Of a stretch of 64,000 nucleotides of DNA, positions 1-64,000 are shown piece by piece; position 1 is the first letter of the stretch, and every line of letters starts with the position of its first letter. A program made the position numbers and the translations under genes. The notes under the pieces were generated by a model. It had not been told where the DNA came from and did not search any database. It saw nothing but the letters and a program-made list of their open reading frames with translations. Source of the DNA: Escherichia phage MIZ4. The stretch lies in the sequence record OR167180; one strand, written 5' to 3'.

Positions 1-14
1 TTTATGCAATAAAA

Positions 15-34
15 AAGCCGACACTAAGGTCGGC
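15..34 (-). terminator. hairpin agccgac/gtcggct followed by T-run on minus strand, downstream of CDS 43..351
   Basis: inverted repeat read directly; minus strand continues TTTTTATTG. Confidence 0.4.
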
Positions 35-42
35 TAATAAAA

Positions 43-351
43 TCATTTAGACAAATAATCATTCTGTGCAATCCGGTCGGCGTATGCTGGTGTTATGTCA
101 ATCGCCAGCACTTTAACGCGTGCTTTCTTGCGACCTGGGTTTTCTCGTAACCAGTGCTCATGACCGTGAACATTTTTATACTTTGATGCTGTTTCGAAAG
201 TACGGATCGGACCTGGGTAATCAGCGTAAAGGATCTCTAGATCTTCGGTGATGTAAAAATATACATCGTAATTGCTGTTCTCTAGCTTAAGCAGAGACTT
301 TCGGAACATTGGGAGATTTTCGCGGGTAAATTCAAAGATATTATCTTTCAT
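43..351 (-). CDS. small early protein, HxHW/LA(V/I)D(V/I) paralog family member 1 of 6
   Basis: ORF track; motif HGHEHW ... VLAIDI shared with 5 neighbouring ORFs. Confidence 0.55.
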   Translation of the reverse strand: MKDNIFEFTRENLPMFRKSLLKLENSNYDVYFYITEDLEILYADYPGPIRTFETASKYKNVHGHEHWLRENPGRKKARVKVLAIDITPAYADRIAQNDYLSK

Positions 352-377
352 AGTATTATCCTCAATAGTTGGATGAA

Positions 378-397
378 AAGGGGCGTTAACGCCCCCA
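378..397 (-). terminator. hairpin GGGGCGTTAACGCCCC followed by TTTTC on minus strand, downstream of CDS 402..689
   Basis: perfect palindrome read directly. Confidence 0.35.
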
Positions 398-401
398 TAT
401 A

Positions 402-689
402 TTAAAACAGTCCTTCCTGTACACCGTAGTAGAGTTCGTCGCTGATAATTTCATTAATGCGACGGTGTGTATATTCCTGATTTGCGAAGTTGTCAGCAAG
501 TTCTACTTTAGTTTCGCCGTCATGAGTCCATTTAGTGATAACTTTACCATCTGCAAATTTGAAGTTGAACTCTTTAGCTACTGCATCGCGTACCAGACGT
601 GCAAACTTATTGTTGCGGATTGCATTGTCGGTTTCGTGTGCAGCGTGAGCAAATTTGTTAACTTTCAGAGTGATAGTGATGTATGCCAT
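402..689 (-). CDS. hypothetical small early protein; paralog of CDS 3712..4023
   Basis: ORF track; shared segment R(L/E)VR(D/K)A(V/L)AKEFN. Confidence 0.5.
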   Translation of the reverse strand: MAYITITLKVNKFAHAAHETDNAIRNNKFARLVRDAVAKEFNFKFADGKVITKWTHDGETKVELADNFANQEYTHRRINEIISDELYYGVQEGLF

Positions 690-728
690 AATTTGATTCT
701 CCTAGTTAGAAAGTGTATCTCGTTTCGA

Positions 729-764
729 TGGGTGTATTATGCTATACACCCGATCCGTTGTCAA
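729..764 (-). promoter_or_regulatory. sigma70-like early promoter with palindrome (PeSL-like cassette)
   Basis: minus strand TTGACA (759-764), CATAAT (736-741); palindrome GGGTGTAT/ATACACCC 729-750; RBS and start of CDS 402..689 downstream. Confidence 0.5.
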
Positions 765-770
765 CACTTT

Positions 771-1064
771 TTATAAAATAATTTTTTGATATTTTTCTAT
801 GATGTTTGTGTAGGTCACATCAACCGCTAGCACCGTTGCTTCGAATCCACCGTTTAGCCAATGGCTATGATCATGATCGTGAAAGAAACCTAGACCAGTA
901 CGAAGACCTTCTTTATATTCGGCGCGTACATTCAGTTTGTCGTCGATAAACAGATAAAACCATGAATTTTTACTAGGATTGATGATACAACCTTTCAGAT
1001 TAGGGAGAATATCACGACTAAGAATAAACTTATCACCTACTTTGAACATAATATTAGTCCTCAC
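771..1064 (-). CDS. HxHW family paralog 2
   Basis: ORF track; FFHDHDHSHW ... VLAVDV. Confidence 0.55.
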   Translation of the reverse strand: MRTNIMFKVGDKFILSRDILPNLKGCIINPSKNSWFYLFIDDKLNVRAEYKEGLRTGLGFFHDHDHSHWLNGGFEATVLAVDVTYTNIIEKYQKIIL

Positions 1065-1374
1065 TTATAAGGTCAAACCAATTGTTTTTAGCATAATGCT
1101 TAATGCGTGCTTGATCTGCTTCCGCTGGTGATAGATTCCATGCAACCACTACAACTTCTGACGCATCGTCATCAGTTTCTGATACCCAATGATTGTGATT
1201 CATACAGTTATTTGCTATCGAGTGAGCAAATGATTTCATCACTGGAGACGTATAATCATAGTAACGGATTTTCAGATTTTCATCAACATACAAGTAGATC
1301 GTATACGGCTTATATTCAGTAACCAGTAACAGACAGTTACGCAATTCTGGGAAAATCTTTTTAGTTAATTTCAT
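1054..1374 (-). CDS. HxHW family paralog 3 (divergent C-terminal motif)
   Basis: ORF track; YLYVDENL ... NHNHW. Confidence 0.5.
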   Translation of the reverse strand: MKLTKKIFPELRNCLLLVTEYKPYTIYLYVDENLKIRYYDYTSPVMKSFAHSIANNCMNHNHWVSETDDDASEVVVVAWNLSPAEADQARIKHYAKNNWFDLISED

Positions 1375-1576
1375 ATTCTAGTTCTCCGTAATACACGGTA
1401 ATCCATTTTTCTTCATACTTTGTATCTTTCCAACACACAATCCCGTTTACTGTGCAATCTTTGGAATTGACGAATGATTCATATTGTTCCGCATCTTCCA
1501 TCATTTCATGAGCGGTCTTTTCATCGAATATATCGCAGATCGCTTTATATGCTCGATAATCTTTAAATTTGCTCAT
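1361..1576 (-). CDS. hypothetical small protein, tandem paralog of 1579..1788
   Basis: ORF track; both begin MSKFKDY(R/K)AY and share MMEDA, GIV(C/S)WK(D/E)T; start trimmed to the Met matching the paralog. Confidence 0.5.
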   Translation of the reverse strand: MSKFKDYRAYKAICDIFDEKTAHEMMEDAEQYESFVNSKDCTVNGIVCWKDTKYEEKWITVYYGELEYEIN

Positions 1577-1578
1577 AA

Positions 1579-1788
1579 TTAACACCACTCAAGAGTTTTT
1601 GAAAACACATCTATCCATTGTTGAGTATATGCGGTTTCTTTCCATGATACAATACCAGTCGAATAATGGTTTTTGTTTCCAGAAAAGGACGGGCATTTTG
1701 ATGCATCTTCCATCATCTTTTCGGCGAACTCTGGTTCGTATACTCGCAAGATCTGTTGATATGCTTTGTAGTCTTTAAATTTGCTCAT
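1579..1788 (-). CDS. hypothetical small protein, tandem paralog of 1361..1576
   Basis: ORF track. Confidence 0.5.
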   Translation of the reverse strand: MSKFKDYKAYQQILRVYEPEFAEKMMEDASKCPSFSGNKNHYSTGIVSWKETAYTQQWIDVFSKTLEWC

Positions 1789-2053
1789 AATCGTTAACTA
1801 CCTTATCAGCTTCTTTTATTGTTTTTACATCAACTGCGATAATACGTAAAGGTTCGTCGAATGTCCACCAATGATCGTGAATATCAGCTTGTGATTTATC
1901 ACCAAAGGAATCACGAATATCATTTTTACATTTATAGCTAATGTGACCGTTATAGTCAACATAAAGGTAATTATCGAAAATCGGCGTTTTTAAGATCATA
2001 CCGAAAAATCTTTCTTTGTGTGTCTTATCCAGCGTTGCAGTAATTCGCATCAT
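1775..2053 (-). CDS. HxHW family paralog 4
   Basis: ORF track; YLYVDYNG ... IHDHWW ... IIAVDV. Confidence 0.55.
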   Translation of the reverse strand: MMRITATLDKTHKERFFGMILKTPIFDNYLYVDYNGHISYKCKNDIRDSFGDKSQADIHDHWWTFDEPLRIIAVDVKTIKEADKVVNDYEQI

Positions 2054-2065
2054 AATATATTCCTC

Positions 2066-2245
2066 TTAGAAAGGGATGGTCATTTCTTGAGCTTGTACAT
2101 TCTCGTTAGGATTAAACTTCATCCAACCGATATTGTCTACCAGCATATGCACATTTTTATCATATCCTACGTGAGTAGTCAACACTAAATGTGCTTTGCC
2201 TTCAACGATGATTTCCATGTACTTCTGAACTTCGATAGATTTCAT
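2066..2245 (-). CDS. hypothetical small protein (59 aa), below ORF-track cutoff
   Basis: hand-translated minus-strand ORF MKSIEVQKYMEIIVEGKAHL...; GGAGA RBS upstream; sits directly downstream of promoter cassette 2272..2306. Confidence 0.4.
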   Translation of the reverse strand: MKSIEVQKYMEIIVEGKAHLVLTTHVGYDKNVHMLVDNIGWMKFNPNENVQAQEMTIPF

Positions 2246-2271
2246 TTTGATTCTCCGTTTGTTGTCTTGGT

Positions 2272-2306
2272 GGGAGTATCTTACTACTCCCTTTAATCAT
2301 TGTCAA
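2272..2306 (-). promoter_or_regulatory. early promoter with palindrome GGGAGTA-N6-TACTCCC
   Basis: minus strand TTGACA (2301-2306), N17, TAAGAT (2278-2283); palindrome spans the -10. Confidence 0.5.
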
Positions 2307-2309
2307 CGA

Positions 2310-2477
2310 TTATTTGTTAATTTCTGGTGCGTTGCTAGGATAGTAACCTTCTTTAACACCCAGATATTTTGCAACCATTCCGGTGATCTTCTGTGCTACT
2401 ACGATATCGAATTTCAGGTAGTCTTCACCGTGGTTTGCTACAATGTATGCTTCGCATTCTGCTTTAGTCTGGAACAT
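2310..2477 (-). CDS. hypothetical small protein (55 aa)
   Basis: ORF track 2310..2543 trimmed to internal ATG 2475-2477 with AGGAGA RBS; the track N-terminus reads through the promoter cassette. Confidence 0.45.
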   Translation of the reverse strand: MFQTKAECEAYIVANHGEDYLKFDIVVAQKITGMVAKYLGVKEGYYPSNAPEINK

Positions 2478-2511
2478 TTTTGATTCTCCTATATCTCGTT
2501 GGTATGTGTGT

Positions 2512-2540
2512 AGTATAGGGGATCGGTGATCCCCTGTCAA
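2512..2540 (-). promoter_or_regulatory. early promoter, spacer is the palindrome GGGGATCACCGATCCCC
   Basis: minus strand TTGACA (2535-2540), 17-nt palindromic spacer, TATACT (2512-2517). Confidence 0.55.
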
Positions 2541-2548
2541 CAACTTTT

Positions 2549-2857
2549 TTATTCTTCATCTTCATTTTTATCTTTATATGCGTACTTCATAAATTTGTCT
2601 GCTACTTTGTCCGCGTTTTCAGGTTCTACGTCTGACGCTAGGACAACAGCTAGTTCGGTTTTGTCGTTTCCATCATACCAATGATTATGAGTGTCGTTTT
2701 CTTCGATATAAAACGAATCATTTGGAGTTGTGCGACAATATACGTCTAAATTCCCATCGATATAAAAGATCCAATCCGAATACAAAATGATTGCTTTAGC
2801 CAGATTTTTATTGTCTCTTACAAAAGGTTCCGCGACAAATAGCTTAGTTTGTTCCAT
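2549..2857 (-). CDS. HxHW family paralog 5
   Basis: ORF track 2549..2914 trimmed to Met with GAGGA RBS; FYIDGNL ... THNHW ... LAVVLASDV. Confidence 0.5.
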   Translation of the reverse strand: MEQTKLFVAEPFVRDNKNLAKAIILYSDWIFYIDGNLDVYCRTTPNDSFYIEENDTHNHWYDGNDKTELAVVLASDVEPENADKVADKFMKYAYKDKNEDEE

Positions 2858-2873
2858 AATATTTTCCTCAAAA

Positions 2874-3065
2874 TTATACAGCTTCGTAAACTTCCCAATG
2901 TTCAGCGCCAACACGCTTAACGAAAAGGTTTTCTTTGATGTTATTCATAAACGCCTGGATGGATTTAATGCGGTTGGAAGGTTTCCAGTCTTCGTTGGCA
3001 TTGCGGCGATACATAATAACATTACCAGTTCGCTTATATTCAGCAACCATTTTAAGACCACACAT
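2874..3065 (-). CDS. hypothetical small protein (63 aa)
   Basis: ORF track; GAGGA RBS upstream. Confidence 0.45.
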   Translation of the reverse strand: MCGLKMVAEYKRTGNVIMYRRNANEDWKPSNRIKSIQAFMNNIKENLFVKRVGAEHWEVYEAV

Positions 3066-3122
3066 AATATTATCCTCAATTTGTGGGAGAGTATTACCCC
3101 TCCCAATGAATGTTATGTTATA

Positions 3123-3443
3123 TCACACAAAATGGCGTGTCAATGCTTCTTTTGCGGTTCCGCTAAGACTTTCGATCTCGCCTGGCATAACATCAACCGC
3201 CAGAACTTCTACAACATCCTCGGACCCTAACCAGTGAGTATGACCTTTGTAGAACTTGATAACCAGACTACCTTCCTCGTCCCATTTAACGCTATCGCTA
3301 GCCCACCACACATCACCGTCGATAAAGTTGATGTAAAGCACACTACGCCACATTGAATTAATTACTTTCAATACTGCGCCTTTCATCTCTTCCACGGTAT
3401 GGTCTTCCATTTTGAAGACCTCACCTACCCGAACTTTTGCCAT
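3123..3443 (-). CDS. HxHW family paralog 6
   Basis: ORF track; YINFIDGDV ... GHTHW ... VLAVDV. Confidence 0.55.
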   Translation of the reverse strand: MAKVRVGEVFKMEDHTVEEMKGAVLKVINSMWRSVLYINFIDGDVWWASDSVKWDEEGSLVIKFYKGHTHWLGSEDVVEVLAVDVMPGEIESLSGTAKEALTRHFV

Positions 3444-3460
3444 TTAGTCACCTCTCTTTA

Positions 3461-3640
3461 TTACATAACAATCACGCCAGCCGTTGAAAGTTGATGTTTC
3501 AACTGAGCATTTTCTGCTACCGTCAAATCAATGATTTCTTGTGACGCTGCAATCATATATCCATTGGTGATATTGTTTTGCATCAGTTCAATGGTTTCTT
3601 CGTTGTAGCGGATTTTAGCGATGATTTCGTTGAAGTTCAT
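3461..3640 (-). CDS. hypothetical small protein (59 aa)
   Basis: ORF track 3461..3706 trimmed to internal ATG 3638-3640 with AGGAGA RBS; track N-terminus lies in the promoter cassette. Confidence 0.45.
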   Translation of the reverse strand: MNFNEIIAKIRYNEETIELMQNNITNGYMIAASQEIIDLTVAENAQLKHQLSTAGVIVM

Positions 3641-3674
3641 GATTGATTCTCCTAGTTCGTTTCGGTATGTGTGT

Positions 3675-3703
3675 AGTATAGGGGATCGGTGATCCCCTGT
3701 CAA
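3675..3703 (-). promoter_or_regulatory. early promoter, palindromic spacer GGGGATCGGTGATCCCC
   Basis: identical to cassette 2512..2540. Confidence 0.55.
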
Positions 3704-3711
3704 CAACTTTT

Positions 3712-4023
3712 TTAAAGTTTTTCCATGATAACGGTCATAATTACATCTTCTGCGCGAGCGGTCAGATTATCAGCGTCAGGATGTGGGCGGTTGGTTGTTA
3801 CAGAGATAACACCGTTGCGCACTGGTTTGATATTGATATCAAGATGATCCGCGAAACGTTCGCCATTTACAGAATGAATTTTGGTGTTAAATTCTTTTGC
3901 CAGTGCCTTGCGAACTTCACGAATCAGGGTAGCGTTTTTCAGTTGGTTCTCCGCGCTCATGGTCTTCTGGGTGTTCATGGTTCCGTCGAAGTCAATCATT
4001 GGCAGCGTTACGATGTATTTCAT
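3712..4023 (-). CDS. hypothetical small early protein; paralog of 402..689
   Basis: ORF track. Confidence 0.5.
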   Translation of the reverse strand: MKYIVTLPMIDFDGTMNTQKTMSAENQLKNATLIREVRKALAKEFNTKIHSVNGERFADHLDINIKPVRNGVISVTTNRPHPDADNLTARAEDVIMTVIMEKL

Positions 4024-4069
4024 TTTTGATTCTCCGTTTAAGAAAGTGTGTTTCGTTTTGATGTGTGTA

Positions 4070-4098
4070 TTATAAGGGGATCACCGATCCCCTGTCAA
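4070..4098 (-). promoter_or_regulatory. early promoter, palindromic spacer (third copy of GGGGATC-N3-GATCCCC)
   Basis: minus TTGACA (4093-4098), palindrome 4076-4092, TTATAA (4070-4075). Confidence 0.5.
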
Positions 4099-4110
4099 CA
4101 ACTTTTTGGA

Positions 4111-4587
4111 TTATTTTTCTTGATGCTCGCGCTCATACTTTTCGAAATAAAATTCTACTGGCTGATCGTGGATTGAAAGCAAGCCAAAGCGTTTAGCCGC
4201 TCGCAATCCCATATTGCGCTGAATGTACTTCTGGAAGTTCTCTCGTATACACTTACGCCAGTATTCTAAGCCCATACAGCTTTTATAAAGATTGCATTGT
4301 ACACACGCCGGATTCATGTTATCAAGTATATCATGTTCCGGTTTATGCATTCCTACAACCTTATACTTCCACGATCCATCATCATTACGGGCAATTCGTC
4401 CATTTTCATCATAGACTACCTTTGAGCGTCGCAATACTGGTTTGATGTGGTCTGCGTGCCAGCGATCCCCTAGTTCCTCGCCACAATAGGCACAACGTCC
4501 ACCGTATTTCATTTTCAGGATCTGGCGTTGCTCTTTCTTTGACAATTTTTTAGGTTTAGGGGCTTTCGCCCCTTCATTATCACACAT
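4111..4587 (-). CDS. HNH endonuclease (free-standing, homing-endonuclease-like)
   Basis: ORF track; CAYCGEEL..HADHIKPV ... N..CVQCN..K His-Me finger pattern. Confidence 0.7.
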   Translation of the reverse strand: MCDNEGAKAPKPKKLSKKEQRQILKMKYGGRCAYCGEELGDRWHADHIKPVLRRSKVVYDENGRIARNDDGSWKYKVVGMHKPEHDILDNMNPACVQCNLYKSCMGLEYWRKCIRENFQKYIQRNMGLRAAKRFGLLSIHDQPVEFYFEKYEREHQEK

Positions 4588-6082
4588 CGAATACCTCTTT
4601 TACTGTATTTGCTGTGGTCTTGTCGTAGCGAATACGTTTGATGATTGGGAGAAATAAAGAGAACTCCGGTTCATCTTCTTTACGTGATTTGCTGCGAATG
4701 TACCCGTTGCATGTCATCTCAATGACTTTTCCAATCAGGTTATGACGGTCAGCCCATAACATTTCTCGGTCGAGTTCATTTCGACGATCGAACGGAATTA
4801 CACGTTCGATACCATCATCACCTTTTTCGGTTGTGGTGTCGGTTAATCCCGATCCGGTATTAGTCATCATTCGTCCGCACGCACTACGGACAGTAAAACC
4901 GCCTACCTTATTAGGATCTTTACTATGCGGATATACATCAACAATTTCCGCGTCGAAGTCAATAACTTCTTTAAATTTAACCTGATCTTTACTACGGCGA
5001 TCTTCAAATACACCATGTAAATTTTTAAGGATAATACCTTCTAAGCCCATGTTGACATAACGATGATATACTTCGCGAGCTTCATCGATATTGTTAACTA
5101 CGGTATTTTCGATTATCTGAACACGAGGATCGTTAAGTTCTTCAACAATCTGTTTTAGTTCTTCGAATCGATCTTTATATTGCTTCGTTGCTTTCTCGTT
5201 TCCGTAATACACATCACGGTCGATAACATCCCAGACAGTGTAAACAATACATTGGGCTTCTTCTTTTGGAATAGTTCCTTTCAGTGATTTGTTGAGGATA
5301 CCATTTCCGGTCTGACGATCTGCAACAACGGATTCTTTCACCGCTTCCGCTACTGGCGTTAATGGCATTTCCTCTTCTTCAAATATCCATGACAGAGTAC
5401 CATCATAAACGCTCTCAACGAAGTTCTGCGCTGGTGTTTGCGAAAGGGTAGGCATATATACCAATTCGCCATCTAGAACAATTCCACGGCCTCGTAGACG
5501 CTCTAAAACCGCAAACAAATCATCAAGCCCTTGATAGGTATTACCTGAACGGGTATAGATTGATAATGTTTCCCCGTCAATATCAGCCATACCACGAGCG
5601 CCATCGCTTTTAAGTTGTGCATACGCCGGATACTTGATATTAGCAATAGTCTTATCAGAACATGACGATGCCAGGTGGCACGGTTGCTGGGGGATCAGTT
5701 TCTTCCATACCTTGTTTGCAGTGGTAGCGGAACAACCGCATTCCAGGTCACGATTCAGGACCATCATTGCAACTTTAGCATCATCCTCTGACAAGCAAGT
5801 CAGAGTATCGGTAACTAGCTGTAATGCTGCGTTGCCAGTTACTTGACGCGTGGCAAGTTTATTTTTAAAGACCTGTAATGCACCGGATAAAGACAATACA
5901 GACGAATAACGCGATGGTTTATCGTATTTCTTTACGCCAAACGTAACCTGTTTGCAATATGCCAGATAAAAGCATTCTTTCAGCGTTTCATTGCTCGCGG
6001 ATTCTTTCAGAATCTTTTCTTTCAGCGATGTTTTGTCTGTTGCTGCAAGCTGATTAATGATATTAAGAATTGACATTTTCAC
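4580..6082 (-). CDS. 30: ATP-dependent DNA ligase
   Basis: ORF track; KSDGAR adenylation motif; collinear by eye with T4 gp30 (GLEGIILKN, KFKEVID, NTFEDVF-like C-terminus). Confidence 0.92.
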   Translation of the reverse strand: MKMSILNIINQLAATDKTSLKEKILKESASNETLKECFYLAYCKQVTFGVKKYDKPSRYSSVLSLSGALQVFKNKLATRQVTGNAALQLVTDTLTCLSEDDAKVAMMVLNRDLECGCSATTANKVWKKLIPQQPCHLASSCSDKTIANIKYPAYAQLKSDGARGMADIDGETLSIYTRSGNTYQGLDDLFAVLERLRGRGIVLDGELVYMPTLSQTPAQNFVESVYDGTLSWIFEEEEMPLTPVAEAVKESVVADRQTGNGILNKSLKGTIPKEEAQCIVYTVWDVIDRDVYYGNEKATKQYKDRFEELKQIVEELNDPRVQIIENTVVNNIDEAREVYHRYVNMGLEGIILKNLHGVFEDRRSKDQVKFKEVIDFDAEIVDVYPHSKDPNKVGGFTVRSACGRMMTNTGSGLTDTTTEKGDDGIERVIPFDRRNELDREMLWADRHNLIGKVIEMTCNGYIRSKSRKEDEPEFSLFLPIIKRIRYDKTTANTVKEVFDV

Positions 6083-6542
6083 CTCGTTTTGTTAAACGTT
6101 CACGAATATCATTGAGGATACTACAAAATTCCGATTCAGTCAATATAGTCTTTAACGGATCAGTTCCACCTATACTATGACGCAATTTCTTATTTCCGGT
6201 AGCGAGTAATGCTTTACAAAATTCTGGGTTATTCCGTGCCATCGTAACAAATGCCAGATGTACCAGTCTGTAATAATGCTCACTCATTCGATGAATCGGG
6301 CGACCCTGAAAATATAACATGTGATTCTCTATCTTTTCGGTCCTTCCGGTTCTTTTTGCTTTGCCACCGTGCATCAAAAAGATTTCTCTTTGCTTTTCTG
6401 GATTCTTGAATCTTAATCCCTGTAAAAATCCTTCTGTGCTGTTAATATCGCAACCAAATAGACGGAATGGTCTTTTATTGAAATTGCTCAATTCACCCGA
6501 TGGATAAGGTCCACCCGCATAGATATCAATTTCAGAAGTCAT
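6063..6542 (-). CDS. hypothetical protein, possibly NADAR (YbiA-like) domain
   Basis: ORF track; LSNF ... EGFLQGLRF pattern resembles NADAR core; weak. Confidence 0.35.
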   Translation of the reverse strand: MTSEIDIYAGGPYPSGELSNFNKRPFRLFGCDINSTEGFLQGLRFKNPEKQREIFLMHGGKAKRTGRTEKIENHMLYFQGRPIHRMSEHYYRLVHLAFVTMARNNPEFCKALLATGNKKLRHSIGGTDPLKTILTESEFCSILNDIRERLTKRGENVNS

Positions 6543-6696
6543 TGAAACTAATCTCGCTAATCAGAGAGAACGGATCATAATCGTCACTAGGAATATCGAT
6601 AGTAATCGAGTGAGGGTTTACCCATACACCAAACTGGTCTTCTTCGGTGAATACTTCTGTATGGATTTCGTGGATGTTTACATTCATAGTTTTCAT
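6532..6696 (-). CDS. hypothetical small protein (54 aa), below ORF-track cutoff
   Basis: hand-translated MKTMNVNIHEIHTEVFTEEDQFGVW...; RBS AGGAA; overlaps next start. Confidence 0.35.
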   Translation of the reverse strand: MKTMNVNIHEIHTEVFTEEDQFGVWVNPHSITIDIPSDDYDPFSLISEISFNDF

Positions 6697-6747
6697 AATA
6701 AAATTCCTTAATAATCAATAACTTACAAAATCATATAGCCAAAATAT

Positions 6748-6768
6748 AGGCGGGATTATTACCCGCCG
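6748..6768 (-). terminator. hairpin ggcggg/cccgcc then T-rich run on minus strand downstream of gene 31
   Basis: read directly. Confidence 0.45.
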
Positions 6769-6779
6769 TTTAAAAATCA

Positions 6780-7103
6780 TTAACCGTAAACTACCACAAT
6801 ATTCTGTTTGTGCGTTACAGTCCATTTCAGGTCGATCTCTTCTTCCTTCTTAACGCCGTTAATAACGTCTGGATGAGGAACTTTATTCATCTTTCCATGT
6901 GGCAGTAAAACAGTTTTACCCAGCAATTCTTTATCTACCGTCTCGCCAATATCAATAATCTTACCTACCAGCGGAATCTCACCCATAGTGCGCTTTTGCT
7001 CAATAATGATCCCCATAGAGCTTTTTACTTCGGTCCCTGCGCTTTCTGCTTTAGCTTCGATAATTACATAATCACCAAGTGCTTTAGGAGTTTTAACGGT
7101 CAT
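6780..7103 (-). CDS. 31: co-chaperonin (GroES-like) gp31
   Basis: ORF track; size and G(D/E)YV(I/L) ... VPHP pattern like T4 gp31; position next to cd. Confidence 0.75.
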   Translation of the reverse strand: MTVKTPKALGDYVIIEAKAESAGTEVKSSMGIIIEQKRTMGEIPLVGKIIDIGETVDKELLGKTVLLPHGKMNKVPHPDVINGVKKEEEIDLKWTVTHKQNIVVVYG

Positions 7104-7144
7104 AATTTTATTACCTCTTCAAATCAATACAGTTTAATGATGAA

Positions 7145-7465
7145 TTATTTATAAATTTCGACGATCTGCGCTGGAGTCAGCCCGTCTACATTAATCAGAC
7201 TATCAAGCCCAAAACTACGGAAACCTTCAACTGCAATTTCATATACTGGCAAAGATGTTTCTGATTCTTTACGCGGTTTTTCAACATTAGGAACTAACCA
7301 CTTTTCGTATGTTTCGAAAGGCATCAGTGCCGGATCTCGCGTGGCGATCATCTCGCGGACAGTACCATCTTTCTTAGTAAACTGCAAAGAGTAAGTACCG
7401 ACCGAAAACATTTTCTTTAGTGCTTCACGAAGTGCGATATTATCAATTTGTTCGGTCATTATCAA
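7145..7465 (-). CDS. hypothetical protein
   Basis: ORF track. Confidence 0.45.
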   Translation of the reverse strand: MIMTEQIDNIALREALKKMFSVGTYSLQFTKKDGTVREMIATRDPALMPFETYEKWLVPNVEKPRKESETSLPVYEIAVEGFRSFGLDSLINVDGLTPAQIVEIYK

Positions 7466-7958
7466 TACCCTTCAAATCAGTCAATAATGCTTTTGGAATA
7501 CGCGTAACCGTAATGTCGGCTTTATCCAAAATATCAGCCCAATCACGCCCACCATTTCGATCATATGTGTCGCAGTAATATATGTGTTTAATACCACTGT
7601 TTGCAATTGCTTTAGCGCAATCTGGACACGGTGAAGCAGTACACCACATACTAGCGCCTTCAATCGATACACCGCTACGGGCAGCAAACAAAATAGCATT
7701 TAATTCAGCGTGGATCTCGTTTTTCTGTGACCATGCACTATGCTCTGGTCGTTTTTCTGGGATCATTTTGCCGTCATCATCCAGCCAACCGCTTTTATGT
7801 GCATGACAGCTACAGTTTTCTTGCCCTGCTGGAGTGCCGTTAAATCCAGTAGAAATGATTCGCCCGTCTTTTTCGATCAGTGCGCCTACCTTCCACGAAA
7901 CACATTTAGAGTTCTTTGCTATTAGATAGGCGATCTGCATGTAAGTTTGTGACAACAT
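7443..7958 (-). CDS. cd: dCMP deaminase
   Basis: ORF track; HAE zinc-binding and PCxxC motifs (CSCHAHKSG ... HAELNAI ... ASPCPDCAKAI). Confidence 0.9.
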   Translation of the reverse strand: MLSQTYMQIAYLIAKNSKCVSWKVGALIEKDGRIISTGFNGTPAGQENCSCHAHKSGWLDDDGKMIPEKRPEHSAWSQKNEIHAELNAILFAARSGVSIEGASMWCTASPCPDCAKAIANSGIKHIYYCDTYDRNGGRDWADILDKADITVTRIPKALLTDLKGIDNDRTN

Positions 7959-7979
7959 AATATAATCCTCACATATTAA

Positions 7980-8183
7980 TTAACCGTATACGCGAAAGTA
8001 TTCTACTGATCCGTCGCTATACTGTTTTACATTGAATGTATTCACACCATGATTATTTCTCATGATGACATATACACTGCGACGTTCATCGCTAAACGGC
8101 ATAACTGGCGCGGGTTCAATGTCAACACTAAAACCACGTTTAGCAAGTGCTTCTCCTAATTGCTTGAGTTTATCGGTAAACAT
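7980..8183 (-). CDS. hypothetical small protein
   Basis: ORF track. Confidence 0.45.
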   Translation of the reverse strand: MFTDKLKQLGEALAKRGFSVDIEPAPVMPFSDERRSVYVIMRNNHGVNTFNVKQYSDGSVEYFRVYG

Positions 8184-9082
8184 TAAAAGTCTCCGTAGTT
8201 AACCTGAAAACATTCTACACCAATTGAGCGGTACATGTCAACCACTTGATCACGGTCATCTACCGCCAAAACAACATGATAACGCGGTGCAATTTCAGAG
8301 AAGAAAATCTCTTTCTTCACTTCATGATCAGGACGACGATCATTAGTTTCACGTTGAAAGTGATCACTAGGTTCAATACCCTGTTCACGCAGCCATTGCA
8401 GAGTATCTTCTTCGCAAACATCCTCACGCCCTGAGCATGTAATGATACGATAACCATTATCACGATACAGTTTAAGCATTTCGATCACTTGCGGACGCGG
8501 TTTATCTTCTTTGACCTTTGTCCAGTCAAACGGATGACGACCGCCCTTATCCGCTAATGTCCCATCAATATCAAAGATCACTGCCTTTGGCAGCATGGTA
8601 TTCGGTTTGTATACTTCTTGACCCATATATTCCTGCATCAGATAAAATTGGTTACGCAAATGAGAAAGTGGAATTGCTTTCTCGCCGCGATAGAAATTAC
8701 GTTTCTTTAGTGTCTCAAACGGTTCATTGAACACTTGTTCAGTATACACCGCGTTAAATTCTTTTGCAAGTTCTTTATAGAATACACGATGTTTTTCTTT
8801 CAGGTTAGTATCAGAGATAATGATACTTAATCCGCGTGATAGAGTCTCACGAGCAATCATTCTCTGAATAGACTCTACCAGCTTTTCTTTTTCCTTAGTA
8901 TACTTGTATTTCAAATGTGAGTCAACACCAAACAACATAAGACGAAGGTCATCACGATTCACATTACGATAATTACTAAACCGTTTACATGTCTCCATAG
9001 CCCATGTAGTTTTACCGGACCCAGAACAACCAACGGTTAAAATCACTTCACATTTCGGCATTATTTCTCCTTCGGTTTGCAC
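8183..9082 (-). CDS. pseT: polynucleotide 5'-kinase/3'-phosphatase
   Basis: ORF track; P-loop GCSGSGKTT; HAD motif FDIDGTLA; C-terminal VECFQV..GDF like T4 Pnk. Confidence 0.92.
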   Translation of the reverse strand: MQTEGEIMPKCEVILTVGCSGSGKTTWAMETCKRFSNYRNVNRDDLRLMLFGVDSHLKYKYTKEKEKLVESIQRMIARETLSRGLSIIISDTNLKEKHRVFYKELAKEFNAVYTEQVFNEPFETLKKRNFYRGEKAIPLSHLRNQFYLMQEYMGQEVYKPNTMLPKAVIFDIDGTLADKGGRHPFDWTKVKEDKPRPQVIEMLKLYRDNGYRIITCSGREDVCEEDTLQWLREQGIEPSDHFQRETNDRRPDHEVKKEIFFSEIAPRYHVVLAVDDRDQVVDMYRSIGVECFQVNYGDF

Positions 9083-9513
9083 CGTTCCTCATTAAGTTCT
9101 TTTCGATAATAACACATGATCAACTTACTTTCAAGTGTATATCTCTTAATATCCGCAAGCCAGACTCTGAATTTTTGGGAGTCCTCCCACGACATAGAAA
9201 CTCTAGGTTTACCGTCTATTGTATCCACTTTCAGGTCAATGTCAACTTTTTCTATTGGTGCTGGTAGTGGAGGATGTAATTTCGGTTCCTGTGAATAATG
9301 GTCCATTGTACACGAAGAAAGCGCAAATACAATAGGCACAGCGAAGACATGGATTATGGCGGTCTGAAAATTCTTATGTGCTTTCTTAAACATCCAGTGT
9401 ATCACGAAAATTGAAAACACCATCAGGATAATAATGCTTGCACCTATCCACAGATAATCAACCAGATTAAAATGGCTTATCTGCTCTTGTGTAGGCAATA
9501 TTTCTATGCTCAT
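9061..9513 (-). CDS. membrane protein; possible o-spanin-like lipoprotein if an internal start is used
   Basis: ORF track; hydrophobic segments, candidate lipobox ALSSC followed by Pro-rich stretch and conserved Cys. Confidence 0.4.
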   Translation of the reverse strand: MSIEILPTQEQISHFNLVDYLWIGASIIILMVFSIFVIHWMFKKAHKNFQTAIIHVFAVPIVFALSSCTMDHYSQEPKLHPPLPAPIEKVDIDLKVDTIDGKPRVSMSWEDSQKFRVWLADIKRYTLESKLIMCYYRKELNEERCKPKEK

Positions 9514-9833
9514 TTAGTAGCCTCCTTTAATTCTTCGGTAAACTCCTTAAATGAATCATTAAGCTGTTTCTCTACCAACTTGGGTTTTTGTGCTACTACG
9601 TAGCCTCGTGTAGCGTCTTTCATTGCTTTGTTTTGTTCTTCTGTAAACTTAGTTCTTATTCCGTACATCTCCTTTTGTAGTGAGTCTACGACCTTCATCT
9701 TTTCATCGGTCTTTTTCTTATACTCTGTAAATTCCTGATTCAGTCGATCTACCTCCTTTTTATTTTCCCACCACATATTGCCACCTACCCCCAGCAACGC
9801 AGATATGATAACAATGTATATCAGCTTTGACAT
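9510..9833 (-). CDS. membrane-anchored protein with charged helical periplasmic domain; i-spanin-like
   Basis: ORF track 9510..9884 trimmed to ATG 9831-9833 (track N-terminus overlaps terminator hairpin); N-terminal TM then K/E-rich region. Confidence 0.4.
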   Translation of the reverse strand: MSKLIYIVIISALLGVGGNMWWENKKEVDRLNQEFTEYKKKTDEKMKVVDSLQKEMYGIRTKFTEEQNKAMKDATRGYVVAQKPKLVEKQLNDSFKEFTEELKEATK

Positions 9834-9852
9834 ATTACCCCCAACGACAAAA

Positions 9853-9872
9853 GGCGGGGAACTAGCCCCGCT
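9853..9872 (-). terminator. hairpin then TTTTGTCG on minus strand downstream of gene 63
   Basis: read directly. Confidence 0.4.
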
Positions 9873-9877
9873 TATTA

Positions 9878-11047
9878 TTACCAATCAATCTTATCAGCCG
9901 GAATCAGTTTCTTATAATTCCGTAGATAGTAAGTTTTCATTGAATCCAGAATACGGTCATAATCAAGACCATCAAATGCAATCATCAGACACATGAAAAT
10001 ATATGCTTGTGCATCACCATGTTTACGCGATTCGATAGTCGCATTGGACGCATATGTCTTTCTGTCTTCTCCCGCGTGTGCGTTATAAAATTCTGTTGCT
10101 GTCGTAAAGGCATTGCGAAGAATAGACCTGAATGCTTCCTCGAATAGCTCGATTCGTTCCAGTGCTTCCGGTTCTCCTTCATATGCAGCACGCAAATCAT
10201 CGGTTTCGCTTTCTACGACATAGTAGATCAGGTTATTAGGAAACATCGATGTGTTTTTAATGTTATGCACACCAATATACCATTCACTCTTCACTTTGAA
10301 CAGTTGACCGTCTTTAGTGCGTGCAACAATTCCTTCGATACCTTCTGCGGTCCGAACTTCATCAAGAATATTGCTAAAACGCGCTGAATCAACCTGTAAC
10401 GCATTTACCAGATGAGGACGTAGGATTGAATCGGCGAATAGCATTTGATGCGGTACATACTCTCCTGTGACGTTATGGCGTACATTCAGAAGTGTTAGCG
10501 ACGGTTCAGAATATTCTACAACAATTCGGTTGCTGGGTGCTGTATATTCAAAGTTGAAAGTATAATCAGACCCAATATCAGCAATCTTAGCGCGTAGATC
10601 CGCATACTTCTCGGAATACAGAAGACCGTTTGCTCTCTCTGCCTGGCTTGAGTACAAGGCCGCTTTAGACTTCAACTGAACATAGCCGTTATCAATGTAT
10701 GTGCTTACTAGACTACCGTCCATTTTGTCCATGACCATTTCCACATCTTCCGGCTTAAAGCGAGCGCGATCATTCTCACCCAAATTAAAAAACTTCTCCA
10801 TAGGACGAGATGCAATGCGGACAGGTCGGTCTTTATCATCGATTTCAAACATGATCCCGCGACACTCTAACGCATCCGGTTTATTCCATATTTCCGGTTT
10901 GCTCAAGTACAGATAACTAAAAATGCGCATACGGGTTTGCATCGCCGTAATTTCATCTTTGTAATAGAACGTATCAGATCCGTCACATAGTGCCATCAGA
11001 TTTTTGAACAATGCTAAAACTTTTTTGTTGTTTTCTTTTGTTGACAT
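9878..11047 (-). CDS. rnlA: RNA ligase 1
   Basis: ORF track; collinear with T4 gp63 (ALECRGIMFE, VRIASRPMEKFFNL, DGSLVSTY adenylation lysine motif, RKTYA). Confidence 0.92.
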   Translation of the reverse strand: MSTKENNKKVLALFKNLMALCDGSDTFYYKDEITAMQTRMRIFSYLYLSKPEIWNKPDALECRGIMFEIDDKDRPVRIASRPMEKFFNLGENDRARFKPEDVEMVMDKMDGSLVSTYIDNGYVQLKSKAALYSSQAERANGLLYSEKYADLRAKIADIGSDYTFNFEYTAPSNRIVVEYSEPSLTLLNVRHNVTGEYVPHQMLFADSILRPHLVNALQVDSARFSNILDEVRTAEGIEGIVARTKDGQLFKVKSEWYIGVHNIKNTSMFPNNLIYYVVESETDDLRAAYEGEPEALERIELFEEAFRSILRNAFTTATEFYNAHAGEDRKTYASNATIESRKHGDAQAYIFMCLMIAFDGLDYDRILDSMKTYYLRNYKKLIPADKIDW

Positions 11048-11444
11048 AATTTGTGTTCCATTCTGGTTTAAATTTGGTGATCAAAACAGGTTCTTCGATA
11101 TCGGCAGTGCTTATAATATCCTTACCCGTTGGATTCTCAATATATAACTCAAAACACTGGCGGTAATAGAATGTTACTGTCTTACCTTCCTCTAGCGCAT
11201 TATGAATATTCTTACTCTTGCGAGTATCCGCTGTTGGTGTTTGTCTGTTAATGCTAGTCCGGTAATAATTGATCCGCTTTCTGAGATTGACAGTCTGACC
11301 AATGTATACCAGTTCATCATCAACCGCAATAGCGTAAAGAACATTTAAACGGTTTTTCTGAGGCGGTAGAATCACGTCACCATCTTTACACTCTAAACAT
11401 GAATATTTAACGAATCCATAGTTTTCTATTAGCTCATTAATCAT
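10983..11444 (-). CDS. denA: endonuclease II (GIY-YIG family)
   Basis: ORF track; VLYAIAVDDELVYIGQTVNLRKRINYYRT nearly identical in pattern to T4 EndoII. Confidence 0.9.
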   Translation of the reverse strand: MINELIENYGFVKYSCLECKDGDVILPPQKNRLNVLYAIAVDDELVYIGQTVNLRKRINYYRTSINRQTPTADTRKSKNIHNALEEGKTVTFYYRQCFELYIENPTGKDIISTADIEEPVLITKFKPEWNTNYVNKRKQQKSFSIVQKSDGTM

Positions 11445-11494
11445 TATCCTTTCCTCACGTCACAACAAAGGCGGGATTTCTCCCGCCCACCTTA

Positions 11495-11893
11495 TTAACT
11501 TTCCAGAATATCGCGAGCTTCGTTACGCTCCTTGATGATTTTCAGGACAAATTCCAGTTTTTCTTTGTTTAGTGTTCCGTTTTCCATTGCTTCTTTGACG
11601 GTAAACACTCCGCCACCTTGCCCGTATACAGTGACAGTGATTTCACCTAACATCGTGGTATGAAAACCGCCAATTTTCGGTGATTCGAAAGAAACAATTA
11701 CCTCGCGGACAGTATTACCGTCGTTGATTTCTGAGAGGGTAATGTCGTTTTTGTAGGCGGTTGCTTTAACCATACGGATCAGCATAGTCTGATCTGGGGA
11801 GATGGTCATTTTGTCCATTGCATGTTGCAATGCAGCGTAACCGAAAACTTTAACGAAGTCCAGAACGTCTTTGCGAGTTTGAAATTTAATCAT
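11495..11893 (-). CDS. hypothetical protein
   Basis: ORF track; AGGAG RBS. Confidence 0.5.
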   Translation of the reverse strand: MIKFQTRKDVLDFVKVFGYAALQHAMDKMTISPDQTMLIRMVKATAYKNDITLSEINDGNTVREVIVSFESPKIGGFHTTMLGEITVTVYGQGGGVFTVKEAMENGTLNKEKLEFVLKIIKERNEARDILES

Positions 11894-11920
11894 CTTGATA
11901 CTCCTTAGTTGTTTTGGTAT

Positions 11921-11955
11921 GGGAGTATCTTACTACTCCCGTGATATGCTGTCAA
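11921..11955 (-). promoter_or_regulatory. early promoter with palindrome GGGAGTA-N6-TACTCCC
   Basis: minus TTGACA (11950-11955), N17, TAAGAT (11927-11932). Confidence 0.5.
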
Positions 11956-11963
11956 CTGCTTTT

Positions 11964-12113
11964 TTATGCAACCGCAAACATCAACATTTGAACATTCTTG
12001 GCTGTCTGGCTTTCAAAGTTCTGACATTCTTTGATAATGTCCTCTACTTTCTCGCCGGAGATCTCCGCGTAAGTTTCGATTGCCATTTTCAGTACCGCGT
12101 CAAAGTTGCTCAT
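11964..12113 (-). CDS. hypothetical small protein (49 aa), below ORF-track cutoff
   Basis: hand-translated MSNFDAVLKMAIETYAEISGEKVEDIIKECQNFESQTAKNVQMLMFAVA; AAGGAG RBS. Confidence 0.4.
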   Translation of the reverse strand: MSNFDAVLKMAIETYAEISGEKVEDIIKECQNFESQTAKNVQMLMFAVA

Positions 12114-12140
12114 TTGATTCTCCTTAAAGTGTATTTCGTT

Positions 12141-12180
12141 TCGATGGGGGTATATTACTACCCCCGTTTCATGCTGTCAA
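12141..12180 (-). promoter_or_regulatory. early promoter with palindrome GGGGGTA-N6-TACCCCC
   Basis: minus TTGACA (12175-12180), N17, TAATAT (12152-12157). Confidence 0.5.
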
Positions 12181-12399
12181 CTACTTTTTAATGACAAGTT
12201 CGAATTTTGCTACCTTGCGTCCGCGTTTATTGAAAGCAACCCACGGACGGTTTTCAATGTAGAACAATTCTTCACCAATAATGAATACTGGCTGATTGTA
12301 AAGGCGACCCATCAGGTCACGCTGGCGAATGGTAGTAGATTCGTATACTTCGCCCACTACAAAGTGTTTGTTGATAGAGTCGGTGCAAGTAAATTTCAT
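12181..12399 (-). CDS. hypothetical small protein
   Basis: ORF track. Confidence 0.45.
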   Translation of the reverse strand: MKFTCTDSINKHFVVGEVYESTTIRQRDLMGRLYNQPVFIIGEELFYIENRPWVAFNKRGRKVAKFELVIKK

Positions 12400-12422
12400 T
12401 TTGATTCTCCTTTGTTTCGTTT

Positions 12423-12461
12423 AGATGGGAGTATCTTACTACCCCCGCTATTCAGTGTCAA
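12423..12461 (-). promoter_or_regulatory. early promoter with palindrome
   Basis: minus TTGACA (12456-12461), N17, TAAGAT (12433-12438). Confidence 0.5.
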
Positions 12462-12468
12462 CTACTTT

Positions 12469-12687
12469 TTACTTGTTGTATTCATTCCACCATTGAGTGA
12501 GCTTATCAATTATTTTTGTGTTTCTATCCAACTTATCCCACCGTTTTCGAGGGTTTATCAACCGGAATAGGTAAGGTGTACTTGTTAAGTGAACTCGGTC
12601 AATGTAGTGATTGATGTACTGCTTTTCAATTCTAATTTTCATCTTTTTACGATGAAAATATGCAATGACTTGTTCTTCTGTTTCCAT
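12469..12687 (-). CDS. hypothetical small protein
   Basis: ORF track. Confidence 0.45.
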   Translation of the reverse strand: METEEQVIAYFHRKKMKIRIEKQYINHYIDRVHLTSTPYLFRLINPRKRWDKLDRNTKIIDKLTQWWNEYNK

Positions 12688-12699
12688 ATGTTCCTCCGT

Positions 12700-12740
12700 T
12701 TCGATGTGCGTATTATGCTATGGTAAGATCCTATTGTCAA
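12700..12740 (-). promoter_or_regulatory. early promoter (TTGACA-N17-CATAAT)
   Basis: read directly on minus strand. Confidence 0.4.
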
Positions 12741-12750
12741 CACCCAATAA

Positions 12751-12777
12751 CAAAAAAGTCGCCACTATGGGCGACTT
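12751..12777 (-). terminator. rho-independent terminator: hairpin agtcgcc/ggcgact plus TTTTTT (minus strand)
   Basis: read directly; downstream of CDS 12788..13264. Confidence 0.55.
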
Positions 12778-12787
12778 TGAACAAACA

Positions 12788-13264
12788 TTAATCATGACCG
12801 TGATTTGCAATATCCGCTCGCGTCTTGTCTTTGTGATTTCCTACGTCAAAGACACGATAACCATTTTCACGAAGAACTTTAATCACTTCTGGGTTATCCT
12901 CAAAGACTCCGACAACTTCATCTTTATCAAAGGATTTAATTACCTCTAATTTGATGTGATAGTCTTTACGGGAATCGGTACGGCCTCTCATAAAGATTTT
13001 ATCAAAACACACCCCGTTAGAAATTAACCAATCAATTGTTTCCATGTAAGCATGTGAACTTCGTCCGGTTAGGATGTAAATCAAATGCCCGTTGTCGGAA
13101 AGAGCATTAATAACACGAATTACATCGTAAATGGGGGAATCTCCCCCACATGCCTTGTTATATTCGATCCATGACTCGACTTTATCAAGATTTTCGGTTG
13201 GCATCTTTGCTAGTCGATGCGTTGGATCTGTGATCGTAAAATCTAAATCGACAAAATATATCAT
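12788..13264 (-). CDS. HAD-superfamily phosphatase (putative nucleotidase)
   Basis: ORF track; DLDFT motif I, ILTGRS motif II, FEDNPE motif IV. Confidence 0.55.
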   Translation of the reverse strand: MIYFVDLDFTITDPTHRLAKMPTENLDKVESWIEYNKACGGDSPIYDVIRVINALSDNGHLIYILTGRSSHAYMETIDWLISNGVCFDKIFMRGRTDSRKDYHIKLEVIKSFDKDEVVGVFEDNPEVIKVLRENGYRVFDVGNHKDKTRADIANHGHD

Positions 13265-14421
13265 AGATATTTCCCGAATCGGTTGTAGTCGTCGTCTGTT
13301 AAATCGGTATTAACCTGAGATACCAGATACATAATCTCTACTTCCTGCGCTGCATTCTGTACTTCGTCAGAGTTCAACCATTTACGCATCCACGGTAACG
13401 GATGACGACGAACACTAAACGGGCTTTTCAGTCCGGCAGCACGCATACGGGAATCTGCCAGGTATTCTACATAGGTTTTCAGAATTTCCGGTGACAGGTT
13501 AGGAATTGCCCCCATTGCGAATAGGTGGTCTACCCATTCTTTTTCTTGCTCGACAACATCCAGAAAGATTTTCGTTGCTTCGCCTTCAAGTTCTTCCGCA
13601 ATCTGTTTCCACTCATCACCATCAACCCCCGTTTGCCATTGACGAATAATGTATTGTGTTCCTTTTAAGTGAAGTTGTTCATCACGCGCAATAAATTTCA
13701 TGATCTTCGCGTTACCTTCCAGTAAACCACGTTCGGCAAAGCTGAAAGTACATGCAAAGGACACATAAAAACGGATTGCTTCCAGTGCATTTACGCAGTG
13801 TGCACACAGATAAATCGAAGCCATCAGATCTCGTTTTGTATCTTCAAAAAATCTTCTTGCATCATCTAATGCTGTCTGGTCGTCTCGTTCTTCCCAATAG
13901 CGGAGATCTTCTTTTGCATTCTCATACTTACGAATCCAATAAAGAACATCATCATAATATTTCCCGATAGATTCCGCTCGCTTCATGATAGCAGGGTTAT
14001 CGATGATCTGGTCGAACTCACTAGCCGGATCAATGAAACAGTTACGCATAATGTGTGTATAGCTTCGGCTATGAATCGTTTCGCTGAATGTCCATGTTTG
14101 CAACCATGTATCGAGAGTTGGATCAGATACAATTGGACCAAATGCTGCGGACGGTGCGCGACCTTGAATAGAATCAAGTAATGTCTGATACTTCAAGTTT
14201 TCAGTAAAGAAACGCTTTTCAACGTCACCCATATTAAGATATTGAATGCGGTCGGTTGCAAGTGAAATTTCTTCTGGACGCCAGAAAAATGACAATTGCT
14301 TTTCGATCAGTTCTTCAAATACTTGATGACGCTGAATATCATAGCGAGCGATACCCAACCCACTACCCAGAAACATCGGTTCGTTCATAATATCAACATG
14401 TTCGCGGTTAAATACGCTCAT
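13261..14421 (-). CDS. nrdB: ribonucleotide reductase small subunit (class Ia beta)
   Basis: ORF track; uninterrupted 386-aa ORF, diiron ligand patterns (E..H pairs); adjacent to nrdA. Confidence 0.9.
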   Translation of the reverse strand: MSVFNREHVDIMNEPMFLGSGLGIARYDIQRHQVFEELIEKQLSFFWRPEEISLATDRIQYLNMGDVEKRFFTENLKYQTLLDSIQGRAPSAAFGPIVSDPTLDTWLQTWTFSETIHSRSYTHIMRNCFIDPASEFDQIIDNPAIMKRAESIGKYYDDVLYWIRKYENAKEDLRYWEERDDQTALDDARRFFEDTKRDLMASIYLCAHCVNALEAIRFYVSFACTFSFAERGLLEGNAKIMKFIARDEQLHLKGTQYIIRQWQTGVDGDEWKQIAEELEGEATKIFLDVVEQEKEWVDHLFAMGAIPNLSPEILKTYVEYLADSRMRAAGLKSPFSVRRHPLPWMRKWLNSDEVQNAAQEVEIMYLVSQVNTDLTDDDYNRFGKYL

Positions 14422-14436
14422 TAATTCACCTCACTA

Positions 14437-14604
14437 TCACTTTTTAACACAAAAGAACTTAGTATTTCTGTTTACTTCGCTATCCTGCTGCAATTCCTGC
14501 ACAGCTTCAAAACAATTTTGATGTGATGAAAACTCTACGCTGGTAACAGTTCCTTTATTATATACGCCTACGCTAACGGAAAGTAATAACCATAATGTAG
14601 TCAT
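14437..14604 (-). CDS. small secreted/membrane peptide, tandem paralog of 14604..14777
   Basis: hand-translated MTTLWLLLSVSVGVYNKGTVTSVEF...FFCVKK; below ORF-track cutoff. Confidence 0.35.
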   Translation of the reverse strand: MTTLWLLLSVSVGVYNKGTVTSVEFSSHQNCFEAVQELQQDSEVNRNTKFFCVKK

Positions 14605-14777
14605 TAGTTCACCTTTTGTTTTTCAACGCAATATAGATTCATAAAGCGTTTATTGTCTTCGCTGATAATCTCGCGAGCTTTAACGCAATCCTGCTTTGTT
14701 GCAAACTCAATGCTTGACATATTTCCGTAATTATACATTGAATTGCTTATTGCAATCAATAACCATACAGTAGCCAT
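14604..14777 (-). CDS. small secreted/membrane peptide, tandem paralog of 14437..14604
   Basis: hand-translated MATVWLLIAISNSMYNYGNMSSIEF...LYCVEK. Confidence 0.35.
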   Translation of the reverse strand: MATVWLLIAISNSMYNYGNMSSIEFATKQDCVKAREIISEDNKRFMNLYCVEKQKVN

Positions 14778-14944
14778 TATCCGACAACCTCAAAACATTT
14801 ATCATCAGGAAGAATCGCCCATTCTACACCGTATTCATCCTCGACGTAGTAGCAAGTCCCATCATGTCGAGCATCATATTCATCACCAACAACAAAGCTA
14901 TCAGCTAGTTCAAAATCTACAGCAACACATTTTAATTTGGTCAT
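14777..14944 (-). CDS. hypothetical small protein (55 aa)
   Basis: ORF track 14777..15007 trimmed to internal Met (MTKLKCVAVDF...); track N-terminus lies in promoter cassette. Confidence 0.4.
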   Translation of the reverse strand: MTKLKCVAVDFELADSFVVGDEYDARHDGTCYYVEDEYGVEWAILPDDKCFEVVG

Positions 14945-14969
14945 AATAAAATCCTCACTTGTTTTTGAT

Positions 14970-15004
14970 GGTTGTATTATAGCGGGGATTTCTCCCCGCG
15001 TCAA
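14970..15004 (-). promoter_or_regulatory. early promoter, palindromic spacer GCGGGGA-N4-TCCCCGC
   Basis: minus TTGACG (14999-15004), palindromic 17-nt spacer, TATAAT (14976-14981). Confidence 0.5.
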
Positions 15005-15012
15005 CACTTATT

Positions 15013-17256
15013 TTACAGCTTGCAAGATGAGCACTCGCTAGCGTCTTCCGTACCATCAGCACCATCACGCACGTTAGCGTAATACAGGGTTTTCAGACCG
15101 TAATGTTGAGCGAACAACATATCATCTAACACATCAGCAATATCGACCTTACCAGTCTTATAAGTGCTTGGATCATAGGATGTATTGGAACTAATCGCCT
15201 GATCTACAAACTTCTGCATGATCGCTGCCAGTGTCAGATAGGGCTTGTTACCTTTCTTGATCAGTGTCCAAAGCAGGTCAATAACATCAGCATTATTCTC
15301 TACGTTCGGAATAACCTGATTAAATTGTCCTTCTTTCGATCCTTTAACCGATACAATCCCGCGAGGCGGTTCAATACCGTTTGTGCTGTTAGACACCTGA
15401 GAAGATGACTCACAGGGCATCAGCGCCGAAAGCGTACTGTTACGAATGCCATATTTTTTCAGGTCTTCGCGCAGTTCTTCCCAATCCATCTCATACACCG
15501 GATCAACCAGTTCATCTACTGTCTTTTTGTACCAGTCGATAGGAAGTTCACCGCGACCATAGCGTGTTTCGTGCATCAGTTCGCAAGCACCCTTCTCTTT
15601 AGCCAGTCGCACACTAGCCTTAATCAGAGCATATTGCAAGCGTTCAAACGTTTTATGCGTAAACTCGTTAGCGTCTTCATATGTGAAGAAATTATCTGCT
15701 AGATATGATGCAAAGTTAGTAACACCAACACCCAGAGAGCGACGTTTTTTGGCTGTCAGAGCTTGTTCTACAGGATAATCCTGATAATCTAACAGGTTGT
15801 CAAGTGCACGCACCATAACCATAGCAATGCGTTCTACTTCTTCCATATTTTCGATATCGAAATTACCTAAAACATATGCTGCCAAAGTACATAGGCTAAT
15901 TTCTGAATCATCACGACCCATCGGTTTAGTAGGCAGTGCAATTTCACAACACAGGTTAGATTGTTTAATCGGTGCTACATTACGAATAAACGCCCCGTGA
16001 TTGTTCATGTTGTCTGTGAACGTTGGGTAGATTCGACCAGTGTTAAAACGTTCAATTGCCACCGCTAAAAACAGGTCTTCGGCTTTAACACGAGTTTTAC
16101 GAACACTCGGATCTTTTTCCAGTTTTTCGTAAAGCTGGCGGAAACCTTCCTCATCTCGGAAGTACAGATCCCACAACAAGCCACCCGCAACATCTGGACT
16201 AAACAGAGTAATGTAATCCCGTTTAAGGAATCGCTCTACCATCAGGTTATTAATCTGTACGCCGTAGTCAAGATGACGAATGCGGTTATCTTCCACGCCC
16301 TTATTGTTCTTTAACACAATCAGACTTTCAAACTCTAAATGCCACATTGGGTAATAGAGTGTCGCTGCCCCGCCACGAATACCGCCTTGTGAGCATGACT
16401 TAACGGCAGTCTGAAAATGTTTCCAGAATGGGATAACGCCAGTATGACGAACTTCACCATGCCCGATCTTAGATCCTTCCGCGCGAATCATACCAGCATT
16501 GATACCGATACCAGCACGCTTGCTAATATACTTGATGATTGCATTTGCTGTTTCGTTGATGCCCTGCAATGAGTCATCACTTTCAATCACCACACACGAA
16601 CTAAATTGGCGTGTTGGGGTACGCACACCTGCCATAATCGGAGTAGGCAGAGAGATTTGCTTATTCGCAACAGCATTATAAAAATCAATCACATGTTCAA
16701 GTCGATTTTCTGTCTCTTCTTGATGCAAGCACATACCGATCAGCATATACGCAAATTGCGGTGTTTCGATGATTTTCTTAGTGCTGCGATCCTGAACAAG
16801 ATATTTCTCTTTTAACTGCATCGCACCAGCATAGGTCATTTTAAAATCAAGTTTATGGTCGATGAATTTCTCCAGATATTCCACTTCTTCACGGGAATAC
16901 TTTTGCAGAATTTCACGATCATATTTTCCGGTTGCAATATTACGCTCAATATGGCTGTAAAAATCAATCGGTTGGAATTGACCGTATACTGATTTGCGAA
17001 GCGCGAACATTGCAAGGTTACTTGCTACATATTGATAATCGGGTGTTTCTACAGTAATGTTATCTGCTGCGACCTTAATCAATACTTTCTGGATATCATT
17101 GGTAGACATACCTTCTGTCAGAAGTGGTTCAACCATATCAAACAATTCATATGGATCAACGTTATGACCTTCGGCTGCCGCTTCCAGAATTTTCATTACT
17201 TTTTCTTTTTCAAACGGAACAGTCAGGCCGGAAGACTTAACAACATTTTTAATCAT
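15013..17256 (-). CDS. nrdA: ribonucleotide reductase large subunit (class Ia alpha)
   Basis: ORF track; N-terminal ATP-cone, catalytic-site patterns, C-terminal CxxC tail (ECSSCKL). Confidence 0.95.
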   Translation of the reverse strand: MIKNVVKSSGLTVPFEKEKVMKILEAAAEGHNVDPYELFDMVEPLLTEGMSTNDIQKVLIKVAADNITVETPDYQYVASNLAMFALRKSVYGQFQPIDFYSHIERNIATGKYDREILQKYSREEVEYLEKFIDHKLDFKMTYAGAMQLKEKYLVQDRSTKKIIETPQFAYMLIGMCLHQEETENRLEHVIDFYNAVANKQISLPTPIMAGVRTPTRQFSSCVVIESDDSLQGINETANAIIKYISKRAGIGINAGMIRAEGSKIGHGEVRHTGVIPFWKHFQTAVKSCSQGGIRGGAATLYYPMWHLEFESLIVLKNNKGVEDNRIRHLDYGVQINNLMVERFLKRDYITLFSPDVAGGLLWDLYFRDEEGFRQLYEKLEKDPSVRKTRVKAEDLFLAVAIERFNTGRIYPTFTDNMNNHGAFIRNVAPIKQSNLCCEIALPTKPMGRDDSEISLCTLAAYVLGNFDIENMEEVERIAMVMVRALDNLLDYQDYPVEQALTAKKRRSLGVGVTNFASYLADNFFTYEDANEFTHKTFERLQYALIKASVRLAKEKGACELMHETRYGRGELPIDWYKKTVDELVDPVYEMDWEELREDLKKYGIRNSTLSALMPCESSSQVSNSTNGIEPPRGIVSVKGSKEGQFNQVIPNVENNADVIDLLWTLIKKGNKPYLTLAAIMQKFVDQAISSNTSYDPSTYKTGKVDIADVLDDMLFAQHYGLKTLYYANVRDGADGTEDASECSSCKL

Positions 17257-17302
17257 ATTACCTCACTTCATATTTTAGCAGGAACAAGTTTATCCTCCAT
17301 AT

Positions 17303-17318
17303 TGGGGGCTTTCGCCCC
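17303..17318 (-). promoter_or_regulatory. intercistronic hairpin GGGGGC-GAAA-GCCCCC (minus-strand sense) between td and nrdA
   Basis: perfect 6-bp GC stem with GNRA loop; same hairpin occurs on plus strand at 29188..29203. Confidence 0.4.
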
Positions 17319-17324
17319 CTTTGT

Positions 17325-18557
17325 TTATACTGCCATTTGAGCTGTGATTGCTGGATGGCTTTGATAGTTGTGAATTTTAAAGTCTTTCGGAGTCTTTGTC
17401 AATACCTCATCTAAAGATTTAAATTCCGGCAACTCAATTGTTGGTTTATCAAACGGAACACGGCTTAACTGTTCCATAACTTGATCAAAATGGTTTTTGT
17501 AAATGTGAGTATCTCCACCAGAGAAAATCAGTTCTCCTACCTCAAGATCACACATTTTCGCTATGATGTGAGTTAACAGCGCATAGCTGGCAACATTAAA
17601 GGGCAAGCCCAAAAAGCTGTCTACGCTTCGCTGAAACCACATACAAGACAATTTACCTTCATTGACATAGAATTGCACGAAAGGATGACATACACCTAAT
17701 ACAGCATTATGTGTTCCTTGTACGTTCCATGAGTCAATAATGATCCGGCGATCCGTTGGATTGTTTTTAATTTGTTCAATCACGTTTTGTAACTGGTCTT
17801 CCCAAATCTTCGGGCGATAGACATATTCTTCATCGTCTTTAGTGCTCGATGTGTCTACGTCCATACTAGCAAAGATCGTGGTATCTGGTGCTAAAATATC
17901 CCCACCCAGATAATCACTATCAAGTAGATAACCGAAATAACCATCATCTACCCATTCCTGGAATCCCCACAAGCAATATGCATCATTAACAAAATTAGAT
18001 TGAGTCTTCCAGTGATCTGCTACTAAGAATTGATTATATTCAGAATCAAACTCTTCATAACGCATACCACGCCAGATAGCACATAAACGGTCTTCTGTTT
18101 CATTGGTTGGAGTAAAGTCTTCTACCCACGGGTGCTTAAATGTATGTGTATATTTGCTCTTAACGCGCTTAATTTTGATTTCACCGTGTGGATGAATCGG
18201 TTTGCGTCGCCACGCCATACCATACATATTGCCGACATTATAACCATTGAATCGCAAAGGATTCTTTTCTTTCATATCAAGACAGTTACCGCGCCAAATG
18301 TCGAAGGCTTCTTCGTCAAACTGTCCGCGTGTAATTTCCTGTAAGCGACGGCGGTCAAGTGATCCCTCCATAAACCATAGCAATTCGCCAATTACAGAGG
18401 CTGTAGCCATCTTTTTAGTTGTCAGTAATGGAAAACCCTTGCTTAAGTCAATTCGCATCTCTGCGCCGAATTTAGAGAGCGTACCTACCCCCGTGCGGTC
18501 TTCACGAGGCCAGCCATTATCAAGAACATCACGCAATAGTTTCAAATATTCTTTCAT
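17325..18557 (-). CDS. td: thymidylate synthase family protein with ~125-aa insertion in the small domain; no intron
   Basis: ORF track; DRTGVGT, catalytic CHPFVQFYV, RSVDSFLGLPFNVASYALLTH; insertion between YGMAWR and DQLQNV. Confidence 0.85.
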   Translation of the reverse strand: MKEYLKLLRDVLDNGWPREDRTGVGTLSKFGAEMRIDLSKGFPLLTTKKMATASVIGELLWFMEGSLDRRRLQEITRGQFDEEAFDIWRGNCLDMKEKNPLRFNGYNVGNMYGMAWRRKPIHPHGEIKIKRVKSKYTHTFKHPWVEDFTPTNETEDRLCAIWRGMRYEEFDSEYNQFLVADHWKTQSNFVNDAYCLWGFQEWVDDGYFGYLLDSDYLGGDILAPDTTIFASMDVDTSSTKDDEEYVYRPKIWEDQLQNVIEQIKNNPTDRRIIIDSWNVQGTHNAVLGVCHPFVQFYVNEGKLSCMWFQRSVDSFLGLPFNVASYALLTHIIAKMCDLEVGELIFSGGDTHIYKNHFDQVMEQLSRVPFDKPTIELPEFKSLDEVLTKTPKDFKIHNYQSHPAITAQMAV

Positions 18558-18798
18558 CCCACATCACCTTTTTCTTATTGATTGCTTTCTTACGCAGTTT
18601 TGCTACTGTCTCGTCAATATCGATAAAGACAACGCCACGGTCGAATATAGTAGCAGGTCTTGAGATATCGCTATTTTCTTGCACAGGAAGCCATGATGCG
18701 CTCGCTTCATCATAGAGATATTGTAAACCGTAATAATCTACGGCTACTGCGTAGTTTTCACTGGTAGCCGTCCATAATTGAATAATACCGACTTTCAT
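18529..18798 (-). CDS. hypothetical protein (89 aa)
   Basis: ORF track 18529..18825 trimmed to ATG 18796-18798. Confidence 0.4.
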   Translation of the reverse strand: MKVGIIQLWTATSENYAVAVDYYGLQYLYDEASASWLPVQENSDISRPATIFDRGVVFIDIDETVAKLRKKAINKKKVMWDERIFETIA

Positions 18799-18800
18799 TA

Positions 18801-18890
18801 TTGTTCCCGTCCGCAATGTAAGCACCGACTACCAGCAAACATCAAAGATTCACCACAATGTTTGCACTCATAATCTGTAAGAATTTTCAT
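18801..18890 (-). CDS. zinc-ribbon mini-protein (30 aa)
   Basis: hand-translated MKILTDYECKHCGESLMFAGSRCLHCGREQ; two CxxC pairs; below ORF-track cutoff. Confidence 0.3.
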
Positions 18891-18891
18891 G

Positions 18892-19473
18892 TTACGCCTT
18901 CTTACGTTCTAAAATTTGTTCGCTGATCAGGTAATTATCAAGGAAGTAATTATGTTCTTCTTTGGTTACAAAGTCAAAATACAATTCCTGAATCATTTCC
19001 TTAGAGATACCAACATCATATTCAAATGGATCGTTGATCCCTGAACGTTGAACATACGTTAACACAATACGGTCCGCAAAGTCAACCGCTTTTTCAATCA
19101 GGGAAGGTCCGCCAATAACGCTTACCAAACCTTGCAATTTCTCTATGACTTCTAATAATTCCTTCAATCCACCATCATTAGTAATCGCGGTATACACATC
19201 TGGTTGGTCGCCGTTTTTTGCTTTCGGTGCTGGCTTACTGGTATCGGTGCTAACAACCACATTCACACGACCTTCCAGTGCTTTAGGGAGACTTTCAAAG
19301 GTATTACGTCCCATTACAACCGCCGCAAGTTCAACATCTCCCATAGTGCGCATTTTAAAGTTTTCCATGTCCTTTTTAATTGGACGCCCCCAGGGTAAAC
19401 CGCCTTTAAAACCAAAAGCCCAATTTTCATCTGACATTTTAGTGTCACCAATAGCAAATACACATTGAATCAT
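18892..19473 (-). CDS. frd: dihydrofolate reductase
   Basis: ORF track; GGLPWGR and VVMGRNTFESLP motifs; 193 aa as in T4. Confidence 0.9.
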   Translation of the reverse strand: MIQCVFAIGDTKMSDENWAFGFKGGLPWGRPIKKDMENFKMRTMGDVELAAVVMGRNTFESLPKALEGRVNVVVSTDTSKPAPKAKNGDQPDVYTAITNDGGLKELLEVIEKLQGLVSVIGGPSLIEKAVDFADRIVLTYVQRSGINDPFEYDVGISKEMIQELYFDFVTKEEHNYFLDNYLISEQILERKKA

Positions 19474-19488
19474 AATATAAATCTCCCA

Positions 19489-19818
19489 TCAAATCAGTTT
19501 GAAATAGTTTTCGTTTACATTTTCTTCTGTGATTGCTGTCTTAAATTCTTGACCGTTATCCGGTGTGATGAAATAACGGTCAGAATAATCACGAAAACGT
19601 TTTAAGTGAGATACCCCAACATTAACACCATTTTCCCAAAAACGAAAGGTAATCATTTTTGGTTCATATCGATAGTCGCTGGTTAACACAGTACCATCCC
19701 CGCGACGGGCTTCATAAACCGTAATACATTCACGGTTAGCGGCTTTAAGGCATTCTTCAATAGTTCCGCACGAGATAATACTTACTTTTTCATCTACGAT
19801 TTGTTCTACAGTCCACAT
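19489..19818 (-). CDS. hypothetical protein
   Basis: ORF track 19489..19851 trimmed to ATG with GAGGA RBS. Confidence 0.45.
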   Translation of the reverse strand: MWTVEQIVDEKVSIISCGTIEECLKAANRECITVYEARRGDGTVLTSDYRYEPKMITFRFWENGVNVGVSHLKRFRDYSDRYFITPDNGQEFKTAITEENVNENYFKLI

Positions 19819-19840
19819 AATATAATCCTCTCTTTGTTTC

Positions 19841-19877
19841 GATATGTGCATTATACACTATTGCGTTACGCTGTCAA
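19841..19877 (-). promoter_or_regulatory. early promoter (TTGACA / TATAAT-like)
   Basis: read directly on minus strand. Confidence 0.4.
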
Positions 19878-20423
19878 CTCTTTTTCAAAAGATTTTACGA
19901 TATACATTAAATTTCTAATTTCGGACGGTGGGATTGTCTCTGTCCACCCGTCCGGCATAACTTTTTGCGATACGTGGTGTGTTTTATTACTAAGTTTTTG
20001 TCGAACAATACCCTCTAATTTTAGGGGTATGTTTCCATCTTTAGTTGTTAGCGTATGGAATATAAAGTGACGAACGGAAGACACGCTGGATTGCTGTTTC
20101 ATCCTTTCCTCGGCTTTTTTGTTGGTGATTCCGAACTTATACCCGACAATACAGCCCCAATTATCAACCAGTTTTTGTATATAAAAGGTTCCTGGTTTTC
20201 TTTTATCATAACCTCCTTTTTGAGTGGGACATTTCGGACACTGCATATCATCTAAAGATGCGACATATTTGCCATGAACGCAGCAATCCATACTTAGATT
20301 CTTTTCTCTTGCATTAATATACCCATTAATAAATCCATTGGATTTTACTTTTTCATTATGAGAACAAAATTCATCAATTCGTATATTTGCTGATATAACA
20401 TTTTTTCTTCTCATTCGTTCCAT
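19866..20423 (-). CDS. zinc-finger protein with T5orf172/GIY-YIG-like motif
   Basis: ORF track; Cys/His cluster N-terminally, then GTFYIQKL...GYKFGITNKKAEERM. Confidence 0.45.
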   Translation of the reverse strand: MERMRRKNVISANIRIDEFCSHNEKVKSNGFINGYINAREKNLSMDCCVHGKYVASLDDMQCPKCPTQKGGYDKRKPGTFYIQKLVDNWGCIVGYKFGITNKKAEERMKQQSSVSSVRHFIFHTLTTKDGNIPLKLEGIVRQKLSNKTHHVSQKVMPDGWTETIPPSEIRNLMYIVKSFEKELTA

Positions 20424-20701
20424 CCAACATTCTTGGCAACCACCTCCCCCATTTTTAAGTATATCGATCGTGGTTAATTTTTTGCTTGTGATTTGGATTT
20501 AATCCACAAGCAATTTTAATTTTAGATCGTACACCGGACCACTCATAGAATCCCAAATATATCATATCTCCGCTTTTTATTTTTGGTGAATTTAATGCTT
20601 CATTTCAATCTCAATTGGAGATTTTGAATTATAGTAATGGATATATTCTATATCTTTAGCAAATCTGGTGTTCATTTTGTCCTCCGTTGTTTCGATGTGT
20701 G

Positions 20702-20730
20702 TATTATACATTACCACATCAGCACGTCAA
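20702..20730 (-). promoter_or_regulatory. early promoter-like cassette (TTGACG) with no clear downstream gene
   Basis: read directly; only a 27-codon ORF follows. Confidence 0.3.
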
Positions 20731-20792
20731 CACCTTTTTCATAAAATTTTAGGCAATAAAAAAGCCTCCCCGAAGGGAGGCTATAAAATTCA

Positions 20793-21767
20793 TTACATCG
20801 CTAACAGAGAGTCCAGGTCATCCAGATCAGAAGCGGAGGAAGTACCGCCACCCAGGTCCAGAGATGCCATCAGGTCATCAGCGGAAGAATCTAACGCAGT
20901 GCTAGCTGCGTTAATACCAACTACAGTGCTAGCTGCGGTAGTACCAGCGTCGAATGCATTCATCTGTGCGTCAAAATCATCAAGCTGGCTGTTAATCGCT
21001 GCCGCAGCACTGGAAGCCGCAGCACCAGCTACCATAGAAACGCCCATAGTTTTCTTAAATTTGGTTTCCAGTTCATCGAACGGTTTAAACTGGCTAGGCG
21101 CTACAATCTCACTCAGATCAACCATGTTTTCCATCAGATATTTCTGATATGCTTCGTCTTCAATCTTCGGAAGCTGTGATTGCTGCATGAAACGAGAATC
21201 ATCATAGTTCTGGTGTTTATCAACCTTCTTAGCTTTCAGGAGGAAGTTAGCACCGGAGAACACACAAGTTACATCTACCGGAACTTCGCCCATGTCGGTA
21301 TTCACGTTCACCATTGCAACGATCTTATCATAAATTTTCTGACCGAAGCGGAATTTGAATACTTTACCTTCATTTTCTGGTGCTTGAGGATCTTTCAGTA
21401 CCAGAATGTTTGCGTAGTAAGACGCTTTACGCTTAATCAGTTGCCATTCGGTTTTATCGGTATTGTATAGGTCTTTTTCGTTAATATATTTGCACACAGG
21501 GCAAGAATCAAAATCACCGTGGGTGCTTGAGCAGTTTTCCCAATACCATTTGCCATTAACTTTGAAGGAATGGTTTACCAGTTTCACAATCGGCAGACCG
21601 TCTTCTGTCTTAGACGGCAGGAAGCGAATCAGGGCTTCACCGTTACCTGCTGCATCAGTCTTAATCTTCCACTCTTTCGGATCTTCTTTGGAGAAACCGT
21701 TGCCACCTTTCAGTGCGGCCAGTTGAGCTTGCAGTTTGGAGCTATCTTGACGACGAAACATGTTCAT
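20793..21767 (-). CDS. 32: single-stranded DNA-binding protein
   Basis: ORF track; ALIRFLPSK, zinc-binding H/C cluster ([16 protein letters not shown]), acidic C-terminus. Confidence 0.93.
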
Positions 21768-21827
21768 AATTATACCTCTTTATACATTAACTATTGATTA
21801 ATTTACGTTTTATACTATATCAGATAC

Positions 21828-22424
21828 TTAATTGCTTGTCAATACTTTATCAATTATATCTAACAGTTTTGGCTTTCTATTTTCAAATTCTAACATCTCT
21901 TCGGGAGAAATGTCAACTACTTCTGTTTTGTTGAAAAAGTTTGGGTCTATAGCATCAGCAACAAAGTTTCTCGCAAGTGCTGCCGCTTTCTCATGAACAT
22001 ATATTCCCAAATATATCAACTTCTTTCTTTCGACCTGAATATTGGCAACATATTTACCATCTCGTTTATAAAGACTAACACCGATATATTCAGACGATCG
22101 ACCTTTCTGTTTACCCATATTTCTTGAGTTTTGTTGCTCGTTCGCATCTCTCAAGTTTTCAATCCGATTATCTGTTATAATTCGGTTAACATGGTCAACG
22201 TATTTTGGCATGTATCCATGATGCATAAAGAAAATTATTCTATGCTCTTTATGATGTTTACCATCGATACACACCAATCTGTATCCATGACTAGGATTAA
22301 CTCCACCCGCTCTAGATCCGACTTTATGCTTTCTGTTTGTCGATATCTTGCGAATCAGCTTACCGTTATCATATTTAAAGAGTTCATGACAACGAGCATA
22401 CAATTCAGGATCATATGTTTTCAC
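21828..22424 (-). CDS. HNH (HNH_3-type) + AP2-domain homing endonuclease
   Basis: ORF track; GYRLVCIDGKHHKEHRIIF...VDHVNRIITDNRIENLR; AP2-like SEYIGVSLYKRDGKYVANI; sits between 32 and 59. Confidence 0.7.
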   Translation of the reverse strand: MKTYDPELYARCHELFKYDNGKLIRKISTNRKHKVGSRAGGVNPSHGYRLVCIDGKHHKEHRIIFFMHHGYMPKYVDHVNRIITDNRIENLRDANEQQNSRNMGKQKGRSSEYIGVSLYKRDGKYVANIQVERKKLIYLGIYVHEKAAALARNFVADAIDPNFFNKTEVVDISPEEMLEFENRKPKLLDIIDKVLTSN

Positions 22425-23088
22425 CTTTTAACCTCGATATTTCTTTACACTCTTTAACTACTTTAACAAATAATGCTCTTGCTTTTGCGGCGTCAATAAC
22501 AAGTAGTTTCTTGTACGCCTTCATTTTAACACTATAAGTTTGCCAAATCAAGTCTTTGGCTACCTTGTCGTGTTCGTCGATTATATTTAGAAAGCTATCT
22601 AACAACATAAACGACTCAAACGATATAATCCGATTTTGCAGTAGTTTAAAGATACCGCTAGTTTCGGTTGCAGGATTATATGTAATTAGCTCTTTAAGAG
22701 TAACCCCGCGTTTCTCGGAGAAGTATACCAGACTTTTAATGTCATCGTCAAATCTTGTTGCTGCATCGGTTATCTTTCCTATGTATTCCATATAAAAGCC
22801 GTATGCGTCAACATCAGTGATTTCCCCTACCCATGCATCGGTATTAGCTGCCAGATTGCTTAGGAATAGGAAGTATAGTTCTCTTAGATTGTACTTTTCC
22901 GCTAATTTTGCGAAATAATACTTATCTCTGCGTTTATTGAATGCGGCATCAGACAACCGCATCCTCCAATTGTATTTTACGCAATCATAACGCCCGTTCA
23001 TATGAGCTTTCATCATGCAATATAACATATACACAGATTTAGCATTAATTCGCATATCTGGATCTGGAGGAAGACGGTTTCTGATCAT
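22411..23088 (-). CDS. 59: helicase loader
   Basis: ORF track; collinear with T4 gp59 (SVYMLYCMMKAHMNGRYDCVKYNW, ISFESFMLLDSFLNIIDEHD). Confidence 0.92.
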   Translation of the reverse strand: MIRNRLPPDPDMRINAKSVYMLYCMMKAHMNGRYDCVKYNWRMRLSDAAFNKRRDKYYFAKLAEKYNLRELYFLFLSNLAANTDAWVGEITDVDAYGFYMEYIGKITDAATRFDDDIKSLVYFSEKRGVTLKELITYNPATETSGIFKLLQNRIISFESFMLLDSFLNIIDEHDKVAKDLIWQTYSVKMKAYKKLLVIDAAKARALFVKVVKECKEISRLKGENI

Positions 23089-23097
23089 ACATACCCC

Positions 23098-23367
23098 TTA
23101 AATATCGAGAGTGTTGGTCGGTTCGTCGATCACTCCCTTCCTGAGCGTTCTATTTACTATACATTCTTGTGTGATCTTGTCAATAATGGACACCGGAATA
23201 TACTTCTGATAGTGACCATATTCTATAGAGTTTTCCTCTACAAACTGAGTTGTCGCTTCAAGATAAGTCAATCCCTCTTCAACAACCAGTTTTTCGATTG
23301 CAAGACCGTTTGCTGTTTTGTTCGCGGCTTTTACCGCATGTTCATTAAGCATTGAACACCCGATCAT
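23098..23367 (-). CDS. 33: late transcription accessory protein gp33 (synteny-based)
   Basis: ORF track; position between 59 and dsbA. Confidence 0.5.
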   Translation of the reverse strand: MIGCSMLNEHAVKAANKTANGLAIEKLVVEEGLTYLEATTQFVEENSIEYGHYQKYIPVSIIDKITQECIVNRTLRKGVIDEPTNTLDI

Positions 23368-23620
23368 AGAGTTCTACCGCTTCATCGCGTTCTGCTTCGA
23401 AGGTTTCGCGCTGTTGCTGGTGATACAGTTTAAACAGAATGCCCCACATTTTACCATCTACGCCTAATTCTTCTTTAGCACGCTGCTTGATCTCTTTGAT
23501 CTTATCGCCATATGCTTCTTGAATGGTTTTCTGATCGCTGGCTTCTTTAATCAGTTGTGCCAGGGTATTTCCGTGCACTGCTTCGTCAAATACTACTTTT
23601 TCTTTTTTCTGTTCAGTCAT
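23345..23620 (-). CDS. dsbA: dsDNA-binding protein DsbA (synteny-based)
   Basis: ORF track; size and position. Confidence 0.5.
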   Translation of the reverse strand: MTEQKKEKVVFDEAVHGNTLAQLIKEASDQKTIQEAYGDKIKEIKQRAKEELGVDGKMWGILFKLYHQQQRETFEAERDEAVELYDRVFNA

Positions 23621-23624
23621 AATA

Positions 23625-24221
23625 TTAACCCTCTTTCGTCATTAATTGAAAACCACGTTCAGCTTTTGAGATTTCGCTAGGACGTAAATCGTCACCCACA
23701 TATTCTAGCATCATTTCTCGTATAATGTCAAGTGCTTTTTCATCACCTGATTTTAACTCGAACTCAAGTTCATAGTGAGCATCTCCCATGACTTCGCCGA
23801 CTTTGCAATAATAGAAAGTGTCTTTGCACATTTCCACTATAGCACCCTCAAGGTCAAGTGTCAATGACTTGCGGTATGTCATTACTTGCAATAAAGGAAC
23901 GATAAGGTCGGAGTTTACGCCTAGACTATCAACATAGTGATAGAAATCATCCATTGTTGAAAAGGTAATTTCTTCTCGGTTGAATAGTCCAGATTCACTA
24001 TCACCTATTTTGACCATGATCAATGATCTATTAACGTCAAGTCGAGCATAAATTCCTTTTCGACGCAGTGCATGATCTTCGGTATCATAATAAAATTCGT
24101 GTTTTATAATGTTATCACGGTCTACGATATTATAACCGTCATACATTGCCACCCACAAATCACAGATGGTTTCGACGCCAATTTGTGAGTGTGCATAGTA
24201 TTTTAATTCAAGTTCTTTCAT
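23625..24221 (-). CDS. CYTH-like (triphosphate tunnel metalloenzyme / class IV adenylate cyclase-like) protein
   Basis: ORF track; N-terminal ELELKY (ExExK) and C-terminal YELEFELK strands with intervening conserved R/E. Confidence 0.5.
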   Translation of the reverse strand: MKELELKYYAHSQIGVETICDLWVAMYDGYNIVDRDNIIKHEFYYDTEDHALRRKGIYARLDVNRSLIMVKIGDSESGLFNREEITFSTMDDFYHYVDSLGVNSDLIVPLLQVMTYRKSLTLDLEGAIVEMCKDTFYYCKVGEVMGDAHYELEFELKSGDEKALDIIREMMLEYVGDDLRPSEISKAERGFQLMTKEG

Positions 24222-24231
24222 GTGTCAACCC

Positions 24232-25179
24232 TTAGAACTCACCAATTTTCTGCAACATTTTAACTAACGCATTTGTTACAAAATAGTTATAAATTTTACC
24301 GCGTGGTGCTGGTTTAGATTTTTCCCATGACTCCAGAATCTGATTCTGAATATCATCTGGGATGTAATCGAAATCAATAAGTTCGCGGTTTTCGTCAAAT
24401 CGTCGTGCTTCTTCCTCTGTCATCAAAGACTTTGGGTCTTCGGCATCGAAAATTTGCTCTAACCATTTGGTTGCAACTGGTTTAGCTCGTTCCCCTTCCA
24501 GTCGAGAGATAATGAAATCACTACGACACTTGACAGAAGCCACACCGTCTTTTGCGTCACCCTTAACACATTTTACCATAAGGTCTTTGTAAGGGCTACC
24601 ATATTTGCATTTCTTCCATGCTTTCTGTACTGGCGCCCACTGTTTCACGTTTTTGTATTTGTGCAACTGTGTGTAGTCACCATCACCTGAGTTGATCAGC
24701 ACCTGGCGACCTTCGACAGAAAACTTTTTAGTTAATACAGCGATTATATCATCTGCTTCAACTTTGTCAACCTTAATAACGTGATAAGGCATGTTCTCTT
24801 TAAACTCTTCGGTGATCTTATTGATCGCAGCAAAGATCATCTCCCAATCACGAGGATCTGCGTCTCGCTTTTCCTTACGGTTGCGTTTATAGTAAGGGGC
24901 GATATCACGTCGCCAGTAACCTTTGCTTGAATCAAAAGCAAGTACCGTAATAGGGTATTGCTCTTTGAATTTTGTCATATTATAACGCATGGTGTCAAGG
25001 ATAAGATGACGGATCATGCCTTCATTAATAGGATCTTCCGGTTTAAAGGTATGCGAGATAGTAGCAATCATAAGCTGCGACATATCAATCAAATGCACAC
25101 CTTCCGGCAGTTTATCTTCTGGATCATCGAAGAAATCATTAAGTGTAGCGGTAGTTTTTGTAAACGGGTTATACGTCAT
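24232..25179 (-). CDS. rnh: RNase H (5'-3' exonuclease, FEN family)
   Basis: ORF track; collinear with T4 RNase H (VKVDKVEADDIIAVL, INSGDGDYTQLHKY, ASVKCRSDF). Confidence 0.92.
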   Translation of the reverse strand: MTYNPFTKTTATLNDFFDDPEDKLPEGVHLIDMSQLMIATISHTFKPEDPINEGMIRHLILDTMRYNMTKFKEQYPITVLAFDSSKGYWRRDIAPYYKRNRKEKRDADPRDWEMIFAAINKITEEFKENMPYHVIKVDKVEADDIIAVLTKKFSVEGRQVLINSGDGDYTQLHKYKNVKQWAPVQKAWKKCKYGSPYKDLMVKCVKGDAKDGVASVKCRSDFIISRLEGERAKPVATKWLEQIFDAEDPKSLMTEEEARRFDENRELIDFDYIPDDIQNQILESWEKSKPAPRGKIYNYFVTNALVKMLQKIGEF

Positions 25180-25181
25180 AA

Positions 25182-25367
25182 TTAAGTTCTCTCCACTCTC
25201 ACAACAACATATTCGCCAAACGAGTTAGATACTTCACGATCATACCCGTATTTCTCCATAACTCGCAGAATTGCATTGTTTAATTCGGCGCGGAAATAAT
25301 TGTAATCCTTATCAGGGATTCTGTCAACTACCCATTTTGCACCGTCTGACAAATCAACTTTAACCAT
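25182..25367 (-). CDS. hypothetical small protein
   Basis: ORF track. Confidence 0.4.
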   Translation of the reverse strand: MVKVDLSDGAKWVVDRIPDKDYNYFRAELNNAILRVMEKYGYDREVSNSFGEYVVVRVERT

Positions 25368-25405
25368 AATATATCATCCTCTTTTGTTTCTATCAAGCCT
25401 TATTT

Positions 25406-25413
25406 TATAAATA
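25406..25413 (+). promoter_or_regulatory. T4-type late promoter TATAAATA upstream of gene 34
   Basis: exact TATAAATA 29 nt upstream of the gene 34 ATG; AAGGAG RBS follows. Confidence 0.7.
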
Positions 25414-25441
25414 TGAACATACTATAAAAGGAGACCCAATA

Positions 25442-28400
25442 ATGGCAGATTTTTCTCAACATTTCAAGGCCACATTTGGCTTTGACGCTGGTAATGAAAA
25501 GGTCGTCAATGTAGCATACGCAGATAAAAACACATCAACGGATGCGGTCAACGTTGAATTTTTCAATTACCATAATGGTATTACTCAGTATGACACAACT
25601 CGCGGTTATGATCAATACGGCACTACAATCTATCAAAACCGTCCGTATTATGCAAAAGAAGATATCGCAAAACCAGCAGGTGACTTTGACCCGACTAAAT
25701 GGCAAGCACTGCGCACGGACCCACGTTGGGATTATGTTGCAGCAACTTCCGGCGATACTCCTTTAAAGTCCGGTGATTATATCGCAGCGGACTGTCAGTT
25801 TGCAAACTTGACATTCTCAATGCCTACTAATCCTGTAGAGGGCGACACTATAACAGTAAAAGATATCGGTGGCAAGTGCGGTGTTAATGAGTTATCGTTC
25901 CTTTCGGTTGGTCATGAGTTCTATCATAATGGTGTGGTAAACAACCGCAAATGGTACTGTACTACCCCTTATGCAATGAACTACTTCATTTTTGTTCGCA
26001 ATCGCTGGCACGTTTACCAGACGGGAACGGAGCCACGCGGGGTATATGCACAACCATCTATCGACCCGATCCAGATGCAAAACGGTGATCAGGTATTCCG
26101 CCGTAGTTCTTTGGGTAACATTGTTTTGATGCTTCCTAAGTTTGCTAATAACGGTGATATGATCCAGACTACCGATCTTGACGGATTGACTGCAACCAAC
26201 CATGTTACGGTAAAAGTGCATGAAGGTGCGCAAGAACAATCGATCGGTACTTTCGGGGTAAAAGAAATTGTTGGTAAGCGTAGCGGTCATGGTGTATTCA
26301 TATTTGACAAACCGGAAAACTTATGGCGTTTGTGGGATGGTGATCAGTCTGTTCGCTTGAATCCTATCATTAGTGATACTCAATTATCCCCTAATAGCTA
26401 TGTTGCAGTATTTGGTGATCGTGATGTTACCTTGACTTTACCGACCAATGTCGAGCCGGGTGATCGCATTCAAGTTTCTATGCAGTATATGCACGGAAAC
26501 CAGACTTGCCGAATCATTACCTCAGAAGAGGATACAAAAATCCTTATGCAGAAAAACATGGTTCAGTTTCCTAAGCGTAGCGAGTACCCATTCAATGGGA
26601 CCGATACATGGATGGGAGTGTCTGAATTGTCTTTCAACGCTGCAAATGATTATGTACCTTATCTGGAGTTCTCTTATTCAGAAGGTGATGATGGTAAGAA
26701 ATACTGGTTGGTGGCACATGCTTACCCGATTGTAGAACGAGTAGATCCGACTCGTAAAGATCGTGTTGGTGTAATTGCACTGGCTACCCAGGATGAAACA
26801 AACAAAAACCATGAAGATAATCCTAGCGACGAAGTTGCGGTGACTCCAAAGGTTCTGGCTAATAAAACAGCCAACGAAACTCGACGCGGTATTGCTCGCA
26901 TTGCAACTCAAGCGGAAACGCATCAAGATACTGGTTCCAACTTCCTGGATGATGTTATCGTTACGCCTAAAAAGTTAAATGACTGTGTTGCTACCGAAGC
27001 CCGTCGTGGTGTGATGGAAATTGCAACCCAGCGCGAAACCAATGAAGGTTTAGACGATACCCGCGCTATTACTCCTAAGAAATTAGAAGAACGTCGCGCT
27101 TCCGAAGACCTCGCTGGTATTGCTGAAATTGTTCAGGTCGGCGGTAGTGCTGCCGCTCGACGTGGCGAAGCTGGTACAGGGATCTATAACATCAATGACC
27201 ATGCTAAAATTGTTACGCCAAAAAACATCAACGAAGTCAAGGCGACCGAAACTTCCCGTGGTGTTGGCTATCTGGCAACTGACGCGGAAGTGCAAGGGGC
27301 TACAGAATCAACCCCGCAAGATGCTTTACTAATCACGACTCGCACGCTAACGAAACGTACTGCTACCGAATCGCGCACTGGTATCGCTGAAATTGCAACT
27401 CAGGAAGAAACAAACTTAGGTCAAAGTGATAACCATATCATCACGCCCAAAAAGCTGCATACTCGCCGCGCAACGGAAACTTTACACGGTTTAGCAGAAA
27501 TTGCAACTCAGCCGGAATTTGACTCAGGTCTTGACGATGCTCGCATTTCTACCCCATTGAAGATTAAAACCTTCTTTGAGAATGCACAGCGTTTGAAAGT
27601 AGATCCGACTCAGGGGCTTAACCTTACTGGTGATTTGTGGCAAGGTATCATGATCCGCGGTCTGGACGCAACCGAAGACACAAAAGGTGTCGCTAAAGTT
27701 GCTACTACTCAGCTTACTGACGCTGGTCAAGATGATACTACAATCATCACGCCTAAAAAGCTGCAAGGCAAAAAGGCAACCGAAGGTAAAGAAGGTATTA
27801 TCCGAGTTGGTACTCAAGCCGAAACCGTGGCTGGTGCACTGGCTAATGTAGCAATTTCTCCGAAGAACTTCAAATATGTTGTTCAGACAGAGGATACATG
27901 GAAAGCAACCGAAGCGCGTCGTGGATTCTTGAAAGTTGCTACTCAGGAAAACTGTTTTGTTGGTGATAATCTGCAAGGTTCTACTCAAGAACTAGGAAAC
28001 TACCAGCATGACGGAATTGCTGTTACCCCGAAAGGATTAAACTATGCACTTGCTAATTTCTTACCTAAGATGGCAACCGCTCAGAATAGTTTGAAATTGG
28101 GTAACGTAGAGGCCGCTAAATGGGCGCGTAGAGACATTGACCAGACCATAGAGAGCAATTACACGTTTAATAAAAACGTTAACGTGAAGGGCGATTTGGG
28201 GTGCTTAAAATCTGGTTCCTTTGAAACTCTGTTTGTGACTAAGAACTCTACTGATGTTCCGAGTAATGGTCATTTGGTGTTGGGTGAGCGTGGAGTTGAC
28301 GGTCACACCGGAATTACTCTACATGGCACAACCGCATCGGAAGGCATGAAAAACTCGTGGTCTATTATCGTTGGTGGTACTGGAACAGCGCAAGTTGTTG

Positions 28401-29182
28401 ATAGTGATGCTATCGCTTTCGGTCAAATCAATGATGGTGGAGTCGTCGAGCATTACGCCTTTGCTATGGAACACAATGGCGACGCGACAGCATATAGAGA
28501 CTTTATTGCAGGTCGTAACCTGTATGCGAAACAAGGCGGTTTATACATTGTTGACCAGTCTAATCCGGCAATGACTCGTTCCCCAGATGGTATGCTGAAT
28601 ATCGGTCACGGTGGAAGTGTTAACATCAAGGCAGGTAATCAAACGTTAACTACAGAGATCGCCGGACAGAAATATCAGATCGTACACGCAGGAAACGCTG
28701 ACGAAGTTCTTAACCGTCAGTTTGTTAAGAATGCTGGCGATACAATGGTCGGTAAGCTGACTATGGATAATGCGCCTATTGTTTCTGTTAAGCATGAAGC
28801 TAGCGCGGCAACCGCTCCGGCAATCGGTAACATCGGTTTCTGGAATATGCGAGTTACTACCCAGAACATCAAAGAAACTTATCCAGAGAAGAAAAACGGT
28901 ACTCTGATGCAATGGGGTACTGACGCGGACGGGCTTACCCAGCTTTGGTCCCCTGATGGTACTCATAAACATTATATCCGTTCCGGTACTGGTGGTCAAT
29001 GGACCGCATGGGGTGAAATTTACACCAAACAGAATAAGCCTACCGCTCAGGAAATCGGGGCAGTAGTTGCAGAAGGTGGTTTAATGAACTCTATGACGGT
29101 TCGTGATTGGATCAAAGTTGGTAATGTTAAAATCATCGCCAATAATCTGACTCGTACCGTAGACTTTATCTGGGAAGACTAA
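25442..29182 (+). CDS. 34: long tail fibre proximal subunit
   Basis: ORF track; 1246 aa, internal TPKKL...ATE..RG(I/V)AEIATQ repeats; position after rnh. Confidence 0.88.
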   Translation: MADFSQHFKATFGFDAGNEKVVNVAYADKNTSTDAVNVEFFNYHNGITQYDTTRGYDQYGTTIYQNRPYYAKEDIAKPAGDFDPTKWQALRTDPRWDYVAATSGDTPLKSGDYIAADCQFANLTFSMPTNPVEGDTITVKDIGGKCGVNELSFLSVGHEFYHNGVVNNRKWYCTTPYAMNYFIFVRNRWHVYQTGTEPRGVYAQPSIDPIQMQNGDQVFRRSSLGNIVLMLPKFANNGDMIQTTDLDGLTATNHVTVKVHEGAQEQSIGTFGVKEIVGKRSGHGVFIFDKPENLWRLWDGDQSVRLNPIISDTQLSPNSYVAVFGDRDVTLTLPTNVEPGDRIQVSMQYMHGNQTCRIITSEEDTKILMQKNMVQFPKRSEYPFNGTDTWMGVSELSFNAANDYVPYLEFSYSEGDDGKKYWLVAHAYPIVERVDPTRKDRVGVIALATQDETNKNHEDNPSDEVAVTPKVLANKTANETRRGIARIATQAETHQDTGSNFLDDVIVTPKKLNDCVATEARRGVMEIATQRETNEGLDDTRAITPKKLEERRASEDLAGIAEIVQVGGSAAARRGEAGTGIYNINDHAKIVTPKNINEVKATETSRGVGYLATDAEVQGATESTPQDALLITTRTLTKRTATESRTGIAEIATQEETNLGQSDNHIITPKKLHTRRATETLHGLAEIATQPEFDSGLDDARISTPLKIKTFFENAQRLKVDPTQGLNLTGDLWQGIMIRGLDATEDTKGVAKVATTQLTDAGQDDTTIITPKKLQGKKATEGKEGIIRVGTQAETVAGALANVAISPKNFKYVVQTEDTWKATEARRGFLKVATQENCFVGDNLQGSTQELGNYQHDGIAVTPKGLNYALANFLPKMATAQNSLKLGNVEAAKWARRDIDQTIESNYTFNKNVNVKGDLGCLKSGSFETLFVTKNSTDVPSNGHLVLGERGVDGHTGITLHGTTASEGMKNSWSIIVGGTGTAQVVDSDAIAFGQINDGGVVEHYAFAMEHNGDATAYRDFIAGRNLYAKQGGLYIVDQSNPAMTRSPDGMLNIGHGGSVNIKAGNQTLTTEIAGQKYQIVHAGNADEVLNRQFVKNAGDTMVGKLTMDNAPIVSVKHEASAATAPAIGNIGFWNMRVTTQNIKETYPEKKNGTLMQWGTDADGLTQLWSPDGTHKHYIRSGTGGQWTAWGEIYTKQNKPTAQEIGAVVAEGGLMNSMTVRDWIKVGNVKIIANNLTRTVDFIWED
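26830..28050 (+). repeat. tandem degenerate ~40-aa repeats inside gene 34
   Basis: about 10 iterations of (I/V)TPKKL-x-ATE-x-RG-x-(A/V)-(E/K)-(I/V)-AT-Q-(E/A)-ET read from the translation. Confidence 0.6.
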
Positions 29183-29187
29183 TTAAA

Positions 29188-29203
29188 GGGGGGCGAAAGC
29201 CCC
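29188..29203 (+). promoter_or_regulatory. hairpin GGGGGC-GAAA-GCCCCC between genes 34 and 35
   Basis: read directly; identical to minus-strand hairpin at 17303..17318. Confidence 0.4.
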
Positions 29204-29216
29204 CTATGGGGTTATT

Positions 29217-30356
29217 ATGACACAAGAGATAGAATTACGCAACACTGGAATTAGGTTTGCGCATTTCGACGAAGACTCTGCGACATTTACCAGCATTTCA
29301 GAAAACAACTCTGTGATGTATAAGCTGGAAGTGCGCGGATCTAATGCGGATTCTTCCAAACCAGCAAGGATTAGATTTAATGGAGTGGAGATCGTCGGGA
29401 CTGGCTATGAGACTGGTCTAAACTTTAAAGTTTTTACTCCAACTGGACAATTGCACGAAGAAAAGGTATTCTATGGTCGTGGTGCTGTTTTGGCAATGCG
29501 TGATTATCTTTCTTTATTGAATGGTGATTATATCATTGCGATAGCAACGCATGGAGAATTGTTTGCAGACCCGGTAAGTGATGATATATTTTCTAAGCTG
29601 GGATCTGTATCATTCCCGAATCACATTTTGTTACAGCAAATGCCTCGTGTGTCCTATGCTGCAATTTATTCTACTAAAATGGGTAAAATTGTGTGCGAAG
29701 GGATGCAAGCAACGCACGGGGAAGGACAAGATTCGTCTATACAAATTGAGAAAGTTTATGATACTATAGACGATCTTGCAATAACAGGAACACCACAACG
29801 ATTTTTAGATTATCCGGTTGAATATGTTAGCGAAGATGCCGAACATTTCGAGCTAATACAATGGCCTCATGATGAGATCAGCGCACCACTTGAATATTTT
29901 AACATAAAGGCAGGTGACAAACTATCAATATCCTTTGAATTGTTCCGTGATAGTGCCGCAGCCGAAGCCAACGTAACAGCGCGTTTCTATCACAACTACT
30001 TCACTGATGGACAATATCAAACTGGCGTTCGTTATAATGCCAGCCAGAAAGATCAATGGGAAAAGTTTGAAGCCGTCTATACCGTACCGGAAGGAGTTGA
30101 TAGTGTTACCACTGGTTGTATCAGATATCCAACCAACTCCAATGAAGGTGTTGTTAAGGTTAGAAACATACTAATAACGCCGATCAGTGGAGTCGTCAAA
30201 ACTACTGGTCCTACTTCCTTTGGTGTTAACGGTGTTAGAACAACTCACATTCAGGATAACGGTGATTTTACTAACCCTGTAATGAGTCTTCTTAAATTAC
30301 CTAGAGACAATAAACATATCACATCCAACAACTTTAAAGAGTTCGATGTTGATTAA
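29217..30356 (+). CDS. 35: long tail fibre hinge protein (synteny-based)
   Basis: ORF track; 379 aa; position. Confidence 0.6.
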   Translation: MTQEIELRNTGIRFAHFDEDSATFTSISENNSVMYKLEVRGSNADSSKPARIRFNGVEIVGTGYETGLNFKVFTPTGQLHEEKVFYGRGAVLAMRDYLSLLNGDYIIAIATHGELFADPVSDDIFSKLGSVSFPNHILLQQMPRVSYAAIYSTKMGKIVCEGMQATHGEGQDSSIQIEKVYDTIDDLAITGTPQRFLDYPVEYVSEDAEHFELIQWPHDEISAPLEYFNIKAGDKLSISFELFRDSAAAEANVTARFYHNYFTDGQYQTGVRYNASQKDQWEKFEAVYTVPEGVDSVTTGCIRYPTNSNEGVVKVRNILITPISGVVKTTGPTSFGVNGVRTTHIQDNGDFTNPVMSLLKLPRDNKHITSNNFKEFDVD

Positions 30357-30367
30357 CATTTTTAACA

Positions 30368-30405
30368 AGCCGATCCTCGTGGTCGGCTTTATTTTTATAC
30401 AGTTG
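30368..30405 (+). terminator. rho-independent terminator: hairpin aagccgatc/ggtcggctt plus TATTTTTAT
   Basis: read directly. Confidence 0.55.
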
Positions 30406-30517
30406 GTTAAAACATAACCAAAACGAAGAAAGATCTTTAGAATAATAGAAAATTTGTTTCGGTTAAAAAGTAGTCAGTGCCTACGGCACGTCGCAAAGCG
30501 ATATTTTGTTAACATTC

Positions 30518-30525
30518 TATAAATA
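30518..30525 (+). promoter_or_regulatory. T4-type late promoter TATAAATA upstream of gene 36
   Basis: exact TATAAATA 34 nt upstream of the ATG. Confidence 0.65.
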
Positions 30526-30558
30526 CTCGGAACTATAACTAATTTTTGAGGTTACTTT

Positions 30559-32049
30559 ATGGCAGATTTGAAACATGGATCTACTGTAGGCGGATCTCCC
30601 ATTTGGACGCAAGGAAACTTGACGATCCAGCCAGCGGGTGATCAGCTTTTCTACAAAGGTCATAAAATCTATACCGCTTTTGATAAACCTTCGGCTGCCG
30701 ATTTTGATGCTGTTAGTGCATCCGAAGGCGGGACATTTCAGAAACTGGTCCATTTTGAAGAAGGTTTAAGCGTAGGTAGCGCATCCGGTGGAGAAACCAA
30801 AAAGAACGGGATCTTTAAAGGAAATAGTGATGCGGCTAACTTTGATGGTGTAAGTTGGGGTTTGCATTCGTGGAAATCTATTGGTTTTGTTAATGCTCGT
30901 GATGATGTTATCATGGCTTATATTGACACTACCACAGGTGATTTTAAAACTAAAGGGACCATCGAAGGGACAACCATTAAAGACACTGGTCAACGCGTCT
31001 ATAGCCCTGTTAATAAGCCGACAAACAATGATTTGGATTTGGTTTCCAGACAAGGCGATACAATCACCGGAACTTATAATTTAAACACGGTTAATTTTAA
31101 ATTGTCGGTTGATTCTAAGCTGGTTGCGAGGGATCGGGATTTTATTACTTTCGATGCTGAAAACATTTATTATGGAAACGTTCTTGATACTTTAGTATTT
31201 CGTAGCAAGAACGAGCCTAAAATTTTTGTTAACGGTAGTGAAGGTAATTTTTATCATACCAACAACAAGCCTACTAAAGCCGACGTAGGATTGGGTAATG
31301 TCACCAATGACGCGCAAGTTAAGCGTGCTGGTGACATTATGGAAGGTAATTTGCAAGCGCCCAAAATGCTTGTGACAACCGATCCATCTGGACCTAATGA
31401 TCTGGTTAGATTGAGCTACTTTGAGAAAAAAGCAATGGTAGCTAGTCCAACTATCATTGGAAATGTTGATTGGAATACCCTTATTAATCGCGGTATGTTC
31501 AGTGTGGAGAATGCCGAAGCCGGACAAAATAAACCATCTGATAGCTATTATAACGGTGTTTTGATGGTATATCGACCGGAAGATGCGGTTGGTACTGTTC
31601 GAGTTGTTCAGGTCTATTACCCTGAATCAATTAATCATCCTGTTTGCTGGCGTTCTTGTTCCGGTAACTCGTGGACCGCATGGAACTATGTAGATCACCG
31701 TAAATTGGCTGATGCTCGCTATGTTAATGTGACTGGCGATACCATGACTGGGGCGTTGACGGTTCCTGCTGCGAACGGCGTTCATACCACAGAAGCTAAC
31801 TATAATGGTGATAATTGCTACGCTGGACTTAATAGCTTAAATGGTACAGCAATGATTCATCGTGTTAGTGATATTAAAGCGCACGAGAAACTAGGAATCA
31901 CACATGATTCTAAAATTATTTTCGTTAAATCCCGTGACAATACTCAAGATACAGACACTTTCGAAATATACCACGAAGGACATAAACCAACTCCTGATGA
32001 GGTTGGCGCGGTTCCGCTCAATGCGGTAATTGATTTTGGTACTTTCTAA
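30559..32049 (+). CDS. 36: long tail fibre protein (gp36 position; 496 aa)
   Basis: ORF track; position between 35 and 37. Confidence 0.55.
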   Translation: MADLKHGSTVGGSPIWTQGNLTIQPAGDQLFYKGHKIYTAFDKPSAADFDAVSASEGGTFQKLVHFEEGLSVGSASGGETKKNGIFKGNSDAANFDGVSWGLHSWKSIGFVNARDDVIMAYIDTTTGDFKTKGTIEGTTIKDTGQRVYSPVNKPTNNDLDLVSRQGDTITGTYNLNTVNFKLSVDSKLVARDRDFITFDAENIYYGNVLDTLVFRSKNEPKIFVNGSEGNFYHTNNKPTKADVGLGNVTNDAQVKRAGDIMEGNLQAPKMLVTTDPSGPNDLVRLSYFEKKAMVASPTIIGNVDWNTLINRGMFSVENAEAGQNKPSDSYYNGVLMVYRPEDAVGTVRVVQVYYPESINHPVCWRSCSGNSWTAWNYVDHRKLADARYVNVTGDTMTGALTVPAANGVHTTEANYNGDNCYAGLNSLNGTAMIHRVSDIKAHEKLGITHDSKIIFVKSRDNTQDTDTFEIYHEGHKPTPDEVGAVPLNAVIDFGTF

Positions 32050-32054
32050 TATTA

Positions 32055-32078
32055 GCGGGGATTCTCCCCGCTTTTCTA
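32055..32078 (+). terminator. hairpin gcgggga-ttc-tccccgc plus TTTT
   Basis: read directly. Confidence 0.5.
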
Positions 32079-32117
32079 AATAATATTATTCTAATAACCG
32101 TTTAAGGATTTTATAAA

Positions 32118-34886
32118 ATGGCAGATTTAAACAGAATCCAGTTTAAACGCACTAGCGCAGCCGGACGTAAACCGGATGCTGGTACGATGAATCCGGGAGA
32201 GTTGGCAATTAACTTAGCAGACCAATATCTGCTTACAAAAAATGATGGTGGGCAAATTGTTAATTTAAGTTGCCCACCAGTTTATGACAAGAGCGTTAAT
32301 GTAAAAGGTCGTGTGGTTGCAGATGACCTTATGTGGAGTAATACCGCAAACTATTTCGATGACCCAACCGCACGAAATCTTGATAAATTTGGGGCATTTC
32401 GTACTAATGATATGGATGGTCATCTAGCACTTGCTTTGCATATTCCCCATCCTAGCGGTATAAATCATGCTCGTGGGTTTGATTTTACTTATGGTTCTAA
32501 CGTTGTTCCTACTGTAAAAACCTATGGTTATAACGCTGATGGTGTATTGGCATATTCATATCGCATGTATCACGAAGGTGATAAGCCTAGTCCGTCAGAA
32601 TTAAATGTGTACAGCAAACAAGAAGTAGATCGGATGTTCCAGAAGACACTTGATTTTGGAATTGAGTCCGGTTGGTTTAAAATCGCTACAGTATATCTAC
32701 CACAACAATATGGGCGTAGTGCTAAAATTAGATTGGTTGGTGGTAATGGTTATAATGTAGGACAGACCGGGCAAGCTAATATTATTGAATTGGTTCTGCG
32801 TAGCGGGAATGGAAATCCGGTTGGTGTTGTGTTTAACGCTTATATGACCATCTGGTATATAGACCAGAAGTTTTGTGCTATTCCTACTGGTGGTGACTCT
32901 TATGATATATACGGTAGCTATTCCGGTCATAGTGGATTTGTGTTGGCTGAATACCAGACTAGCCCTGATGTTAACCTGACTTTATATGATAAACCACAAT
33001 TTATAGGAAGTCAATTACCGGAAGCTGAAACAAAGTTCGATGCTTATACAATCACTTCATTTAGTAATTATCGCAACCGCGGGACATTAAATTTTGGTGC
33101 TAATTCTCAAGGCCAATATGACATTGAGCATTTGAACGAACAACCGACAAATGCTAAAAAGATGTTGCGTCGCTTCCGTAGTTGTGCTCCTGCCACTATC
33201 TGGCATGAGACAGTTGATGATAACTCATATCGTCTTGCTACTGGATACGAAGATACAAATCAGGAATTATTGCTTTCGGCTGTAACCGGGTTACATGTCA
33301 AGAGATTAACATTGGATGGCGGTGTTGGTAATGCCGGTATTGACATTCGTCGAGGACCAAACGAAGCAAGCCATTTTAATTTCATGGACTATCGCACTGG
33401 ACAAGATGTTCGTAATGGCTGGTTTGGCTTCGGTGATGGTCAGACCAAAGATTTTATTTGGTGGAACGATAACGGTCAAAACTCGATAAACCTGATTGAA
33501 GATGGTGAATTGCATATTACTGGAGGTAAAGGGCAGAAAATTGTAATGAATAGCGAAGTTGCATTATCCGAAAATGCTCGTTTGGCTGTCAAAGGCGGTA
33601 ACTATGGTTTGATTTTACGCAATGATGGTTCTGGTTTCCATATTCTTACTACCAACTTAAAAGATTCTTTTGGTAGTTGGAATAATCGCAGACCATTCAG
33701 TTATGATTTTGCGGACGGTGGATTATATTTAGGTGGTACTGAAACCGCTCGTTGTTTGCATCTTGGAATTGATGGTAGCACTCGTCTTGAAGACAACCTG
33801 TTCTTTAAAGCTGGTTCTCGTCAATCTATGGACTATATGGAACTCGTCCATTGGGGGGCAAGCAATACAGGTCGAAATAACGTTTTAAGTCTTCGTGACT
33901 CAAAAGGATTTTTAGCAGAATTTGAACGATTGGGTGATAATACCATTAAAAACACCTTCTTCGGGAAACTGAAAGTTAATCGTGGTTCTGACGCTATTAC
34001 CATTAATGCCGAAACGGGAGATTCGTCGGTATATTTGTTGGGTACGTGTGCCGATAATAACAACTGGTATATCGGTAAAGGTGGTGCGGATAATGGATTA
34101 GCGTTCTATAGTTATGCTACTAATGCTGCTGTAAACATTACAAACGGAGGGGATATCGCACTAAGTCCAAAAGGCATCGAAATGACTCATGTCAATAACG
34201 TTCGATTCTATGTTCATGGTGAACGTTGGACTGCTAGCCAATCTGGAGGTTGGAACGACCAATGGGGATTAGAAGCGCCGATATTTGTTGACCACGGCTA
34301 TGTTGGACCAGACAGTTATTATCCGATTATCAAAGGAAGAAGTTTAATCACCAATCAAGGATATACAACTGCCGTTGATCTTGGTATTCGTCGTGTCCCT
34401 AACAATTGGGGGCAAGCAATTATTCGTGTTGGATCTGCGGAGGCATCGCCAGCGGCTGGTCACCCTCAAGCTGTATTCGAGTTCCATCATGATGGTACTT
34501 TCTATTCTCCTGGTAATGGTAACTTTAACGATGTTTATATTCGTTCTGATGATCGTCTTAAGATTAATAAAGAAGAGTTAGAATATGGAGCACTTGAAAA
34601 AGTATGCCGTCTGAAAGTTTATACTTACGATAAAGTTAAGTCTATTAAAGACCGTAGTGTTATTAAACGTGAAGCTGGTATTATTGCTCAGGATCTTGAA
34701 AAAGAACTACCGGAAGCTGTATCTAAAGTTGAAGTTGATGGATCTGATGTTCTGACAATTTCTAACTCGGCAGTGAATGCTCTTTTAATTAAGGCTATTC
34801 AGGAAATGAGTGAAGAAATTAAAGAATTGAAAACTCCTTTCTTTACTAAAATTGCTCGCAAAATTAGTAAATATTTTAAATTCTAA
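32118..34886 (+). CDS. 37: long tail fibre distal subunit with C-terminal intramolecular-chaperone-like domain
   Basis: ORF track; C-terminal RSDDRLK ... GIIAQDLEKELPEAV resembles self-cleaving chaperone domains of fibre/spike proteins. Confidence 0.75.
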   Translation: MADLNRIQFKRTSAAGRKPDAGTMNPGELAINLADQYLLTKNDGGQIVNLSCPPVYDKSVNVKGRVVADDLMWSNTANYFDDPTARNLDKFGAFRTNDMDGHLALALHIPHPSGINHARGFDFTYGSNVVPTVKTYGYNADGVLAYSYRMYHEGDKPSPSELNVYSKQEVDRMFQKTLDFGIESGWFKIATVYLPQQYGRSAKIRLVGGNGYNVGQTGQANIIELVLRSGNGNPVGVVFNAYMTIWYIDQKFCAIPTGGDSYDIYGSYSGHSGFVLAEYQTSPDVNLTLYDKPQFIGSQLPEAETKFDAYTITSFSNYRNRGTLNFGANSQGQYDIEHLNEQPTNAKKMLRRFRSCAPATIWHETVDDNSYRLATGYEDTNQELLLSAVTGLHVKRLTLDGGVGNAGIDIRRGPNEASHFNFMDYRTGQDVRNGWFGFGDGQTKDFIWWNDNGQNSINLIEDGELHITGGKGQKIVMNSEVALSENARLAVKGGNYGLILRNDGSGFHILTTNLKDSFGSWNNRRPFSYDFADGGLYLGGTETARCLHLGIDGSTRLEDNLFFKAGSRQSMDYMELVHWGASNTGRNNVLSLRDSKGFLAEFERLGDNTIKNTFFGKLKVNRGSDAITINAETGDSSVYLLGTCADNNNWYIGKGGADNGLAFYSYATNAAVNITNGGDIALSPKGIEMTHVNNVRFYVHGERWTASQSGGWNDQWGLEAPIFVDHGYVGPDSYYPIIKGRSLITNQGYTTAVDLGIRRVPNNWGQAIIRVGSAEASPAAGHPQAVFEFHHDGTFYSPGNGNFNDVYIRSDDRLKINKEELEYGALEKVCRLKVYTYDKVKSIKDRSVIKREAGIIAQDLEKELPEAVSKVEVDGSDVLTISNSAVNALLIKAIQEMSEEIKELKTPFFTKIARKISKYFKF

Positions 34887-34894
34887 CAACAAGG

Positions 34895-34912
34895 GGGCAA
34901 CGCCCCCTTTGG
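34895..34912 (+). promoter_or_regulatory. hairpin GGGGGC-AACG-CCCCC between 37 and 38
   Basis: read directly. Confidence 0.35.
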
Positions 34913-34922
34913 AGTATAAATT

Positions 34923-35705
34923 ATGGCAGTAGTTGGTGTTCCTGGTTGGATTGGAAGTTCAGCCGCAAATGAAACAGGGCAACGATGGATGAGTCAAGCG
35001 GCTGGTCAACTAAGATTGGGTGTTCCTTGCTGGATGAGTCAATTTTCAGGTCGCTCGCGAGAAATTATTCATACACTTGGTGCAGACCATAACTTCAATG
35101 GTCAGTGGTTCCGTGATAGATGCTTTGAGGCAGGTAGTACACCTATAGTGTTTAATATTACAGGTGATTTAGTATCATATTCTAAAGATGTTCCTTTATT
35201 CTTCATGTACGGGGATACACCAAATGAATATGTTCAGTTGAATATACATGGCGTAACGATGTATGGTCGTGGCGGGAATGGCGGTAGCAATGGTCCTGGA
35301 TCAGCCGGGGGGCATTGTATTCAAAATGATATTGGTGGGAGGCTAAGAATTAATAATGGCGGTGCTATCGCTGGCGGCGGTGGCGGTGGCGGTGGCGGGT
35401 ATTATTCTCCTTTTTCACAAATGAGATTAACCTTTGGCGGTGGCGGTGGGCGTCCGTTTGGTGCGCCCGGCGGATCTATTGATATGCAATCAGGCGCAAC
35501 TGCTGGTACTCTTTATGCGCCCGGATCGGGGTCCGTGAACGGTATCTATAATGGCGGAAGCGGTGGTGAGGTAGGCGCCGCAGGAGGTAGATGTAATATT
35601 CGTGGTCAAGGATCTGAATATAATGGCGGCGATTCTGGATATGCTGTTATAGGGTCTTCTCCAACGTGGCAAAATCGCGGAGCTATTTACGGACCGGCTG
35701 TTTAG
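34923..35705 (+). CDS. 38: tail fibre adhesin, T2-type gp38 with glycine-rich motifs
   Basis: ORF track; several poly-Gly motifs ([26 protein letters not shown]) separated by variable segments. Confidence 0.8.
35374..35459 (+). repeat. GGC/GGT trinucleotide tracts encoding poly-Gly in gene 38
   Basis: ggcggcggtggcggtggcggtggcggg and ggcggtggcggtggg read directly. Confidence 0.7.
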
Positions 35706-35769
35706 ATGTAATTATAAAAAGAATTAAGGAAAACTCCCACGGAAGGGGAACTACTAAGGAGAAACGGCT

Positions 35770-36009
35770 ATGGTCTATAATATCGTCATTGGTGCTTTGT
35801 CTAATTTCGGAATGAAACTATTGTCAAAGTTAATTAGTGAAAAGATGCTCACTAAAATTTTCTTCTATTGCGCTCGTCGTCTTGCGGCTTATACCAATAC
35901 GCCAATTGATGATCGTTTTGTGGAAGAACTTTATAAGGAGTTTAATAAAGATCAGTCAGAAGATAGTAACGAGCAAGATAAACCTAGTGATAGTCAAGTA
36001 CCTAAATAA
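35770..36009 (+). CDS. hypothetical small protein between adhesin and holin
   Basis: ORF track; strong AAGGAG RBS; hydrophobic N-terminal half, acidic C-terminus. Confidence 0.5.
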   Translation: MVYNIVIGALSNFGMKLLSKLISEKMLTKIFFYCARRLAAYTNTPIDDRFVEELYKEFNKDQSEDSNEQDKPSDSQVPK

Positions 36010-36042
36010 GAGTACACTGTCATAGTTATCTTAGGGCATTAT

Positions 36043-36699
36043 ATGCAAGTTTCTGAAAAAGGGAAAGACTTTGCTATCTCAAATGTCCTGCGCGCTATTT
36101 TCACAACTAAAAGCACGGAGTTGCTCGTACTTCGTGTTTTTGCTGCCGTCGTGTTGTCCATATTAGCATTTGTCGTTTATAGTAAAAACGAGTTATTTGC
36201 GCTTTATAAAGAGACTCGTTATGAGACTTATGCTCACGTTCTCCAGGTAGAGAAAGACCGCAATTTTGATAATGCAGCACAGGAGCAGTTACAGATAGTT
36301 CATGTGTCGGCTGATGCCGATTTTTCTGCTGTTTTTAGTTTTCGTCCGAAAAACCTAAACTATTTTGTTGATTTGGTGGCATATGAAGGAAAGTTACCGC
36401 ATACAATCGATGAAAAAAATTTAGGCGGATTCCCTATCAATAAAACGAGTGAAGAATATCGTAGGCATCTTTTAGGTAAATCCTATTTTACCGATAAAGA
36501 TTTCCAGTATATTCCATCAAGAGAAAAGAAATTAGAGAGTATCGATATAGGGGTTATGTATTCTTGTCCTATATTCAATCTCGACAATGTCTATTCTGGT
36601 AGTATCTCCATTGCATGGAAGAATAAACCGGATATTGACATTGAGAATTTAGATACTCTTTGCAATCAATCTGCCAGAATCCTCGGAAGGATTAGATAA
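36043..36699 (+). CDS. t: holin
   Basis: ORF track; 218 aa, N-terminal TM, EQLQIVH(V/I)S..ADFSAV(F/Y)SFRPKNLNYFVD nearly identical to T4 T. Confidence 0.93.
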   Translation: MQVSEKGKDFAISNVLRAIFTTKSTELLVLRVFAAVVLSILAFVVYSKNELFALYKETRYETYAHVLQVEKDRNFDNAAQEQLQIVHVSADADFSAVFSFRPKNLNYFVDLVAYEGKLPHTIDEKNLGGFPINKTSEEYRRHLLGKSYFTDKDFQYIPSREKKLESIDIGVMYSCPIFNLDNVYSGSISIAWKNKPDIDIENLDTLCNQSARILGRIR

Positions 36700-36704
36700 C
36701 TTAA

Positions 36705-36740
36705 AGGGGAAGCCTTTCGGCCTCCCCTTCTTTTTTATTG
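36705..36740. terminator. bidirectional terminator between convergent genes: aggggaagcc-tttc-ggcctcccct with flanking T-runs
   Basis: read directly. Confidence 0.6.
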
Positions 36741-36983
36741 GCGCATAGAAGCCCCTGAATCACATTTTGACGCTGTATGATGAAAACATGTAGCGTACCA
36801 GTCATCGGCTTGTTTGTCTTCGTCAGAGAACGCATAATTTCGTTGTATACCGTTTTCTACTTTGACCAGTGCAATAGCTGTTTCTGGAAGATCAATCAAT
36901 CGGACAAAATCACCATCTTCCCACTCTACACGAGCAATATCATAACCCATCTCAAAATATACAATCGCTTGTTCTAATTTCAT
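36735..36983 (-). CDS. hypothetical small protein
   Basis: ORF track. Confidence 0.45.
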   Translation of the reverse strand: MKLEQAIVYFEMGYDIARVEWEDGDFVRLIDLPETAIALVKVENGIQRNYAFSDEDKQADDWYATCFHHTASKCDSGASMRQ

Positions 36984-37312
36984 TCTGGAAACTTCCCGTA
37001 AATGTTCTCTGCCAACATACGCGCATCGCTAATGATATCTTTCATGCTATGACCGTAGTGTTCAGTCATTGAGTTGACACAATCAACAAAGAAATTATAA
37101 CGGCGACGGTTTAAGATTTCTTCTCTGTTATAGTTTTCATACTTGACGGTCGAGTGTGCTTTCTCGATTGCCTTAATCGCTATATTGACTTCATTAATAA
37201 TGGTTTTAGCATTATATGCGCCACGACGGATCAGGATATTTGTCAATTCTCTTGCAATATCTTGCAATTCTTCATATTCATGTTCAAACATAATCAACCT
37301 CTCAAAATACAA
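36980..37312 (-). CDS. hypothetical protein
   Basis: ORF track. Confidence 0.45.
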   Translation of the reverse strand: MYFERLIMFEHEYEELQDIARELTNILIRRGAYNAKTIINEVNIAIKAIEKAHSTVKYENYNREEILNRRRYNFFVDCVNSMTEHYGHSMKDIISDARMLAENIYGKFPE

Positions 37313-37315
37313 TCC

Positions 37316-37660
37316 TTACAGATGAAAACCCGTTACGATCACCGCATCGATCATACCGCTAGGGATAAACGGTTCACCCTCTTTTATCTCAACTTTGAAT
37401 TGATGCCATTTCGCTAATACTTCTTCCGGTACACCCAGCGATTCGGCGTCTGCTTTAGTTTCATCCATAATCCAGCTAGGCTGCATGAGAGCATAGTTTA
37501 CATAGTCCATTTCTGGGGTCATGTCATCAATGTTAATATATTTGCAGTTGACGCGTTTCAGAATTTCAAATTCTTTATCATCAACCTGTACCATGTACAA
37601 TTCGGTAGTTTCTGGAATCAGTTCCCATACAATCAGTACATTTTTCATAATTAGCCTCAC
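37316..37660 (-). CDS. hypothetical protein
   Basis: ORF track. Confidence 0.45.
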   Translation of the reverse strand: MRLIMKNVLIVWELIPETTELYMVQVDDKEFEILKRVNCKYINIDDMTPEMDYVNYALMQPSWIMDETKADAESLGVPEEVLAKWHQFKVEIKEGEPFIPSGMIDAVIVTGFHL

Positions 37661-38025
37661 TTAACAAAGATTTTCTTTAATGCTTTCAGGATAGTTGCTT
37701 CCGGTGATTCTTCCGGTGGAGGAAGCAATTCTACCACTTCCTCTTCCAACTCGATATAGTCTACCAGATATTCTACATAGAATGCAAGTGCTTCCATGAA
37801 ATTAGATGCTACATCCGATTCACCACAAGCGCCTACATGCATTGTATAAACATCACTGCGATCAAGTTTGTGGATGCTTCCCAGATAGTTTCGGTTATAC
37901 CAGACTTCCCACACTTTCAGCTTTCCGGTTTTGGTTGCTGTTTTATAATCGGTTTCGTAATGATGCAATTGACGTTGCAAATCATTGATAATAACACATT
38001 TTTCGTAATTGTTTTGAATTTCCAT
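37657..38025 (-). CDS. hypothetical protein
   Basis: ORF track. Confidence 0.45.
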   Translation of the reverse strand: MEIQNNYEKCVIINDLQRQLHHYETDYKTATKTGKLKVWEVWYNRNYLGSIHKLDRSDVYTMHVGACGESDVASNFMEALAFYVEYLVDYIELEEEVVELLPPPEESPEATILKALKKIFVK

Positions 38026-38035
38026 GATGTAATCC

Positions 38036-38227
38036 TCACTTATCGTTAAGAAGTTCTAAAACTTTCTGTCGTACTTTGTCAATATTAGTTGATTCAAAAA
38101 CTGTACGGTATCCCCAGCTTTGACCGTATGATCGCGAGCAATCCCCATATCCCCATTGTTCAACCTGATAGTATTCAAGGAATGGGTGCTGCCGAACTAT
38201 GATACCATCGCGATTAAAAATTACCAT
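38036..38227 (-). CDS. hypothetical small protein
   Basis: ORF track. Confidence 0.4.
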   Translation of the reverse strand: MVIFNRDGIIVRQHPFLEYYQVEQWGYGDCSRSYGQSWGYRTVFESTNIDKVRQKVLELLNDK

Positions 38228-38250
38228 AATATAATCCTCACGTCAACAAC

Positions 38251-38538
38251 TTATTTTCGGTTGTGGTCACGATATGTTTTAAAATATCCCTCGTACCACG
38301 GTAAAACATCTGGATTTTTACCACTATACAGACCTTTAACCATCATGTCAATAAGGCCATCTGGTGTTTGATAGTTTCCAGCTTTTATAAGCTCTCTGAT
38401 TAAAATCTCTCTGTATATGTCTTTCGGATCTTCGTAATCAACTTGTATTGTGGTTGTGGTCTCATTCAATTTGGTTTCTGGAGTATCTCGCATTGCATCC
38501 CACCAATCTTTTGTGATCTTCATGTTATTGAATTGCAT
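38251..38538 (-). CDS. hypothetical protein
   Basis: ORF track. Confidence 0.45.
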   Translation of the reverse strand: MQFNNMKITKDWWDAMRDTPETKLNETTTTIQVDYEDPKDIYREILIRELIKAGNYQTPDGLIDMMVKGLYSGKNPDVLPWYEGYFKTYRDHNRK

Positions 38539-38549
38539 AATTTAACCTC

Positions 38550-39308
38550 TTACTTGCACACGTATTGATCTACATCAATTGCGCCACCGAATGTAGGATG
38601 ACGTTTTTCAAATCGAATCGTTCCGTCGTTTGGTTCGAAAACGGAGTATTCATATAGATCTTTCTTGCCAACATTCTTATAAAACCCGCCTTTAGTCATA
38701 ACGGTTTCTTGTACGTTTGCTTTGTGTACGTTGTATTCGTCAATGTATACAAAATCAACCATCTTCCCATTTTTAATGGTTACTTTAAGATCTCCTGGTT
38801 GGTTTCCATATTTTGCATACAGTGGAGCTTCTTTAATTTTGGTGGAAATTCCATCTTTCATACTCCACTCATAACGAACGGTGCATTGATAGGTAAAAGT
38901 TTCGACCTTCGGTTCTTCCACCACTTTTTCTTCCTGTTTCGGTTGTTCTTCTTCAACCTTCGCAGAAGTCTCTGAATCGCTTTCTGACGCGGTTTCTTCT
39001 TTAGGTAATACATTCATCAAGTTTTGGATTTGAGCGTTGTATACAGCCTCCAGTGGCTGAATCTGCCCGATATTGATCATTGTATCACGAACAGTTTTAT
39101 TCCAGTTGCGTTGCTCTTGTTTAAGAGACGGATCAATCTTAACAGCCTTAACATATACTTCATGAAGTTTCGAATCCAGTGCGGAGATTGACTCATTAGC
39201 ACAAATAAACTTCTCTGATTTGGTAGTGGCTTTAGCGCAATCAAAGGACGCAGCATTAGCACCGAAAGCAGTAGCGGAAAGAACGATAGCAGCGATAATG
39301 TTTTTCAT
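38550..39308 (-). CDS. secreted protein with LprI-like (DUF1311) N-terminal domain, acidic linker and C-terminal domain
   Basis: ORF track; signal peptide MKNIIAAIVLSATAFGANA; SFDCAKATTKSEKFICANESISALDSKLHEVY; E/K/S-rich linker. Confidence 0.55.
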   Translation of the reverse strand: MKNIIAAIVLSATAFGANAASFDCAKATTKSEKFICANESISALDSKLHEVYVKAVKIDPSLKQEQRNWNKTVRDTMINIGQIQPLEAVYNAQIQNLMNVLPKEETASESDSETSAKVEEEQPKQEEKVVEEPKVETFTYQCTVRYEWSMKDGISTKIKEAPLYAKYGNQPGDLKVTIKNGKMVDFVYIDEYNVHKANVQETVMTKGGFYKNVGKKDLYEYSVFEPNDGTIRFEKRHPTFGGAIDVDQYVCK

Positions 39309-39337
39309 AATATATTCCTCAATGTTTTGTCTTGATG

Positions 39338-39371
39338 GGAGTATCTTACTACTCCCTTAATCCGGTGTCAA
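39338..39371 (-). promoter_or_regulatory. early promoter with palindrome GGGAGTA-N6-TACTCCC
   Basis: minus TTGACA (39366-39371), N17, TAAGAT (39343-39348). Confidence 0.5.
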
Positions 39372-39378
39372 CTACTTT

Positions 39379-39591
39379 TTAATTTTTACCCGCTCGTGCA
39401 TTAATACGCATTTTCTGCATAGCCATGATCTGGTTTACTGCTTCTTCTTTACGTTCTTGCGTGATAACGTGACTAGATTCAGCAAACTCTCCCGCAACTT
39501 CTTCGACGATCTCGCGAACTTGAGAACGTCCAAAGATGCGGTTTCCTTCGTAGCTCATAAATTCAGTCACTACTTGCTCAATAGATTTCAT
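39379..39591 (-). CDS. hypothetical small protein
   Basis: ORF track. Confidence 0.45.
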   Translation of the reverse strand: MKSIEQVVTEFMSYEGNRIFGRSQVREIVEEVAGEFAESSHVITQERKEEAVNQIMAMQKMRINARAGKN

Positions 39592-39617
39592 GTGATTCTC
39601 CTTCTTTCGTTTCGGTG

Positions 39618-39653
39618 TGGGAGTATGTTAATACTCCCATTTCTTTACGTCAA
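39618..39653 (-). promoter_or_regulatory. early promoter with palindrome GGGAGTAT-N4-ATACTCCC
   Basis: minus TTGACG (39648-39653); palindrome 39618-39637. Confidence 0.45.
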
Positions 39654-39660
39654 CCAGTTT

Positions 39661-39903
39661 TTAGAAATTTTTCGCTTCTTCTTCGGTCATCATCACCGCG
39701 CATTCGTGCATAACTTTGAAAACCGGGTCAATCATATCGAATGCTTCGCGGGACAGTTTACGAGAAGCGATTTTGATTGCTTCAACGTCTTCTACTACAG
39801 GAACAAAAACAGTTTTCAGTTCGTCGAGCATGGCAGCTTCTTTTTCATTCAGGAAGATTCCAGCGTCGTACAATGCAACTTCGATAACATTAACTTTAAC
39901 CAT
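39661..39903 (-). CDS. hypothetical small protein (80 aa)
   Basis: ORF track 39661..39966 trimmed to Met with GGAGG RBS. Confidence 0.45.
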   Translation of the reverse strand: MVKVNVIEVALYDAGIFLNEKEAAMLDELKTVFVPVVEDVEAIKIASRKLSREAFDMIDPVFKVMHECAVMMTEEEAKNF

Positions 39904-39927
39904 TTTTATTTCCTCCAGTTCGTTTCG

Positions 39928-39966
39928 GTATGGGAGTATAATACTACCGATGACCTTTGGCGTCAA
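39928..39966 (-). promoter_or_regulatory. early promoter (TTGACG) with partial palindrome
   Basis: read directly. Confidence 0.4.
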
Positions 39967-40167
39967 CTAGTTTTTGTTATTTTCGTGAAAATTTTTAGTC
40001 GCCTCATGTGCTTTTCGCTGGGCTTCTTGTTGTGCTTGCTGGCGTGCTGCCTCTTGTGAAGCCATAACGGAAGCATTTGCAGCAGTTACAGCCGCTACCA
40101 TCGCTGCGGTATTAGCATTTACAGTACATGCACTAGCCAGCAAAGCAATTGCAATCATTTTCTTCAT
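39967..40167 (-). CDS. small secreted Ala/Gln-rich protein
   Basis: ORF track; signal peptide MKKMIAIALLASACTVNA. Confidence 0.5.
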   Translation of the reverse strand: MKKMIAIALLASACTVNANTAAMVAAVTAANASVMASQEAARQQAQQEAQRKAHEATKNFHENNKN

Positions 40168-40334
40168 AGTTTCCCCTTTAGGTTATTTTCGACCTTCATC
40201 CATTCCGCGTATTCTTGTGCGGCTACTTTCGGATCTAGTCCGTCTTCGTACATTGCATCAAGTAATTCTTTGTCGGTGGGCTTATATCCTAGATAAGCCT
40301 CCACCCGATTTTTCCAAATTTTATACCAGTTCAT
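40164..40334 (-). CDS. hypothetical small protein (56 aa)
   Basis: ORF track 40164..40403 trimmed to internal Met to avoid overlap. Confidence 0.35.
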   Translation of the reverse strand: MNWYKIWKNRVEAYLGYKPTDKELLDAMYEDGLDPKVAAQEYAEWMKVENNLKGKL

Positions 40335-40338
40335 ATTA

Positions 40339-40611
40339 TCACCAATCAAGAGCGCGTGTCTCTGCGTCTTCCCATGCTTGATCCATAACAGCCTTGAAAA
40401 CATATTCTAAAGTATCATCTTTAGAGAATCCGAAGACCTTAGACGGGATATCTTCAATTGCTACTCCAGCAACTTCTGCATTACGCGCTTGGCAATAATG
40501 CAACTCTAAGTTATCGAGATAGCGACCGCCTAATTTCTCCATATCATCCCAGCATTTCCAGTAACCTACTTTATTTGCAATTGCTAACACTTTGCTGTTT
40601 TCGTTGCACAT
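40339..40611 (-). CDS. hypothetical protein (90 aa)
   Basis: ORF track 40339..40674 trimmed to ATG 40609-40611; track N-terminus lies in promoter cassette. Confidence 0.45.
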   Translation of the reverse strand: MCNENSKVLAIANKVGYWKCWDDMEKLGGRYLDNLELHYCQARNAEVAGVAIEDIPSKVFGFSKDDTLEYVFKAVMDQAWEDAETRALDW

Positions 40612-40630
40612 CTTTGATTCTCCTTTTGTT

Positions 40631-40670
40631 TGGTATGTGTGTATTATGCGAGGCTGGATTCGTGAAGTCA
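40631..40670 (-). promoter_or_regulatory. early promoter (TTGACT-N17-CATAAT)
   Basis: read directly. Confidence 0.4.
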
Positions 40671-40721
40671 ACAACTTTTTAAAATAAAAAAGCCGACCAC
40701 AAGGATCGGCTTAATAATCAG

Positions 40722-41117
40722 TTACTTACTAAATTTCTTTTTGGCTTCGTCTACCGCATGAGATGCCAGTACCGCAGCCGCATGTGCACTTTTATCTGTG
40801 TTGCAGAGAACGCCCAGATAAACATCACGCCAAAGTTTAATCATCTCGTAGATCATATCAATATCATTTTCTTGTTTGTTGGCGATGCTATTCGTTGTTA
40901 TCTGGTAAGGTAACGGCTTAATCTGTACTGGTTCCGCCATAGGGCTAATCGGTTGCGGATCAGTCATAATAGGTGCTGTTGTGGGTGGTGTTTTCCATAC
41001 GCCATTATTCCACGGTTTAATCGTTGTATCGTAAAGTTTATAAGGATTTTTGTCTGGGTCAACCATCCAGGCATGATGAGTACCCAAACCATTTGAAGTA
41101 ATGCGTCGTTCAGTCAT
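40722..41117 (-). CDS. hypothetical protein
   Basis: ORF track. Confidence 0.45.
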   Translation of the reverse strand: MTERRITSNGLGTHHAWMVDPDKNPYKLYDTTIKPWNNGVWKTPPTTAPIMTDPQPISPMAEPVQIKPLPYQITTNSIANKQENDIDMIYEMIKLWRDVYLGVLCNTDKSAHAAAVLASHAVDEAKKKFSK

Positions 41118-41319
41118 ACTTTCCCTCCAAAAATTCTTTCATCAAATAGTCTATCGTTGCTCTGTGTTCTGGTGTGTTTGTTATCTCTGCTAACTTGTTC
41201 AGAGATTCAATAGTGATCCGGTTGGCTTCTTCCATAGTCTCAACGACCATTGGTACAATCTTTTTATTGTTGTACACGAAAGCCACATAACCGCCTTCTG
41301 GATATTCTTTCATAATCAA
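41110..41319 (-). CDS. hypothetical small protein
   Basis: ORF track. Confidence 0.45.
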   Translation of the reverse strand: MIMKEYPEGGYVAFVYNNKKIVPMVVETMEEANRITIESLNKLAEITNTPEHRATIDYLMKEFLEGKYD

Positions 41320-42695
41320 CCCTTCTTAAGTTCTTTAAGATCTTTCTTATATTCCTTCATTGCGGTCGTCTTTGTCCAATACTCATATTCACTATGATGT
41401 TTATCGGCATCTTTGACCAGTCGATCATACTCTTCTTGAGTAACGCTATACAATGGCATAGAAACTAGCTTATCGGCGTATGGACGCAGTTTTTCATGTC
41501 CATTGATGGATTGCATTACCTCGGCCTTTTTCTTGCCCTGTAGCTCGATTTCGCCCTTAATTACGCGATCGATAAATTCAGCTTTAGCCATTGCATAATT
41601 GTATGCTTCCAGCGTTTCCGCTTGCATCAATTCAATTCGTTTATCTACATACCCTAATCGGATTTCGACGAATCGACGGATCAGATCGCTCGCTTTCTCG
41701 AATACTTCTACTAAACCACGTTCATTAACCACTACGATATTCTGGGCTACTAACTGTGTTAGTTTAAAATCCTTCATGATTTGCTCATGTCGAGCGGATT
41801 CATCTTCGCTTTTGAAATAATCGCGTTTCAGTGTTACTTCAAATCTGAATCCATCCTTAGAGCAACGGTCATTATACGATACAATCAGATCTTTTTCTTC
41901 CAGTGCATCCAGTACCGCTACATATTCTTCACGGTCGAACTTATAAGGAACTTCTGATATTGTCAGCTTAGTCTTGCCGTTTAGTTCATATGTACCCTCA
42001 AGAATCACACCATCGCGGTCATCACGAGGGATAACTTTACCCGTGAATTTCGGGAATTGAACACTAGGTTCTTTATCCAGTTTTCCGGCGAGTGCTAGCT
42101 CTGTGCATTCAATAAGGCTTTCCAGTGAATGCGGTAAAATGTCAGTTTTATACCCTGTAGCAATACCACTAATACCATTAGCCAATACCATTGGCACAAC
42201 TGGCAAGTAGAACGCTGGCGGGATGTGTTCCAGATCTTCGTGCTTAGGTGCGCAATTCATATCTTTATAGATTTTAAAGAAGTTTTCATGCACACGAGCA
42301 AAAATATAACGTGCTGCACCTGCTTTCTGGACTAAACGCGATCCGAAGTTACCTTGACCGTCAAGCAGTGGAGTATTATTGCTCCATGTATTCGCCATGA
42401 GTGATCCGGCTTCTACGGCATTAGTTTCCCCGTGGTGATACCCCAACTCAGCGACACCAGATCCAATATCTGCCATCTTACGGAATTTCTTACGGTCGCC
42501 TTTACTCTTTTGCAAAGCACATTCCATAACAAAGCGTTGCACTGGTTTAAGCCCATCCACTAATTGAGGAATCCCGCGTTCCTCGGCAGAATAGATCGCA
42601 TATTCCTTAGCTTCATTATGTACAATGCTTTCAAGGCTGCGGTAAGTAAATGTGTTTACAATTTGACTAATTTTATCCATCTTCACCTCATACAC
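41316..42695 (-). CDS. 52: DNA topoisomerase II medium subunit (GyrA-like)
   Basis: ORF track; GLKPVQRFVM N-terminal motif; 459 aa. Confidence 0.9.
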   Translation of the reverse strand: MYEVKMDKISQIVNTFTYRSLESIVHNEAKEYAIYSAEERGIPQLVDGLKPVQRFVMECALQKSKGDRKKFRKMADIGSGVAELGYHHGETNAVEAGSLMANTWSNNTPLLDGQGNFGSRLVQKAGAARYIFARVHENFFKIYKDMNCAPKHEDLEHIPPAFYLPVVPMVLANGISGIATGYKTDILPHSLESLIECTELALAGKLDKEPSVQFPKFTGKVIPRDDRDGVILEGTYELNGKTKLTISEVPYKFDREEYVAVLDALEEKDLIVSYNDRCSKDGFRFEVTLKRDYFKSEDESARHEQIMKDFKLTQLVAQNIVVVNERGLVEVFEKASDLIRRFVEIRLGYVDKRIELMQAETLEAYNYAMAKAEFIDRVIKGEIELQGKKKAEVMQSINGHEKLRPYADKLVSMPLYSVTQEEYDRLVKDADKHHSEYEYWTKTTAMKEYKKDLKELKKG

Positions 42696-43050
42696 GCTTA
42701 CAAATCACATTCTTTACTTTATCAGATTTATCAGCCCAATCCAATAGCCATTTTAACGGAAGGATTGACACAATAAACGGGGCAGCAATCAAAGCAAACA
42801 TGATACACCTGATAATCAGGAAAACGCAAGTGACAAAACTAGCGATAGAGATCCCGACAAAACAAAATACCATAGAAAACAGAGTAATGATATAGAAAGG
42901 CCAGAATACCCACTCCCGCATCTTAACGCCTTTGTATTCTCTGAATTGCTTAAAATCTACAAACAACTCTCGGATAGACGCGTACAGGACCGAAAAATCA
43001 TCTTTCATTGCTCTGAATGAGCAATCTTCTATTTTAGAATGACCTAGCAT
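42688..43050 (-). CDS. integral membrane protein
   Basis: ORF track; three hydrophobic helices. Confidence 0.5.
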   Translation of the reverse strand: MLGHSKIEDCSFRAMKDDFSVLYASIRELFVDFKQFREYKGVKMREWVFWPFYIITLFSMVFCFVGISIASFVTCVFLIIRCIMFALIAAPFIVSILPLKWLLDWADKSDKVKNVICKRV

Positions 43051-43052
43051 TA

Positions 43053-43346
43053 TTAACCGCCTTTAACCATTGATACCGGAATTGTTTTCTGATTTGTGTA
43101 TAATTGGCCTACTTCAATTTTTTCTTGAATCACCACGACGTTACAATATCCACTGTCTTTAAGTTTTCTGATAATAACTCGCTTTTGTTCGTCGGTGATA
43201 GGATTGACTGTTCTCACCAATTCACCGCAAATAATAGCACCATCTTTACAATTACCAGTAACTTTCATGCTACGACCGTGAACAACAACCGCATCACCGT
43301 AAATCACATTTTCGTCGTCGTATTTGGTAATAACCGTGACCGTCAT
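43053..43346 (-). CDS. hypothetical protein
   Basis: ORF track. Confidence 0.45.
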   Translation of the reverse strand: MTVTVITKYDDENVIYGDAVVVHGRSMKVTGNCKDGAIICGELVRTVNPITDEQKRVIIRKLKDSGYCNVVVIQEKIEVGQLYTNQKTIPVSMVKGG

Positions 43347-43391
43347 AATGTATTCCCTCTAAGAAAGGCCGCGCAAAGCGGCCTATGTTGA

Positions 43392-43718
43392 TTATTGTTC
43401 TACAGTATAGCCGTTGTTTTCAAGCCATGCAATAACAATCTTTTCGCCAATTTCATCGAGCATTTCATCAGCGCCATATTCTTTAATGAAAGTCGATGGA
43501 TCATTATTGCTTACTACGTGCTGGATCACAACATGTTCAGGAATTGCGTCTAGCAGTTCGCTATGATCATACTCATTAACGATATCTTCAACACTAACAT
43601 TATTAACCAAATCAACATCATCCATAGTCACAGTAACGCGACCGGACGGACGCAATGAATATTGGCTACTTTCAACTTCAACATGTGCACTTTCGCAAGT
43701 AACTTTCATATCAACCAT
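43392..43718 (-). CDS. hypothetical acidic protein
   Basis: ORF track. Confidence 0.45.
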   Translation of the reverse strand: MVDMKVTCESAHVEVESSQYSLRPSGRVTVTMDDVDLVNNVSVEDIVNEYDHSELLDAIPEHVVIQHVVSNNDPSTFIKEYGADEMLDEIGEKIVIAWLENNGYTVEQ

Positions 43719-43732
43719 AATTAATTCCTCTG

Positions 43733-44734
43733 TTAGTAATGGCTAAAACCTTCGGTTACATCTTCAACCACATAGTAACGATGACAGCGCATTTTGGCAT
43801 TCGCATAATCTTTCGGGATACTTACAACGTGACGCGGATCAACTTTACATTTAATGATTCGGCCTCGTCCACCGCCATAGTGCGGAATATAGTGTTTCGC
43901 TGCAACGTGGAGTCCATTAGAGCAAGTGCGATCATCATCTGGGTCCACGTCTTTACGCTTCATTTTAACCGTGCGCCCTGGGCTATTATCAAACGTATGC
44001 GTAAAGAAATCTTTATAATCAACATCAACACGTTTCCATGCATAGAAACAACCATCTTCCCCGATCTCAATGTCGTTGTGCTCTAAGAAGTCAAATAGAC
44101 GATCTACCGCCTTACGGCTAGGGTTTTTCTTGCACTTCTCAAAGAAGTTCAGATAGTGCGTATATGGCTTATTCTCTTTAATCGACTCCACAACTCGACG
44201 AGTCAGATTATTATCAAGAACAATATTATGATAATACACAATACCATTTTCGATACGGAAAGCGCCGTGATAATATACTTCAACCGCTTTCTTAATGTCA
44301 ATCAGCGTAATAGCTTTGATGAAATCATTATGTTTAATCACTTCCAGTGCTTCATTAAAGTTAACATGCGACGGATCAGCAGTATAAACAATGTCACCAC
44401 ATGTAATAGTAATAAACTTAGTTGAGGCTATTGCTACGATTTTTGAGGAAGTAGTCACGGGCTTTTTTGCGCGTTCACCTCCTTTTCCTTTACTGGTTTT
44501 ACGGCGTGCTTTACGTTTTTCTAGTGCCTTGCGACCTTCCGCTACTGCGTCTTTCTGAATCAGTAATACACGGGAAGCAGTACGACGAGATACCCCAAAT
44601 GCTGCCGCAAGTGCTTCGCGGGTAGTAAACTTACCTTCGCCCCACTGTTTAGCCAGTTTGATTTGTTTTTCAGAATCCAGGCATTGAACGTTACGGTCAG
44701 AGACGGTGATTTTTGCTTTAGTCATAGTATTCAT
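43733..44734 (-). CDS. rIIB: rIIB protein
   Basis: ORF track; collinear with T4 rIIB (VSRLFDFLEHNDIEI.EDG.FYAWK, FDNSPG..VKM.R, CSNGLHV, YEVVEDVTE). Confidence 0.92.
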   Translation of the reverse strand: MNTMTKAKITVSDRNVQCLDSEKQIKLAKQWGEGKFTTREALAAAFGVSRRTASRVLLIQKDAVAEGRKALEKRKARRKTSKGKGGERAKKPVTTSSKIVAIASTKFITITCGDIVYTADPSHVNFNEALEVIKHNDFIKAITLIDIKKAVEVYYHGAFRIENGIVYYHNIVLDNNLTRRVVESIKENKPYTHYLNFFEKCKKNPSRKAVDRLFDFLEHNDIEIGEDGCFYAWKRVDVDYKDFFTHTFDNSPGRTVKMKRKDVDPDDDRTCSNGLHVAAKHYIPHYGGGRGRIIKCKVDPRHVVSIPKDYANAKMRCHRYYVVEDVTEGFSHY

Positions 44735-44787
44735 TCCTCTATTAGTTGGGCGACTATCGCCGCCCGATTCACATCATTATACCAGAA

Positions 44788-44919
44788 TTATTTTGCTTCT
44801 ACAACCTTGCGGATTGTGCGGTCTGATACATTATAGATTCGTGCCAGTTCGCCTTTAGTCAAGCCGCGAGCGTATTGTTTACGGATGGTTTCTTTCTGGA
44901 TAGCGGTCAGTTTAGTCAT
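44788..44919 (-). CDS. stand-alone HTH mini-protein (43 aa) resembling the rIIB N-terminus
   Basis: hand-translated MTKLTAIQKETIRKQYARGLTKGELARIYNVSDRTIRKVVEAK; GAGGTGA RBS; below ORF-track cutoff. Confidence 0.5.
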   Translation of the reverse strand: MTKLTAIQKETIRKQYARGLTKGELARIYNVSDRTIRKVVEAK

Positions 44920-44930
44920 AATATCACCTC

Positions 44931-47039
44931 TTAAAATTTAACATTCTTAACCAGTTTCATAAAGTCTTGTGCGCGTTTGTCGTTATGCAGAATACGATAC
45001 CAGTTATCTACAATATCATACAGTAACGGGCTATTCTCTTTAAACTTCGCACAAACTGCTTTAATTCGTTCGTTTGCTGCCGTGAATTTTTCATCACAGA
45101 TCTTTTTAGTTTCTTCGTCCATAATCCAACGAGTATGAAGGAGTAACTTGGAAACCTCTTTATTATAATGACGACCGTACAGTCTGTCAATAAATTCTGG
45201 AACACAGCGTTCTAGTTCATCGTCATGAAACAACATAGTGATCACACCCAGATATTCGCCATACCCCAGATGATTGGTCTTAACCTTCTTAGCCAGACCA
45301 GCCAGCTTACCGCGAACAAATTCTAGCGCACATTCCAATTGTTCGTCAACGAGATATTTTTGTGTCTCGTTACGAGTAATAATATACTTTGTTACCCCGA
45401 AGTAGTCAAGCGCCGTGTGTAATGTATTTTCACTATAGATCGATTTACGACTACGGCTTTCGAATGCATCACCTACGCGGAACATGTGCAAGCCGGATAA
45501 CTCGCGAATCTCTGCCGATTTCATGTGATGGCTGGTTTTATGCCAACTGTCACCAATCTTTTCCATAATATACACGTTAGGCAGCTTAGGAGTCGCTTCA
45601 CGTTGTGTGCGCTCGGTCTTCTCCGGTTTAACTGCTTTAGCACGCAGATCATCGGCCTCAGACACTTTAATCACGGTCATTTCAGAATCATCATAATACT
45701 GTTTGATGTACTCGAAAGTCTCCATATGTTTTTCGTTGCGCTGACGGAACACAAGTACCTTTTTATTGATGCCGTATTCCTGGACCATACCGTTAAGAGT
45801 CAGTGCACGCAGTTTCGGTTTATCGGTATCATCAATAAGACACGTAATATCTTCTTTATGCATCCATACAAAATGCGTAATGTTGTATTGACTGCTAACG
45901 AAAGCAGGGCGCAATTTACTGATTGTGTGACGAGTACGATACAGAGTATACACCTGACCTTCTACGTCATTAGGCGAATCTTTACCCGCATTCACAAACT
46001 TATTATAGATTGCTACCGGATCATCCCACTTCCCGATCTTACCCATCTTGCTAATAATATTGCGTTGAGTCGATGAATACTCGCTCATAAATTGCGCAAG
46101 TTTACGCTCTGTTTTAATGTTGGCGATCTTTTCTTTAACCTTTTCCAACATCATTTCATTGATTTCTGCAATACGTTTTTCGATGTTTGCTTTAGTCTCA
46201 ATTGACAAGTGAACTTCTTCACGCGATGGCATCAGGTCCAGATCACCCAACTCAAAATTAATGTAAATGGTCTGGTGCTGGCGGTTTACAGCTTCTAACC
46301 ATGTTCCGCGAACATATTCATACGGGATCGGATACTGAATCTTACCCATGATTGCATATACTACCCAGGAATCGTTATCACGCCCATTACACACATAATA
46401 ATTATCAAAGCTAGGGAAATAATTAATTTCGATTGCATTGATATTAGGTTTATGTTCCCCAAAATGACGCAGTACAAATTGCGCTTCTCGATGCCATGTC
46501 TGAATATCTTTTTCTTTCACCGGAATAGTGATTTTCAGACCATTGTCTTCATAGGTCGGTTCGTCGAAAATCTGCACCATTTTCGGCATCGAGTTTTGCA
46601 CAAATGCCGTAAAGCCATAAGCGCGACCATTGTAATAGTTTACGATTGTAAAGGTGTCGGTATAGCTATAAGCAGACTTCGCACCCAAACCAAAAGACCC
46701 GATATAGTCATTAGTCTGGTCTTTTGTTGATTCAAAGTAAACCGTAAACAGTTGTTCTAATTCTTTCTTAGACGGAATACCAGTACCATAATCACGCACA
46801 GAAAAATACGGTTCGATTGCAGTCGGTAAATGAATATCAAACGGACGATCTAAGGTTCCGGCTTCTTTGTGAGTGTCGGTAGCATTGCACGAATACTCAC
46901 GGACGCAAGCACGCTCACAATATTGATAAGTGTTCTTAGAAAGCACCATAAAAGCCTTGCTACTTGCTTTCAGTGAAAAATCAACCGCACCGCTCAAGTC
47001 ACTGCCAAATACTTCTTCATTATCAATATGCATTTTCAT
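44931..47039 (-). CDS. rIIA: rIIA protein
   Basis: ORF track; 702 aa, GHKL-like ATPase N-terminus; position adjacent to rIIB. Confidence 0.88.
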   Translation of the reverse strand: MKMHIDNEEVFGSDLSGAVDFSLKASSKAFMVLSKNTYQYCERACVREYSCNATDTHKEAGTLDRPFDIHLPTAIEPYFSVRDYGTGIPSKKELEQLFTVYFESTKDQTNDYIGSFGLGAKSAYSYTDTFTIVNYYNGRAYGFTAFVQNSMPKMVQIFDEPTYEDNGLKITIPVKEKDIQTWHREAQFVLRHFGEHKPNINAIEINYFPSFDNYYVCNGRDNDSWVVYAIMGKIQYPIPYEYVRGTWLEAVNRQHQTIYINFELGDLDLMPSREEVHLSIETKANIEKRIAEINEMMLEKVKEKIANIKTERKLAQFMSEYSSTQRNIISKMGKIGKWDDPVAIYNKFVNAGKDSPNDVEGQVYTLYRTRHTISKLRPAFVSSQYNITHFVWMHKEDITCLIDDTDKPKLRALTLNGMVQEYGINKKVLVFRQRNEKHMETFEYIKQYYDDSEMTVIKVSEADDLRAKAVKPEKTERTQREATPKLPNVYIMEKIGDSWHKTSHHMKSAEIRELSGLHMFRVGDAFESRSRKSIYSENTLHTALDYFGVTKYIITRNETQKYLVDEQLECALEFVRGKLAGLAKKVKTNHLGYGEYLGVITMLFHDDELERCVPEFIDRLYGRHYNKEVSKLLLHTRWIMDEETKKICDEKFTAANERIKAVCAKFKENSPLLYDIVDNWYRILHNDKRAQDFMKLVKNVKF

Positions 47040-47053
47040 AATATAATCCTCAC

Positions 47054-47311
47054 TTAATTAAAATCTTCTTTGTCCATCTCTGCGTAGATTACATCCCACG
47101 CCCATAAATCAATAAACGCATTATATGTCACGGTGCAATCGTTGTCAATCACTTCTTTCGCATATTTCTTGATGTTTTCGTAGGAAACTTGCGGGTCAAT
47201 TTTGTGTTTACGAAGGTGCGCATATTCATATCTCAGACATTTCATAAATAGGTCCATCGATTTCTTTTCTCGATGACACTTGGCGATCATAAAATCAAAA
47301 CTTCGACTCAT
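47054..47311 (-). CDS. hypothetical protein
   Basis: ORF track. Confidence 0.45.
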   Translation of the reverse strand: MSRSFDFMIAKCHREKKSMDLFMKCLRYEYAHLRKHKIDPQVSYENIKKYAKEVIDNDCTVTYNAFIDLWAWDVIYAEMDKEDFN

Positions 47312-47322
47312 TTTTCTACTCC

Positions 47323-47517
47323 TTATACATTTTCAATTACCCATTGCAGATGGGCTTCTGCGTCAACCAGTTCAGCGCGGCTTTTCTCTAAGCACTTGCT
47401 GTATTCTTTACGTTCCCACTCGGCAATTTCGTTTTTCAGGACTTCTTCATAGTAAGCAATTACGCCTTTCAGGTCTGAAACTTTACGGCTTGCCAATTCG
47501 ATGTAATGGTTACGCAT
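47323..47517 (-). CDS. hypothetical small protein
   Basis: ORF track. Confidence 0.4.
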   Translation of the reverse strand: MRNHYIELASRKVSDLKGVIAYYEEVLKNEIAEWERKEYSKCLEKSRAELVDAEAHLQWVIENV

Positions 47518-47704
47518 TTTGATTCTCCTTTGTTACTAGATAACGAATTTGGTCTTGCATTGCGATCAGTTCCCAGCGTGCTACTTTCATCATGGAAACT
47601 GACTCTTTGAACATAATATTAGCTTTTTCCTTCTCCCCTGTCAAGTAGATTTCTGCAATTTTTTCACAAAATTTTTGAGTTTCTTCATTCTTAAACGGTT
47701 TCAT
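47510..47704 (-). CDS. hypothetical small protein
   Basis: ORF track 47510..47713 begins at TTG; trimmed to first ATG. Confidence 0.4.
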   Translation of the reverse strand: MKPFKNEETQKFCEKIAEIYLTGEKEKANIMFKESVSMMKVARWELIAMQDQIRYLVTKENQNA

Positions 47705-47729
47705 ATAAGTCAACCTTTTGTTTTCGATG

Positions 47730-47764
47730 GGGACATTATGATATATCCCCGATCCAGTGTCAAC
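47730..47764 (-). promoter_or_regulatory. early promoter with palindrome GGGGA...TCCCC
   Basis: minus TTGACA (47759-47764). Confidence 0.4.
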
Positions 47765-47770
47765 AGATTT

Positions 47771-48070
47771 TTAATCTTTTTTCAGTGCATCCATTACTCG
47801 CTCTGCGATCAGTTCTCGTAAGCACTGATAACCATGATATTTGATGGCAATGTCACGCAGATCATTAACCAGTTCCCGTACTTCATGGTCTTTCAGATCG
47901 TCTCTGTATTTCGATTTAACCGTGTCTTTAGGTGGATTGCGGATAACCTGAAAACCTTGTTCTGCAATCACTGCGGCTTCGCGCTGGCGTTCATGTTGTA
48001 CTGTATTTTTGATCAGGTCTGCTTCCATGAACTTTGCCATACTCATCATCATGTTATTCTTTTTGCTCAT
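47771..48070 (-). CDS. hypothetical protein (99 aa)
   Basis: ORF track 47771..48151 trimmed to Met with GAGGA RBS. Confidence 0.45.
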   Translation of the reverse strand: MSKKNNMMMSMAKFMEADLIKNTVQHERQREAAVIAEQGFQVIRNPPKDTVKSKYRDDLKDHEVRELVNDLRDIAIKYHGYQCLRELIAERVMDALKKD

Positions 48071-48104
48071 TATTAAATCCTCATAAAAGAAAAGGGAGAC
48101 TCCC

Positions 48105-48132
48105 ATTATAGAGAATCTCCCTTGTCTGTCAA
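48105..48132 (-). promoter_or_regulatory. early promoter TTGACA-N16-TATAAT
   Basis: both hexamers are exact consensus on the minus strand. Confidence 0.55.
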
Positions 48133-48135
48133 GTG

Positions 48136-49959
48136 TTATGATTGCATCCAAATTTTGCGCTGATCTGCATCTTCACTATAGAGCAAATCGAATAGCTCTT
48201 TATAGTTTTCCGGTAACGTGATGATCTCCATGACAGGATCGTTGATCACGCGATGATAGTCTGATTCTGTGAGCGATGCTAAACCTTTGATATATCGAAT
48301 GTTGTAACCTTTGATATTATCTCGGTCGTTCTCGAAATCTTCTAGGTCATAATACCATCGAACATCATCACCTTTCTTTGGTTCAGCAATGATAATAGGT
48401 GTTTTGATAAACCGGATTCGTCCATCTTCGAACAATTCAGGCCAACGTGCAAAGAAAGAGATCAGACTAGGTTTAATAGACCCGATCCCGTCAGTATCAG
48501 CGTCGGTCATAATCGCAATATTTTTGTATTGCATAACTTCCAATGCATCAACACCAAATTGCAAGCCAGTGATCGCCATGATGTTAAAAATTTCGGCGTT
48601 CTTAACGATCTTTGCCTCCGGTTGTTCCCACGTTGTAAGAGTTTTGCCTCGCAACGGGAAACCTCCATGTAAATCTTGATCGCGTACAGAGATCAGATAG
48701 TTGATCGCGGAATCACCTTCCGTCAAAAACAGGGTAGTTTCTGCGTCAGTTCCAATAAGGTTAGCTTTAACGTGTTTTGCCACCTTAGCCCGTTTCGCTG
48801 CCTTTGCTGCCTTAGTCGCTGCCGCTTTATCTGCTGCCTCTTTGCGTGCCAGGACTACAGCAATAATAGGCATGATAATGTTTTCTTTCTTAGCAATGAC
48901 TTTAGCCAGCTTTTTAAAATCAAGATCAATATGACGCTTGATATCACCAGTTGGATTAGTCAATCGTTCTTTTGTCTGTGAATCAAAACGGAGGTTTGGC
49001 AATTCACGAACAATAAGAATACAGGTCAATCCAGACTTAACCGCAGCTTTAGTAACATCAACCTTATATTCTTTCTTGATTCGTTTTACAATCTCTTCAC
49101 AAAGATCATCTGTCACATAATCAACGTGTGTTCCCCCGTTTTTGGTAAACAGACCATTAGCAAAGGATACTGATTTAAAACCTTCTCCCTCGACCGCAGG
49201 AACTAGGGCAAGTGAAAAGTTTTTATCTTCAATGACAAACGGATCATCATTGTATAGTTTAGCATAATCCTTGAACTTGCTGGTTATCTTTTTTCCATTA
49301 AACTTAAACGTGATCTTAGGAAAGATTACACTTAAGGAATACATACGGTCACAAATTACATCTGAAATTTCTTGTGACATGATCATACCTTCAAAATGAT
49401 CGAAATCGGGGCAGAACGTAACCTTAGTTCCTTTCAGTTTTGACGGCTTAGATGACCAGCTAATATTTTCTGCACCATTGGTACATTGAACGGTCAGTTC
49501 ATTCTCTCCGTCACACGTCACACCAGTAAACCAGGACGAGAAAAATGATGTGAGCGCGCTTCCGATCCCATTCATACCCATAGTAACACGATTTGTATCA
49601 TCAAAGTTAGACCCTGCTTTAGCTCGTGTCCATGCAGCAACTGGTTGTGGAATCTGTTTCCCTTCTGGCGTCGTAACAATATGTTGCGGAATACCGCGAC
49701 CATTATCTGTTACTGACACAATGTTATCTTTTATATCCACACTAATAACATTAGCGTACTCAAAATTAGTGCGGATCGCCTCGTCTACAGAATTGTCGAT
49801 AATTTCATCAATAATTTTAACTAGACCGGGAACGTATGAAACTTTGGTCCATTTTCCAAATAGGAAACGATTGTGTGATTCATAAGTCGTTGACCCGATG
49901 TACATTGAAGGTCTCTTAAGACAGTGAGCGCGATCATCCAACAGCAAAAATTCAGACAT
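48136..49959 (-). CDS. 39: DNA topoisomerase II large subunit (GyrB-like), single 607-aa ORF covering T4 39 plus 60
   Basis: ORF track; Bergerat ATPase VTDNGRGIP, Toprim; length fits a fused 39/60. Confidence 0.9.
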   Translation of the reverse strand: MSEFLLLDDRAHCLKRPSMYIGSTTYESHNRFLFGKWTKVSYVPGLVKIIDEIIDNSVDEAIRTNFEYANVISVDIKDNIVSVTDNGRGIPQHIVTTPEGKQIPQPVAAWTRAKAGSNFDDTNRVTMGMNGIGSALTSFFSSWFTGVTCDGENELTVQCTNGAENISWSSKPSKLKGTKVTFCPDFDHFEGMIMSQEISDVICDRMYSLSVIFPKITFKFNGKKITSKFKDYAKLYNDDPFVIEDKNFSLALVPAVEGEGFKSVSFANGLFTKNGGTHVDYVTDDLCEEIVKRIKKEYKVDVTKAAVKSGLTCILIVRELPNLRFDSQTKERLTNPTGDIKRHIDLDFKKLAKVIAKKENIIMPIIAVVLARKEAADKAAATKAAKAAKRAKVAKHVKANLIGTDAETTLFLTEGDSAINYLISVRDQDLHGGFPLRGKTLTTWEQPEAKIVKNAEIFNIMAITGLQFGVDALEVMQYKNIAIMTDADTDGIGSIKPSLISFFARWPELFEDGRIRFIKTPIIIAEPKKGDDVRWYYDLEDFENDRDNIKGYNIRYIKGLASLTESDYHRVINDPVMEIITLPENYKELFDLLYSEDADQRKIWMQS

Positions 49960-49965
49960 ATTATA

Positions 49966-50799
49966 TCATTCTCCGTCAGTTCGTTTCAGATATTCCAATG
50001 CCGCATATAATCTCTGAGGATCGTCTTTGAACATCCCTAATCCGGCATTACATTTTCCACAAAGAACACCTCTTATCTTACCAGTCTTATGATTATGGTC
50101 AAGATGTTTCCACTTTTGGCGTTTTCTCACGCCGCATCGTTCATTTATGAATTTTACACCGCATATCTCGCAATTGTCAACTCTGCCTAAAATTTCTAAC
50201 GCTTCTCTTTTTGATATTTTTATACCATTTTCGGCATGATGATATGGCCTATCTAGTTCTCGCTCTCGCTTCTCAAACAATCGACACTCATCAGAACAAT
50301 ACTTTTGAGATACGTTTATTGCAACAAATGGTTTACCACATTTAGCGCATTCTCGTTCAATCTTTATGTTTTGTGCTTGGTCCAACGATGCGCAACGAGA
50401 ACAGCAAAATTTATGATATCCTTTAGAGTATGTATGATAATTTACAGGATTTGGGCATCTTGCACATTTAACTATTCCTGTTATTCCGTGGCGCAATCTA
50501 TAAACAGCCTCGTTATATGGTTGTTGATTTCTGAGACCTCCATTACAGAACTTAAACTCATTCCTTATAATCTGAAATTCCGCAGGATACAATTTTTCCA
50601 TTTCTGGAATTTTATTTTCTTTAAAAAGATTTGAGTTTAGTCTATTTCCGCTTTTCGCCTCCAGAACATCAACAATAAACTTTTTGATGTTCACTTTTTC
50701 TCTCCAATACATAACATAACCATAACTTACTGCAACCGCCACAAAGACGGCTGCAACAATCATATTAAAAATTGAGTGATTGTCAAGTATATGACTCAT
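49966..50799 (-). CDS. membrane-anchored protein with zinc ribbons and endonuclease VII-like His-Cys box
   Basis: ORF track; N-terminal TM; C-terminal KHLDHNHKTGKIRGVLCGKCNAGLGMF resembles T4 endo VII catalytic motif. Confidence 0.55.
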   Translation of the reverse strand: MSHILDNHSIFNMIVAAVFVAVAVSYGYVMYWREKVNIKKFIVDVLEAKSGNRLNSNLFKENKIPEMEKLYPAEFQIIRNEFKFCNGGLRNQQPYNEAVYRLRHGITGIVKCARCPNPVNYHTYSKGYHKFCCSRCASLDQAQNIKIERECAKCGKPFVAINVSQKYCSDECRLFEKRERELDRPYHHAENGIKISKREALEILGRVDNCEICGVKFINERCGVRKRQKWKHLDHNHKTGKIRGVLCGKCNAGLGMFKDDPQRLYAALEYLKRTDGE

Positions 50800-50969
50800 G
50801 ACACGCGCACATTTTTATCATAGTACCCGCCATTAATCCCGCGCGGGGCAGTTAATCCCTGTTTGCATTCTTTACCACATTCAGGGCATTCTGCCTTTTC
50901 ACGCTCGGAAATTTTGCGGATTTTCTGAAATTGACCGTGTTCTTCACAAGAATAATCGTATAATGGCAT
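50796..50969 (-). CDS. zinc-ribbon protein (FmdB-like)
   Basis: ORF track 50796..51050 trimmed to MPLYDYSCEEHGQF...CPECG. Confidence 0.45.
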   Translation of the reverse strand: MPLYDYSCEEHGQFQKIRKISEREKAECPECGKECKQGLTAPRGINGGYYDKNVRVS

Positions 50970-50970
50970 A

Positions 50971-51639
50971 TTATCCCCTTTGTTTCTTAACTGAATTTGG
51001 ATCTGGATTTTCTGGTAGGTCTTCCAGACCCATAGCATAACGTTGTGCATAGATTAGCATAAGAATATCGCGAGCGCAATCATGAATTGCATCATGTGCG
51101 ATAAAACCATCTAGCGTACCCATTGGTAACGGACACTCACACATCCCGCGATGCATCAATGTACGCTCAATGGCGGTGCGAACATCTCGGATATTCCAGA
51201 ATCGCACAGGTTCAAGGCTGAACGTCTCTCGTGTATTGTGTGCACGGCGGATCATATCAACTAGTAACGGAATATCAAACGCATTACCGCGTGACCACAA
51301 TACGGATTTAACCGGATCTACTCCTACGGCTTCACAGAATGCGTTAAAACGCGCTAAACCTTCTTTAGTTGATACTTCCGTACCATTTGTGATTAATTGC
51401 TTTCTCATGCCTTCTGAGGCGGTATTCTTCCACCATTCAACCACACCATGATCAAACACCCTTACACCTTTCTGGGAAGGAATATCAAATTTTACCAGAA
51501 AGGAATTGTCAACCAGTTCTTTAAATGTAGGTGGATTGTGCGGATCTTCTTTAAATCCGATTGCCGCCATATTGATATCCGCCCCATCAGGCGGATAACC
51601 TAAACTTTCAAAGTCAATCATTAAATCCACTGGAAGCAT
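50971..51639 (-). CDS. dexA: exonuclease A (DEDDh 3'-5' exonuclease)
   Basis: ORF track 50971..51711 trimmed to Met with GGAGG RBS; collinear with T4 DexA (IDFE..G, VEWWKN, LEPVRFWNIRDVRT, TLDGF.AHD.IHDCA.DI, RYAMGLED). Confidence 0.88.
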   Translation of the reverse strand: MLPVDLMIDFESLGYPPDGADINMAAIGFKEDPHNPPTFKELVDNSFLVKFDIPSQKGVRVFDHGVVEWWKNTASEGMRKQLITNGTEVSTKEGLARFNAFCEAVGVDPVKSVLWSRGNAFDIPLLVDMIRRAHNTRETFSLEPVRFWNIRDVRTAIERTLMHRGMCECPLPMGTLDGFIAHDAIHDCARDILMLIYAQRYAMGLEDLPENPDPNSVKKQRG

Positions 51640-51640
51640 T

Positions 51641-51883
51641 TTAAATATCCTCCGCGATATGCCGGAACAACTCCAGATCGTTTTTATCCAGAATGAAACC
51701 GCTACAATCAATAATCCCGTTACCGTAATTATCGGTTAACAGTCGTTCCGTTGCCATGTATGCGCGTACTTTGTTGTTAAAATTCATTACATGTTGTGCA
51801 TAGTCACAATGAATCTTTTGACGGTTCCACGCGACAATTGATTGTAGATGTATTACATTAGCCACATTATTAATAACAACCAT
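51641..51883 (-). CDS. hypothetical small protein
   Basis: ORF track. Confidence 0.4.
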   Translation of the reverse strand: MVVINNVANVIHLQSIVAWNRQKIHCDYAQHVMNFNNKVRAYMATERLLTDNYGNGIIDCSGFILDKNDLELFRHIAEDI

Positions 51884-51884
51884 A

Positions 51885-52052
51885 TCAAAACCCTCGCTTA
51901 GTGAAATATTCGATCATTTTATTGATACATTCAGCTTCACTGTCGCCGGATACGTTCCATCCATAATGACCCCAACTAAAACACATGGTAACAGTTCCAT
52001 TGTGACGGCGTACCGTCACATCATCAAATTCTGGGATACTTCGCATAATCAT
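51885..52052 (-). CDS. hypothetical small protein (55 aa), below ORF-track cutoff
   Basis: hand-translated MIMRSIPEFDDVTVRRHNGTVTMCFSWGHYGWNV...; GAGGAA RBS. Confidence 0.35.
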   Translation of the reverse strand: MIMRSIPEFDDVTVRRHNGTVTMCFSWGHYGWNVSGDSEAECINKMIEYFTKRGF

Positions 52053-52062
52053 AATAATTTCC

Positions 52063-53454
52063 TCAAATATAGTCTACTCGATACCGCGCACGGGTAACAC
52101 CCACATATAATAACTGCATTGCCAATTCAAAGTCAACATTGTCTGTACACATGCAAGGAGTATACAGGAACACGCGGTCTACGCTGATCCCTTGTGACTT
52201 ATGAATGGTGCAAGCTGGTAATGCTTTTACATTCAAGAACATACGCTTCATCGTCCAGAATGAATCCCAATCTGGTTTAAATTTTGGATTCTCTTTCTTC
52301 ATTTCGCGATATTGTCCGGCGACCGTATTCAGATAGATAGAGAAAATGTTCTTCTGACGTTGTTCTGTCAGAATGTTGATTTCTACCAAATCCGGTTTAT
52401 CTGTAGTGATTCCGACTGCATCTAAACCTACTTTCTGATTTAGGATTTCTTTGTCTTCGTCATCATCGACGCTTTCCACTTTCAGAGTATATCCTAAAAC
52501 TGGTTGCGGATCTACCCCCGTGCAACGTAATGTAAATTCACGCGGGATGACCTCTTTAACTCGGATCATCTCACCATTGTTAAAAATAACATTGGGAATC
52601 TTCTTCCCGCGTTCATCTCGCAGATATTCGATCAATGGTTCCTGAGTAACCAGAATTTCATCTACAATCACTGGTTCATCGGTGTTATAAACGCGCTTAC
52701 GTACAATTTCATTGAGTTTTTCGACGCTCTTGTTAGTGTAGGCCAGAATACGGTTTTCTAGAAGGTCTTCCGGCGTTTTAACGGTTTCGAAATAATGCTT
52801 CATAAACTCCGGCAGAGTTGAGCTATGGAATACACCCTCGTTACCGCACTGCTTTTCGAATACCCATTTACCGTTACGGACAGCGGTCGCCACATCAATT
52901 ATTGGTGCATTGGACCGTTTAATCTCTGTGAGTTCTACATTCTGGAATCTTTCATCGGTGAAGAAAGGAGAGATCGACGTTGCACCGCTCGGATCAACTG
53001 GTCGTAACTGGTGCGGATCGCCAACTGCAATAACAACAATTCGACCGTTGATACTCTTCATGAGAATATCAAATAGTTTCTTATCGACCATACTCGCTTC
53101 ATCCACAATGATGATCTGAACATCATCTAGCTTAGGAGTATCTTTTTGTTCAAATACTTGAGTATCTTCATAGTTGGTCGGGTTTAGTCGCAGTAGTGCA
53201 TGTAAAGTAAATGCTTGACGACCTACCGCTTTACTCAAAACTTTTTTAGCCTGGTGTGTAGGCGTTGCCAAAACCACACCAGTTACACCACGGCGGACCA
53301 TTTCCTGAACAATGAATTTCATCATTGCGGTTTTACCAGTACCCGCCGCACCCCGGACAGTTGTATGCTTCTTTTGTTCAATGCGTTTCATTAGAACATC
53401 AAAAGCATGTTTTTGCCCGTCTGTTAACATATCGAAAGTTAATACTCTGCTCAT
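52063..53454 (-). CDS. dda: Dda DNA helicase (SF1)
   Basis: ORF track; Walker A GAAGTGKT; collinear with T4 Dda (LTEIKRSNAPIIDVAT.VRNGKW, LLYVGVTR). Confidence 0.92.
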   Translation of the reverse strand: MSRVLTFDMLTDGQKHAFDVLMKRIEQKKHTTVRGAAGTGKTAMMKFIVQEMVRRGVTGVVLATPTHQAKKVLSKAVGRQAFTLHALLRLNPTNYEDTQVFEQKDTPKLDDVQIIIVDEASMVDKKLFDILMKSINGRIVVIAVGDPHQLRPVDPSGATSISPFFTDERFQNVELTEIKRSNAPIIDVATAVRNGKWVFEKQCGNEGVFHSSTLPEFMKHYFETVKTPEDLLENRILAYTNKSVEKLNEIVRKRVYNTDEPVIVDEILVTQEPLIEYLRDERGKKIPNVIFNNGEMIRVKEVIPREFTLRCTGVDPQPVLGYTLKVESVDDDEDKEILNQKVGLDAVGITTDKPDLVEINILTEQRQKNIFSIYLNTVAGQYREMKKENPKFKPDWDSFWTMKRMFLNVKALPACTIHKSQGISVDRVFLYTPCMCTDNVDFELAMQLLYVGVTRARYRVDYI

Positions 53455-53768
53455 TATCCTAAAATCCTCACCTTGCGAACACAGATAGTATTGAGTTCTC
53501 GCCGTACCCGTTCTTTTTCATATTCAGGAATTTTGTATTCTATACCATCCCGAACAATTTCAGAAGACCGGATTATACCAAATTTTCTTTTAGGCACAAC
53601 CTTGTATTTCGGTTCACCTGCTAATAGACTCTCACAATAATCTATCTGATCACACATTGACGCTAACGCAGCATCATGTGTTTCGCAAGTTAGGACGCGA
53701 CCTTTCGCGTCCACTGAGTATTGAAAGAATCCGTCTTTATCACGATAACATACAGCAAATACATGCAT
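53454..53768 (-). CDS. hypothetical protein
   Basis: ORF track. Confidence 0.45.
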   Translation of the reverse strand: MHVFAVCYRDKDGFFQYSVDAKGRVLTCETHDAALASMCDQIDYCESLLAGEPKYKVVPKRKFGIIRSSEIVRDGIEYKIPEYEKERVRRELNTICVRKVRILG

Positions 53769-54523
53769 TATAAACCTACCTTCGCTTTCATCAATTCAAT
53801 CCACGACGCATCAATCGGAAGCCCGTATTTCACGCGTTCTTTTTGTGCTGGCGTTAAGTTCTCATACTTAGAAAGAGATTCAATCAAAACGCTGGTATAT
53901 TTTAGCACGATTTCGGTATTGTTTGCAATAGCCTTAAGTTTTTCTTCTTTCTTGTTGATTTCGCTAAGGGCTTGCTTGAGATCTGCAATTTTCTGATAAC
54001 GTTCTTCCATACGGAAGAGAGTATTTTTAATCGCTCGCTCGGCTGCCTCTGCTTTCTCCGGTTCGTTGTGCTTTTTGTGGCGCTCGATTGCTAATTTCTT
54101 TTCTTCGATTGCCAGTTCCTGATTTTTGATTCGATTCTCGTTAAGTTCGATCCACTCGATGTACTTCGCACGTAGGGCAATTTCATCATCAGAAAGTTTA
54201 CCGTTAGTTCCTAGTTCCTGGATCTCTTTAAGAGATTCGATAGTGTGATTGCCACGGAAAGAATTATATTTCAGTTTAACCGGAATTACATTGCCATCAA
54301 CATATCCCAGATTGCAATCAATGCGCTCTAAGGATAGTCCATCATCACCTTCACCGAAAGCCTCACCGGAATAGGCGCAATGAGTCTGTCGGTAAATGTT
54401 ACGCACAGTGACTAAGCTCATAGAGAAGTCTTTGTTGCGACGTGAAGCACCAGCCATGATAGAGTTCAGCCGGAAAACAACCAGCGCCAATTCTTCGTTA
54501 GATTTAAAAGCAAACAGTTTCAT
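53768..54523 (-). CDS. hypothetical protein with coiled-coil C-terminus (T4 srd position)
   Basis: ORF track; position downstream of dda; E/K-rich heptad-like C-terminal half. Confidence 0.4.
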   Translation of the reverse strand: MKLFAFKSNEELALVVFRLNSIMAGASRRNKDFSMSLVTVRNIYRQTHCAYSGEAFGEGDDGLSLERIDCNLGYVDGNVIPVKLKYNSFRGNHTIESLKEIQELGTNGKLSDDEIALRAKYIEWIELNENRIKNQELAIEEKKLAIERHKKHNEPEKAEAAERAIKNTLFRMEERYQKIADLKQALSEINKKEEKLKAIANNTEIVLKYTSVLIESLSKYENLTPAQKERVKYGLPIDASWIELMKAKVGL

Positions 54524-54540
54524 AATTGATTCTCCTTAGT

Positions 54541-54581
54541 TGGCATGTGTGTATTATTGTCTATCTGGTTTGTGCTGTCAA
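54541..54581 (-). promoter_or_regulatory. early promoter (TTGACA)
   Basis: read directly. Confidence 0.4.
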
Positions 54582-54584
54582 CAC

Positions 54585-55088
54585 TTAAATTAAAGAAAAT
54601 TTGTAAATCTCTATCAGATCGCCATTACACGCGTAAACTTCCTCGATCTCATCAAGGATCATGGTCGTCCCTGTCTTGTATATGCACTCGCGCTCATCTG
54701 CCAACATAGCATACAAAGACAGTCGAGTAGTCGGATTGTCATACTCTTTAGACACCACTCGGTCAATAGCATGTTCGTAATAATTCATGCAAGGCTTGGT
54801 AGGTTTTATTGCAATAATCTTTCCTGTTGCATAAACATCGGTTGCAAAGTCCTCTGCTGTTGATTGCAGTGGCGTAAAGCTCATAGGACGCTCTACAACG
54901 AAAGAATCACCTACAATTAAGGTATCCAGCTTACGACCTTCTCTTTTGCTCACACCGCGATACAAGGCTTCATGATGCACTAACCGCTCAGTCTTTTCAA
55001 TCAATCCATTAAGGATCGACATATCGATATTTTCTTTAGAGTTCATCACCTCATCAATGATGTTAAGTTCTTCTGGTGTAAATTGCAT
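54585..55088 (-). CDS. hypothetical protein; possible mono-ADP-ribosyltransferase (T4 modA/modB position)
   Basis: ORF track; candidate R (LYRG), S-T and ExE (DERE) motifs; weak. Confidence 0.3.
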   Translation of the reverse strand: MQFTPEELNIIDEVMNSKENIDMSILNGLIEKTERLVHHEALYRGVSKREGRKLDTLIVGDSFVVERPMSFTPLQSTAEDFATDVYATGKIIAIKPTKPCMNYYEHAIDRVVSKEYDNPTTRLSLYAMLADERECIYKTGTTMILDEIEEVYACNGDLIEIYKFSLI

Positions 55089-55121
55089 AATAAAAAAGCC
55101 TCCAATCTTTCGATGGGAGGC

Positions 55122-55150
55122 ATAATAAAACCATTATAGAGTAGTGTCAA
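55122..55150 (-). promoter_or_regulatory. early promoter (TTGACA-N17-TATTAT) followed by GCCTCC/GGAGGC hairpin
   Basis: read directly. Confidence 0.4.
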
Positions 55151-55157
55151 CTAATTT

Positions 55158-55682
55158 TTAGTAGCCGCGTTCTTGACGGGCGAAGTTTTCAGCATTTTTC
55201 AGATAGTACAGAATAAAGAGTTCTTGAGCGTCAATACCCAGCGGGATCATCTTTGACAGAATGAAGTGGATCGCGTCCACAAATTCAAATTTCACTTCAA
55301 GCTGATCTTCTGGTGACAGTTCAGAGAATTTACGCGCTCGCGCTTCTCCGTGGTTCTTTTTCCACATTTTCCAGATTGCACTTGCATCTTTACCATTGGA
55401 CATTCCACCCAGCGATGTGTAAAGCTCTCGTGTTTCGTCTGCGATAGCGTCATCCATCCGTTGCATCCAATCCAGCATTTCACCGCAAGTCTCTAGCTTA
55501 GTTGGATTTGGGACCCAATCAAATTTTTCGGATAATGCAACCTGCAAACCAGTTTGCATTTCGAGCATCACCTGAAACGGATCTTTACCTTCTGCAATCG
55601 CGTGATGATATGCGGCGATAGCCGCGTTAATATCTTTTTCGTTAACCAGACCAGCACAAGAATTAAATTCTGACATATTCAC
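55158..55682 (-). CDS. 56: dCTPase/dUTPase-like nucleotide pyrophosphatase
   Basis: ORF track; collinear with T4 gp56 (EKDPFQVMLEMQ, KLET.GE.LDWM, EMSPEDQLE.KFE.VD, LYYLKN.ENFARQ.RGY). Confidence 0.9.
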   Translation of the reverse strand: MNMSEFNSCAGLVNEKDINAAIAAYHHAIAEGKDPFQVMLEMQTGLQVALSEKFDWVPNPTKLETCGEMLDWMQRMDDAIADETRELYTSLGGMSNGKDASAIWKMWKKNHGEARARKFSELSPEDQLEVKFEFVDAIHFILSKMIPLGIDAQELFILYYLKNAENFARQERGY

Positions 55683-55690
55683 CTCATTAA

Positions 55691-56719
55691 TTAAAATTTA
55701 CAATATTTCATAAACCGCATTTTAGCCATCAGACCTTGTACGGTGTTCTCTTTGATGTATTCCATGATCTGGTCGCGTGTAGCGCCCTCGTCCTGAATCA
55801 TGGCGTTAACGTCTTTAGAATGCCACGGGCAACGATCCCACAATACAATCTTTTCCCCTGCATTGATAAACTTTTCCAGTCGGTGCATTGTATCGGCAGA
55901 CCGTGGTTCCGCATCAAGTACAAACACTCGCTGGTCTGGGAAAGGGATTTCATCTAATCCCAAAGTACCGCCAGTAATTGCACACCCGTTATCAATAAAC
56001 AATGAATCGATCGGACCTTCTAAGAAATACACTGGTTTACTCGGATCGGCGCGTTCAAGACCATAGACCTTACTCGCTAACTCATGAGTTTTAATCGTCA
56101 TATATTTGGTCTTTCCGTAATCCTTTCTCAATGCTCGCCCCTGAATGGATTCTATCTTGTTCTCGCGGTTAAAGATAGGAATCACTAAACGCGGTTCAGG
56201 TTGTGGATTCTTGAAAGTATCAGCCTTAATGTGATTTGCTACCTTTTGCCATTCTCTCGTGAAATACAGAAGATCCCATTTATCGTGAGGGATGCAACGA
56301 TCACTGACATACTTTATTATAGGATGATTAGCCGGAAGAGTATCTAATCTCTCGCAGAAAGGCAATGTTTGCACTTTCTTAATCTCCGGCTTTTCTACCT
56401 TTTTCAGTGGCTTGAACGTGGTGTTCTTGTGGTCGCCTTGTTCCTTCCGTCGTTCCATAAGCCATTCCCTGAATAGGTCCGGCTTATACTGTTTGAGAAA
56501 TTCACCTAACGGCTGATTGTAGTTACAGTTGAAACAGCCGCAACGCAAACTATCCTTATAGGTATAGATACGGAATCGCGCTTGAGTATGATTTTTCTTT
56601 GAGTCACCGCAGATCGGACAACTACAGACCAGCGTAAATGAACTAGTATGCAACCGTTTAAAATTTCGTTCGCCGTATATGGCTTTTTCCGCTATTTCAT
56701 AATCTGCGTAGTAAATCAT
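55691..56719 (-). CDS. 61: DNA primase
   Basis: ORF track; N-terminal zinc ribbon CSCPICGDSKKNHTQAR...CGCFNCNY; 342 aa. Confidence 0.9.
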   Translation of the reverse strand: MIYYADYEIAEKAIYGERNFKRLHTSSFTLVCSCPICGDSKKNHTQARFRIYTYKDSLRCGCFNCNYNQPLGEFLKQYKPDLFREWLMERRKEQGDHKNTTFKPLKKVEKPEIKKVQTLPFCERLDTLPANHPIIKYVSDRCIPHDKWDLLYFTREWQKVANHIKADTFKNPQPEPRLVIPIFNRENKIESIQGRALRKDYGKTKYMTIKTHELASKVYGLERADPSKPVYFLEGPIDSLFIDNGCAITGGTLGLDEIPFPDQRVFVLDAEPRSADTMHRLEKFINAGEKIVLWDRCPWHSKDVNAMIQDEGATRDQIMEYIKENTVQGLMAKMRFMKYCKF

Positions 56720-56728
56720 AATAACCTC

Positions 56729-56932
56729 TTATAGCTCAAATTTCATGAAAGTTCCTACACTTTCATTTTCATTCTCTCCGTTTTCATCTAAGCCAAATTT
56801 GTAGACACTACCATCTGGCGATGTGTAAGAGAATACACGAAAACGTCCTACTGGGTCAAGTTCTGTAAATTCATATTCTTTTCCGGCTTCAAAAAGTGCA
56901 TATGTGCTTTTAAGACATTTCATCGTAATCAT
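56729..56932 (-). CDS. hypothetical small protein
   Basis: ORF track. Confidence 0.4.
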   Translation of the reverse strand: MITMKCLKSTYALFEAGKEYEFTELDPVGRFRVFSYTSPDGSVYKFGLDENGENENESVGTFMKFEL

Positions 56933-57252
56933 TTAAGCGCCACCGACAACAGAATGAGAACTACACCAACATACATTGTGATCTCGGATAACTTTTCTGT
57001 TTTTGTTTTGTGTCCAGATAATCCGAAAACAACAACACCGATAATAGCGGACAGCAAGCCAACGATAAACATGATGATACTAAGCACCGTCTTTCTCCTT
57101 TTTGCGTTTTTCTTTACCCGCTACACTAGGTCCACGATTGGTAATAGATCCGCTCGTTTCACCTGCTGCGATCTTCTCAGGATTGCCGCCAGCATCGCCA
57201 GCGGTCATATCTTCTTTGAGTTTATTTTCTTCAACAAACTGTTTAAATCCAA

Positions 57253-57630
57253 TCATAGAATAATCTCTTTCAGTAAGTCAACAATCTGGTCTTTCGTCAG
57301 TTTATCCTGATTCTCTACAATCTTGATAACACAAGCATTAACATCTTTTCGAGTCACGCGGGAGATCGTTTTAATACGATGAAACGGTTCGTAGAAATAT
57401 ACTGCTTCATTATAGAGAGCGGATACTTTACGACGCATTTGATCTTTATCTGACAAGAAAACAAGTGCTGTTTTATGACCTTCTACACCCGCCACGTTAT
57501 ATAGTTCAGCAACACCCCAGCGACCTTCCGGTTCAATCATTCCGGCGTGTTTACCGTCGATAAAAATAAGAATATCTCCGTTGAATGCGGTTTTGAATGC
57601 TACATCTTCCGGCGTAATCATATTTTTCAT
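57253..57630 (-). CDS. hypothetical protein
   Basis: ORF track. Confidence 0.45.
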   Translation of the reverse strand: MKNMITPEDVAFKTAFNGDILIFIDGKHAGMIEPEGRWGVAELYNVAGVEGHKTALVFLSDKDQMRRKVSALYNEAVYFYEPFHRIKTISRVTRKDVNACVIKIVENQDKLTKDQIVDLLKEIIL

Positions 57631-57660
57631 AATATAGTCTCCTTAGAGTTTCATTATAGA

Positions 57661-58296
57661 TCAAGCGAATGTAGAAAGCAAATGTTTTGTTTCTTTCAGT
57701 TGTCGTTCAAGATCTTTGCGTTTCTCTTTAAGTTGCATTTTAGCATTATTTCGCTGTTTTTCAACATCTTTATCAATGCTCTTATTCCAGTTATCAATAT
57801 CAGAATAAGTTGGCATACCCAATTCTAGACCTAATGCGGTTGGATACAGGGTAACAGTCCATAAACCGCTAATCTTCTTAAATAGGTCTGGGTGTAGTGT
57901 ACTATCTACATCTTCCGGTGTCAACTCTTTTTCTTCTTTCGGTGGTGGGATCTCGTCATATGGTTCCAGTGCATTTACTTTAATATCAGATACCTCATCA
58001 AAGAATCCGCGTACATCCGCAGGAAATACACAAGCAATTTCCCAACCGTGATCACGCAGAGAAGTAATATTTTTCACTCCCCCACCATGTGTGATGATTG
58101 ATGTGACATTGCCATCGAGGTCCACCGAATTTACGAGAAATGGCTTATCGTCTGTCAGATCATTATAAAACTGTGCTTCGGCTGTAGTCATCTCCAGAAA
58201 CAGATCTCGGATCGGACGACCATCAGGTGCGTTACCTTCCTTGAGAGTATAAAAGCGACTTACGATCCATTTTGGCGGTAAAGCATTAGCGATCAT
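57661..58296 (-). CDS. hypothetical protein
   Basis: ORF track. Confidence 0.45.
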   Translation of the reverse strand: MIANALPPKWIVSRFYTLKEGNAPDGRPIRDLFLEMTTAEAQFYNDLTDDKPFLVNSVDLDGNVTSIITHGGGVKNITSLRDHGWEIACVFPADVRGFFDEVSDIKVNALEPYDEIPPPKEEKELTPEDVDSTLHPDLFKKISGLWTVTLYPTALGLELGMPTYSDIDNWNKSIDKDVEKQRNNAKMQLKEKRKDLERQLKETKHLLSTFA

Positions 58297-58346
58297 GTTA
58301 TATCTCCTATCAAATCATTCACCAGCGCCCCGCAGGGCGCGTTTTA

Positions 58347-59759
58347 TTAGAAAGTCATGTTATTTGCTAGCTCGTCGAGTTTTTCTCGTTTCTCGGCTTG
58401 CTGTGCGCTTTGTGGTTTAACTTGTGCATTCTCCTGATCTGCGATCTGGTTTGGTACTTCATACCAACGCTGATTGCCTTTCTTCACACCAACGTTAAAC
58501 CGTGAATAATAGTTCTTATCACCGTAACGAGACTTGATCTGCTTCATGAGTTGGACGCCCATTTTAGCCAGGTCTTCGGTTTCGATAACACCCAACATAA
58601 AGTCGGCAGTAGCCGGAAGACCTGCTGATTCAGCGGTATCACTCATGTTAAGGTCGGAAGCATCCCAACCCGCGCGGGTAGTCTGTGCCGCAGTCCAACC
58701 AACAACATCCCACTTAACAAAAAATCCTCGCAGTTCTTCCGCAATCGCCTTAACTAGTGTGTAACTATTTTCAGAGTATACACGCAAGCGAGACGATGCG
58801 CAAATCCCAAGATAGTCAACAATCACAACATCAGGTTTAAACTGTTTCTTGAGTCGCAATTCATTCATTAACGCCTCAAAGTGATTGGAGTTCGCGCCAC
58901 CAGTCGGATACTGCTTGATCATCAATTTTCCAACCGGACGATCTCCGATCTTCTTATTCTTAACACGCTTCATGCGTGCGGAATATTCCGCAAAAGAAAC
59001 ATTACCATTATCCAATTCATCTAATGTAATGTCAAGCAAGTTTGCGTCGATACGTTTGGCTACGACATGCTCTGCCATCTCCATTGAGATATACAATACA
59101 TCATAACCACATTCCATATAATCCGCAGCAAGAGAACACAATCCAAGCGATTTACCAACGTTTACACCAGCAAGCAACACATTTAGCGTTTTTCTTTCCG
59201 CCCCTCCTTTCGTGATTTTATTCAACATCGGCAGCTTAAACGGGATCTTATTCGCCTTAGTCTGATATAGCAAGAATCGTTTTTCAAAGTCATTAAACCA
59301 GTCATGACCTACATCAGAATCAAACGTAATGGATAGTGCTTCCTGCATGATCTCAGGAATAGCACCCTCACTAGGCAATTTCTTATTCTGTTTCTCTTTT
59401 GGTAGTTGTGCGTTCGCCTGAATCTCTAGCGCCCGTGACATTGCATTGTACATAGCACGGTCACGAATAAATTTTTCGGTTTCCTTCATTAACCAATCAA
59501 GGTCTTCCGGTGTATTCTCAAGCGAATCAAGAAGAGTTTTAGCCCCTTCATATGTTGTCTGATTGCCTCTCTCCTTGTCTAAAGCAATCTGTAATGCAGT
59601 TGGCGTAGGAATATTGGAATATTCGTCTACGTGCTTTTTAATCAGCTTATAAATCAGTTTTTCTTCGTCTTCGGTGAAGTAGTCCGCTTTAAGGTGAGGC
59701 CATACATTCGTAAAGAATGCGCCATTGTAAATCAACTGTGAAAAGATAGTTTTAATCAT
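58347..59759 (-). CDS. 41: replicative DNA helicase (DnaB-like)
   Basis: ORF track; Walker A AGVNVGKS; 470 aa. Confidence 0.92.
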   Translation of the reverse strand: MIKTIFSQLIYNGAFFTNVWPHLKADYFTEDEEKLIYKLIKKHVDEYSNIPTPTALQIALDKERGNQTTYEGAKTLLDSLENTPEDLDWLMKETEKFIRDRAMYNAMSRALEIQANAQLPKEKQNKKLPSEGAIPEIMQEALSITFDSDVGHDWFNDFEKRFLLYQTKANKIPFKLPMLNKITKGGAERKTLNVLLAGVNVGKSLGLCSLAADYMECGYDVLYISMEMAEHVVAKRIDANLLDITLDELDNGNVSFAEYSARMKRVKNKKIGDRPVGKLMIKQYPTGGANSNHFEALMNELRLKKQFKPDVVIVDYLGICASSRLRVYSENSYTLVKAIAEELRGFFVKWDVVGWTAAQTTRAGWDASDLNMSDTAESAGLPATADFMLGVIETEDLAKMGVQLMKQIKSRYGDKNYYSRFNVGVKKGNQRWYEVPNQIADQENAQVKPQSAQQAEKREKLDELANNMTF

Positions 59760-60073
59760 ACATAGCCCCCAACTACACGCATAACAAAGGTCTTGAGTTT
59801 ATACCAGAAAGTTTCTTTTTTCAACTTTTCTTCTGCTTCTTTGATTTGCGCGGTTAACGCCTTAATGACGTGTGGATATACCACATCACGATCTGACGGC
59901 GTGGAGTAGTCGACCACAATACCTTTAGTGTCTGGATCGTATTCAACATTATGAATATAGACAATATGATGTTCTCCCTCTTCATCAACAATTATCAATT
60001 CCTGAATAACTGTCTTCATTGCTTCTTGAATCAAGCTGTGTGCTTCTTCTAAACTTGTTGGTTTCTTATCCAT
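59756..60073 (-). CDS. 40: gp40 (synteny-based)
   Basis: ORF track; between uvsX and 41. Confidence 0.5.
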   Translation of the reverse strand: MDKKPTSLEEAHSLIQEAMKTVIQELIIVDEEGEHHIVYIHNVEYDPDTKGIVVDYSTPSDRDVVYPHVIKALTAQIKEAEEKLKKETFWYKLKTFVMRVVGGYV

Positions 60074-60095
60074 AATATAATCCTCTCTAGATATG

Positions 60096-60115
60096 AAAAA
60101 GGGGCACGTAGCCCC
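60096..60115 (-). terminator. hairpin GGGGC-tacgt-GCCCC plus TTTTT on minus strand downstream of uvsX
   Basis: read directly. Confidence 0.5.
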
Positions 60116-60128
60116 TTTACTACCATTG

Positions 60129-61199
60129 TTATGCTAACATATCTTCGATTTCTTTGTCAACTGCTTCGTCGCTGATCACTTGCCCCAGCTTATAATGATC
60201 GTTGATTGCTTCGTTAAACTTATCGTTTGTCAGAAGTGGTTTCCAGAACTCAATGCTATTGGTTTCTTTAGCACGGAACTTGCGTTCTTCTGTTTCCATC
60301 TCTCCGGTCTCGGTATTTAGGATTGAACGAGAATACCAGCCGTTTGACGGTTTCACTACCCAGCCTAACTCTACAGCCAATTCCAGCAAGCCGGAATAAG
60401 GATCGATGCCACCGCTAAATGTTACGCTAATCGGGAACTTCGATTTTTCTTTAACGGTTCGTGATTTTTCCGCATTCAGGATAAAATCATAACCAGTAAT
60501 TTCGGTTCCTTCTTTCTGCTGACGACGACCAATAATGAAAACTTCATTGGCTGAATACATCGCGCCCGTACCGCCGGACATAACGGTCTTACTAAACATT
60601 TCTTGCGTTTCGTAAGTGTGGTTAATAGCGATGCACGGGATATCATTCATAGTCAGATACGGCGTAACCATACGGAACAAGCCTTTAAGTGCTTTCGCTC
60701 GCGTCATATCCTGTGCGGATTTCTCATTAATCGCGTCTTCAACTTCTTTTTTACTTGCCAAGTTACCGATTGAGTCAATAAAGATGATCACTTTATCTTC
60801 ACGGGTAATTTGCTCAAGCTGGTTCATGATTTCAAATTTAAGTTCTTCGATGTTCTTGATTGGAACATGCACTACGCGATCAGGATCTACGCCCATAGAT
60901 TCCAGATAAGCGGGCGTAATACCGAACTCAGAATCAAAGAACAAACAAGCCGCATCGGGATTCTGTTTCATGTATGCACTAACACAAGTTAATCCCATGT
61001 TTGATTTAAAGTGCTTAGACGGACCAGCAAAGAAAATCAGACCAGATTGAAAGCCTTTTTTAAGATCACCGGAAAACGCAATATTCAGCATCGGGATCTT
61101 AGTGCGAGTATTTGTTTTTTCGTTAAAGAAGCTGGATTTAGACAGTACCGCAGTAGTTTTCAGGGTAGAGTTCTTTTTCAGTTTTTCCAGTACAGACAT
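60129..61199 (-). CDS. uvsX: recombinase UvsX (RecA-like)
   Basis: ORF track; collinear with T4 UvsX (KIPM.NIA.SG, GPSK.FKSN, NHTYETQEMFSKTVM.GGTG). Confidence 0.93.
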   Translation of the reverse strand: MSVLEKLKKNSTLKTTAVLSKSSFFNEKTNTRTKIPMLNIAFSGDLKKGFQSGLIFFAGPSKHFKSNMGLTCVSAYMKQNPDAACLFFDSEFGITPAYLESMGVDPDRVVHVPIKNIEELKFEIMNQLEQITREDKVIIFIDSIGNLASKKEVEDAINEKSAQDMTRAKALKGLFRMVTPYLTMNDIPCIAINHTYETQEMFSKTVMSGGTGAMYSANEVFIIGRRQQKEGTEITGYDFILNAEKSRTVKEKSKFPISVTFSGGIDPYSGLLELAVELGWVVKPSNGWYSRSILNTETGEMETEERKFRAKETNSIEFWKPLLTNDKFNEAINDHYKLGQVISDEAVDKEIEDMLA

Positions 61200-61210
61200 T
61201 ATTAATACCT

Positions 61211-61438
61211 CTATTCAGTTAATCCGTAATACTTTAATTGCTTCATTGTTATTCGACCTTTGTAGTGCTCTTGAATTAACTTTTTCATCGCATCAACATC
61301 GATCGTCACAAATACTTCGTTGCTGTGATTTCCGTGAACTTTCTTGAAATGCTCTATGCCTTCCTCACGTTCACGTTTAATCTTTTCAATGTCTCTCATA
61401 ATATATTTCTCACGTTGGCGGGTATCGTCACCCAACAC
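61211..61438 (-). CDS. hypothetical small protein
   Basis: ORF track. Confidence 0.4.
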   Translation of the reverse strand: MLGDDTRQREKYIMRDIEKIKREREEGIEHFKKVHGNHSNEVFVTIDVDAMKKLIQEHYKGRITMKQLKYYGLTE

Positions 61439-61460
61439 CCGCCATTATACACACTTTATC

Positions 61461-62939
61461 TTAAATGTCAAACAGGTCAGTCAGAGATGCCACTTTTTCA
61501 TATTGCAGCTTTGCAGCCGTGGTAATGTTCTCCAGTGGTTTGACGAAAGTCTTATTAAACAACAAAGGCCAGTCCAACCACTTCAACACCTCTGATTCAA
61601 TTTCTGGCGGAATACGAGTACCAGACAACCAACCAAAACAGATTTCACCAAACGGATTTCGATCTTTCAGCGGTACAATCATAACCTTCTCGCCCTCACG
61701 AATCGGATCTAGTCCGAATTTTCGAGCATTACGATTATAACACAATACACTCTTAACCGCATACGGACAACCCTTAATCGGATACCCGTTTGAATCGCTG
61801 TATTTCTGTAGGTTGTTTGCAGATGATACCGCAGCAACATCAAGATAGTCAAGTTTTCTAAATTCTTGCTCAAAAATACCGTAGTATTCCTGCAATGAAT
61901 CTTCACCTTCCTGCAACATACGGCGAATACATTCTTTCAGTGATTTCTGACATGCTTTAGGGGTGGAGCTACGTTGCGTTTCCAAGCCCATGATTTTTAG
62001 CTTAGGTTCAGCAAAGCGCGTTCCTTCCATATCCCAAACATTAAGAGCATACCGCTTTTTACCAGTCCAGAATCCACCGATACCCGCAGATTTCAACGGA
62101 GGACCAGCAATTGCCTCTCGGTCCATAAACATCAAGTGCTCATAGTTGTTCATGTACTCGCATAACTCGCGATATCCCTTGTCGATAATAGGTTCCATTC
62201 GATGTTTACCGAAATTATCAAGGAAGTCAACAAGTTTTTCGGTATCGTCGAAACGGTCTTCCCCGCCAACCTTATCAATAACATTGTTAACCAGCACATA
62301 AACGGAGTCAGTATCACAATAACGAACATATGCAAAATCAGTCGTTCCGCAAAGCTCGTTTAAGTATTCGTTAATCTTACGCTCAATCCACTGAATTGCA
62401 AGCTGACCGAACAGTGTGATCGCACTAGCGTTACGGAGATCATAAAAACGGAATTTAGGATTCCCCAACGCACCATAAAGGGAGTTGATCAAAACTTTTC
62501 GAGAAAGCTGGTTTGTATTGCACAAGATCGACTCGTCTTTACATTCTTCCAGCAATTTCTCTAAGGCATCTTTACTTAATTCAGAAAGCATCGATTTAAA
62601 CGCTTCATCAAAGTCGTGACGCACTTCAACGCTATAGCTAATGGTTCCCCCATAAACATGATTTTCATCGTGTAGAATCGCTTTACATAGTTCAGCATTG
62701 CGATCACATGCCAACATCATGTTTTTGTACTGCTTACGCTGATCGAATACCTTTTTAATCTCAATCGGTACGATACCATGAATATCTTTTCGATACATCC
62801 ATCCGTTAGGCGAGCAAGAATACTCATCACTAGGACGCGGTGCAGTTTTATTGATATACTCGTGCATCGGTGCAGCATCAAAAGATCCAGCGATTGTTTC
62901 AGGCGAAATATTAACCTGACGGATGATTGATGGATACCA
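61461..62939 (-). CDS. 43: DNA polymerase gp43, 3' exon (C-terminal ~490 aa); 5' exon lies beyond the window
   Basis: ORF track 61461..62867 extended in frame to the stop at 62940-62942; YPSIIRQVNISPETI (motif A), YCDTDS (motif C), KKRYALNVWDMEGTR. Confidence 0.85.
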   Translation of the reverse strand, partial: WYPSIIRQVNISPETIAGSFDAAPMHEYINKTAPRPSDEYSCSPNGWMYRKDIHGIVPIEIKKVFDQRKQYKNMMLACDRNAELCKAILHDENHVYGGTISYSVEVRHDFDEAFKSMLSELSKDALEKLLEECKDESILCNTNQLSRKVLINSLYGALGNPKFRFYDLRNASAITLFGQLAIQWIERKINEYLNELCGTTDFAYVRYCDTDSVYVLVNNVIDKVGGEDRFDDTEKLVDFLDNFGKHRMEPIIDKGYRELCEYMNNYEHLMFMDREAIAGPPLKSAGIGGFWTGKKRYALNVWDMEGTRFAEPKLKIMGLETQRSSTPKACQKSLKECIRRMLQEGEDSLQEYYGIFEQEFRKLDYLDVAAVSSANNLQKYSDSNGYPIKGCPYAVKSVLCYNRNARKFGLDPIREGEKVMIVPLKDRNPFGEICFGWLSGTRIPPEIESEVLKWLDWPLLFNKTFVKPLENITTAAKLQYEKVASLTDLFDI

Positions 62940-64000
62940 TTATGTTCAGCGCGGTTCGCTACTCCCGCGCCCGTTCTCTTGCGAACTGCTACATGTCACC
63001 ATGTAGATCAGACTATATCACATTCTCATAGAGAATCCTGCCATTTCGAATCGCTTGATTCTACTCTACTCGGTTCGTTACCCTTTCGATAGTCGTTGAA
63101 CAACTGCATCTTTAAGCTCATTTTGATCAAACGGTGTTCTCTTACAGTACCCGCTATAATTCTTGGCAAAAGGTTTCTTCTTACCAAAGATCTCTTTTCC
63201 TGAATTATGTGCTTCAACAAGAAAATTCACCATTTCATCAAATGTGAAACTTGTAAATTTAGCATAAGTTTCATTACGTTTTGACATTATTTTACTCATA
63301 ACTTCCGGTCGTTTAGACGCTGAATTTTCGCGCTTCTCGCCAGCATTAAATGATACTAACTCACCGGAAACATATCTAGGATCATCACAACTAACTCTAA
63401 ACCGATTTCCTTCCTTATCCTTAACGATAACAGTATTCTTTAGCTTTTCTGCCATAGAATCAAGACCTTTTCGTATAGTGTCCTCATCAGCCCCGAAATA
63501 TTTCTTTCCGCTCATATCGGTTCTGGCTTTTCCGGTCTTGTTTTCGGATATTTTCAGTCTAACTTCCTCTCGCTTGGCTGGGTTATTGTCTCCAGCGAAT
63601 GCATCTTTGGTTAACGCCTTCACTTTATCGTCATAAGATCCTCTAGAGATGAAAGCATATGCTCTCTTGCATTCACCGTTATTGAATATTAAGCACAATA
63701 ACCGATGCGCCTCGACGTGGTCTTCAAACTTAAGCCTAACAAGATTCCATTTATCTAACCGATATTCAGGGAACATTGACTTCGGGCATATATGATGCAC
63801 CTCGGAATATTCTTCACCCTGATACGGATTAGACACCAGTTTAATGTAGTCGTTTAATGCTTCCTCGTTATGTATTTCGTACTTTCTTAAAATGTCTTTC
63901 ATCTCGCGCCTCCAATGTATATCAATATTTATATACATTATAAGACACGTTAGCTCAAAATGCAACTGCTGCTGATTGTCTCCTTAGAGATTTCCCAGCA
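62940..64000 (-). mobile_element. intron-like insertion (probable group I intron, 3' part) in gene 43 carrying an HNH endonuclease ORF
   Basis: in-frame stop inside Pol-B motif A, ~140-nt structured noncoding segment, endonuclease ORF, no 5' exon before window end. Confidence 0.6.
63078..63902 (-). CDS. HNH homing endonuclease with NUMOD-like repeats (intron-encoded)
   Basis: ORF track 63078..63965 trimmed to ATG with GGAGG RBS; EVHHICPKSMFPEY...WNLVRLKFEDHVEAH; GDNNPAKREEVRLKISE and NSASKRPEVMSKIMSK. Confidence 0.7.
   Translation of the reverse strand: MKDILRKYEIHNEEALNDYIKLVSNPYQGEEYSEVHHICPKSMFPEYRLDKWNLVRLKFEDHVEAHRLLCLIFNNGECKRAYAFISRGSYDDKVKALTKDAFAGDNNPAKREEVRLKISENKTGKARTDMSGKKYFGADEDTIRKGLDSMAEKLKNTVIVKDKEGNRFRVSCDDPRYVSGELVSFNAGEKRENSASKRPEVMSKIMSKRNETYAKFTSFTFDEMVNFLVEAHNSGKEIFGKKKPFAKNYSGYCKRTPFDQNELKDAVVQRLSKG

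Follow-up and report, generated by a model that had tools for sequence, protein, structure and literature searches.

Six diverged paralogues form an orphan protein family in the ligase–alt region of a Krischvirus-type phage

The window, by which we mean the whole stretch of DNA analyzed, comprises 64,000 nucleotides of Escherichia phage MIZ4 (OR167180), a Krischvirus (RB49/Phi1-like) with 99.8% identity to phage MIZ5. Six small open reading frames (ORFs) on its minus strand correspond to annotated coding sequences in MIZ5 and to ORF197, ORF199, ORF200, ORF203, ORF206, and ORF208 of Phi1. They lie in the hyperplastic region between DNA ligase and alt, which agrees with the initial annotation in placing them in a promoter-cassette-rich region adjoining DNA ligase. 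The features of the locus are as follows.

16..35, minus strand: intrinsic-terminator-like hairpin and T-run, immediately 3' of copy 1, at the end of the array
43..351, minus strand: copy 1, 102 aa, orthologue of Phi1 ORF197 (leave-one-out E = 3.3e-14; phrog_9345; dN/dS 0.18–0.37)
736..764, minus strand: σ70-type early promoter without a clear spacer stem-loop (scan 11/12; downstream leader repeat D4)
771..1049, minus strand: copy 2, 92 aa from the ATG at 1049, orthologue of Phi1 ORF199 (leave-one-out E = 3e-9; phrog_17255; dN/dS 0–0.17)
1054..1374, minus strand: copy 3, 106 aa, Phi1 ORF200, motif NHNHW (leave-one-out E = 1.9e-12; phrog_9345)
1361..1788, minus strand: ORF202 (1579–1788) and ORF201 (1361–1576), both matching phrog_8471; repeat D2
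1775..2053, minus strand: copy 4, 92 aa, Phi1 ORF203 slot, motif IHDHWW (leave-one-out E = 6.3e-7; phrog_15972)
2278..2306, minus strand: σ70-like promoter with a spacer stem-loop (scan 10/12; sequence inspection)
2549..2857, minus strand: copy 5, 102 aa, Phi1 ORF206, motif THNHW (leave-one-out E = 4.1e-9; phrog_15965)
3123..3443, minus strand: copy 6, 106 aa, Phi1 ORF208, motif GHTHW (leave-one-out E = 2.7e-6; phrog_16486)
3675..3703, minus strand: PeSL-type early promoter, TTGACA-17-TATACT (scan 11/12; repeat families D1 and D3)

All six ORFs described by the initial annotation were recovered at these positions, the one exception being the start of copy 2. The GTG at 1064 from which that ORF had been read is an in-frame upstream codon, and translation most likely begins at the ATG at 1049 (92 aa), in line with the MIZ5 and Phi1 annotations and with the phrog_17255 alignment, in which residue 6 of the extended version is the first to match. 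The central motifs had been quoted correctly as HGHEHW (coding positions 151–168 of copy 1), HDHSHW, NHNHW, HDHWW, THNHW, and GHTHW. The C-terminal strands of copies 1–6 read VLAIDI, VLAVDV, VVAWNL, IIAVDV, VLASDV, and VLAVDV, that of copy 3 being aberrant. Isoelectric points range from 4.4 to 7.9 among the paralogues and net charges from +0.8 to −12; copy 5 is strongly acidic (pI 4.4).

The term "tandem array" holds for this arrangement only loosely. Strictly it does not apply, as the PeSL units (early σ70 promoter/stem-loop cassettes) also contain eight unrelated small ORFs that are scattered among the six copies. Copies 3 and 2 alone are direct neighbours. Among the interspersed genes, ORF202 and ORF201 are a phrog_8471 paralogue pair that stands outside the HxHW family, immediately upstream of copy 3. 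A neighbouring gene at 4111–4587 matches HNH. Scans of the window for tRNAs and with Rfam found no RNA genes.

Minus-strand sites resembling TTGACA-17/18-TATAAT were found at 4098, 3703, 2540, 2306, and 764. The stem GGGGATC...GATCCCC lies in the spacers at 4098, 3703, and 2540; the 2306 spacer has a different stem, and no stem is apparent in that at 764. This is the PeSL pattern, in which a consensus σ70 promoter is paired with a G/C-rich stem-loop at several sites of the hyperplastic region, and it is accompanied here by repeat families D1, D3, and D4. The promoter at 3675..3703 heads a unit comprising an ORF209-like gene, copy 6, an ORF207-like gene, and copy 5; that at 2278..2306 is followed by an ORF204-like gene, copy 4, ORF202, ORF201, copy 3, and copy 2; that at 736..764 precedes an ORF198-like gene and copy 1. 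No late TATAAATA box was found within positions 1–4700. The promoter and terminator activities of PeSL elements have been demonstrated experimentally in the RB49/phi1 group (PMC2839356). Judged from promoter sequence, synthesis of the six proteins most likely begins within the first minutes of an infection, because all six genes lie inside short units with strong σ70-type early promoters. Within its unit each copy is preceded by at least one other gene, and because none directly follows a promoter, we infer both expression level and timing.

Leave-one-out profiles were used to probe the relationship among the six ORFs. When a profile built from five copies was searched against 643 six-frame ORFs, the sixth was retrieved with E = 3e-14 to 3e-6, and the best unrelated ORF scored about 0.1. 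The significance of the shared residues had been set beforehand as the point on which the proposed family depended; the similarity is far beyond what chance would produce, and chance resemblance is ruled out. The motif H-x-[HW]-W is confined to the six ORFs among all those in the window, and two negative controls, ORF198 and ORF201, gave hhalign P = 0.39–0.48. When the profile was run against all 165.5 kb of the genome, exactly six copies were returned, all in this array. Each copy matches one PHROG family at E = 1e-48 to 1e-72, and the individual genes are therefore already catalogued. However, PHROGs distribute the six over five families (9345, 17255, 15972, 15965, and 16486), all annotated "unknown function," in which the shared ancestry is visible just as weak cross-hits. 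Those cross-hits, the leave-one-out profiles, and the exclusivity of the motif bear out the original proposal of six paralogous small proteins with one architecture. Pairwise identity between paralogues is about 23%–33%. The six ORFs are true, diverged paralogues of a single lineage-restricted orphan family of Krischvirus-type T4-like phages.

Copy number in related phages, singled out for checking at the outset, is variable. All six copies are present in Phi1, kvi, G2248, MIZ6, and JK32. FL04, which was isolated on K-12 MG1655, retains copies 6 and 5 and has lost the four others, an indication of dispensability that applies to the isolation conditions of FL04 only. In JSE, copy 1 is disrupted and a second copy-3-like gene occupies the copy-2 slot; this phage also carries a probable seventh member. 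The copy 4 allele in Phi1 is 56% identical, and copy 5 exists as two allelic types that are about 68% identical. A word-index search gave 80 matches, all of them orthologues, and tblastn matched Krischvirus-type coliphage records only. An exhaustive search of 1.84e9 representatives yielded just 21 matches, including one, P0097 (1573 aa), that is spurious because it is an RCC1-repeat protein. The family was thus found only in the Krischvirus-type phage lineage. Two copies occur, again in the ligase–alt interval, on a 20-kb metagenomic relative with a ligase of 72% identity.

Two fusions were encountered. P0083 (from SRR8048117) is a fused double-domain family protein, and a 260-aa ORF in a metagenomic relative (SRR8048112) is an in-frame fusion whose successive parts match ORF202, ORF201, and copy 3. 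The sequences suggest that the fused domains may work side by side. Each fusion comes from one short metagenomic contig or one GenBank record and could reflect an assembly or sequencing error.

Values of dN/dS were 0.05–0.47 across all six slots. Purifying selection acts on all six orthologue groups, which are real genes, and non-coding filler is ruled out by these ratios. We consider it highly improbable that the copies are non-functional passengers on mobile PeSL cassettes, similar to one another through recent duplication only. Such a reading draws on their location in a hyperplastic region, their annotation as ORFans (PMC2839356), the deletion of four copies in FL04, and the disruption of one in JSE. 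However, the orthologue groups remain intact and constrained among phages that have diverged up to saturation at synonymous sites, and the family persists in the relative with only 72% ligase identity. The low identity between paralogues indicates that the duplications are old.

Across the family, only H66 and W67 (copy-1 numbering) are invariant. HW is present in all full-length members retrieved, in a loop that precedes the last β-strand. A near-invariant Tyr is adjacent to H-x-H-W, and nearly all other conserved positions belong to the hydrophobic core. Each copy is predicted to be a soluble protein of about 92–106 aa, with a modeled layout of four N-terminal β-strands, a long H-x-H-W loop, a fifth β-strand (V-L-A-x-D-V), and a C-terminal helix. 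Model confidence is only moderate in the loop that bears the motif (pLDDT 53–74).

The paired histidines raise the question of metal binding. The H-x-H pair might bind Zn, Ni, or Fe, with further ligands perhaps coming from a second subunit or from an Asp in Y-I-D or L-A-x-D-V, and the proteins would then be metal-dependent enzymes or factors for metal sequestration or delivery. Position 64 is His in 92 of 95 motif instances (Ser in two and Asp in one) and position 66 in all 95; copies 1 and 2 have additional alternating histidines (HxHxH and HxHxHxH, respectively). The two-domain fusion is compatible with an inter-subunit site, and the motif region of copy 5 shows a single weak similarity to Cupin_2 (E = 0.19). 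Against this, the intact orthologues P0079, P0080, and P0082 have Ser or Asp in place of the first His, and several members have T/N/H or N/G where an Asp ligand would be expected (N or G for the Asp of LAxDV). No third or fourth ligand is conserved family-wide. In the probable seventh member, from JSE, only one His remains and the Trp is missing. No member reaches the threshold of any metalloprotein family, and no metalloprotein was significant in the fold search. These findings neither support nor refute the metal binding suggested in the initial annotation; such a role is, in our view, unlikely.

Searches against known families gave little else. Scans of the six copies with Pfam, NCBIfam, and PADLOC produced nothing above threshold (zero matches for PADLOC and sub-threshold noise for NCBIfam), and extending the Pfam scan to the full alignment of 32 members likewise gave no match above threshold. 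Weak isolated matches to PROCT, TTL, Cupin_2, T4_Y03C, and ISL3 were inconsistent from member to member and were discarded. The sole match in a PDB sequence search with the family profile had E = 8.1, a chance value, and no enzyme or metalloprotein emerged as a significant family or fold match. The initial annotation could assign no named domain, and the family-library, profile, and fold searches lead to the same result. No T4 homologue was found in a scan of 139 of 169 kb that covered all early regions (best E 0.45).

Several specific candidates were also set aside. The cupin similarity involved 1 of 32 members and reached 11.9 bits against a cut-off of 27.2; cupins are defined by two motifs (G-x5-H-x-H-x3,4-E-x6-G and G-x5-P-x-G-x2-H-x3-N) on a β-barrel, whereas five strands and a helix are predicted here. 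The His-φ-His-φ-His-φ-φ motif on a β-strand, together with a HIT fold or Pfam match, was not found. HIT proteins and α-carbonic anhydrase (HFHW) carry H-x-H-type metal motifs. Cupins, HIT proteins, and α-carbonic anhydrase have the local H-x-H(-W) string in common with the family, but their fold, length, and other motifs are missing from it; for none of the three was there a Pfam match above threshold or a structural match. The T4 internal proteins IPI–III share an N-terminal capsid-targeting sequence that ends at an (L/I)-x-E protease site; the six copies do not resemble one another at their N-termini, and with no T4 homologue found, proteins of this type were rejected.

Nuclease relics were considered in the same way. 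Y-x-Y-I-D and H-N-H-W could be remnants of degenerate GIY-YIG-, HNH-, or HIT-like domains, a derivation that we regard as extremely improbable. A contiguous H-N-H tripeptide occurs in some copies only, without a Pfam match to PF01844 or a related HNH/ββα-Me endonuclease family. The GIY and YIG strands, the conserved Arg, Glu, and Asn, and a PF01541 match that identify GIY-YIG nucleases were not found.

The Tyr/His/His/Trp pocket could instead stack on a base, and the proteins would then soak up small molecules, for example nucleotides used in immune signalling, as the sponges Tad1, Tad2, and Acb2 do, with the six paralogues directed at different signals. Two structural matches of this kind were far below significance and were not reproduced with model 2, and in Pfam none of the known sponge families was matched by sequence; specifically, no DUF2829 profile match with a Tad2 fold was observed. 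A conserved pocket alone would also leave the divergence of most of the surface unexplained, and we think this role quite improbable.

We tentatively favour, at somewhat less than even confidence, non-essential early accessory proteins that would bind host or defence components stoichiometrically, in host takeover or counter-defence. Invariance limited to H66 and W67, an otherwise hydrophobic core, the lack of an enzyme match, and the spread of charge were counted for a binder over an enzyme. A conserved scaffold and His/Trp loop would be common to all copies, and highly variable surfaces would give each paralogue its own target. Recombination between PeSL cassettes may have shaped the array, with copies being duplicated, deleted, fused, or exchanged for other alleles. 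Early timing in MIZ4, the dispensability of copies 1–4, binding over catalysis, and a host or defence target are elements that we infer. A small site for catalysis or for binding a metal or ligand would account just as well for a conserved polar H-x-H-W beside a near-invariant Tyr.

A bolder proposal, which we judge rather unlikely, is that the family represents a new fold class of counter-defence proteins, each paralogue neutralizing a different immune component or signal through the Tyr/His/His/Trp pocket or a metal site. Such proteins would possibly form dimers or act jointly with the phrog_8471 neighbours found fused to the family. Were this true, the Krischvirus ligase–alt region would be a dedicated, quickly reshuffled anti-immunity locus. 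If the copies are ordinary accessory factors with subtle phenotypes, the outcome is mainly an annotation clean-up in which five PHROGs are merged into one family. Krischvirus phages turn up frequently in therapy cocktails and in collections of E. coli phages; their DNA contains unmodified cytosine, so protein-based survival of host defences would be needed. A six-copy, selectively maintained, probably early-expressed orphan family in the most plastic region of these phages offers compact, testable candidates for takeover or anti-defence functions and possibly a new small fold. Natural variants (two copies in FL04, replaced copies in JSE, and fusions in some relatives) are ready comparisons.

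No account of this family was found in the literature on RB49 and PeSL elements, Krischvirus anti-defence, HxHW motifs, or RB49 paralogues. T-even phages produce small early proteins for host takeover and counter-defence, for example Arn, AsiA, and Dmd, and sponges of the Tad2/Acb2 type are known. By analogy, the present family may resemble these proteins in size (about 60–110 aa), early expression, non-essentiality, location in variable regions, and rapid turnover. Among the closest known systems is that of Arbiol et al. (2010; PMC2839356), who treated the hyperplastic-region ORFs of RB49 and phi1 as database orphans; the available text of that paper makes no mention of six ORFs forming one paralogous family. 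The cassettes described there differ in that none of our six copies stands immediately behind a PeSL promoter. Otherwise they are alike: the same phage group and region, small ORFs of unknown function amid strong early promoter/stem-loop cassettes, and gene gain, loss, and replacement among close relatives, here represented by FL04, JSE, and Phi1.

Bases 1-6100 of the window have matches in 59 phage records, every one an RB49/Phi1/GEC-3S-type coliphage (genus Krischvirus, Straboviridae); the closest is Escherichia phage MIZ5 (99.8% identity; MIZ5 position = window position + 32000). The array of small ORFs carrying the H-x-H-W motif sits between DNA ligase (gene 30, 4580-6082) and alt. All six ORFs of the initial annotation were found on the minus strand and are 'hypothetical protein' CDSs in MIZ5, equivalent to Phi1 ORF197, 199, 200, 203, 206 and 208. 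The start of copy 2 had been placed at GTG 1064; it is probably the ATG at 1049. Next to the ligase lies an HNH endonuclease gene that is probably a homing-type insertion, and T4 has nothing at the corresponding position. Elsewhere in the window, GC skew and AT skew flip sign over roughly 10 kb (about 26000-36000), indicating a plus-strand gene block inside an otherwise minus-strand window.

Genes of the array region (names in "-like" are window counterparts of phage Phi1 ORFs)
4111-4587, minus: HNH endonuclease (Pfam HNH, phrog_2118), 8-nt overlap with the end of the ligase gene
3712-4023, minus: ORF210-like, 103 aa, paralogue of ORF198-like, phrog_7474 (~1e-43)
3123-3443, minus: copy 6
2549-2857, minus: copy 5
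1775-2053, minus: copy 4
1579-1788, minus: ORF202, adjacent paralogue of ORF201, phrog_8471
1361-1576, minus: ORF201, phrog_8471
1054-1374, minus: copy 3
771-1049, minus: copy 2, 92 aa
402-689, minus: ORF198-like, 95 aa, phrog_7474 (~1e-43)
43-351, minus: copy 1

In a MAFFT alignment the copies are 23-33% identical to copy 1, and M1, H64, H66, W67 and A83 (copy-1 numbering) are invariant. Because pairwise BLASTP scores between copies (20-50 bits) are each marginal alone, a leave-one-out profile test was run: each time, five copies were used to build an HMM, which was run against the 643 stop-to-stop ORFs (40 aa or longer) from all six frames of the window. The left-out copy was recovered every time (E = 3.3e-14, 3e-9, 1.9e-12, 6.3e-7, 4.1e-9 and 2.7e-6 for copies 1-6), against about 0.1 or worse for the best unrelated ORF, so that the similarity goes beyond chance. 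Among all window ORFs, only the six copies contain the pattern H.[HW]W; this, together with the recovery, bears out the earlier proposal that they are paralogues sharing the motif. When the remainder of the MIZ5 genome is added to the window (165.5 kb in all), the family profile detects these six copies and no others.

Pfam, NCBIfam and PADLOC give no above-threshold match for any of the six copies, and Pfam gives none for any of 32 aligned family members. PHROGs distributes the copies over five families, all of unknown function, and the PDB holds no sequence relative. AlphaFold2 models of copy 1 (pLDDT 78.3, pTM 0.74) and copy 5 (pLDDT 82.5, pTM 0.76), made from different alignments, give the same predicted layout: β1, β2, β3 (Y-L-Y-I-D) and β4, then a long, lower-confidence loop bearing H-x-H-W, β5 (V-L-A-x-D-V) and a C-terminal helix. 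No hydrophobic segment is long enough to span a membrane in any of the six proteins, whose pI values span 4.4 to 7.9. In a set of 32 diverse members, His66 and Trp67 alone never vary; Tyr33, His64 and one β5 Val are at least 90% conserved, and the remaining conserved positions form the hydrophobic core. Metal binding by the His residues, as the initial annotation proposed, is unlikely: additional conserved ligands are lacking and the first His is replaceable, being H in 92, S in 2 and D in 1 of 95 motif instances. Between the two His, a polar or small residue stands in every instance but one, which has Ile. A ligand-sponge role, for which sub-significant structural hints are the sole support, would be more improbable still. 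A nuclease-type ancestry was also considered and is disfavoured.

The array had been described as tandem; the copies are not head-to-tail, and every family member is the second or later gene of its transcription unit.

Gene order and transcription units of the array
Start, minus: DNA ligase, HNH endonuclease, promoter, ORF210-like
Promoter at 3703, minus: ORF209-like, copy 6, ORF207-like, copy 5
Promoter at 2540, minus: ORF205-like
Promoter at 2306, minus: ORF204-like, copy 4, ORF202, ORF201, copy 3, copy 2
Promoter at 764, minus: ORF198-like, copy 1, then a terminator (35-16)

The promoters match the σ70 consensus almost perfectly, and four of the five have a G/C stem-loop between the hexamers (none is evident at 764). 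Those at 4098, 3703 and 2540 have in common the repeated sequence of the early promoter/stem-loop cassette (PeSL), whereas 2306 carries a different stem. This layout is the PeSL architecture of Arbiol et al. (PMC2839356), who measured its promoter and terminator activity. No T4-type late promoter box (TATAAATA) occurs in window 1-4700. Three near-identical cassettes (2475-2551, 3638-3714 and 4075-4124) comprise TTGACA, GGGGATCGGTGATCCCC, TATACT or TATAAT, and a conserved leader and ribosome-binding site; translated, they yield spurious ORF extensions starting MLTGDHRSPILHTY, such as ORFs 2310-2543 and 3461-3706. ORF198-like and ORF210-like each immediately follow a σ70-type early promoter that has a similar repeated leader.

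Among 5.8 billion proteins, a word-indexed search gave 80 matches, each an orthologue of one of the six copies; where matches lay on long contigs, these were phage-sized (165-176 kb). Searching 1.84 billion cluster representatives exhaustively with HMMER yielded just 21 proteins at E ≤ 1e-3, one of which, the RCC1-repeat protein P0097, was rejected as spurious. With two divergent members as tblastn queries, 50,697 GenBank phage records yielded only Escherichia, Shigella and Enterobacteria phages of ~162-176 kb, Krischvirus wherever taxonomy was checked. No T4 homologue was detectable in 139 of 169 kb, including all early regions (best E 0.45, 946 ORFs). Divergent matches originate from metagenomes. 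A 20-kb contig with the order cd-31-30.3-ligase-HNH-(small ORFs)-alt, its ligase 72% identical to the window's, has two copy-5-like members in the ligase-alt interval and relatives of ORF198 (L015, 9122-9409), ORF201/202 and ORF209. A 2.1-kb contig encodes five family domains in four genes, including a 203-aa protein with two in tandem. On a 1.2-kb contig (L014, 318-1100), a 260-aa protein aligns successively to ORF202, ORF201 and copy 3, neighbours in matching order in the window; ORF201 and ORF202 themselves have in common an 89-nt direct repeat (72% identity). This in-frame fusion hints at a functional link between phrog_8471 and the H-x-H-W family. The existence of domain fusions, each from one short contig or record, suggests that family domains may work beside one another and beside phrog_8471 proteins.

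The array was taken from seven other Krischvirus genomes and Nei-Gojobori dN/dS computed against the window copies. Values were 0.05-0.47 in all six slots (mostly 0.1-0.3) and stayed low near synonymous saturation (two copy-5 allelic types, ~68% identical, dS 1.1-1.4), indicating purifying selection on protein sequence. A 'junk ORF' explanation is disfavoured. All six copies are present in Phi1 (whose copy 4 is an allele of 56% identity), kvi, G2248, MIZ6 and JK32; the set is altered in JSE and FL04. In JSE a frameshift splits copy 1, and a second copy-3-like gene (49-55% identity) takes the place of copy 2. FL04, whose isolation host was E. coli K-12 MG1655, has a natural deletion of copies 1-4 and the intervening ORFs (L011, 4028-5161); it keeps only copy 6 and a single 172-aa reading frame fusing ORF207 and copy 5, and offers a possible natural knock-out for comparing phenotypes. 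JSE (L010, 5612-5878) and G2248 (L008, 4470-4736) have, between the ORF209-like gene and copy 6, an 88-aa ORF not in the window that looks like a seventh, highly diverged member. It lacks H-x-H-W, with GNGHLI at the aligned position; hhalign gave P = 0.0014, versus 0.39-0.48 for control ORFs, and Foldseek a probability of 0.99 for the 88-aa JSE protein C4MZ33, probably the same ORF. Further cassette genes of this hyperplastic region that the window lacks occur in MIZ6 (L009, 2541-3014) and JSE (L010, 1252-1563 and 6549-6893), some with signal-peptide-like or membrane-like N-termini (158, 103 and 114 aa).

The copies thus make up a genuine and ancient paralogous family, confined to one lineage and subject to purifying selection. 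It lies within early transcription units of a region prone to recombination, and is in part dispensable. Low dN/dS together with loss and replacement among relatives indicates a family kept by selection, yet accessory and with fast turnover. The favoured, though tentative, reading is that the copies are early accessory proteins that would bind host or defence components through a common scaffold with paralogue-specific surfaces. This binding role is suggested by the early promoters and small size, the absence of any residue constellation resembling that of an enzyme apart from one short motif, the broad spread in charge, and the rapid gain, loss and replacement among close relatives, including the natural loss of four copies.

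Hypothetical-protein entries and PHROGs already cover the genes, and both the region and its PeSL cassettes have been published. The literature searched does not mention that six of the ORFans form one family, nor how tiny that family's distribution is, nor its orphan predicted fold, nor its variants with fusions and deletions. The ligase-alt interval is one of the 'hyperplastic regions' of Arbiol et al. 2010 (PMC2839356). It holds a single small gene, alt.1, in T4, whereas RB49-like phages have ~25 small genes of unknown function there; the array is an expansion, specific to its lineage, of small early accessory proteins within this T4-like hyperplastic region.

Follow-up and report, generated by a model that had tools for sequence, protein, structure and literature searches.

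Probable PeSL early cassettes in a 64-kb window of an RB49-like phage genome

The promoter-early stem-loops (PeSLs) of coliphages phi1 and RB49 were described in 2010 by Arbiol, Comeau, Kutateladze, Adamia and Krisch (Genome Biol Evol 2:140; PMC2839356). They comprise an AT-rich tract, a TTGACA-N17-TATAAT promoter and a Gn-loop-Cn stem-loop, then a Shine-Dalgarno (SD) sequence and ATG; the position of the stem-loop varies, and it may occupy the spacer, overlap the -10, or lie upstream or downstream. For RB49, the early-promoter consensus and mapped transcript 5' ends are reported to be in agreement, and the consensus shows C at -3 to -1 (PMC1524935). Composite promoter and stem-loop units of this type, lying in hyperplastic regions and associated with differential ORFs, are also known from T4/PST and KVP40/nt-1 (Comeau, Arbiol and Krisch 2014; PMC4122927), where the promoter consensuses are TTTACW..TAYWAT and TTGYVH..TAWWAT and the stems are AT-richer (AGNA-loop-TCNT and A3-4G3-loop-C3T3-4).

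The window analysed here, a 64-kb stretch, is 100% identical to bases 32001-96000 of MIZ5, a Krischvirus (RB49-like) with ~96-97% identity to phi1 and RB49. Judged by sequence comparison, its repeated promoter-plus-palindrome units are very probably the PeSL early cassettes of RB49/phi1-type T4-like phages; they are already known as the PeSLs of Arbiol et al., and the finding is correct and not new. The sequence-only reading, which had likened the units to PeSLs, holds as far as orthology goes: the cassettes of the window occupy the same genomic positions as, and are orthologous to, those flanking phi1 ORF198-ORF274, two assayed PeSLs among them. Near base-for-base matches connect 2478-2548 and 4024-4110 to phi1 PeSL206/205 and PeSL211/210, respectively; the former gave ~13,000 Miller units in a lacZ promoter assay, and the stem-loop of the latter, assayed as a terminator, caused termination comparable with that of rrnB T1 (PMC2839356). 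The gene between 3641-3711 and 4024-4110 is ORF210, the published mini-circle locus. Numbers per genome are similar (46 in 145 kb of MIZ5 against 52 and 51 reported for phi1 and RB49). The host genome here is a different one, MIZ5 (deposited 2023); stems and loops differ at several orthologous sites, such as 690-770 and 3641-3711, and MIZ5 has one additional cassette-plus-ORF module, 39674-40177. None of these is a difference in kind. In contrast to the T4/PST and KVP40/nt-1 units, the window cassettes have RB49-type near-perfect sigma-70 hexamers and G-clamped stems.

Cassette architecture in the window

Twenty-three intergenic promoter cassettes, all on the minus strand, were counted in the window. 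Each unit of ~65-100 bp lies in the gap that separates the stop codon of a leftward gene from the start of its successor, and is composed, in order, of a UP-like tract rich in A, a host sigma-70 promoter close to consensus (TTGACA-N16-18-TAnnnT), a conserved leader ACACACATCGAAAC... and a strong SD site, GGAGAATCAA. A GC-clamped palindrome is embedded between the -35 and -1 in 13 of the 23; three have a canonical terminator upstream and no embedded palindrome, a further three carry their hairpin in the 5' leader, and in the remaining four the stem-loop is absent or merely degenerate. Such cassettes had been placed before most small minus-strand genes; they precede a minority, 23 of 96 minus-strand CDS (56 of the 96 are <=120 aa). 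The features are as follows.

690-770, minus: probable PeSL upstream of CDS 402-689 (phi1 ORF198 ortholog); -35 764-759, -10 CATAAT 741-736; hairpin GGGTGTAT-agcata-ATACACCC at 751-730, straddling the -10
2246-2309, minus: probable PeSL upstream of CDS 2066-2245 (ORF204 ortholog); -35 2306-2301, -10 TAAGAT; hairpin GGGAGTA-gtaaga-TACTCCC at 2291-2272, kept in phi1, JSE, G37-3 and MIZ6
2478-2548, minus: probable PeSL (phi1 PeSL206/205 ortholog); -35 2540-2535, -10 TATACT; 17-nt spacer palindrome GGGGATC-acc-GATCCCC at 2534-2518
3066-3143, minus: promoter TTGACA-17-TAACAT, -35 3143-3138 inside the end of the upstream CDS; leader hairpin GGGAGGG-gtaata-CTCTCCC at 3105-3084 (subclass downstream of the -10, one G.U), kept in phi1, RB49, JSE and MIZ6
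3641-3711, minus: probable PeSL upstream of CDS 3461-3640 (ORF209 ortholog), bordering the ORF210 mini-circle module on its downstream side; spacer palindrome GGGGATC-acc-GATCCCC at 3697-3681
4024-4110, minus: probable PeSL (phi1/RB49 PeSL211/210 ortholog); -35 4098-4093, 18-nt spacer, -10 TATAAT; spacer palindrome GGGGATC-ggt-GATCCCC at 4092-4076
11894-11963, minus: probable PeSL upstream of CDS 11495-11893 (ORF225); hairpin GGGAGTA-gtaaga-TACTCCC at 11940-11921
12114-12186, minus: probable PeSL upstream of CDS 11964-12113 (ORF226); hairpin GGGGGTA-gtaata-TACCCCC at 12165-12146
12400-12468, minus: probable PeSL upstream of CDS 12181-12399 (ORF227); hairpin GGGGGTA-gtaaga-TACTCCC at 12446-12427, one sense-strand G.U
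12688-12787, minus: terminator-type cassette; promoter TTGACA-17-CATAAT, -35 at 12740, no embedded palindrome; canonical terminator AAAGTCGCC-catagt-GGCGACTTT plus T-run at 12778-12755, upstream of the promoter
14945-15012, minus: probable PeSL upstream of CDS 14777-14944 (ORF233); TTGACG, -10 TATAAT; spacer palindrome GCGGGGA-gaaa-TCCCCGC at 14999-14982, identical in 5/5 relatives checked
19819-19877, minus: consensus promoter cassette, TTGACA-16-TATAAT, -35 at 19877; conserved leader, without significant stem-loop
20650-20792, minus: terminator-type cassette; promoter TTGACG-16-TATAAT, -35 at 20730, preceded by canonical terminator AGCCTCCC-ttcg-GGGAGGCT plus T6 at 20782-20763
21768-21842, minus: gene 32 early promoter, TTGACA-17-TATAGT, -35 at 21842, without GC stem-loop; an 'early RB49 promoter' is annotated ahead of gene 32 in the RB49 RefSeq record
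39309-39378, minus: probable PeSL upstream of CDS 38550-39308 (ORF262); hairpin GGGAGTA-gtaaga-TACTCCC at 39356-39337
39592-39660, minus: probable PeSL, TTGACG-17-TAACAT; hairpin GGGAGTAT-taac-ATACTCCC at 39639-39618
39904-39972, minus: probable degenerate PeSL, TTGACG-17-TATTAT; decayed stem GGTAGTA-tta-TACTCCC, inside the MIZ5-specific segment
40612-40721, minus: terminator-type cassette; promoter TTGACT-17-CATAAT, -35 at 40671, preceded by canonical terminator AAGCCGATC-cttgt-GGTCGGCTT plus T-run at 40712-40690
47705-47770, minus: probable PeSL, TTGACA-17-CATAAT; hairpin GGGGATAT-atcata-ATGTCCCC at 47750-47729, one sense-strand U.G
48070-48135, minus: probable PeSL, TTGACA-16-TATAAT; 13-bp stem AAGGGAGATTCTC/GGGAGTCTCCCTT at 48123-48092, the loop being the -10 hexamer, with a T-rich tail after it
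54524-54590, minus: promoter cassette, TTGACA-17-AATAAT; conserved leader and SD, without stem-loop
55089-55157, minus: leader-hairpin cassette, TTGACA-17-TATTAT; leader GCCTCC-N12-GGAGGC plus T6 at 55121-55098, SD within
61400-61471, minus: leader-hairpin cassette, TTGACA-16-TATAAT, -35 at 61471; hairpin GGCGGGTGTTG-ggtga-CGATACCCGCC at 61444-61416

The last of these lies beyond the range given by the sequence-only reading.

The minus strand has 33 promoter-consensus matches of at least 11/12, the plus strand none (shuffle mean 1.1). Of 25 intergenic matches, 12 have a strong hairpin within the promoter, against 1 of 48 coding matches and 4.5% of random positions. GGGGATC-N3-GATCCCC occurs at 2518-2534, 3681-3697 and 4076-4092, where shuffles expect 0; GGGAGTA-N6-TACTCCC occurs at 2272, 11921, 39337 and 39619, with variants at 12146 and 12427 (6 matches versus 0.07 expected).

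The repeated units previously noted are real: the exact palindromes are present, all in minus-strand TTGACA-N16-18-TAnnnT promoters. All three GGGGATC copies are exact; the palindrome constitutes the spacer at 2518 and 3681 as had been said, and the 4076 copy is loop-inverted (sense ggt, not acc) in an 18-nt spacer. Coordinates stand for 2272, 11921, 12146 and 14982 (GCGGGGA-gaaa-TCCCCGC, 14982-14999), and need adjustment for '12423' (12427, with one G.U), '39338' (39337), '39618' (39619) and '47730' (present, with true span 47729-47750 and one G.U). Read-through of cassettes by open reading frames, giving shared N-termini, was said to be frequent; it could be shown for only two mechanical ORFs, 2310-2543 and 3461-3706, both starting MLTGDHRSPILHTY, and the -10-straddling class holds TAG/TAA and is not read through. 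Neither of the two grounds for refutation that had been named refutes the reading: the motifs are present at orthologous positions in five relatives, and, as regards transcription starts, the RB49 early consensus reportedly agrees with mapped 5' ends (PMC1524935).

The palindrome as a probable single-stranded structure

A model for the cassettes can be proposed in which host RNA polymerase would fire from every one of them right after infection, probably starting at the A after the CCC of the 3' arm. A start at this position would leave the GC-clamped palindrome upstream of its own transcription start, to be transcribed solely when polymerase reads through from the preceding unit. The palindrome in this read-through RNA is predicted to fold as a hairpin with an energy of ~-11 to -19 kcal/mol, some 15-35 nt past the upstream stop codon; this hairpin would attenuate or terminate read-through, or at least define and protect the 3' end, and neighbouring units would be insulated. 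Early firing and the hairpin steps were shown experimentally by others for the phi1/RB49 orthologs (PMC2839356); for MIZ5, we infer these steps, and the exchange step treated below, from sequence statistics and comparison.

Across six genomes, 33 distinct GC-clamped stems were found. Where orthologous sites have identical flanks, the stem is either compensated, as at 690-770 (GGGTGTAT/ATACACCC versus GGGGATAT/ATATCCCC in phi1 and G37-3), or swapped for a different palindrome, the orthologs of 3641-3711 holding three different palindromes between identical flanks. The 12165-12146 stem is likewise compensated, A-T to G-C, relative to the GGGAGTA family, and the JSE ortholog of the 12446-12427 hairpin has a TACCCCC arm and is fully paired. 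Interior transition mismatches in stems comprise 8 G.T versus 1 A.C on the sense strand (p=0.02), an excess that is based on nine mismatches and would look the same for RNA and sense-strand single-stranded DNA. Of 46 promoter-plus-SD cassettes across 145 kb of MIZ5, a pattern-defined set in which a few false positives may be intragenic, 24 contain an embedded hairpin and 8 are preceded by a canonical terminator, with no overlap between the two groups (embedded hairpin in 0/8 versus 24/38; p=0.0012). Taken jointly, the mismatch bias and the terminator exclusivity are compatible with a single-stranded, terminator-like role of the palindrome.

Like rho-independent terminators, the embedded hairpins are GC-rich and directly follow a stop codon; their energies fall within the canonical range, and the two structures share one cassette slot in a mutually exclusive manner. 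Unlike them, the PeSL hairpin is superimposed on a promoter and is followed by 0-4 U in 8 nt (0-2 in the -10-straddling class, ~3-4 in the spacer class), against 6-7/8 for the canonical terminators of the window. The U-tract of a canonical intrinsic terminator is absent after embedded hairpins, and standard rules do not predict efficient termination; the evidence for it is one published reporter assay of one stem-loop (PMC2839356).

Homology breakpoints around the cassettes

Since the cassettes are near-identical direct repeats, they would be exchanged by the homologous recombination machinery of the phage, and such exchange may delete, insert or swap the genes in between and patch-convert the cassettes themselves; for phi1/RB49, mini-circle PCR has shown this step (PMC2839356). 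Structural breakpoints lie <=17 nt from a cassette at 3063, 4118 (beginning of a 357-bp insertion, ORF211, in RB49, JSE and G37-3), 11968 (JSE homology break), 20650 (phi1/RB49 replacement, breakpoint at 20650-20680), 21766 (start of the MIZ5 HNH-endonuclease insertion), 39386 (insertions of 491 bp in phi1 and 208 bp in RB49) and 39674 (start of a MIZ5-specific 502-bp segment), and megablast homology ends within the same distance at 2309, 2475/2480/2504, 3643, 4061 and 12189 (SFHK24 and SSG23), an enrichment confounded by the need for whole-gene indels to end in intergenic DNA and by the share of cassettes (~43%) in the annotated non-coding bases. In relatives, several homology breaks are internal to cassettes, and 2478-2548 is mosaic at fine scale. 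Approximately half of the events are away from cassettes: homing-endonuclease insertions at 7126 and 14421, an insertion at 3443, replacements at 37105-38907, and tail-fibre swaps.

Alternative roles for the palindrome

One alternative, for which the sequence-only reading had suggested a dimeric DNA-binding protein, takes the palindromes as duplex operators for a dimeric repressor or activator switching early promoters off or on. Perfect inverted repeats are placed precisely at the spacer or the -10, in a position for a protein bound there to block RNA polymerase, and identical copies recur; Arbiol et al. speculated that GGGG...CCCC might be recognised by a DNA-binding protein, in their case for recombination (PMC2839356). 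We regard operators as highly improbable: the at least 33 different stems have no conserved half-site, half-site spacing is 3-6 nt, placement ranges over spacer, -10, upstream and leader, and palindromes are swapped at orthologous sites, with five phages carrying three unrelated ones at a single site with identical flanks. Strand-asymmetric mismatches (8 G.T to 1 A.C) are not expected from a duplex site, and an operator model does not predict the absence of embedded palindromes from precisely those cassettes that have a canonical terminator (p=0.0012). The hairpins could instead be non-terminating 3'-end stabilisers or processing barriers that shield upstream mRNA from 3' exonucleases and set segment half-lives in polycistronic early RNA. 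The GC-rich stems of -11 to -19 kcal/mol with U-poor tails, their position 15-35 nt past upstream stop codons and the tolerance of sense-strand G.U all suit such a role, which is nevertheless unlikely, as the sole direct test recorded a downstream lacZ drop comparable with that of rrnB T1 (PMC2839356), which a pure stabiliser would not produce. Mutual exclusivity with true terminators fits a stabiliser or a terminator role alike.

It is quite unlikely that the hairpins act mainly as DNA, in single strands or small cruciforms during replication or recombination, as the attC-like sites at which cassette exchange is recognised or initiated, with any terminator activity secondary. Structure is kept where sequence is not, the sense-strand G.T bias suits a single-stranded DNA hairpin equally well, exact inversion of the loop (acc/ggt) is seen among both orthologs and paralogs, breakpoints lie inside cassettes, one published mini-circle crossover maps within the loop (PMC2839356), and the phage encodes endonuclease VII and SbcCD-like gp46/47. 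The published crossovers, however, mostly map to other parts of the cassette, namely the AT-rich region or the stretch from the -10 to the SD/ATG (PMC2839356), a pattern in keeping with plain homologous recombination between repeats of 70-100 bp; no recombinase is known, the hairpin-free cassettes 19819-19877 and 21768-21842 are also at or near breakpoints, and the fact that embedded hairpins and canonical terminators never co-occur speaks for an RNA-level role. A comparison with integrons was drawn by Arbiol et al. (PMC2839356). In common with integron attC cassettes and lambdoid 'morons', repeated regulatory or recombination elements flank small genes of unknown function, circular intermediates are reported, and the hairpin is conserved in structure rather than in sequence. 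PeSLs differ from integrons in having no known integrase or dedicated recombinase, exchange being ascribed to general homologous recombination across 70-100 bp, and in that each cassette carries its own promoter; in contrast to morons, the flanking elements themselves are the proposed vehicles of mobility.

Architecture of the promoter cassettes

The window finds its best match in Escherichia phage MIZ5 (OR167181.1, genus Krischvirus), at 100% identity by megablast of bases 1-20000; local alignment equates it exactly with MIZ5 bases 32001-96000, and about 55 further RB49-like phages match bases 1-20000 at 95-99% identity by megablast. Tail-fibre genes and a holin occupy the plus strand at 25442-36699; all other window genes are leftward, with 56 of the 96 annotated minus-strand coding sequences (CDSs) encoding 120 aa or fewer. 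Promoter matches at 11/12 or better number 33 on the minus strand and zero on the plus strand, against 1.1±0.9 in dinucleotide shuffles of the minus strand. A strong hairpin placed between -35 and about +5 accompanies 12 of 25 intergenic promoter matches, as compared to 1 of 48 promoter-like matches within genes and 4.5% of random positions.

Our census returned 23 cassettes in the window, all with a promoter match of at least 10/12 and a spacer of 16-18 nt. The intergenic sequence of the cassettes begins immediately past the stop codon of the upstream gene; an AT-rich, UP-like tract (aaaaagttg, aaaaagtag or similar) is present in the 12 nt upstream in most of them, and every cassette carries a Shine-Dalgarno site (GGAGAATCAA, GAGGAT or similar) 4-10 nt 5' of the annotated ATG. 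The cassettes cluster at 690-4110, 11894-15012 and 39309-40721, among CDSs of 49-132 aa annotated as 'hypothetical protein'. The sequence-only reading had placed them upstream of most small minus-strand genes; they precede a minority. GC-clamped palindromes are embedded in 13 of the 23 promoters, filling the spacer in five and straddling the -10 box in eight, and no clear case of a stem-loop overlapping the -35 box was found among the 23. The remaining cassettes, named by the first base of the -35 box, are as follows.

12740, 20730, 40671; minus strand; canonical terminator just upstream, at 12755-12778, 20763-20782 and 40690-40712 respectively (3 of 23)
3143, 55150, 61471; minus strand; hairpin in the 5' leader (3 of 23)
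19877, 21842, 39966, 54581; minus strand; hairpin absent or decayed (4 of 23)

The palindromes described in the sequence-only reading are real, and all copies lie within TTGACA-N16-18-TAnnnT promoters of intergenic gaps, read on the minus strand. The three copies of GGGGATC-N3-GATCCCC sit exactly where they had been placed, with a shuffle expectation of 0, while the copy at 4076 departs from the other two in having an inverted loop and an 18-nt spacer. GGGAGTA-N6-TACTCCC occurs as four perfect copies and two with one to two mismatches (0.07 expected); three reported positions required correction, from 12423 to 12427, 39338 to 39337 and 39618 to 39619.

Nineteen of the 33 minus-strand matches at 11/12 or better fall within annotated CDSs and are devoid of hairpins (-35 positions include 24770, 45190 and 47148, each a 12/12 match, together with 23864, 25327 and 50786). 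Internal early promoters are one possible reading of these matches, strand-specific selection another. At 55089-55157, GCCTCC-N12-GGAGGC and T6 intervene between the promoter of the RNA polymerase ADP-ribosylase gene and the immediately adjacent ATG, with the Shine-Dalgarno site contained in the 3' arm of the leader hairpin; this arrangement resembles a terminator or translational attenuator in the leader, and not a typical promoter-early stem-loop (PeSL).

Correspondence with the PeSLs of phi1 and RB49

PeSLs were defined for phages phi1 and RB49 by Arbiol et al. in 2010 as an AT-rich tract and a consensus sigma-70 promoter with a stem-loop, often polyG/polyC, that may occupy the spacer, overlap the -35 or the -10 box, or lie upstream or a short way past the -10; the following gene contributes its Shine-Dalgarno site and start codon (PMC2839356). 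Around 52 PeSLs occur per genome, chiefly in hyperplastic regions ahead of ORFans (PMC2839356). The identification with PeSLs suggested by the sequence-only reading is borne out: the window cassettes display every sequence-level defining feature of the RB49-type elements, and the promoter-palindrome cassettes are thus an already known element. The idea of a protein recognising GGGG...CCCC likewise appears in the 2010 discussion (PMC2839356).

The correspondence extends to individual loci. By the phi1 annotation, ORF197 to ORF274 have orthologs in the window. The phi1 ORF206-ORF205 intergenic region (PeSL206/205) is identical to window 2478-2548 save one A (a 1-nt indel), and the sequence 5' of phi1 ORF210 (PeSL211/210) is identical to window 4024-4110 save one substitution. 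In published lacZ fusions, the promoter activity of PeSL206/205 was about 13,000 Miller units, and the PeSL211/210 stem-loop lowered downstream lacZ to an extent comparable with rrnB T1 (PMC2839356); promoter and terminator/attenuator activities are published only for these phi1/RB49 orthologs, as lacZ fusions (PMC2839356). ORF210 corresponds to window 3712-4023, flanked by the cassettes at 3641-3711 and 4024-4110, and its locus was the source of sequenced 400-bp mini-circles in the phi1/RB49 system. The PeSLs of T4/PST and KVP40/nt-1 (PMC4122927) are built on other promoter consensuses than the window cassettes and have stems of a different composition. When IMG/VR was scanned for exact matches to the spacer-palindrome promoter, only two Krischvirus-sized contigs were recovered, and by that pattern there was no sign of a PeSL family outside Krischvirus; no Rfam family matched at gathering score anywhere in the window.

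PeSLs are among the few concrete 'linker' elements proposed for the modular evolution of large lytic phages, in that each provides an accessory gene with its own promoter and insulator, together with homology for shuffling. What MIZ5 contributes to this picture is limited to allelic variation and a single additional module of cassette plus ORF (39674-40177). Small additions, namely the mutual exclusivity of terminators and hairpins, the sense-strand G.U bias and the turnover of palindromes at orthologous sites across six genomes, concern the role of the stem-loop and leave the overall PeSL picture unchanged.

Palindrome turnover and the role of the stem-loop

We enumerated stems explicitly in MIZ5, phi1, RB49, JSE, G37-3 and MIZ6 rather than counting covariation on one alignment, as a single alignment would mislead here: the stems of the subfamilies are not in one register (pair sums 47 and 49) and their loops vary in length. 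The MIZ5 census covered bases 1-145000, the other 20.5 kb being mostly annotated plus-strand structural genes; RB49 hairpins are drawn from this enumeration, its ortholog-by-ortholog comparison being incomplete with several cassettes missing. The six genomes together yielded 33 different GC-clamped stems, whose loops span 3-6 nt. At orthologous positions with identical flanks, stem sequence differs and pairing is retained. Cassette 690-770 carries GGGTGTAT/ATACACCC in MIZ5 and MIZ6, and GGGGATAT/ATATCCCC in phi1 and G37-3; cassette 3641-3711 holds three unrelated palindromes among five phages within identical flanks; the loop of cassette 2478-2548 reads acc in MIZ5 and phi1, and the exact complement ggt in JSE, G37-3 and MIZ6. 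The 17-mer GGGGATCaccGATCCCC (2518-2534, 3681-3697) and its exact reverse complement with loop ggt (4076-4092) are paralogs within the window and also alternate between phages at one orthologous site, a pattern implying either that loops have been inverted or that cassettes have patch-converted one another.

With stems trimmed to a two-pair G-C clamp, which drops spurious pairing of the -35 ACA with the -10 TAT, interior transition mismatches on the sense strand comprised eight G.T and one A.C (one-sided p=0.02). An untrimmed symmetric search that allowed G.T and A.C equally gave 16 A.C versus 6 G.T and was discarded, as the A.C excess arose from stems spuriously extended into the fixed -35 ACA and -10 TAT. 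GATC (Dam) sites, two of which lie in each spacer-class palindrome, were rejected as a cassette-specific feature, since their mild over-representation (338 versus 263±14 in shuffles) extends across the entire window.

Several observations favour a hairpin that acts in RNA. The C run at -3 to -1 in the RB49 early-promoter consensus of Nolan et al., which is reported to agree with mapped transcript 5' ends (PMC1524935), is the CCC of the hairpin 3' arm. Hairpins that straddle the -10 box therefore have -1 as their last position and, like the spacer hairpins, are excluded from their own transcript. Arbiol et al. proposed that the hairpin forms in read-through RNA from the upstream unit (PMC2839356). 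Among 46 promoter and Shine-Dalgarno cassettes in 145 kb of MIZ5, 24 possess an embedded hairpin and eight an upstream canonical terminator (hairpin and T-run), and none possesses both (hypergeometric p=0.0012); all three window cassettes with an upstream terminator are without an embedded palindrome. This exclusivity suggests a common function for the two structures. Predicted hairpin free energies range from -11 to -19 kcal/mol, as compared to -12.7 to -16.2 kcal/mol for canonical terminators, and reach -24.5 kcal/mol for the 13-bp stem of cassette 48132. The 8 nt following the stem contain 0-4 U in embedded hairpins and 6-7 U in the three canonical window terminators; the embedded structures thus have the hairpin of an intrinsic terminator and not the U-tract that should follow. 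For the spacer class, the -10 box (UAUAAU) furnishes a partly U-rich tail, which is essentially absent from the -10-straddling class. With predicted stability equal to that of canonical terminators and U-poor tails, a role for the hairpin as an attenuator or 3'-end-defining element of read-through RNA is well supported at the sequence level; the description 'efficient intrinsic terminator' has been shown to hold only for one published spacer-class example.

The palindromes could instead be duplex DNA operators for a dimeric DNA-binding protein, as the sequence-only reading had offered. An operator needs a conserved half-site and fixed spacing; the 33 stems with loops of 3-6 nt and the three unrelated palindromes at one orthologous site with identical flanks provide neither, and to judge from these comparisons a sequence-specific dimeric protein cannot account for the turnover. 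The sense-strand G.T bias is unexpected for duplex recognition, the exclusivity of embedded hairpins and upstream terminators favours a shared job, and the PeSL papers report no cognate DNA-binding protein. The G.T bias is expected if the sense strand folds on its own, and is equally compatible with RNA and with sense-strand single-stranded DNA. Accommodating the latter, the hairpins could, beyond attenuating read-through, be recognition or initiation signals for cassette exchange, in a recombinase-independent or as yet undescribed attC-like system; symmetry that stays perfect as sequence turns over at orthologous sites, the exactly flipped loops (acc/ggt) and the wobble bias on the sense strand are all compatible with this. 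The same evidence may instead reflect intrastrand template-switch 'palindrome correction', by which stems would be perfect without selection. We regard both readings, attC-like recombination signals in single-stranded DNA and stems maintained by template switching, as improbable, and favour a role of the hairpins in read-through RNA.

Breakpoints, gene starts and neighbouring loci

Cassettes predict sites where Krischvirus genomes differ. Megablast homology to other Krischvirus genomes begins or ends at 2309, 2475, 2480, 2504, 3643, 4061 and 12189, and none of these seven positions is more than about 10 nt from a cassette. By local alignment with phi1, RB49, JSE and G37-3 (KFS-EC, G2494 and SFHK24 were not included), roughly half of the structural events have a boundary no further than 17 nt from a cassette, at the following positions.

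3063, 11968, 20650, 39386, 39674; structural breakpoints
4118; ORF211 insertion
21766; HNH endonuclease insertion in MIZ5

Events away from cassettes comprise homing-endonuclease insertions at 7126 and 14421, an insertion at 3443, replacements at 37105-38907, and tail-fibre swaps. As cassettes make up about 43% of annotated non-coding DNA, breakpoints are only modestly enriched relative to intergenic DNA in general. Mosaicism extends into cassette 2478-2548: in G37-3 the ggt loop accompanies a -10 box and leader of MIZ5 type, and JSE and MIZ6 have a different gene upstream. On sequence grounds, this mosaic fits exchange between paralogous cassettes.

The cassettes are also useful for annotation, as they mark true gene starts and transcription units, and account for spurious shared N-termini of mechanically called ORFs and for at least one dubious GenBank start. 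ORFs 2310..2543 and 3461..3706, both mechanical calls, start at a TTG beside the -35 box and have MLTGDHRSPILHTY in common. The proposal that read-through creates false shared N-termini stands for this spacer family and fails for the -10-straddling family, where in-frame TAG/TAA codons preclude read-through. A real-world example of a cassette read into an N-terminus is the GenBank CDS 47771-48106 (cassette 48070-48135); its annotated ATG derives from TATAATG, within the -10 box, and precedes the predicted transcription start. Translation probably begins 12 codons further on, at an in-frame ATG that has GAGGAT ahead of it.

Other loci in the window merit description. The first ORF after the Shine-Dalgarno site of the 20730 promoter ends at about 27 codons, followed by about 300 nt without annotation and then a 182-aa endonuclease CDS (19866-20792); phi1 and RB49 possess a single 1.4-kb ORF240 at this locus, with a homology break at 19972-20650. 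An endonuclease gene may have been disrupted or replaced in this region. The DNA polymerase gene (window 61461-64000, continuing into MIZ5 96045-97253) carries a split annotation: 210 nt of non-coding sequence (62868-63077) and an HNH endonuclease ORF (63078-63902) lie between its two parts, and within the window neither a group I intron nor any other Rfam family was detected. The gaps at 40168-40338 (171 nt) and 56933-57079 (147 nt), annotated as 'intergenic', are coding-like and lack promoter or terminator features, the latter being abundant in hydrophobic codons; both may be unannotated small genes or extensions.

What the first reader, a model, noticed from the sequence alone, without database searches (positions are those of the whole stretch)
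17325..18557. Thymidylate synthase is intron-less but carries a ~125-aa insertion
The td ORF is continuous (410 aa) with all catalytic motifs intact, so it lacks the group I intron I recall in T4 td. Between the YG(K/M)xWR segment and the DQ..V...I..NP.DRR segment it carries an extra ~125 residues (RKPIHPHGEIKIK...YVYRPKIW) rich in aromatic and acidic residues. This is the variable small-domain position, but the insert is unusually large. It has no intein hallmarks.
Basis: partly seen in the sequence, partly recalled or inferred. Interest (0 to 1): 0.5.

Follow-up and report, generated by a model that had tools for sequence, protein, structure and literature searches.

The report
Decayed homing-endonuclease domain inside thymidylate synthase
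The extra 135 residues in this RB49-like phage's thymidylate synthase are a worn-down, unspliced remnant of an HNH-type homing-endonuclease module, and larger, apparently mobile versions sit at exactly the same loop of the enzyme in many other phages.

Summary
It carries a single 135-aa block (aa 118-252) where E. coli has 10 and T4 about 5 residues. The window is a Krischvirus (RB49-like), and all 58 close relatives have the block.

The insert is not a grown "small domain". It is homologous to the divergent HNH module of free-standing phage homing-endonuclease-like genes, the IPA-HNH family of ICP1 Gp59 (hhalign probability 99.7%). At least 50 divergent phage thymidylate synthases carry this module in frame at the same loop, in sizes from 127 to 284 aa.

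Long copies are basic and keep the family's near-invariant D-K-D, Cys and Asn. The RB49 copy is acidic, reads D-S-D, has lost the cysteines, the N-terminal beta domain and the C-terminal tail, yet is predicted to fold (pLDDT 92.6) and evolves under purifying selection (dN/dS about 0.2).

Three results indicate the element moves, or moved, between td genes: presence/absence in syntenic phages, a mosaic gene whose flanks were swapped along with the insert, and modules more alike than their host enzymes. No intein, intron or hidden ORF was found. Nuclease activity of the intact copies, and any present role of the RB49 relic, are untested. I found no published description.

The parts
17325..18557 (-). 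td gene: 410-aa thymidylate synthase plus stop codon, one continuous ORF
18207..18557 (-). N-terminal ThyA core, aa 1-117, ending in YGMAWR
18243..18293 (-). Separate small extra segment (aa 89-105, RGNCLDMKEKNPLRFNG) at the L. casei small-domain insertion site. The flank motif RFNGxNxGNMY occurs in 28 of 50 insert-bearing and 0 of 96 insert-less TS sampled.
17802..18206 (-). 135-aa in-frame insert (aa 118-252): degenerate IPA-HNH-type homing-endonuclease module
18168..18188 (-). N-terminal strand of the insert (aa 124-130, predicted beta strand). Read as one half of a two-stranded stalk; the pairing was not computed.
   Evidence: E7-13 of the insert model
17865..18101 (-). Relic of the HNH-like central module (aa 153-231): helices RLCAIWRGMRY and DAYCLWGFQEWVD, then a beta hairpin LLDSDY...DTTIF. 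The family signature D-K-D/Cys/Asn is degraded to D-S-D/Thr/Asp.
18033..18044 (-). Four codons (SEYN, aa 172-175) that are present or absent in frame among Krischvirus td genes
17808..17825 (-). C-terminal strand of the insert (aa 245-250, YVYRPK). The motif [YV]x[YV]RPK[IL][YW] is shared by most insert-bearing TS.
17328..17801 (-). C-terminal ThyA core, aa 253-410, with catalytic Cys290 at 17688-17690
17598..17615 (-). FLGLPF codons: the position homologous to the T4 td group I intron (I-TevI) insertion site, uninterrupted here
17508..17784 (-). Stretch replaced by a divergent allele (50-85% identity, flanks 98-100%) in Krischvirus KFS-EC and GEC-3S, starting 18 nt after the 3' end of the insert

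Best explanation
The insert is a fossil of a selfish element. An IPA-HNH-type homing-endonuclease module entered td in frame, at the tip of a surface loop (E. coli residues 100-109), so the enzyme tolerates it without RNA or protein splicing. The intact module has an SH3/Tudor-like beta domain, a divergent HNH-like core with a D-K-D...N signature, and a tail that matches Pfam I-HmuI_NUMOD-like or NUMOD1 in some long family members. In the lineage leading to Krischvirus the element decayed: the beta domain, the tail, the cysteines, the Lys and Asn of the signature, and the positive charge were all lost. What remains is a compact helical-plus-hairpin domain whose terminal strands are read as a two-stranded stalk. 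It is translated as part of Td and kept under moderate purifying selection, most likely because a misfolding or partial deletion inside an essential enzyme is harmful. An acquired secondary role is possible. Shown: homology, same-site recurrence, the decay series, predicted foldedness, selective constraint, and absence of an intron, intein or hidden ORF. Inferred: the homing mechanism of the intact relatives, the inactivity of the RB49 copy, and the stalk pairing.
For: Homology. The jumbo-phage insert hits PHROG 'HNH endonuclease' families at E=1.7e-33, 1e-25 and 1.7e-20. A profile built only from free-standing proteins hits window td aa 146-251 at E=1.9e-8. The insert profile against ICP1 Gp59, a founding IPA-HNH member (PMC10448857), gives hhalign probability 99.7%, E=4.9e-26. 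The family is very large: 67,231 representatives at E<=1e-3, and 1,388 phage records with 2,387 places.

Same site. All 50 insert-bearing TS have the block between E. coli R99 and D110, with sizes of 127-284 aa.

Decay. Copies of >=194 aa nearly all keep D-K-D, C and N, as free-standing members do (97-99%). RB49 reads D-S-D, T, D, with both other cysteines lost. Long inserts have mean pI 8.8 and net charge +7.6, while RB49 has pI 4.8 and net charge -11.

Constraint. dN/dS of the insert is 0.14-0.6, typically about 0.2, against 0.02-0.07 for most core comparisons.

Mobility of relatives. P0041 (552 aa) has a core 92-93% identical to insert-less P0071 in syntenic phage contigs. P0038 is identical to UE-S1 TS at both ends, but the insert plus about 60 aa of upstream and 40 aa of downstream coding flank are replaced. 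In 82 of 780 pairs the module is >=10 points more identical than the most conserved TS block, for example core 30% against module 59%.
Confidence: 0.7

Rival explanations
1. Exapted domain: the relic now has a selected function in Td, such as a docking surface for partners of the T4-type dNTP-synthesising complex or a regulatory interaction, rather than being merely tolerated.
For: Purifying selection on the insert with dN/dS of about 0.2. The relic is retained with the same boundaries across T4-like lineages whose cores are 63-68% identical. The fold prediction is confident. The motif LWGFQE[FWY]VD is conserved in many TS-resident copies but not in free-standing ones. From memory, surface inserts of T4 TS were proposed as protein-protein contact sites in the T4 TS crystal structure paper.
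Against: There is no direct evidence of any partner or activity. Constraint against misfolding inside an essential dimeric enzyme could alone give dN/dS of about 0.2. Other lineages truncated the element differently (P0027/P0030, P0023), and T4 itself manages with a 5-residue loop.
Confidence: 0.2
2. The RB49 Td fusion protein is still an active site-specific homing endonuclease.
For: It is homologous to a putative HEG family. A recombinant patch lies next to the insert in some Krischvirus genomes.
Against: The signature residues are lost (D-S-D; Cys to Glu/Ala/Thr; Asn to Asp). The alpha helix of the beta-beta-alpha unit and both flanking DNA-binding domains are deleted, and the domain is strongly acidic. 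The insert is fixed in all 58 Krischvirus genomes, so no empty target remains within the genus.
Confidence: 0.03
3. One reading: an ordinary lineage-specific expansion of the variable small-domain loop with no mobile-element ancestry.
For: This loop varies in length among TS: 5 aa in T4, 10 in E. coli, 22-34 in some phage TS.
Against: There is significant sequence and profile homology to free-standing endonuclease-like proteins. The block is not at the L. casei insertion site.
Confidence: 0.02
4. Intein, in-frame intron, or a ShiLan-like element with a hidden out-of-frame endonuclease that is removed or separately expressed.
For: It is an in-frame insertion in a conserved gene, which is typical of inteins. 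The ShiLan precedent exists (PMC11855218).
Against: No Hint or intein domain and no junction nucleophiles or HN. No Rfam intron. In the full-length inserts of L002 and L011 the only alternative-frame ORF of >=50 aa on the coding strand is a 59-aa one in L011 that only brushes the 5' edge of the insert; nothing of that size lies within either insert. In the window insert the only one is a 41-aa ORF. The endonuclease homology is in the td frame itself.
Confidence: 0.01
5. Assembly or frameshift artefact that merges two ORFs.
For: None.
Against: The gene structure is identical in 58 independently sequenced genomes, and codon-level purifying selection acts across the insert.
Confidence: 0.01

Closest known systems
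IPA-HNH homing endonuclease genes (ICP1 Gp59, Gp115-116, Gp209; Barth, Dunham & Seed 2023, PMC10448857)
   Same: The central module is the same: hhalign probability 99.7% to Gp59. tblastn with the module hits the ICP1 gene 'previously called GP59' and the Barbaviruses named in that paper. The module is too divergent for Pfam HNH models. It is associated with essential nucleotide-metabolism and replication genes.
   Different: Those are free-standing genes with a C-terminal AP2 domain. Here the module is fused in frame inside thymidylate synthase, lacks AP2, and in RB49 has lost the signature residues. That paper does not mention thymidylate synthase and states that T4 lacks IPA-HNH genes.
ShiLan domain in a mycobacteriophage DNA methylase (Arsenault, Gosselin & Gogarten 2025, PMC11855218)
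   Same: An insertion in a phage enzyme gene that reads through in frame and is neither intein nor intron. It has a sporadic, homing-like distribution, is predicted to project away from the host enzyme, and is linked to an HNH endonuclease.
   Different: In ShiLan the HNH is encoded in a different reading frame from the host gene. Here the HNH-like module is in the host frame and is part of the enzyme polypeptide, with no sizeable alternative-frame ORF within the insert. The host genes and the HNH subfamilies differ.
Inteins with decaying homing-endonuclease domains (the 'homing cycle' of invasion, fixation, degeneration and loss; PMC1654191)
   Same: In-frame residence at a fixed site in a conserved enzyme, a size series from full to minimal forms, and loss of endonuclease residues after fixation.
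   Different: There is no Hint splicing domain and no splicing. The host protein keeps the element permanently.
T4 td group I intron with I-TevI
   Same: The same host gene, td, is targeted by a homing element. Insertion next to conserved, functionally critical codons is typical of homing sites.
   Different: The site differs (G183|L184 in T4, about 65 codons downstream of the RB49 insert). That element is removed at the RNA level and encodes a GIY-YIG enzyme.
L. casei ThyA 50-residue small-domain insert, and the eukaryotic TS inserts (the latter from memory)
   Same: Lineage-specific surface insertions tolerated by ThyA. From memory, the RB49 large-insert loop corresponds to the loop carrying the 8-residue human insert at 146-153.
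   Different: The L. casei insert is at the preceding loop, is not related to any endonuclease, and is much shorter.

Membership tests
Thymidylate synthase ThyA (PF00303) | Full-length match to the family profile | tested here: met
   Pfam positions 1-266 of 266, E=1.1e-84. NCBIfam TIGR03284 scores 283.6 bits against a cutoff of 108.
Thymidylate synthase ThyA (PF00303) | Catalytic Cys and dUMP/folate-binding residues (E. coli R21, E58, W80, Y94, R126, R127, C146, H147, Q165, R166, S167, D169, N177, H207, Y209) | tested here: met
   All are conserved at the aligned positions.
Thymidylate synthase ThyA (PF00303) | Enzymatic activity of the insert-bearing protein | not testable with these tools
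   Needs an enzyme assay or complementation of a thyA mutant.
IPA-HNH homing endonuclease genes (PMC10448857) | Divergent HNH-like domain homologous to ICP1 Gp59/Gp115/Gp209 | tested here: met
   The profile of inserts, with RB49 as first row, matches Gp59 at probability 99.7%, E=4.9e-26. A profile of free-standing proteins only hits RB49 td aa 146-251 at E=1.9e-8.
IPA-HNH homing endonuclease genes (PMC10448857) | Near-invariant core residues of the module (R-C-Y, D-K-D, T-C, N) | tested here: not met
   RB49 has E/E/F, D-S-D, T-T and D at these positions. Free-standing members keep them in 93-99% of cases.
IPA-HNH homing endonuclease genes (PMC10448857) | C-terminal AP2 DNA-binding domain | tested here: not met
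IPA-HNH homing endonuclease genes (PMC10448857) | Free-standing gene next to essential genes | tested here: not met
   The module is fused in frame within td.
IPA-HNH homing endonuclease genes (PMC10448857) | Site-specific DNA cleavage and homing | not testable with these tools
   No experimental data were found for the family. For the RB49 copy it is unlikely, given.
HNH / beta-beta-alpha-Me nuclease superfamily | Beta-beta-alpha metal-finger fold with a catalytic His (or equivalent) and a metal-binding Asn/His | tested here: inconclusive
Intein | Hint domain blocks, an N-terminal C/S/T, and a C-terminal HN followed by C/S/T | tested here: not met
   No Pfam hit. The junctions are R|KPIHPHG and PKIW|EDQ, and the junction residues vary among 50 homologues.
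Group I / II intron | Ribozyme structure interrupting the ORF | tested here: not met
   Rfam at E<=10 finds no intron in 16800-19000. The ORF is continuous and shows codon-level selection.
ShiLan-type insertion (hidden out-of-frame HNH) | Endonuclease ORF in an alternative frame of the insert | tested here: not met
   No alternative-frame ORF of >=50 aa lies within the inserts of L002 or L011 on the coding strand; a 59-aa ORF in L011 only brushes the 5' edge. In the window there is only a 41-aa ORF.

The most novel reading that the evidence does not exclude
The full-length relatives of this insert (for example in the jumbo phages KP13-7 and UE-S1, Vibrio phage D69, and the metagenomic P0041/P0042) may be a so far undescribed class of homing element. 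In this reading an HNH-type endonuclease needs no intron or intein because it lives in frame in a permissive surface hairpin of an essential enzyme. The thymidylate synthase fusion protein itself, an obligate homodimer that would present two nuclease modules, would cut insert-less td alleles at the conserved YGxQWR/DQL site and copy the element in, together with flanking exon sequence. The RB49 block would then be the end stage of that life cycle, possibly exapted.
Probability: 0.3. Interest if true: 0.85.

Novelty: new variant of a known kind. Interest (0 to 1): 0.62.

Why it matters
Homing endonucleases are thought to survive inside essential genes only by hiding in self-splicing introns or inteins, or by sitting between genes. 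Here the same kind of module is simply translated as a domain of thymidylate synthase, at one fixed loop, in at least 50 divergent phage enzymes. All stages are visible, from apparently intact to fossil. That gives a natural example of domain gain by a selfish element. It also gives a concrete, testable candidate for splicing-free homing. It explains an oddity of a long-sequenced model phage genus (RB49, Phi1, JSE). Finally, it marks a loop of ThyA that tolerates insertions of up to about 280 residues, which is useful for protein engineering.

Tried and rejected
- Pfam and NCBIfam on the RB49 insert, the jumbo insert and free-standing members found no family, not even sub-threshold HNH.
- A sequence profile against all PDB chains found nothing at E<=10.
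- The afdb50 fold library was not available.
- L004 shows a 'genes-in-pieces' TS, but the split spans a run of N and the frame stays open up to the gap, so it is probably an assembly artefact and was not used as evidence.
- I tested whether the 28-aa loops of 'insert-less' P0071/P0044 are deletion scars of the element. No convincing protein or DNA alignment emerged, so the idea was dropped.
- I looked for a co-conversion gradient between syntenic insert-plus L011 and insert-minus L013. The 5' exon is 0.8-0.95 identical right up to the junction, so there is no clear signal.
- An NJ tree of modules gave 9 TS-only clades, with some TS copies as close to free-standing proteins as to other TS copies. 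This is too crude to decide between single and multiple captures.
- The neighbouring small ORFs (18529-18825, 19489-19851, 19866-20423, 14777-15007) have no Pfam family.
- No second copy of the module occurs in the 64-kb window.
- Literature searches for RB49 td insertion, TS plus HNH plus domain insertion, and unspliced in-frame endonuclease insertions found no description of this feature.

Full report
**What is there**

The window is a Krischvirus, an RB49-like T4-type coliphage. The td protein is 100% identical to that of Escherichia phage MIZ5 and 99.5% to RB49, and 58 phage records carry it at >=90% identity.

The ORF lies on the minus strand at 17325-18557 and is 410 aa with no interruption. 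It is flanked by frd (18892-19473) and nrdA (15013-17256), as in T4.

Pfam's thymidylate synthase model is matched end to end. Every catalytic or substrate-binding residue I checked is conserved.

Alignment with E. coli, L. casei and T4 enzymes shows a single contiguous extra block of 135 residues (aa 118-252, window 17802-18206). It sits between the YGMAWR motif and EDQLQ, where E. coli has 10 and T4 about 5 residues.

This is not the L. casei small-domain insertion site. That site lies one loop upstream, where RB49 has a separate extra segment of about 15 residues.

There is no intron. Rfam finds none, and the T4 intron site, about 65 codons downstream of the insert, is intact.

**What the insert is**

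On its own the RB49 insert matches no Pfam family. tblastn, however, finds distant copies at 31-35% identity inside the thymidylate synthases of three groups: jumbo phages Klebsiella KP13-7 and phiKp_21, E. coli UE-S1, and Vibrio phages D69, D181 and D148. The Vibrio genes are annotated 'HNH endonuclease' although Pfam sees only TS.

Those inserts are larger (196-245 aa). They hit three PHROG 'HNH endonuclease' families at E=1e-20 to 1e-33.

A profile of the inserts retrieves free-standing phage proteins with the same module. An exhaustive search finds 67,231 representative proteins at E<=1e-3. In isolated phages the module occurs in 1,388 records at 2,387 places, annotated 'hypothetical', 'HNH endonuclease' or 'DNA-binding protein'.

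One of these hits is ICP1 Gp59, located just downstream of the DNA polymerase gene. Gp59 is a founding member of the 'IPA-HNH' homing endonuclease genes defined by Barth et al. 2023 (PMC10448857). The insert profile matches Gp59 with hhalign probability 99.7%, E=4.9e-26.

As an independent check, a profile built only from free-standing proteins hits the window's td at aa 146-251 with E=1.9e-8 and hits nothing else in the 64 kb.

**Structure**

AlphaFold2 on the RB49 insert, using an alignment of 37 homologues, gives pLDDT 92.6 and pTM 0.85. The model has two terminal strands, which I read as a stalk (the pairing was not computed), three helical segments and a beta hairpin.

A free-standing member, P0013, gives pLDDT 96.1. 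It shows an N-terminal beta domain, a core that ends in beta(LDKD)-beta-alpha(N151), and a C-terminal beta-sheet-plus-helix domain.

The HNH relationship is therefore plausible. It agrees with the HHsearch-based claim of Barth et al., but it is not proven here. Lys occupies the position of the canonical His across the whole family, and no solved structure is detectable by sequence.

**A same-site family and a decay series**

Combining the searches, 50 thymidylate synthases carry the module. These include 21 different 50%-identity representatives, with N-terminal halves 31-62% identical to E. coli where BLAST aligned them. All have the module between the residues equivalent to E. coli R99 and D110.

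The insert sizes form a series:
- 244-284 aa: beta domain, core and an HTH-like tail that I read from sequence as NUMOD-like. Pfam matches I-HmuI_NUMOD-like or NUMOD1 in 7 of 62 long family members.
- About 195 aa: no beta domain.
- 127-147 aa: core relic only. This group includes the RB49 clade, P0023, and the separately truncated P0027/P0030.

Copies of >=194 aa almost all keep the D-K-D, Cys and Asn that are 96-99% conserved in free-standing members. The short copies have lost them. RB49 reads D-S-D, Thr and Asp, with the other two cysteines gone.

Long inserts are basic (mean pI 8.8, net charge +7.6). The RB49 insert is acidic (pI 4.8, net charge -11).

This is the pattern expected for a homing element that has been fixed and is degenerating.

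**Evidence that the element moves between td genes**

1. P0041 (552 aa) and P0042 (559 aa) have cores 87-93% identical to insert-less enzymes. They sit in phage contigs syntenic with the insert-less ones, in the order DUF2201 ... DHFR-TS ... methyltransferase-terminase.
2. P0038 is 90-100% identical to UE-S1 TS over aa 1-55 and 80-90% identical over aa 426-546. The insert plus about 60 upstream and about 40 downstream residues are replaced by a different variant whose upstream flank resembles the Vibrio D69 type. This block replacement looks like a co-conversion tract.
3. Module and host identities are only weakly correlated (r=0.36-0.47). In 82 of 780 pairs the module is >=10 points more identical than even the catalytic block of TS, for example P0173 against P0267 at core 30% and module 59%.
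4. A flank motif (RFNGxNxGNMY) just upstream of the site occurs in 28 of 50 insert-bearing enzymes, including ones with otherwise bacterial-type N-termini, and in 0 of 96 insert-less ones. The insert-less sample is biased.

The direction of individual events, and whether the fusion protein itself is the nuclease, remain open.

**The RB49 copy today**

Among seven Krischvirus genes the insert has dN/dS of 0.14-0.6, typically about 0.2. Most core comparisons give 0.02-0.07. The exception is the C-terminal core in pairs involving KFS-EC or GEC-3S, at about 0.13. The only indel is four codons, in frame.

The insert is therefore translated and constrained, though more loosely than the enzyme. Similar-sized relics persist in metagenomic T4-like lineages whose cores are 63-68% identical to RB49 (P0005-7, and P0023 on a 169-kb contig).

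I conclude that it is a folded passenger domain that can no longer act as a nuclease or DNA binder. It is kept because damaging it would damage an essential enzyme, and a secondary role cannot be excluded.

The other readings have evidence against them:
- Intein: no Hint or intein Pfam hit and no junction nucleophiles.
- Intron: nothing in Rfam.
- Hidden out-of-frame ORF, as in the ShiLan element (PMC11855218): nothing of >=50 aa within the inserts.
- Artefact: the same structure appears in 58 genomes and is under codon-level selection.

**Novelty**

The RB49 td sequence has been public for two decades and is routinely annotated simply as thymidylate synthase. I found no paper describing the insert or any in-frame IPA-HNH module in thymidylate synthase.

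The closest published cases are the free-standing IPA-HNH genes and the ShiLan insertion, whose HNH is out of frame. I therefore rate this a new variant of a known kind. The RB49 copy itself is a fossil. The interesting biology lies in its intact relatives.

Noticed in passing
window 17508-17784 (minus strand; td nt 774-1050), compared with L009 (KFS-EC) and L010 (GEC-3S): In two Krischvirus genomes a patch of about 280 nt of td, starting 18 nt after the 3' end of the insert, is only 50-85% identical to the window, while both flanks are 98-100% identical (dS about 0.9 against about 0.1). It looks like gene conversion from a divergent td allele next to the old insertion site. Metagenomic P0003 shows the same pattern: N-core 100%, C-core 82%.
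   Followed up: partly
P0038 (546 aa, metagenomic) compared with L003 (UE-S1 td): A mosaic thymidylate synthase. Both ends are nearly identical to jumbo phage UE-S1, while the middle is replaced by another variant: the insert plus about 60 aa of upstream and about 40 aa of downstream coding flank.
   Followed up: yes
L004 4450-6152 (ENA ERZ15609937 NODE_1756): A very divergent TS-like gene (RSGD..., atypical C-terminal half) also carries the module at the same site. It appears split into 128-aa and 383-aa ORFs, but the break spans a run of N and the downstream frame is open up to the gap. An IS605-family OrfB/TnpB gene (Cas12f1-like TNB domain hit), an NAD-dependent ligase and a class II RNR gene are nearby.
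   Followed up: partly
window 18529-18825 (minus strand): A 98-aa ORF with no family overlaps the td start codon by 29 nt. Relatives annotate a 270-nt hypothetical gene here (109-378 in L005-L010), which may be translationally coupled to td.
   Followed up: no
window 19866-20423 and 19489-19851 (minus strand), between frd and gene 32: Two ORFs of 185 and 120 aa have no Pfam match. The 185-aa one has Cys-rich and GxxYIxK-like stretches that reminded me of GIY-YIG/T5orf172-type genes, but nothing reached E<=0.01.
   Followed up: partly
L001 2641-4074 (Vibrio phage D69; also D181 and D148): A 477-aa gene annotated 'HNH endonuclease' is in fact a divergent thymidylate-synthase-family protein with the in-frame module. 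Its core is only about 38% identical to RB49 Td and it has unusual substitutions such as YPVAFR and an inserted 'DSDTNEFD', so its substrate may differ.
   Followed up: partly
L011/L012, L013/L014 and L015 (metagenomic phage contigs): In related phages with the same DHFR-TS neighbourhood, the TS loop exists in two states: 28 aa (L013/L014) and 281-284 aa (L011/L012, L015). A third state of 5 aa occurs in closely related TS proteins (P0046, P0132) whose contigs were not fetched. The insert-less L013 is closer to insert-bearing L011 than L011 is to insert-bearing L015.
   Followed up: partly
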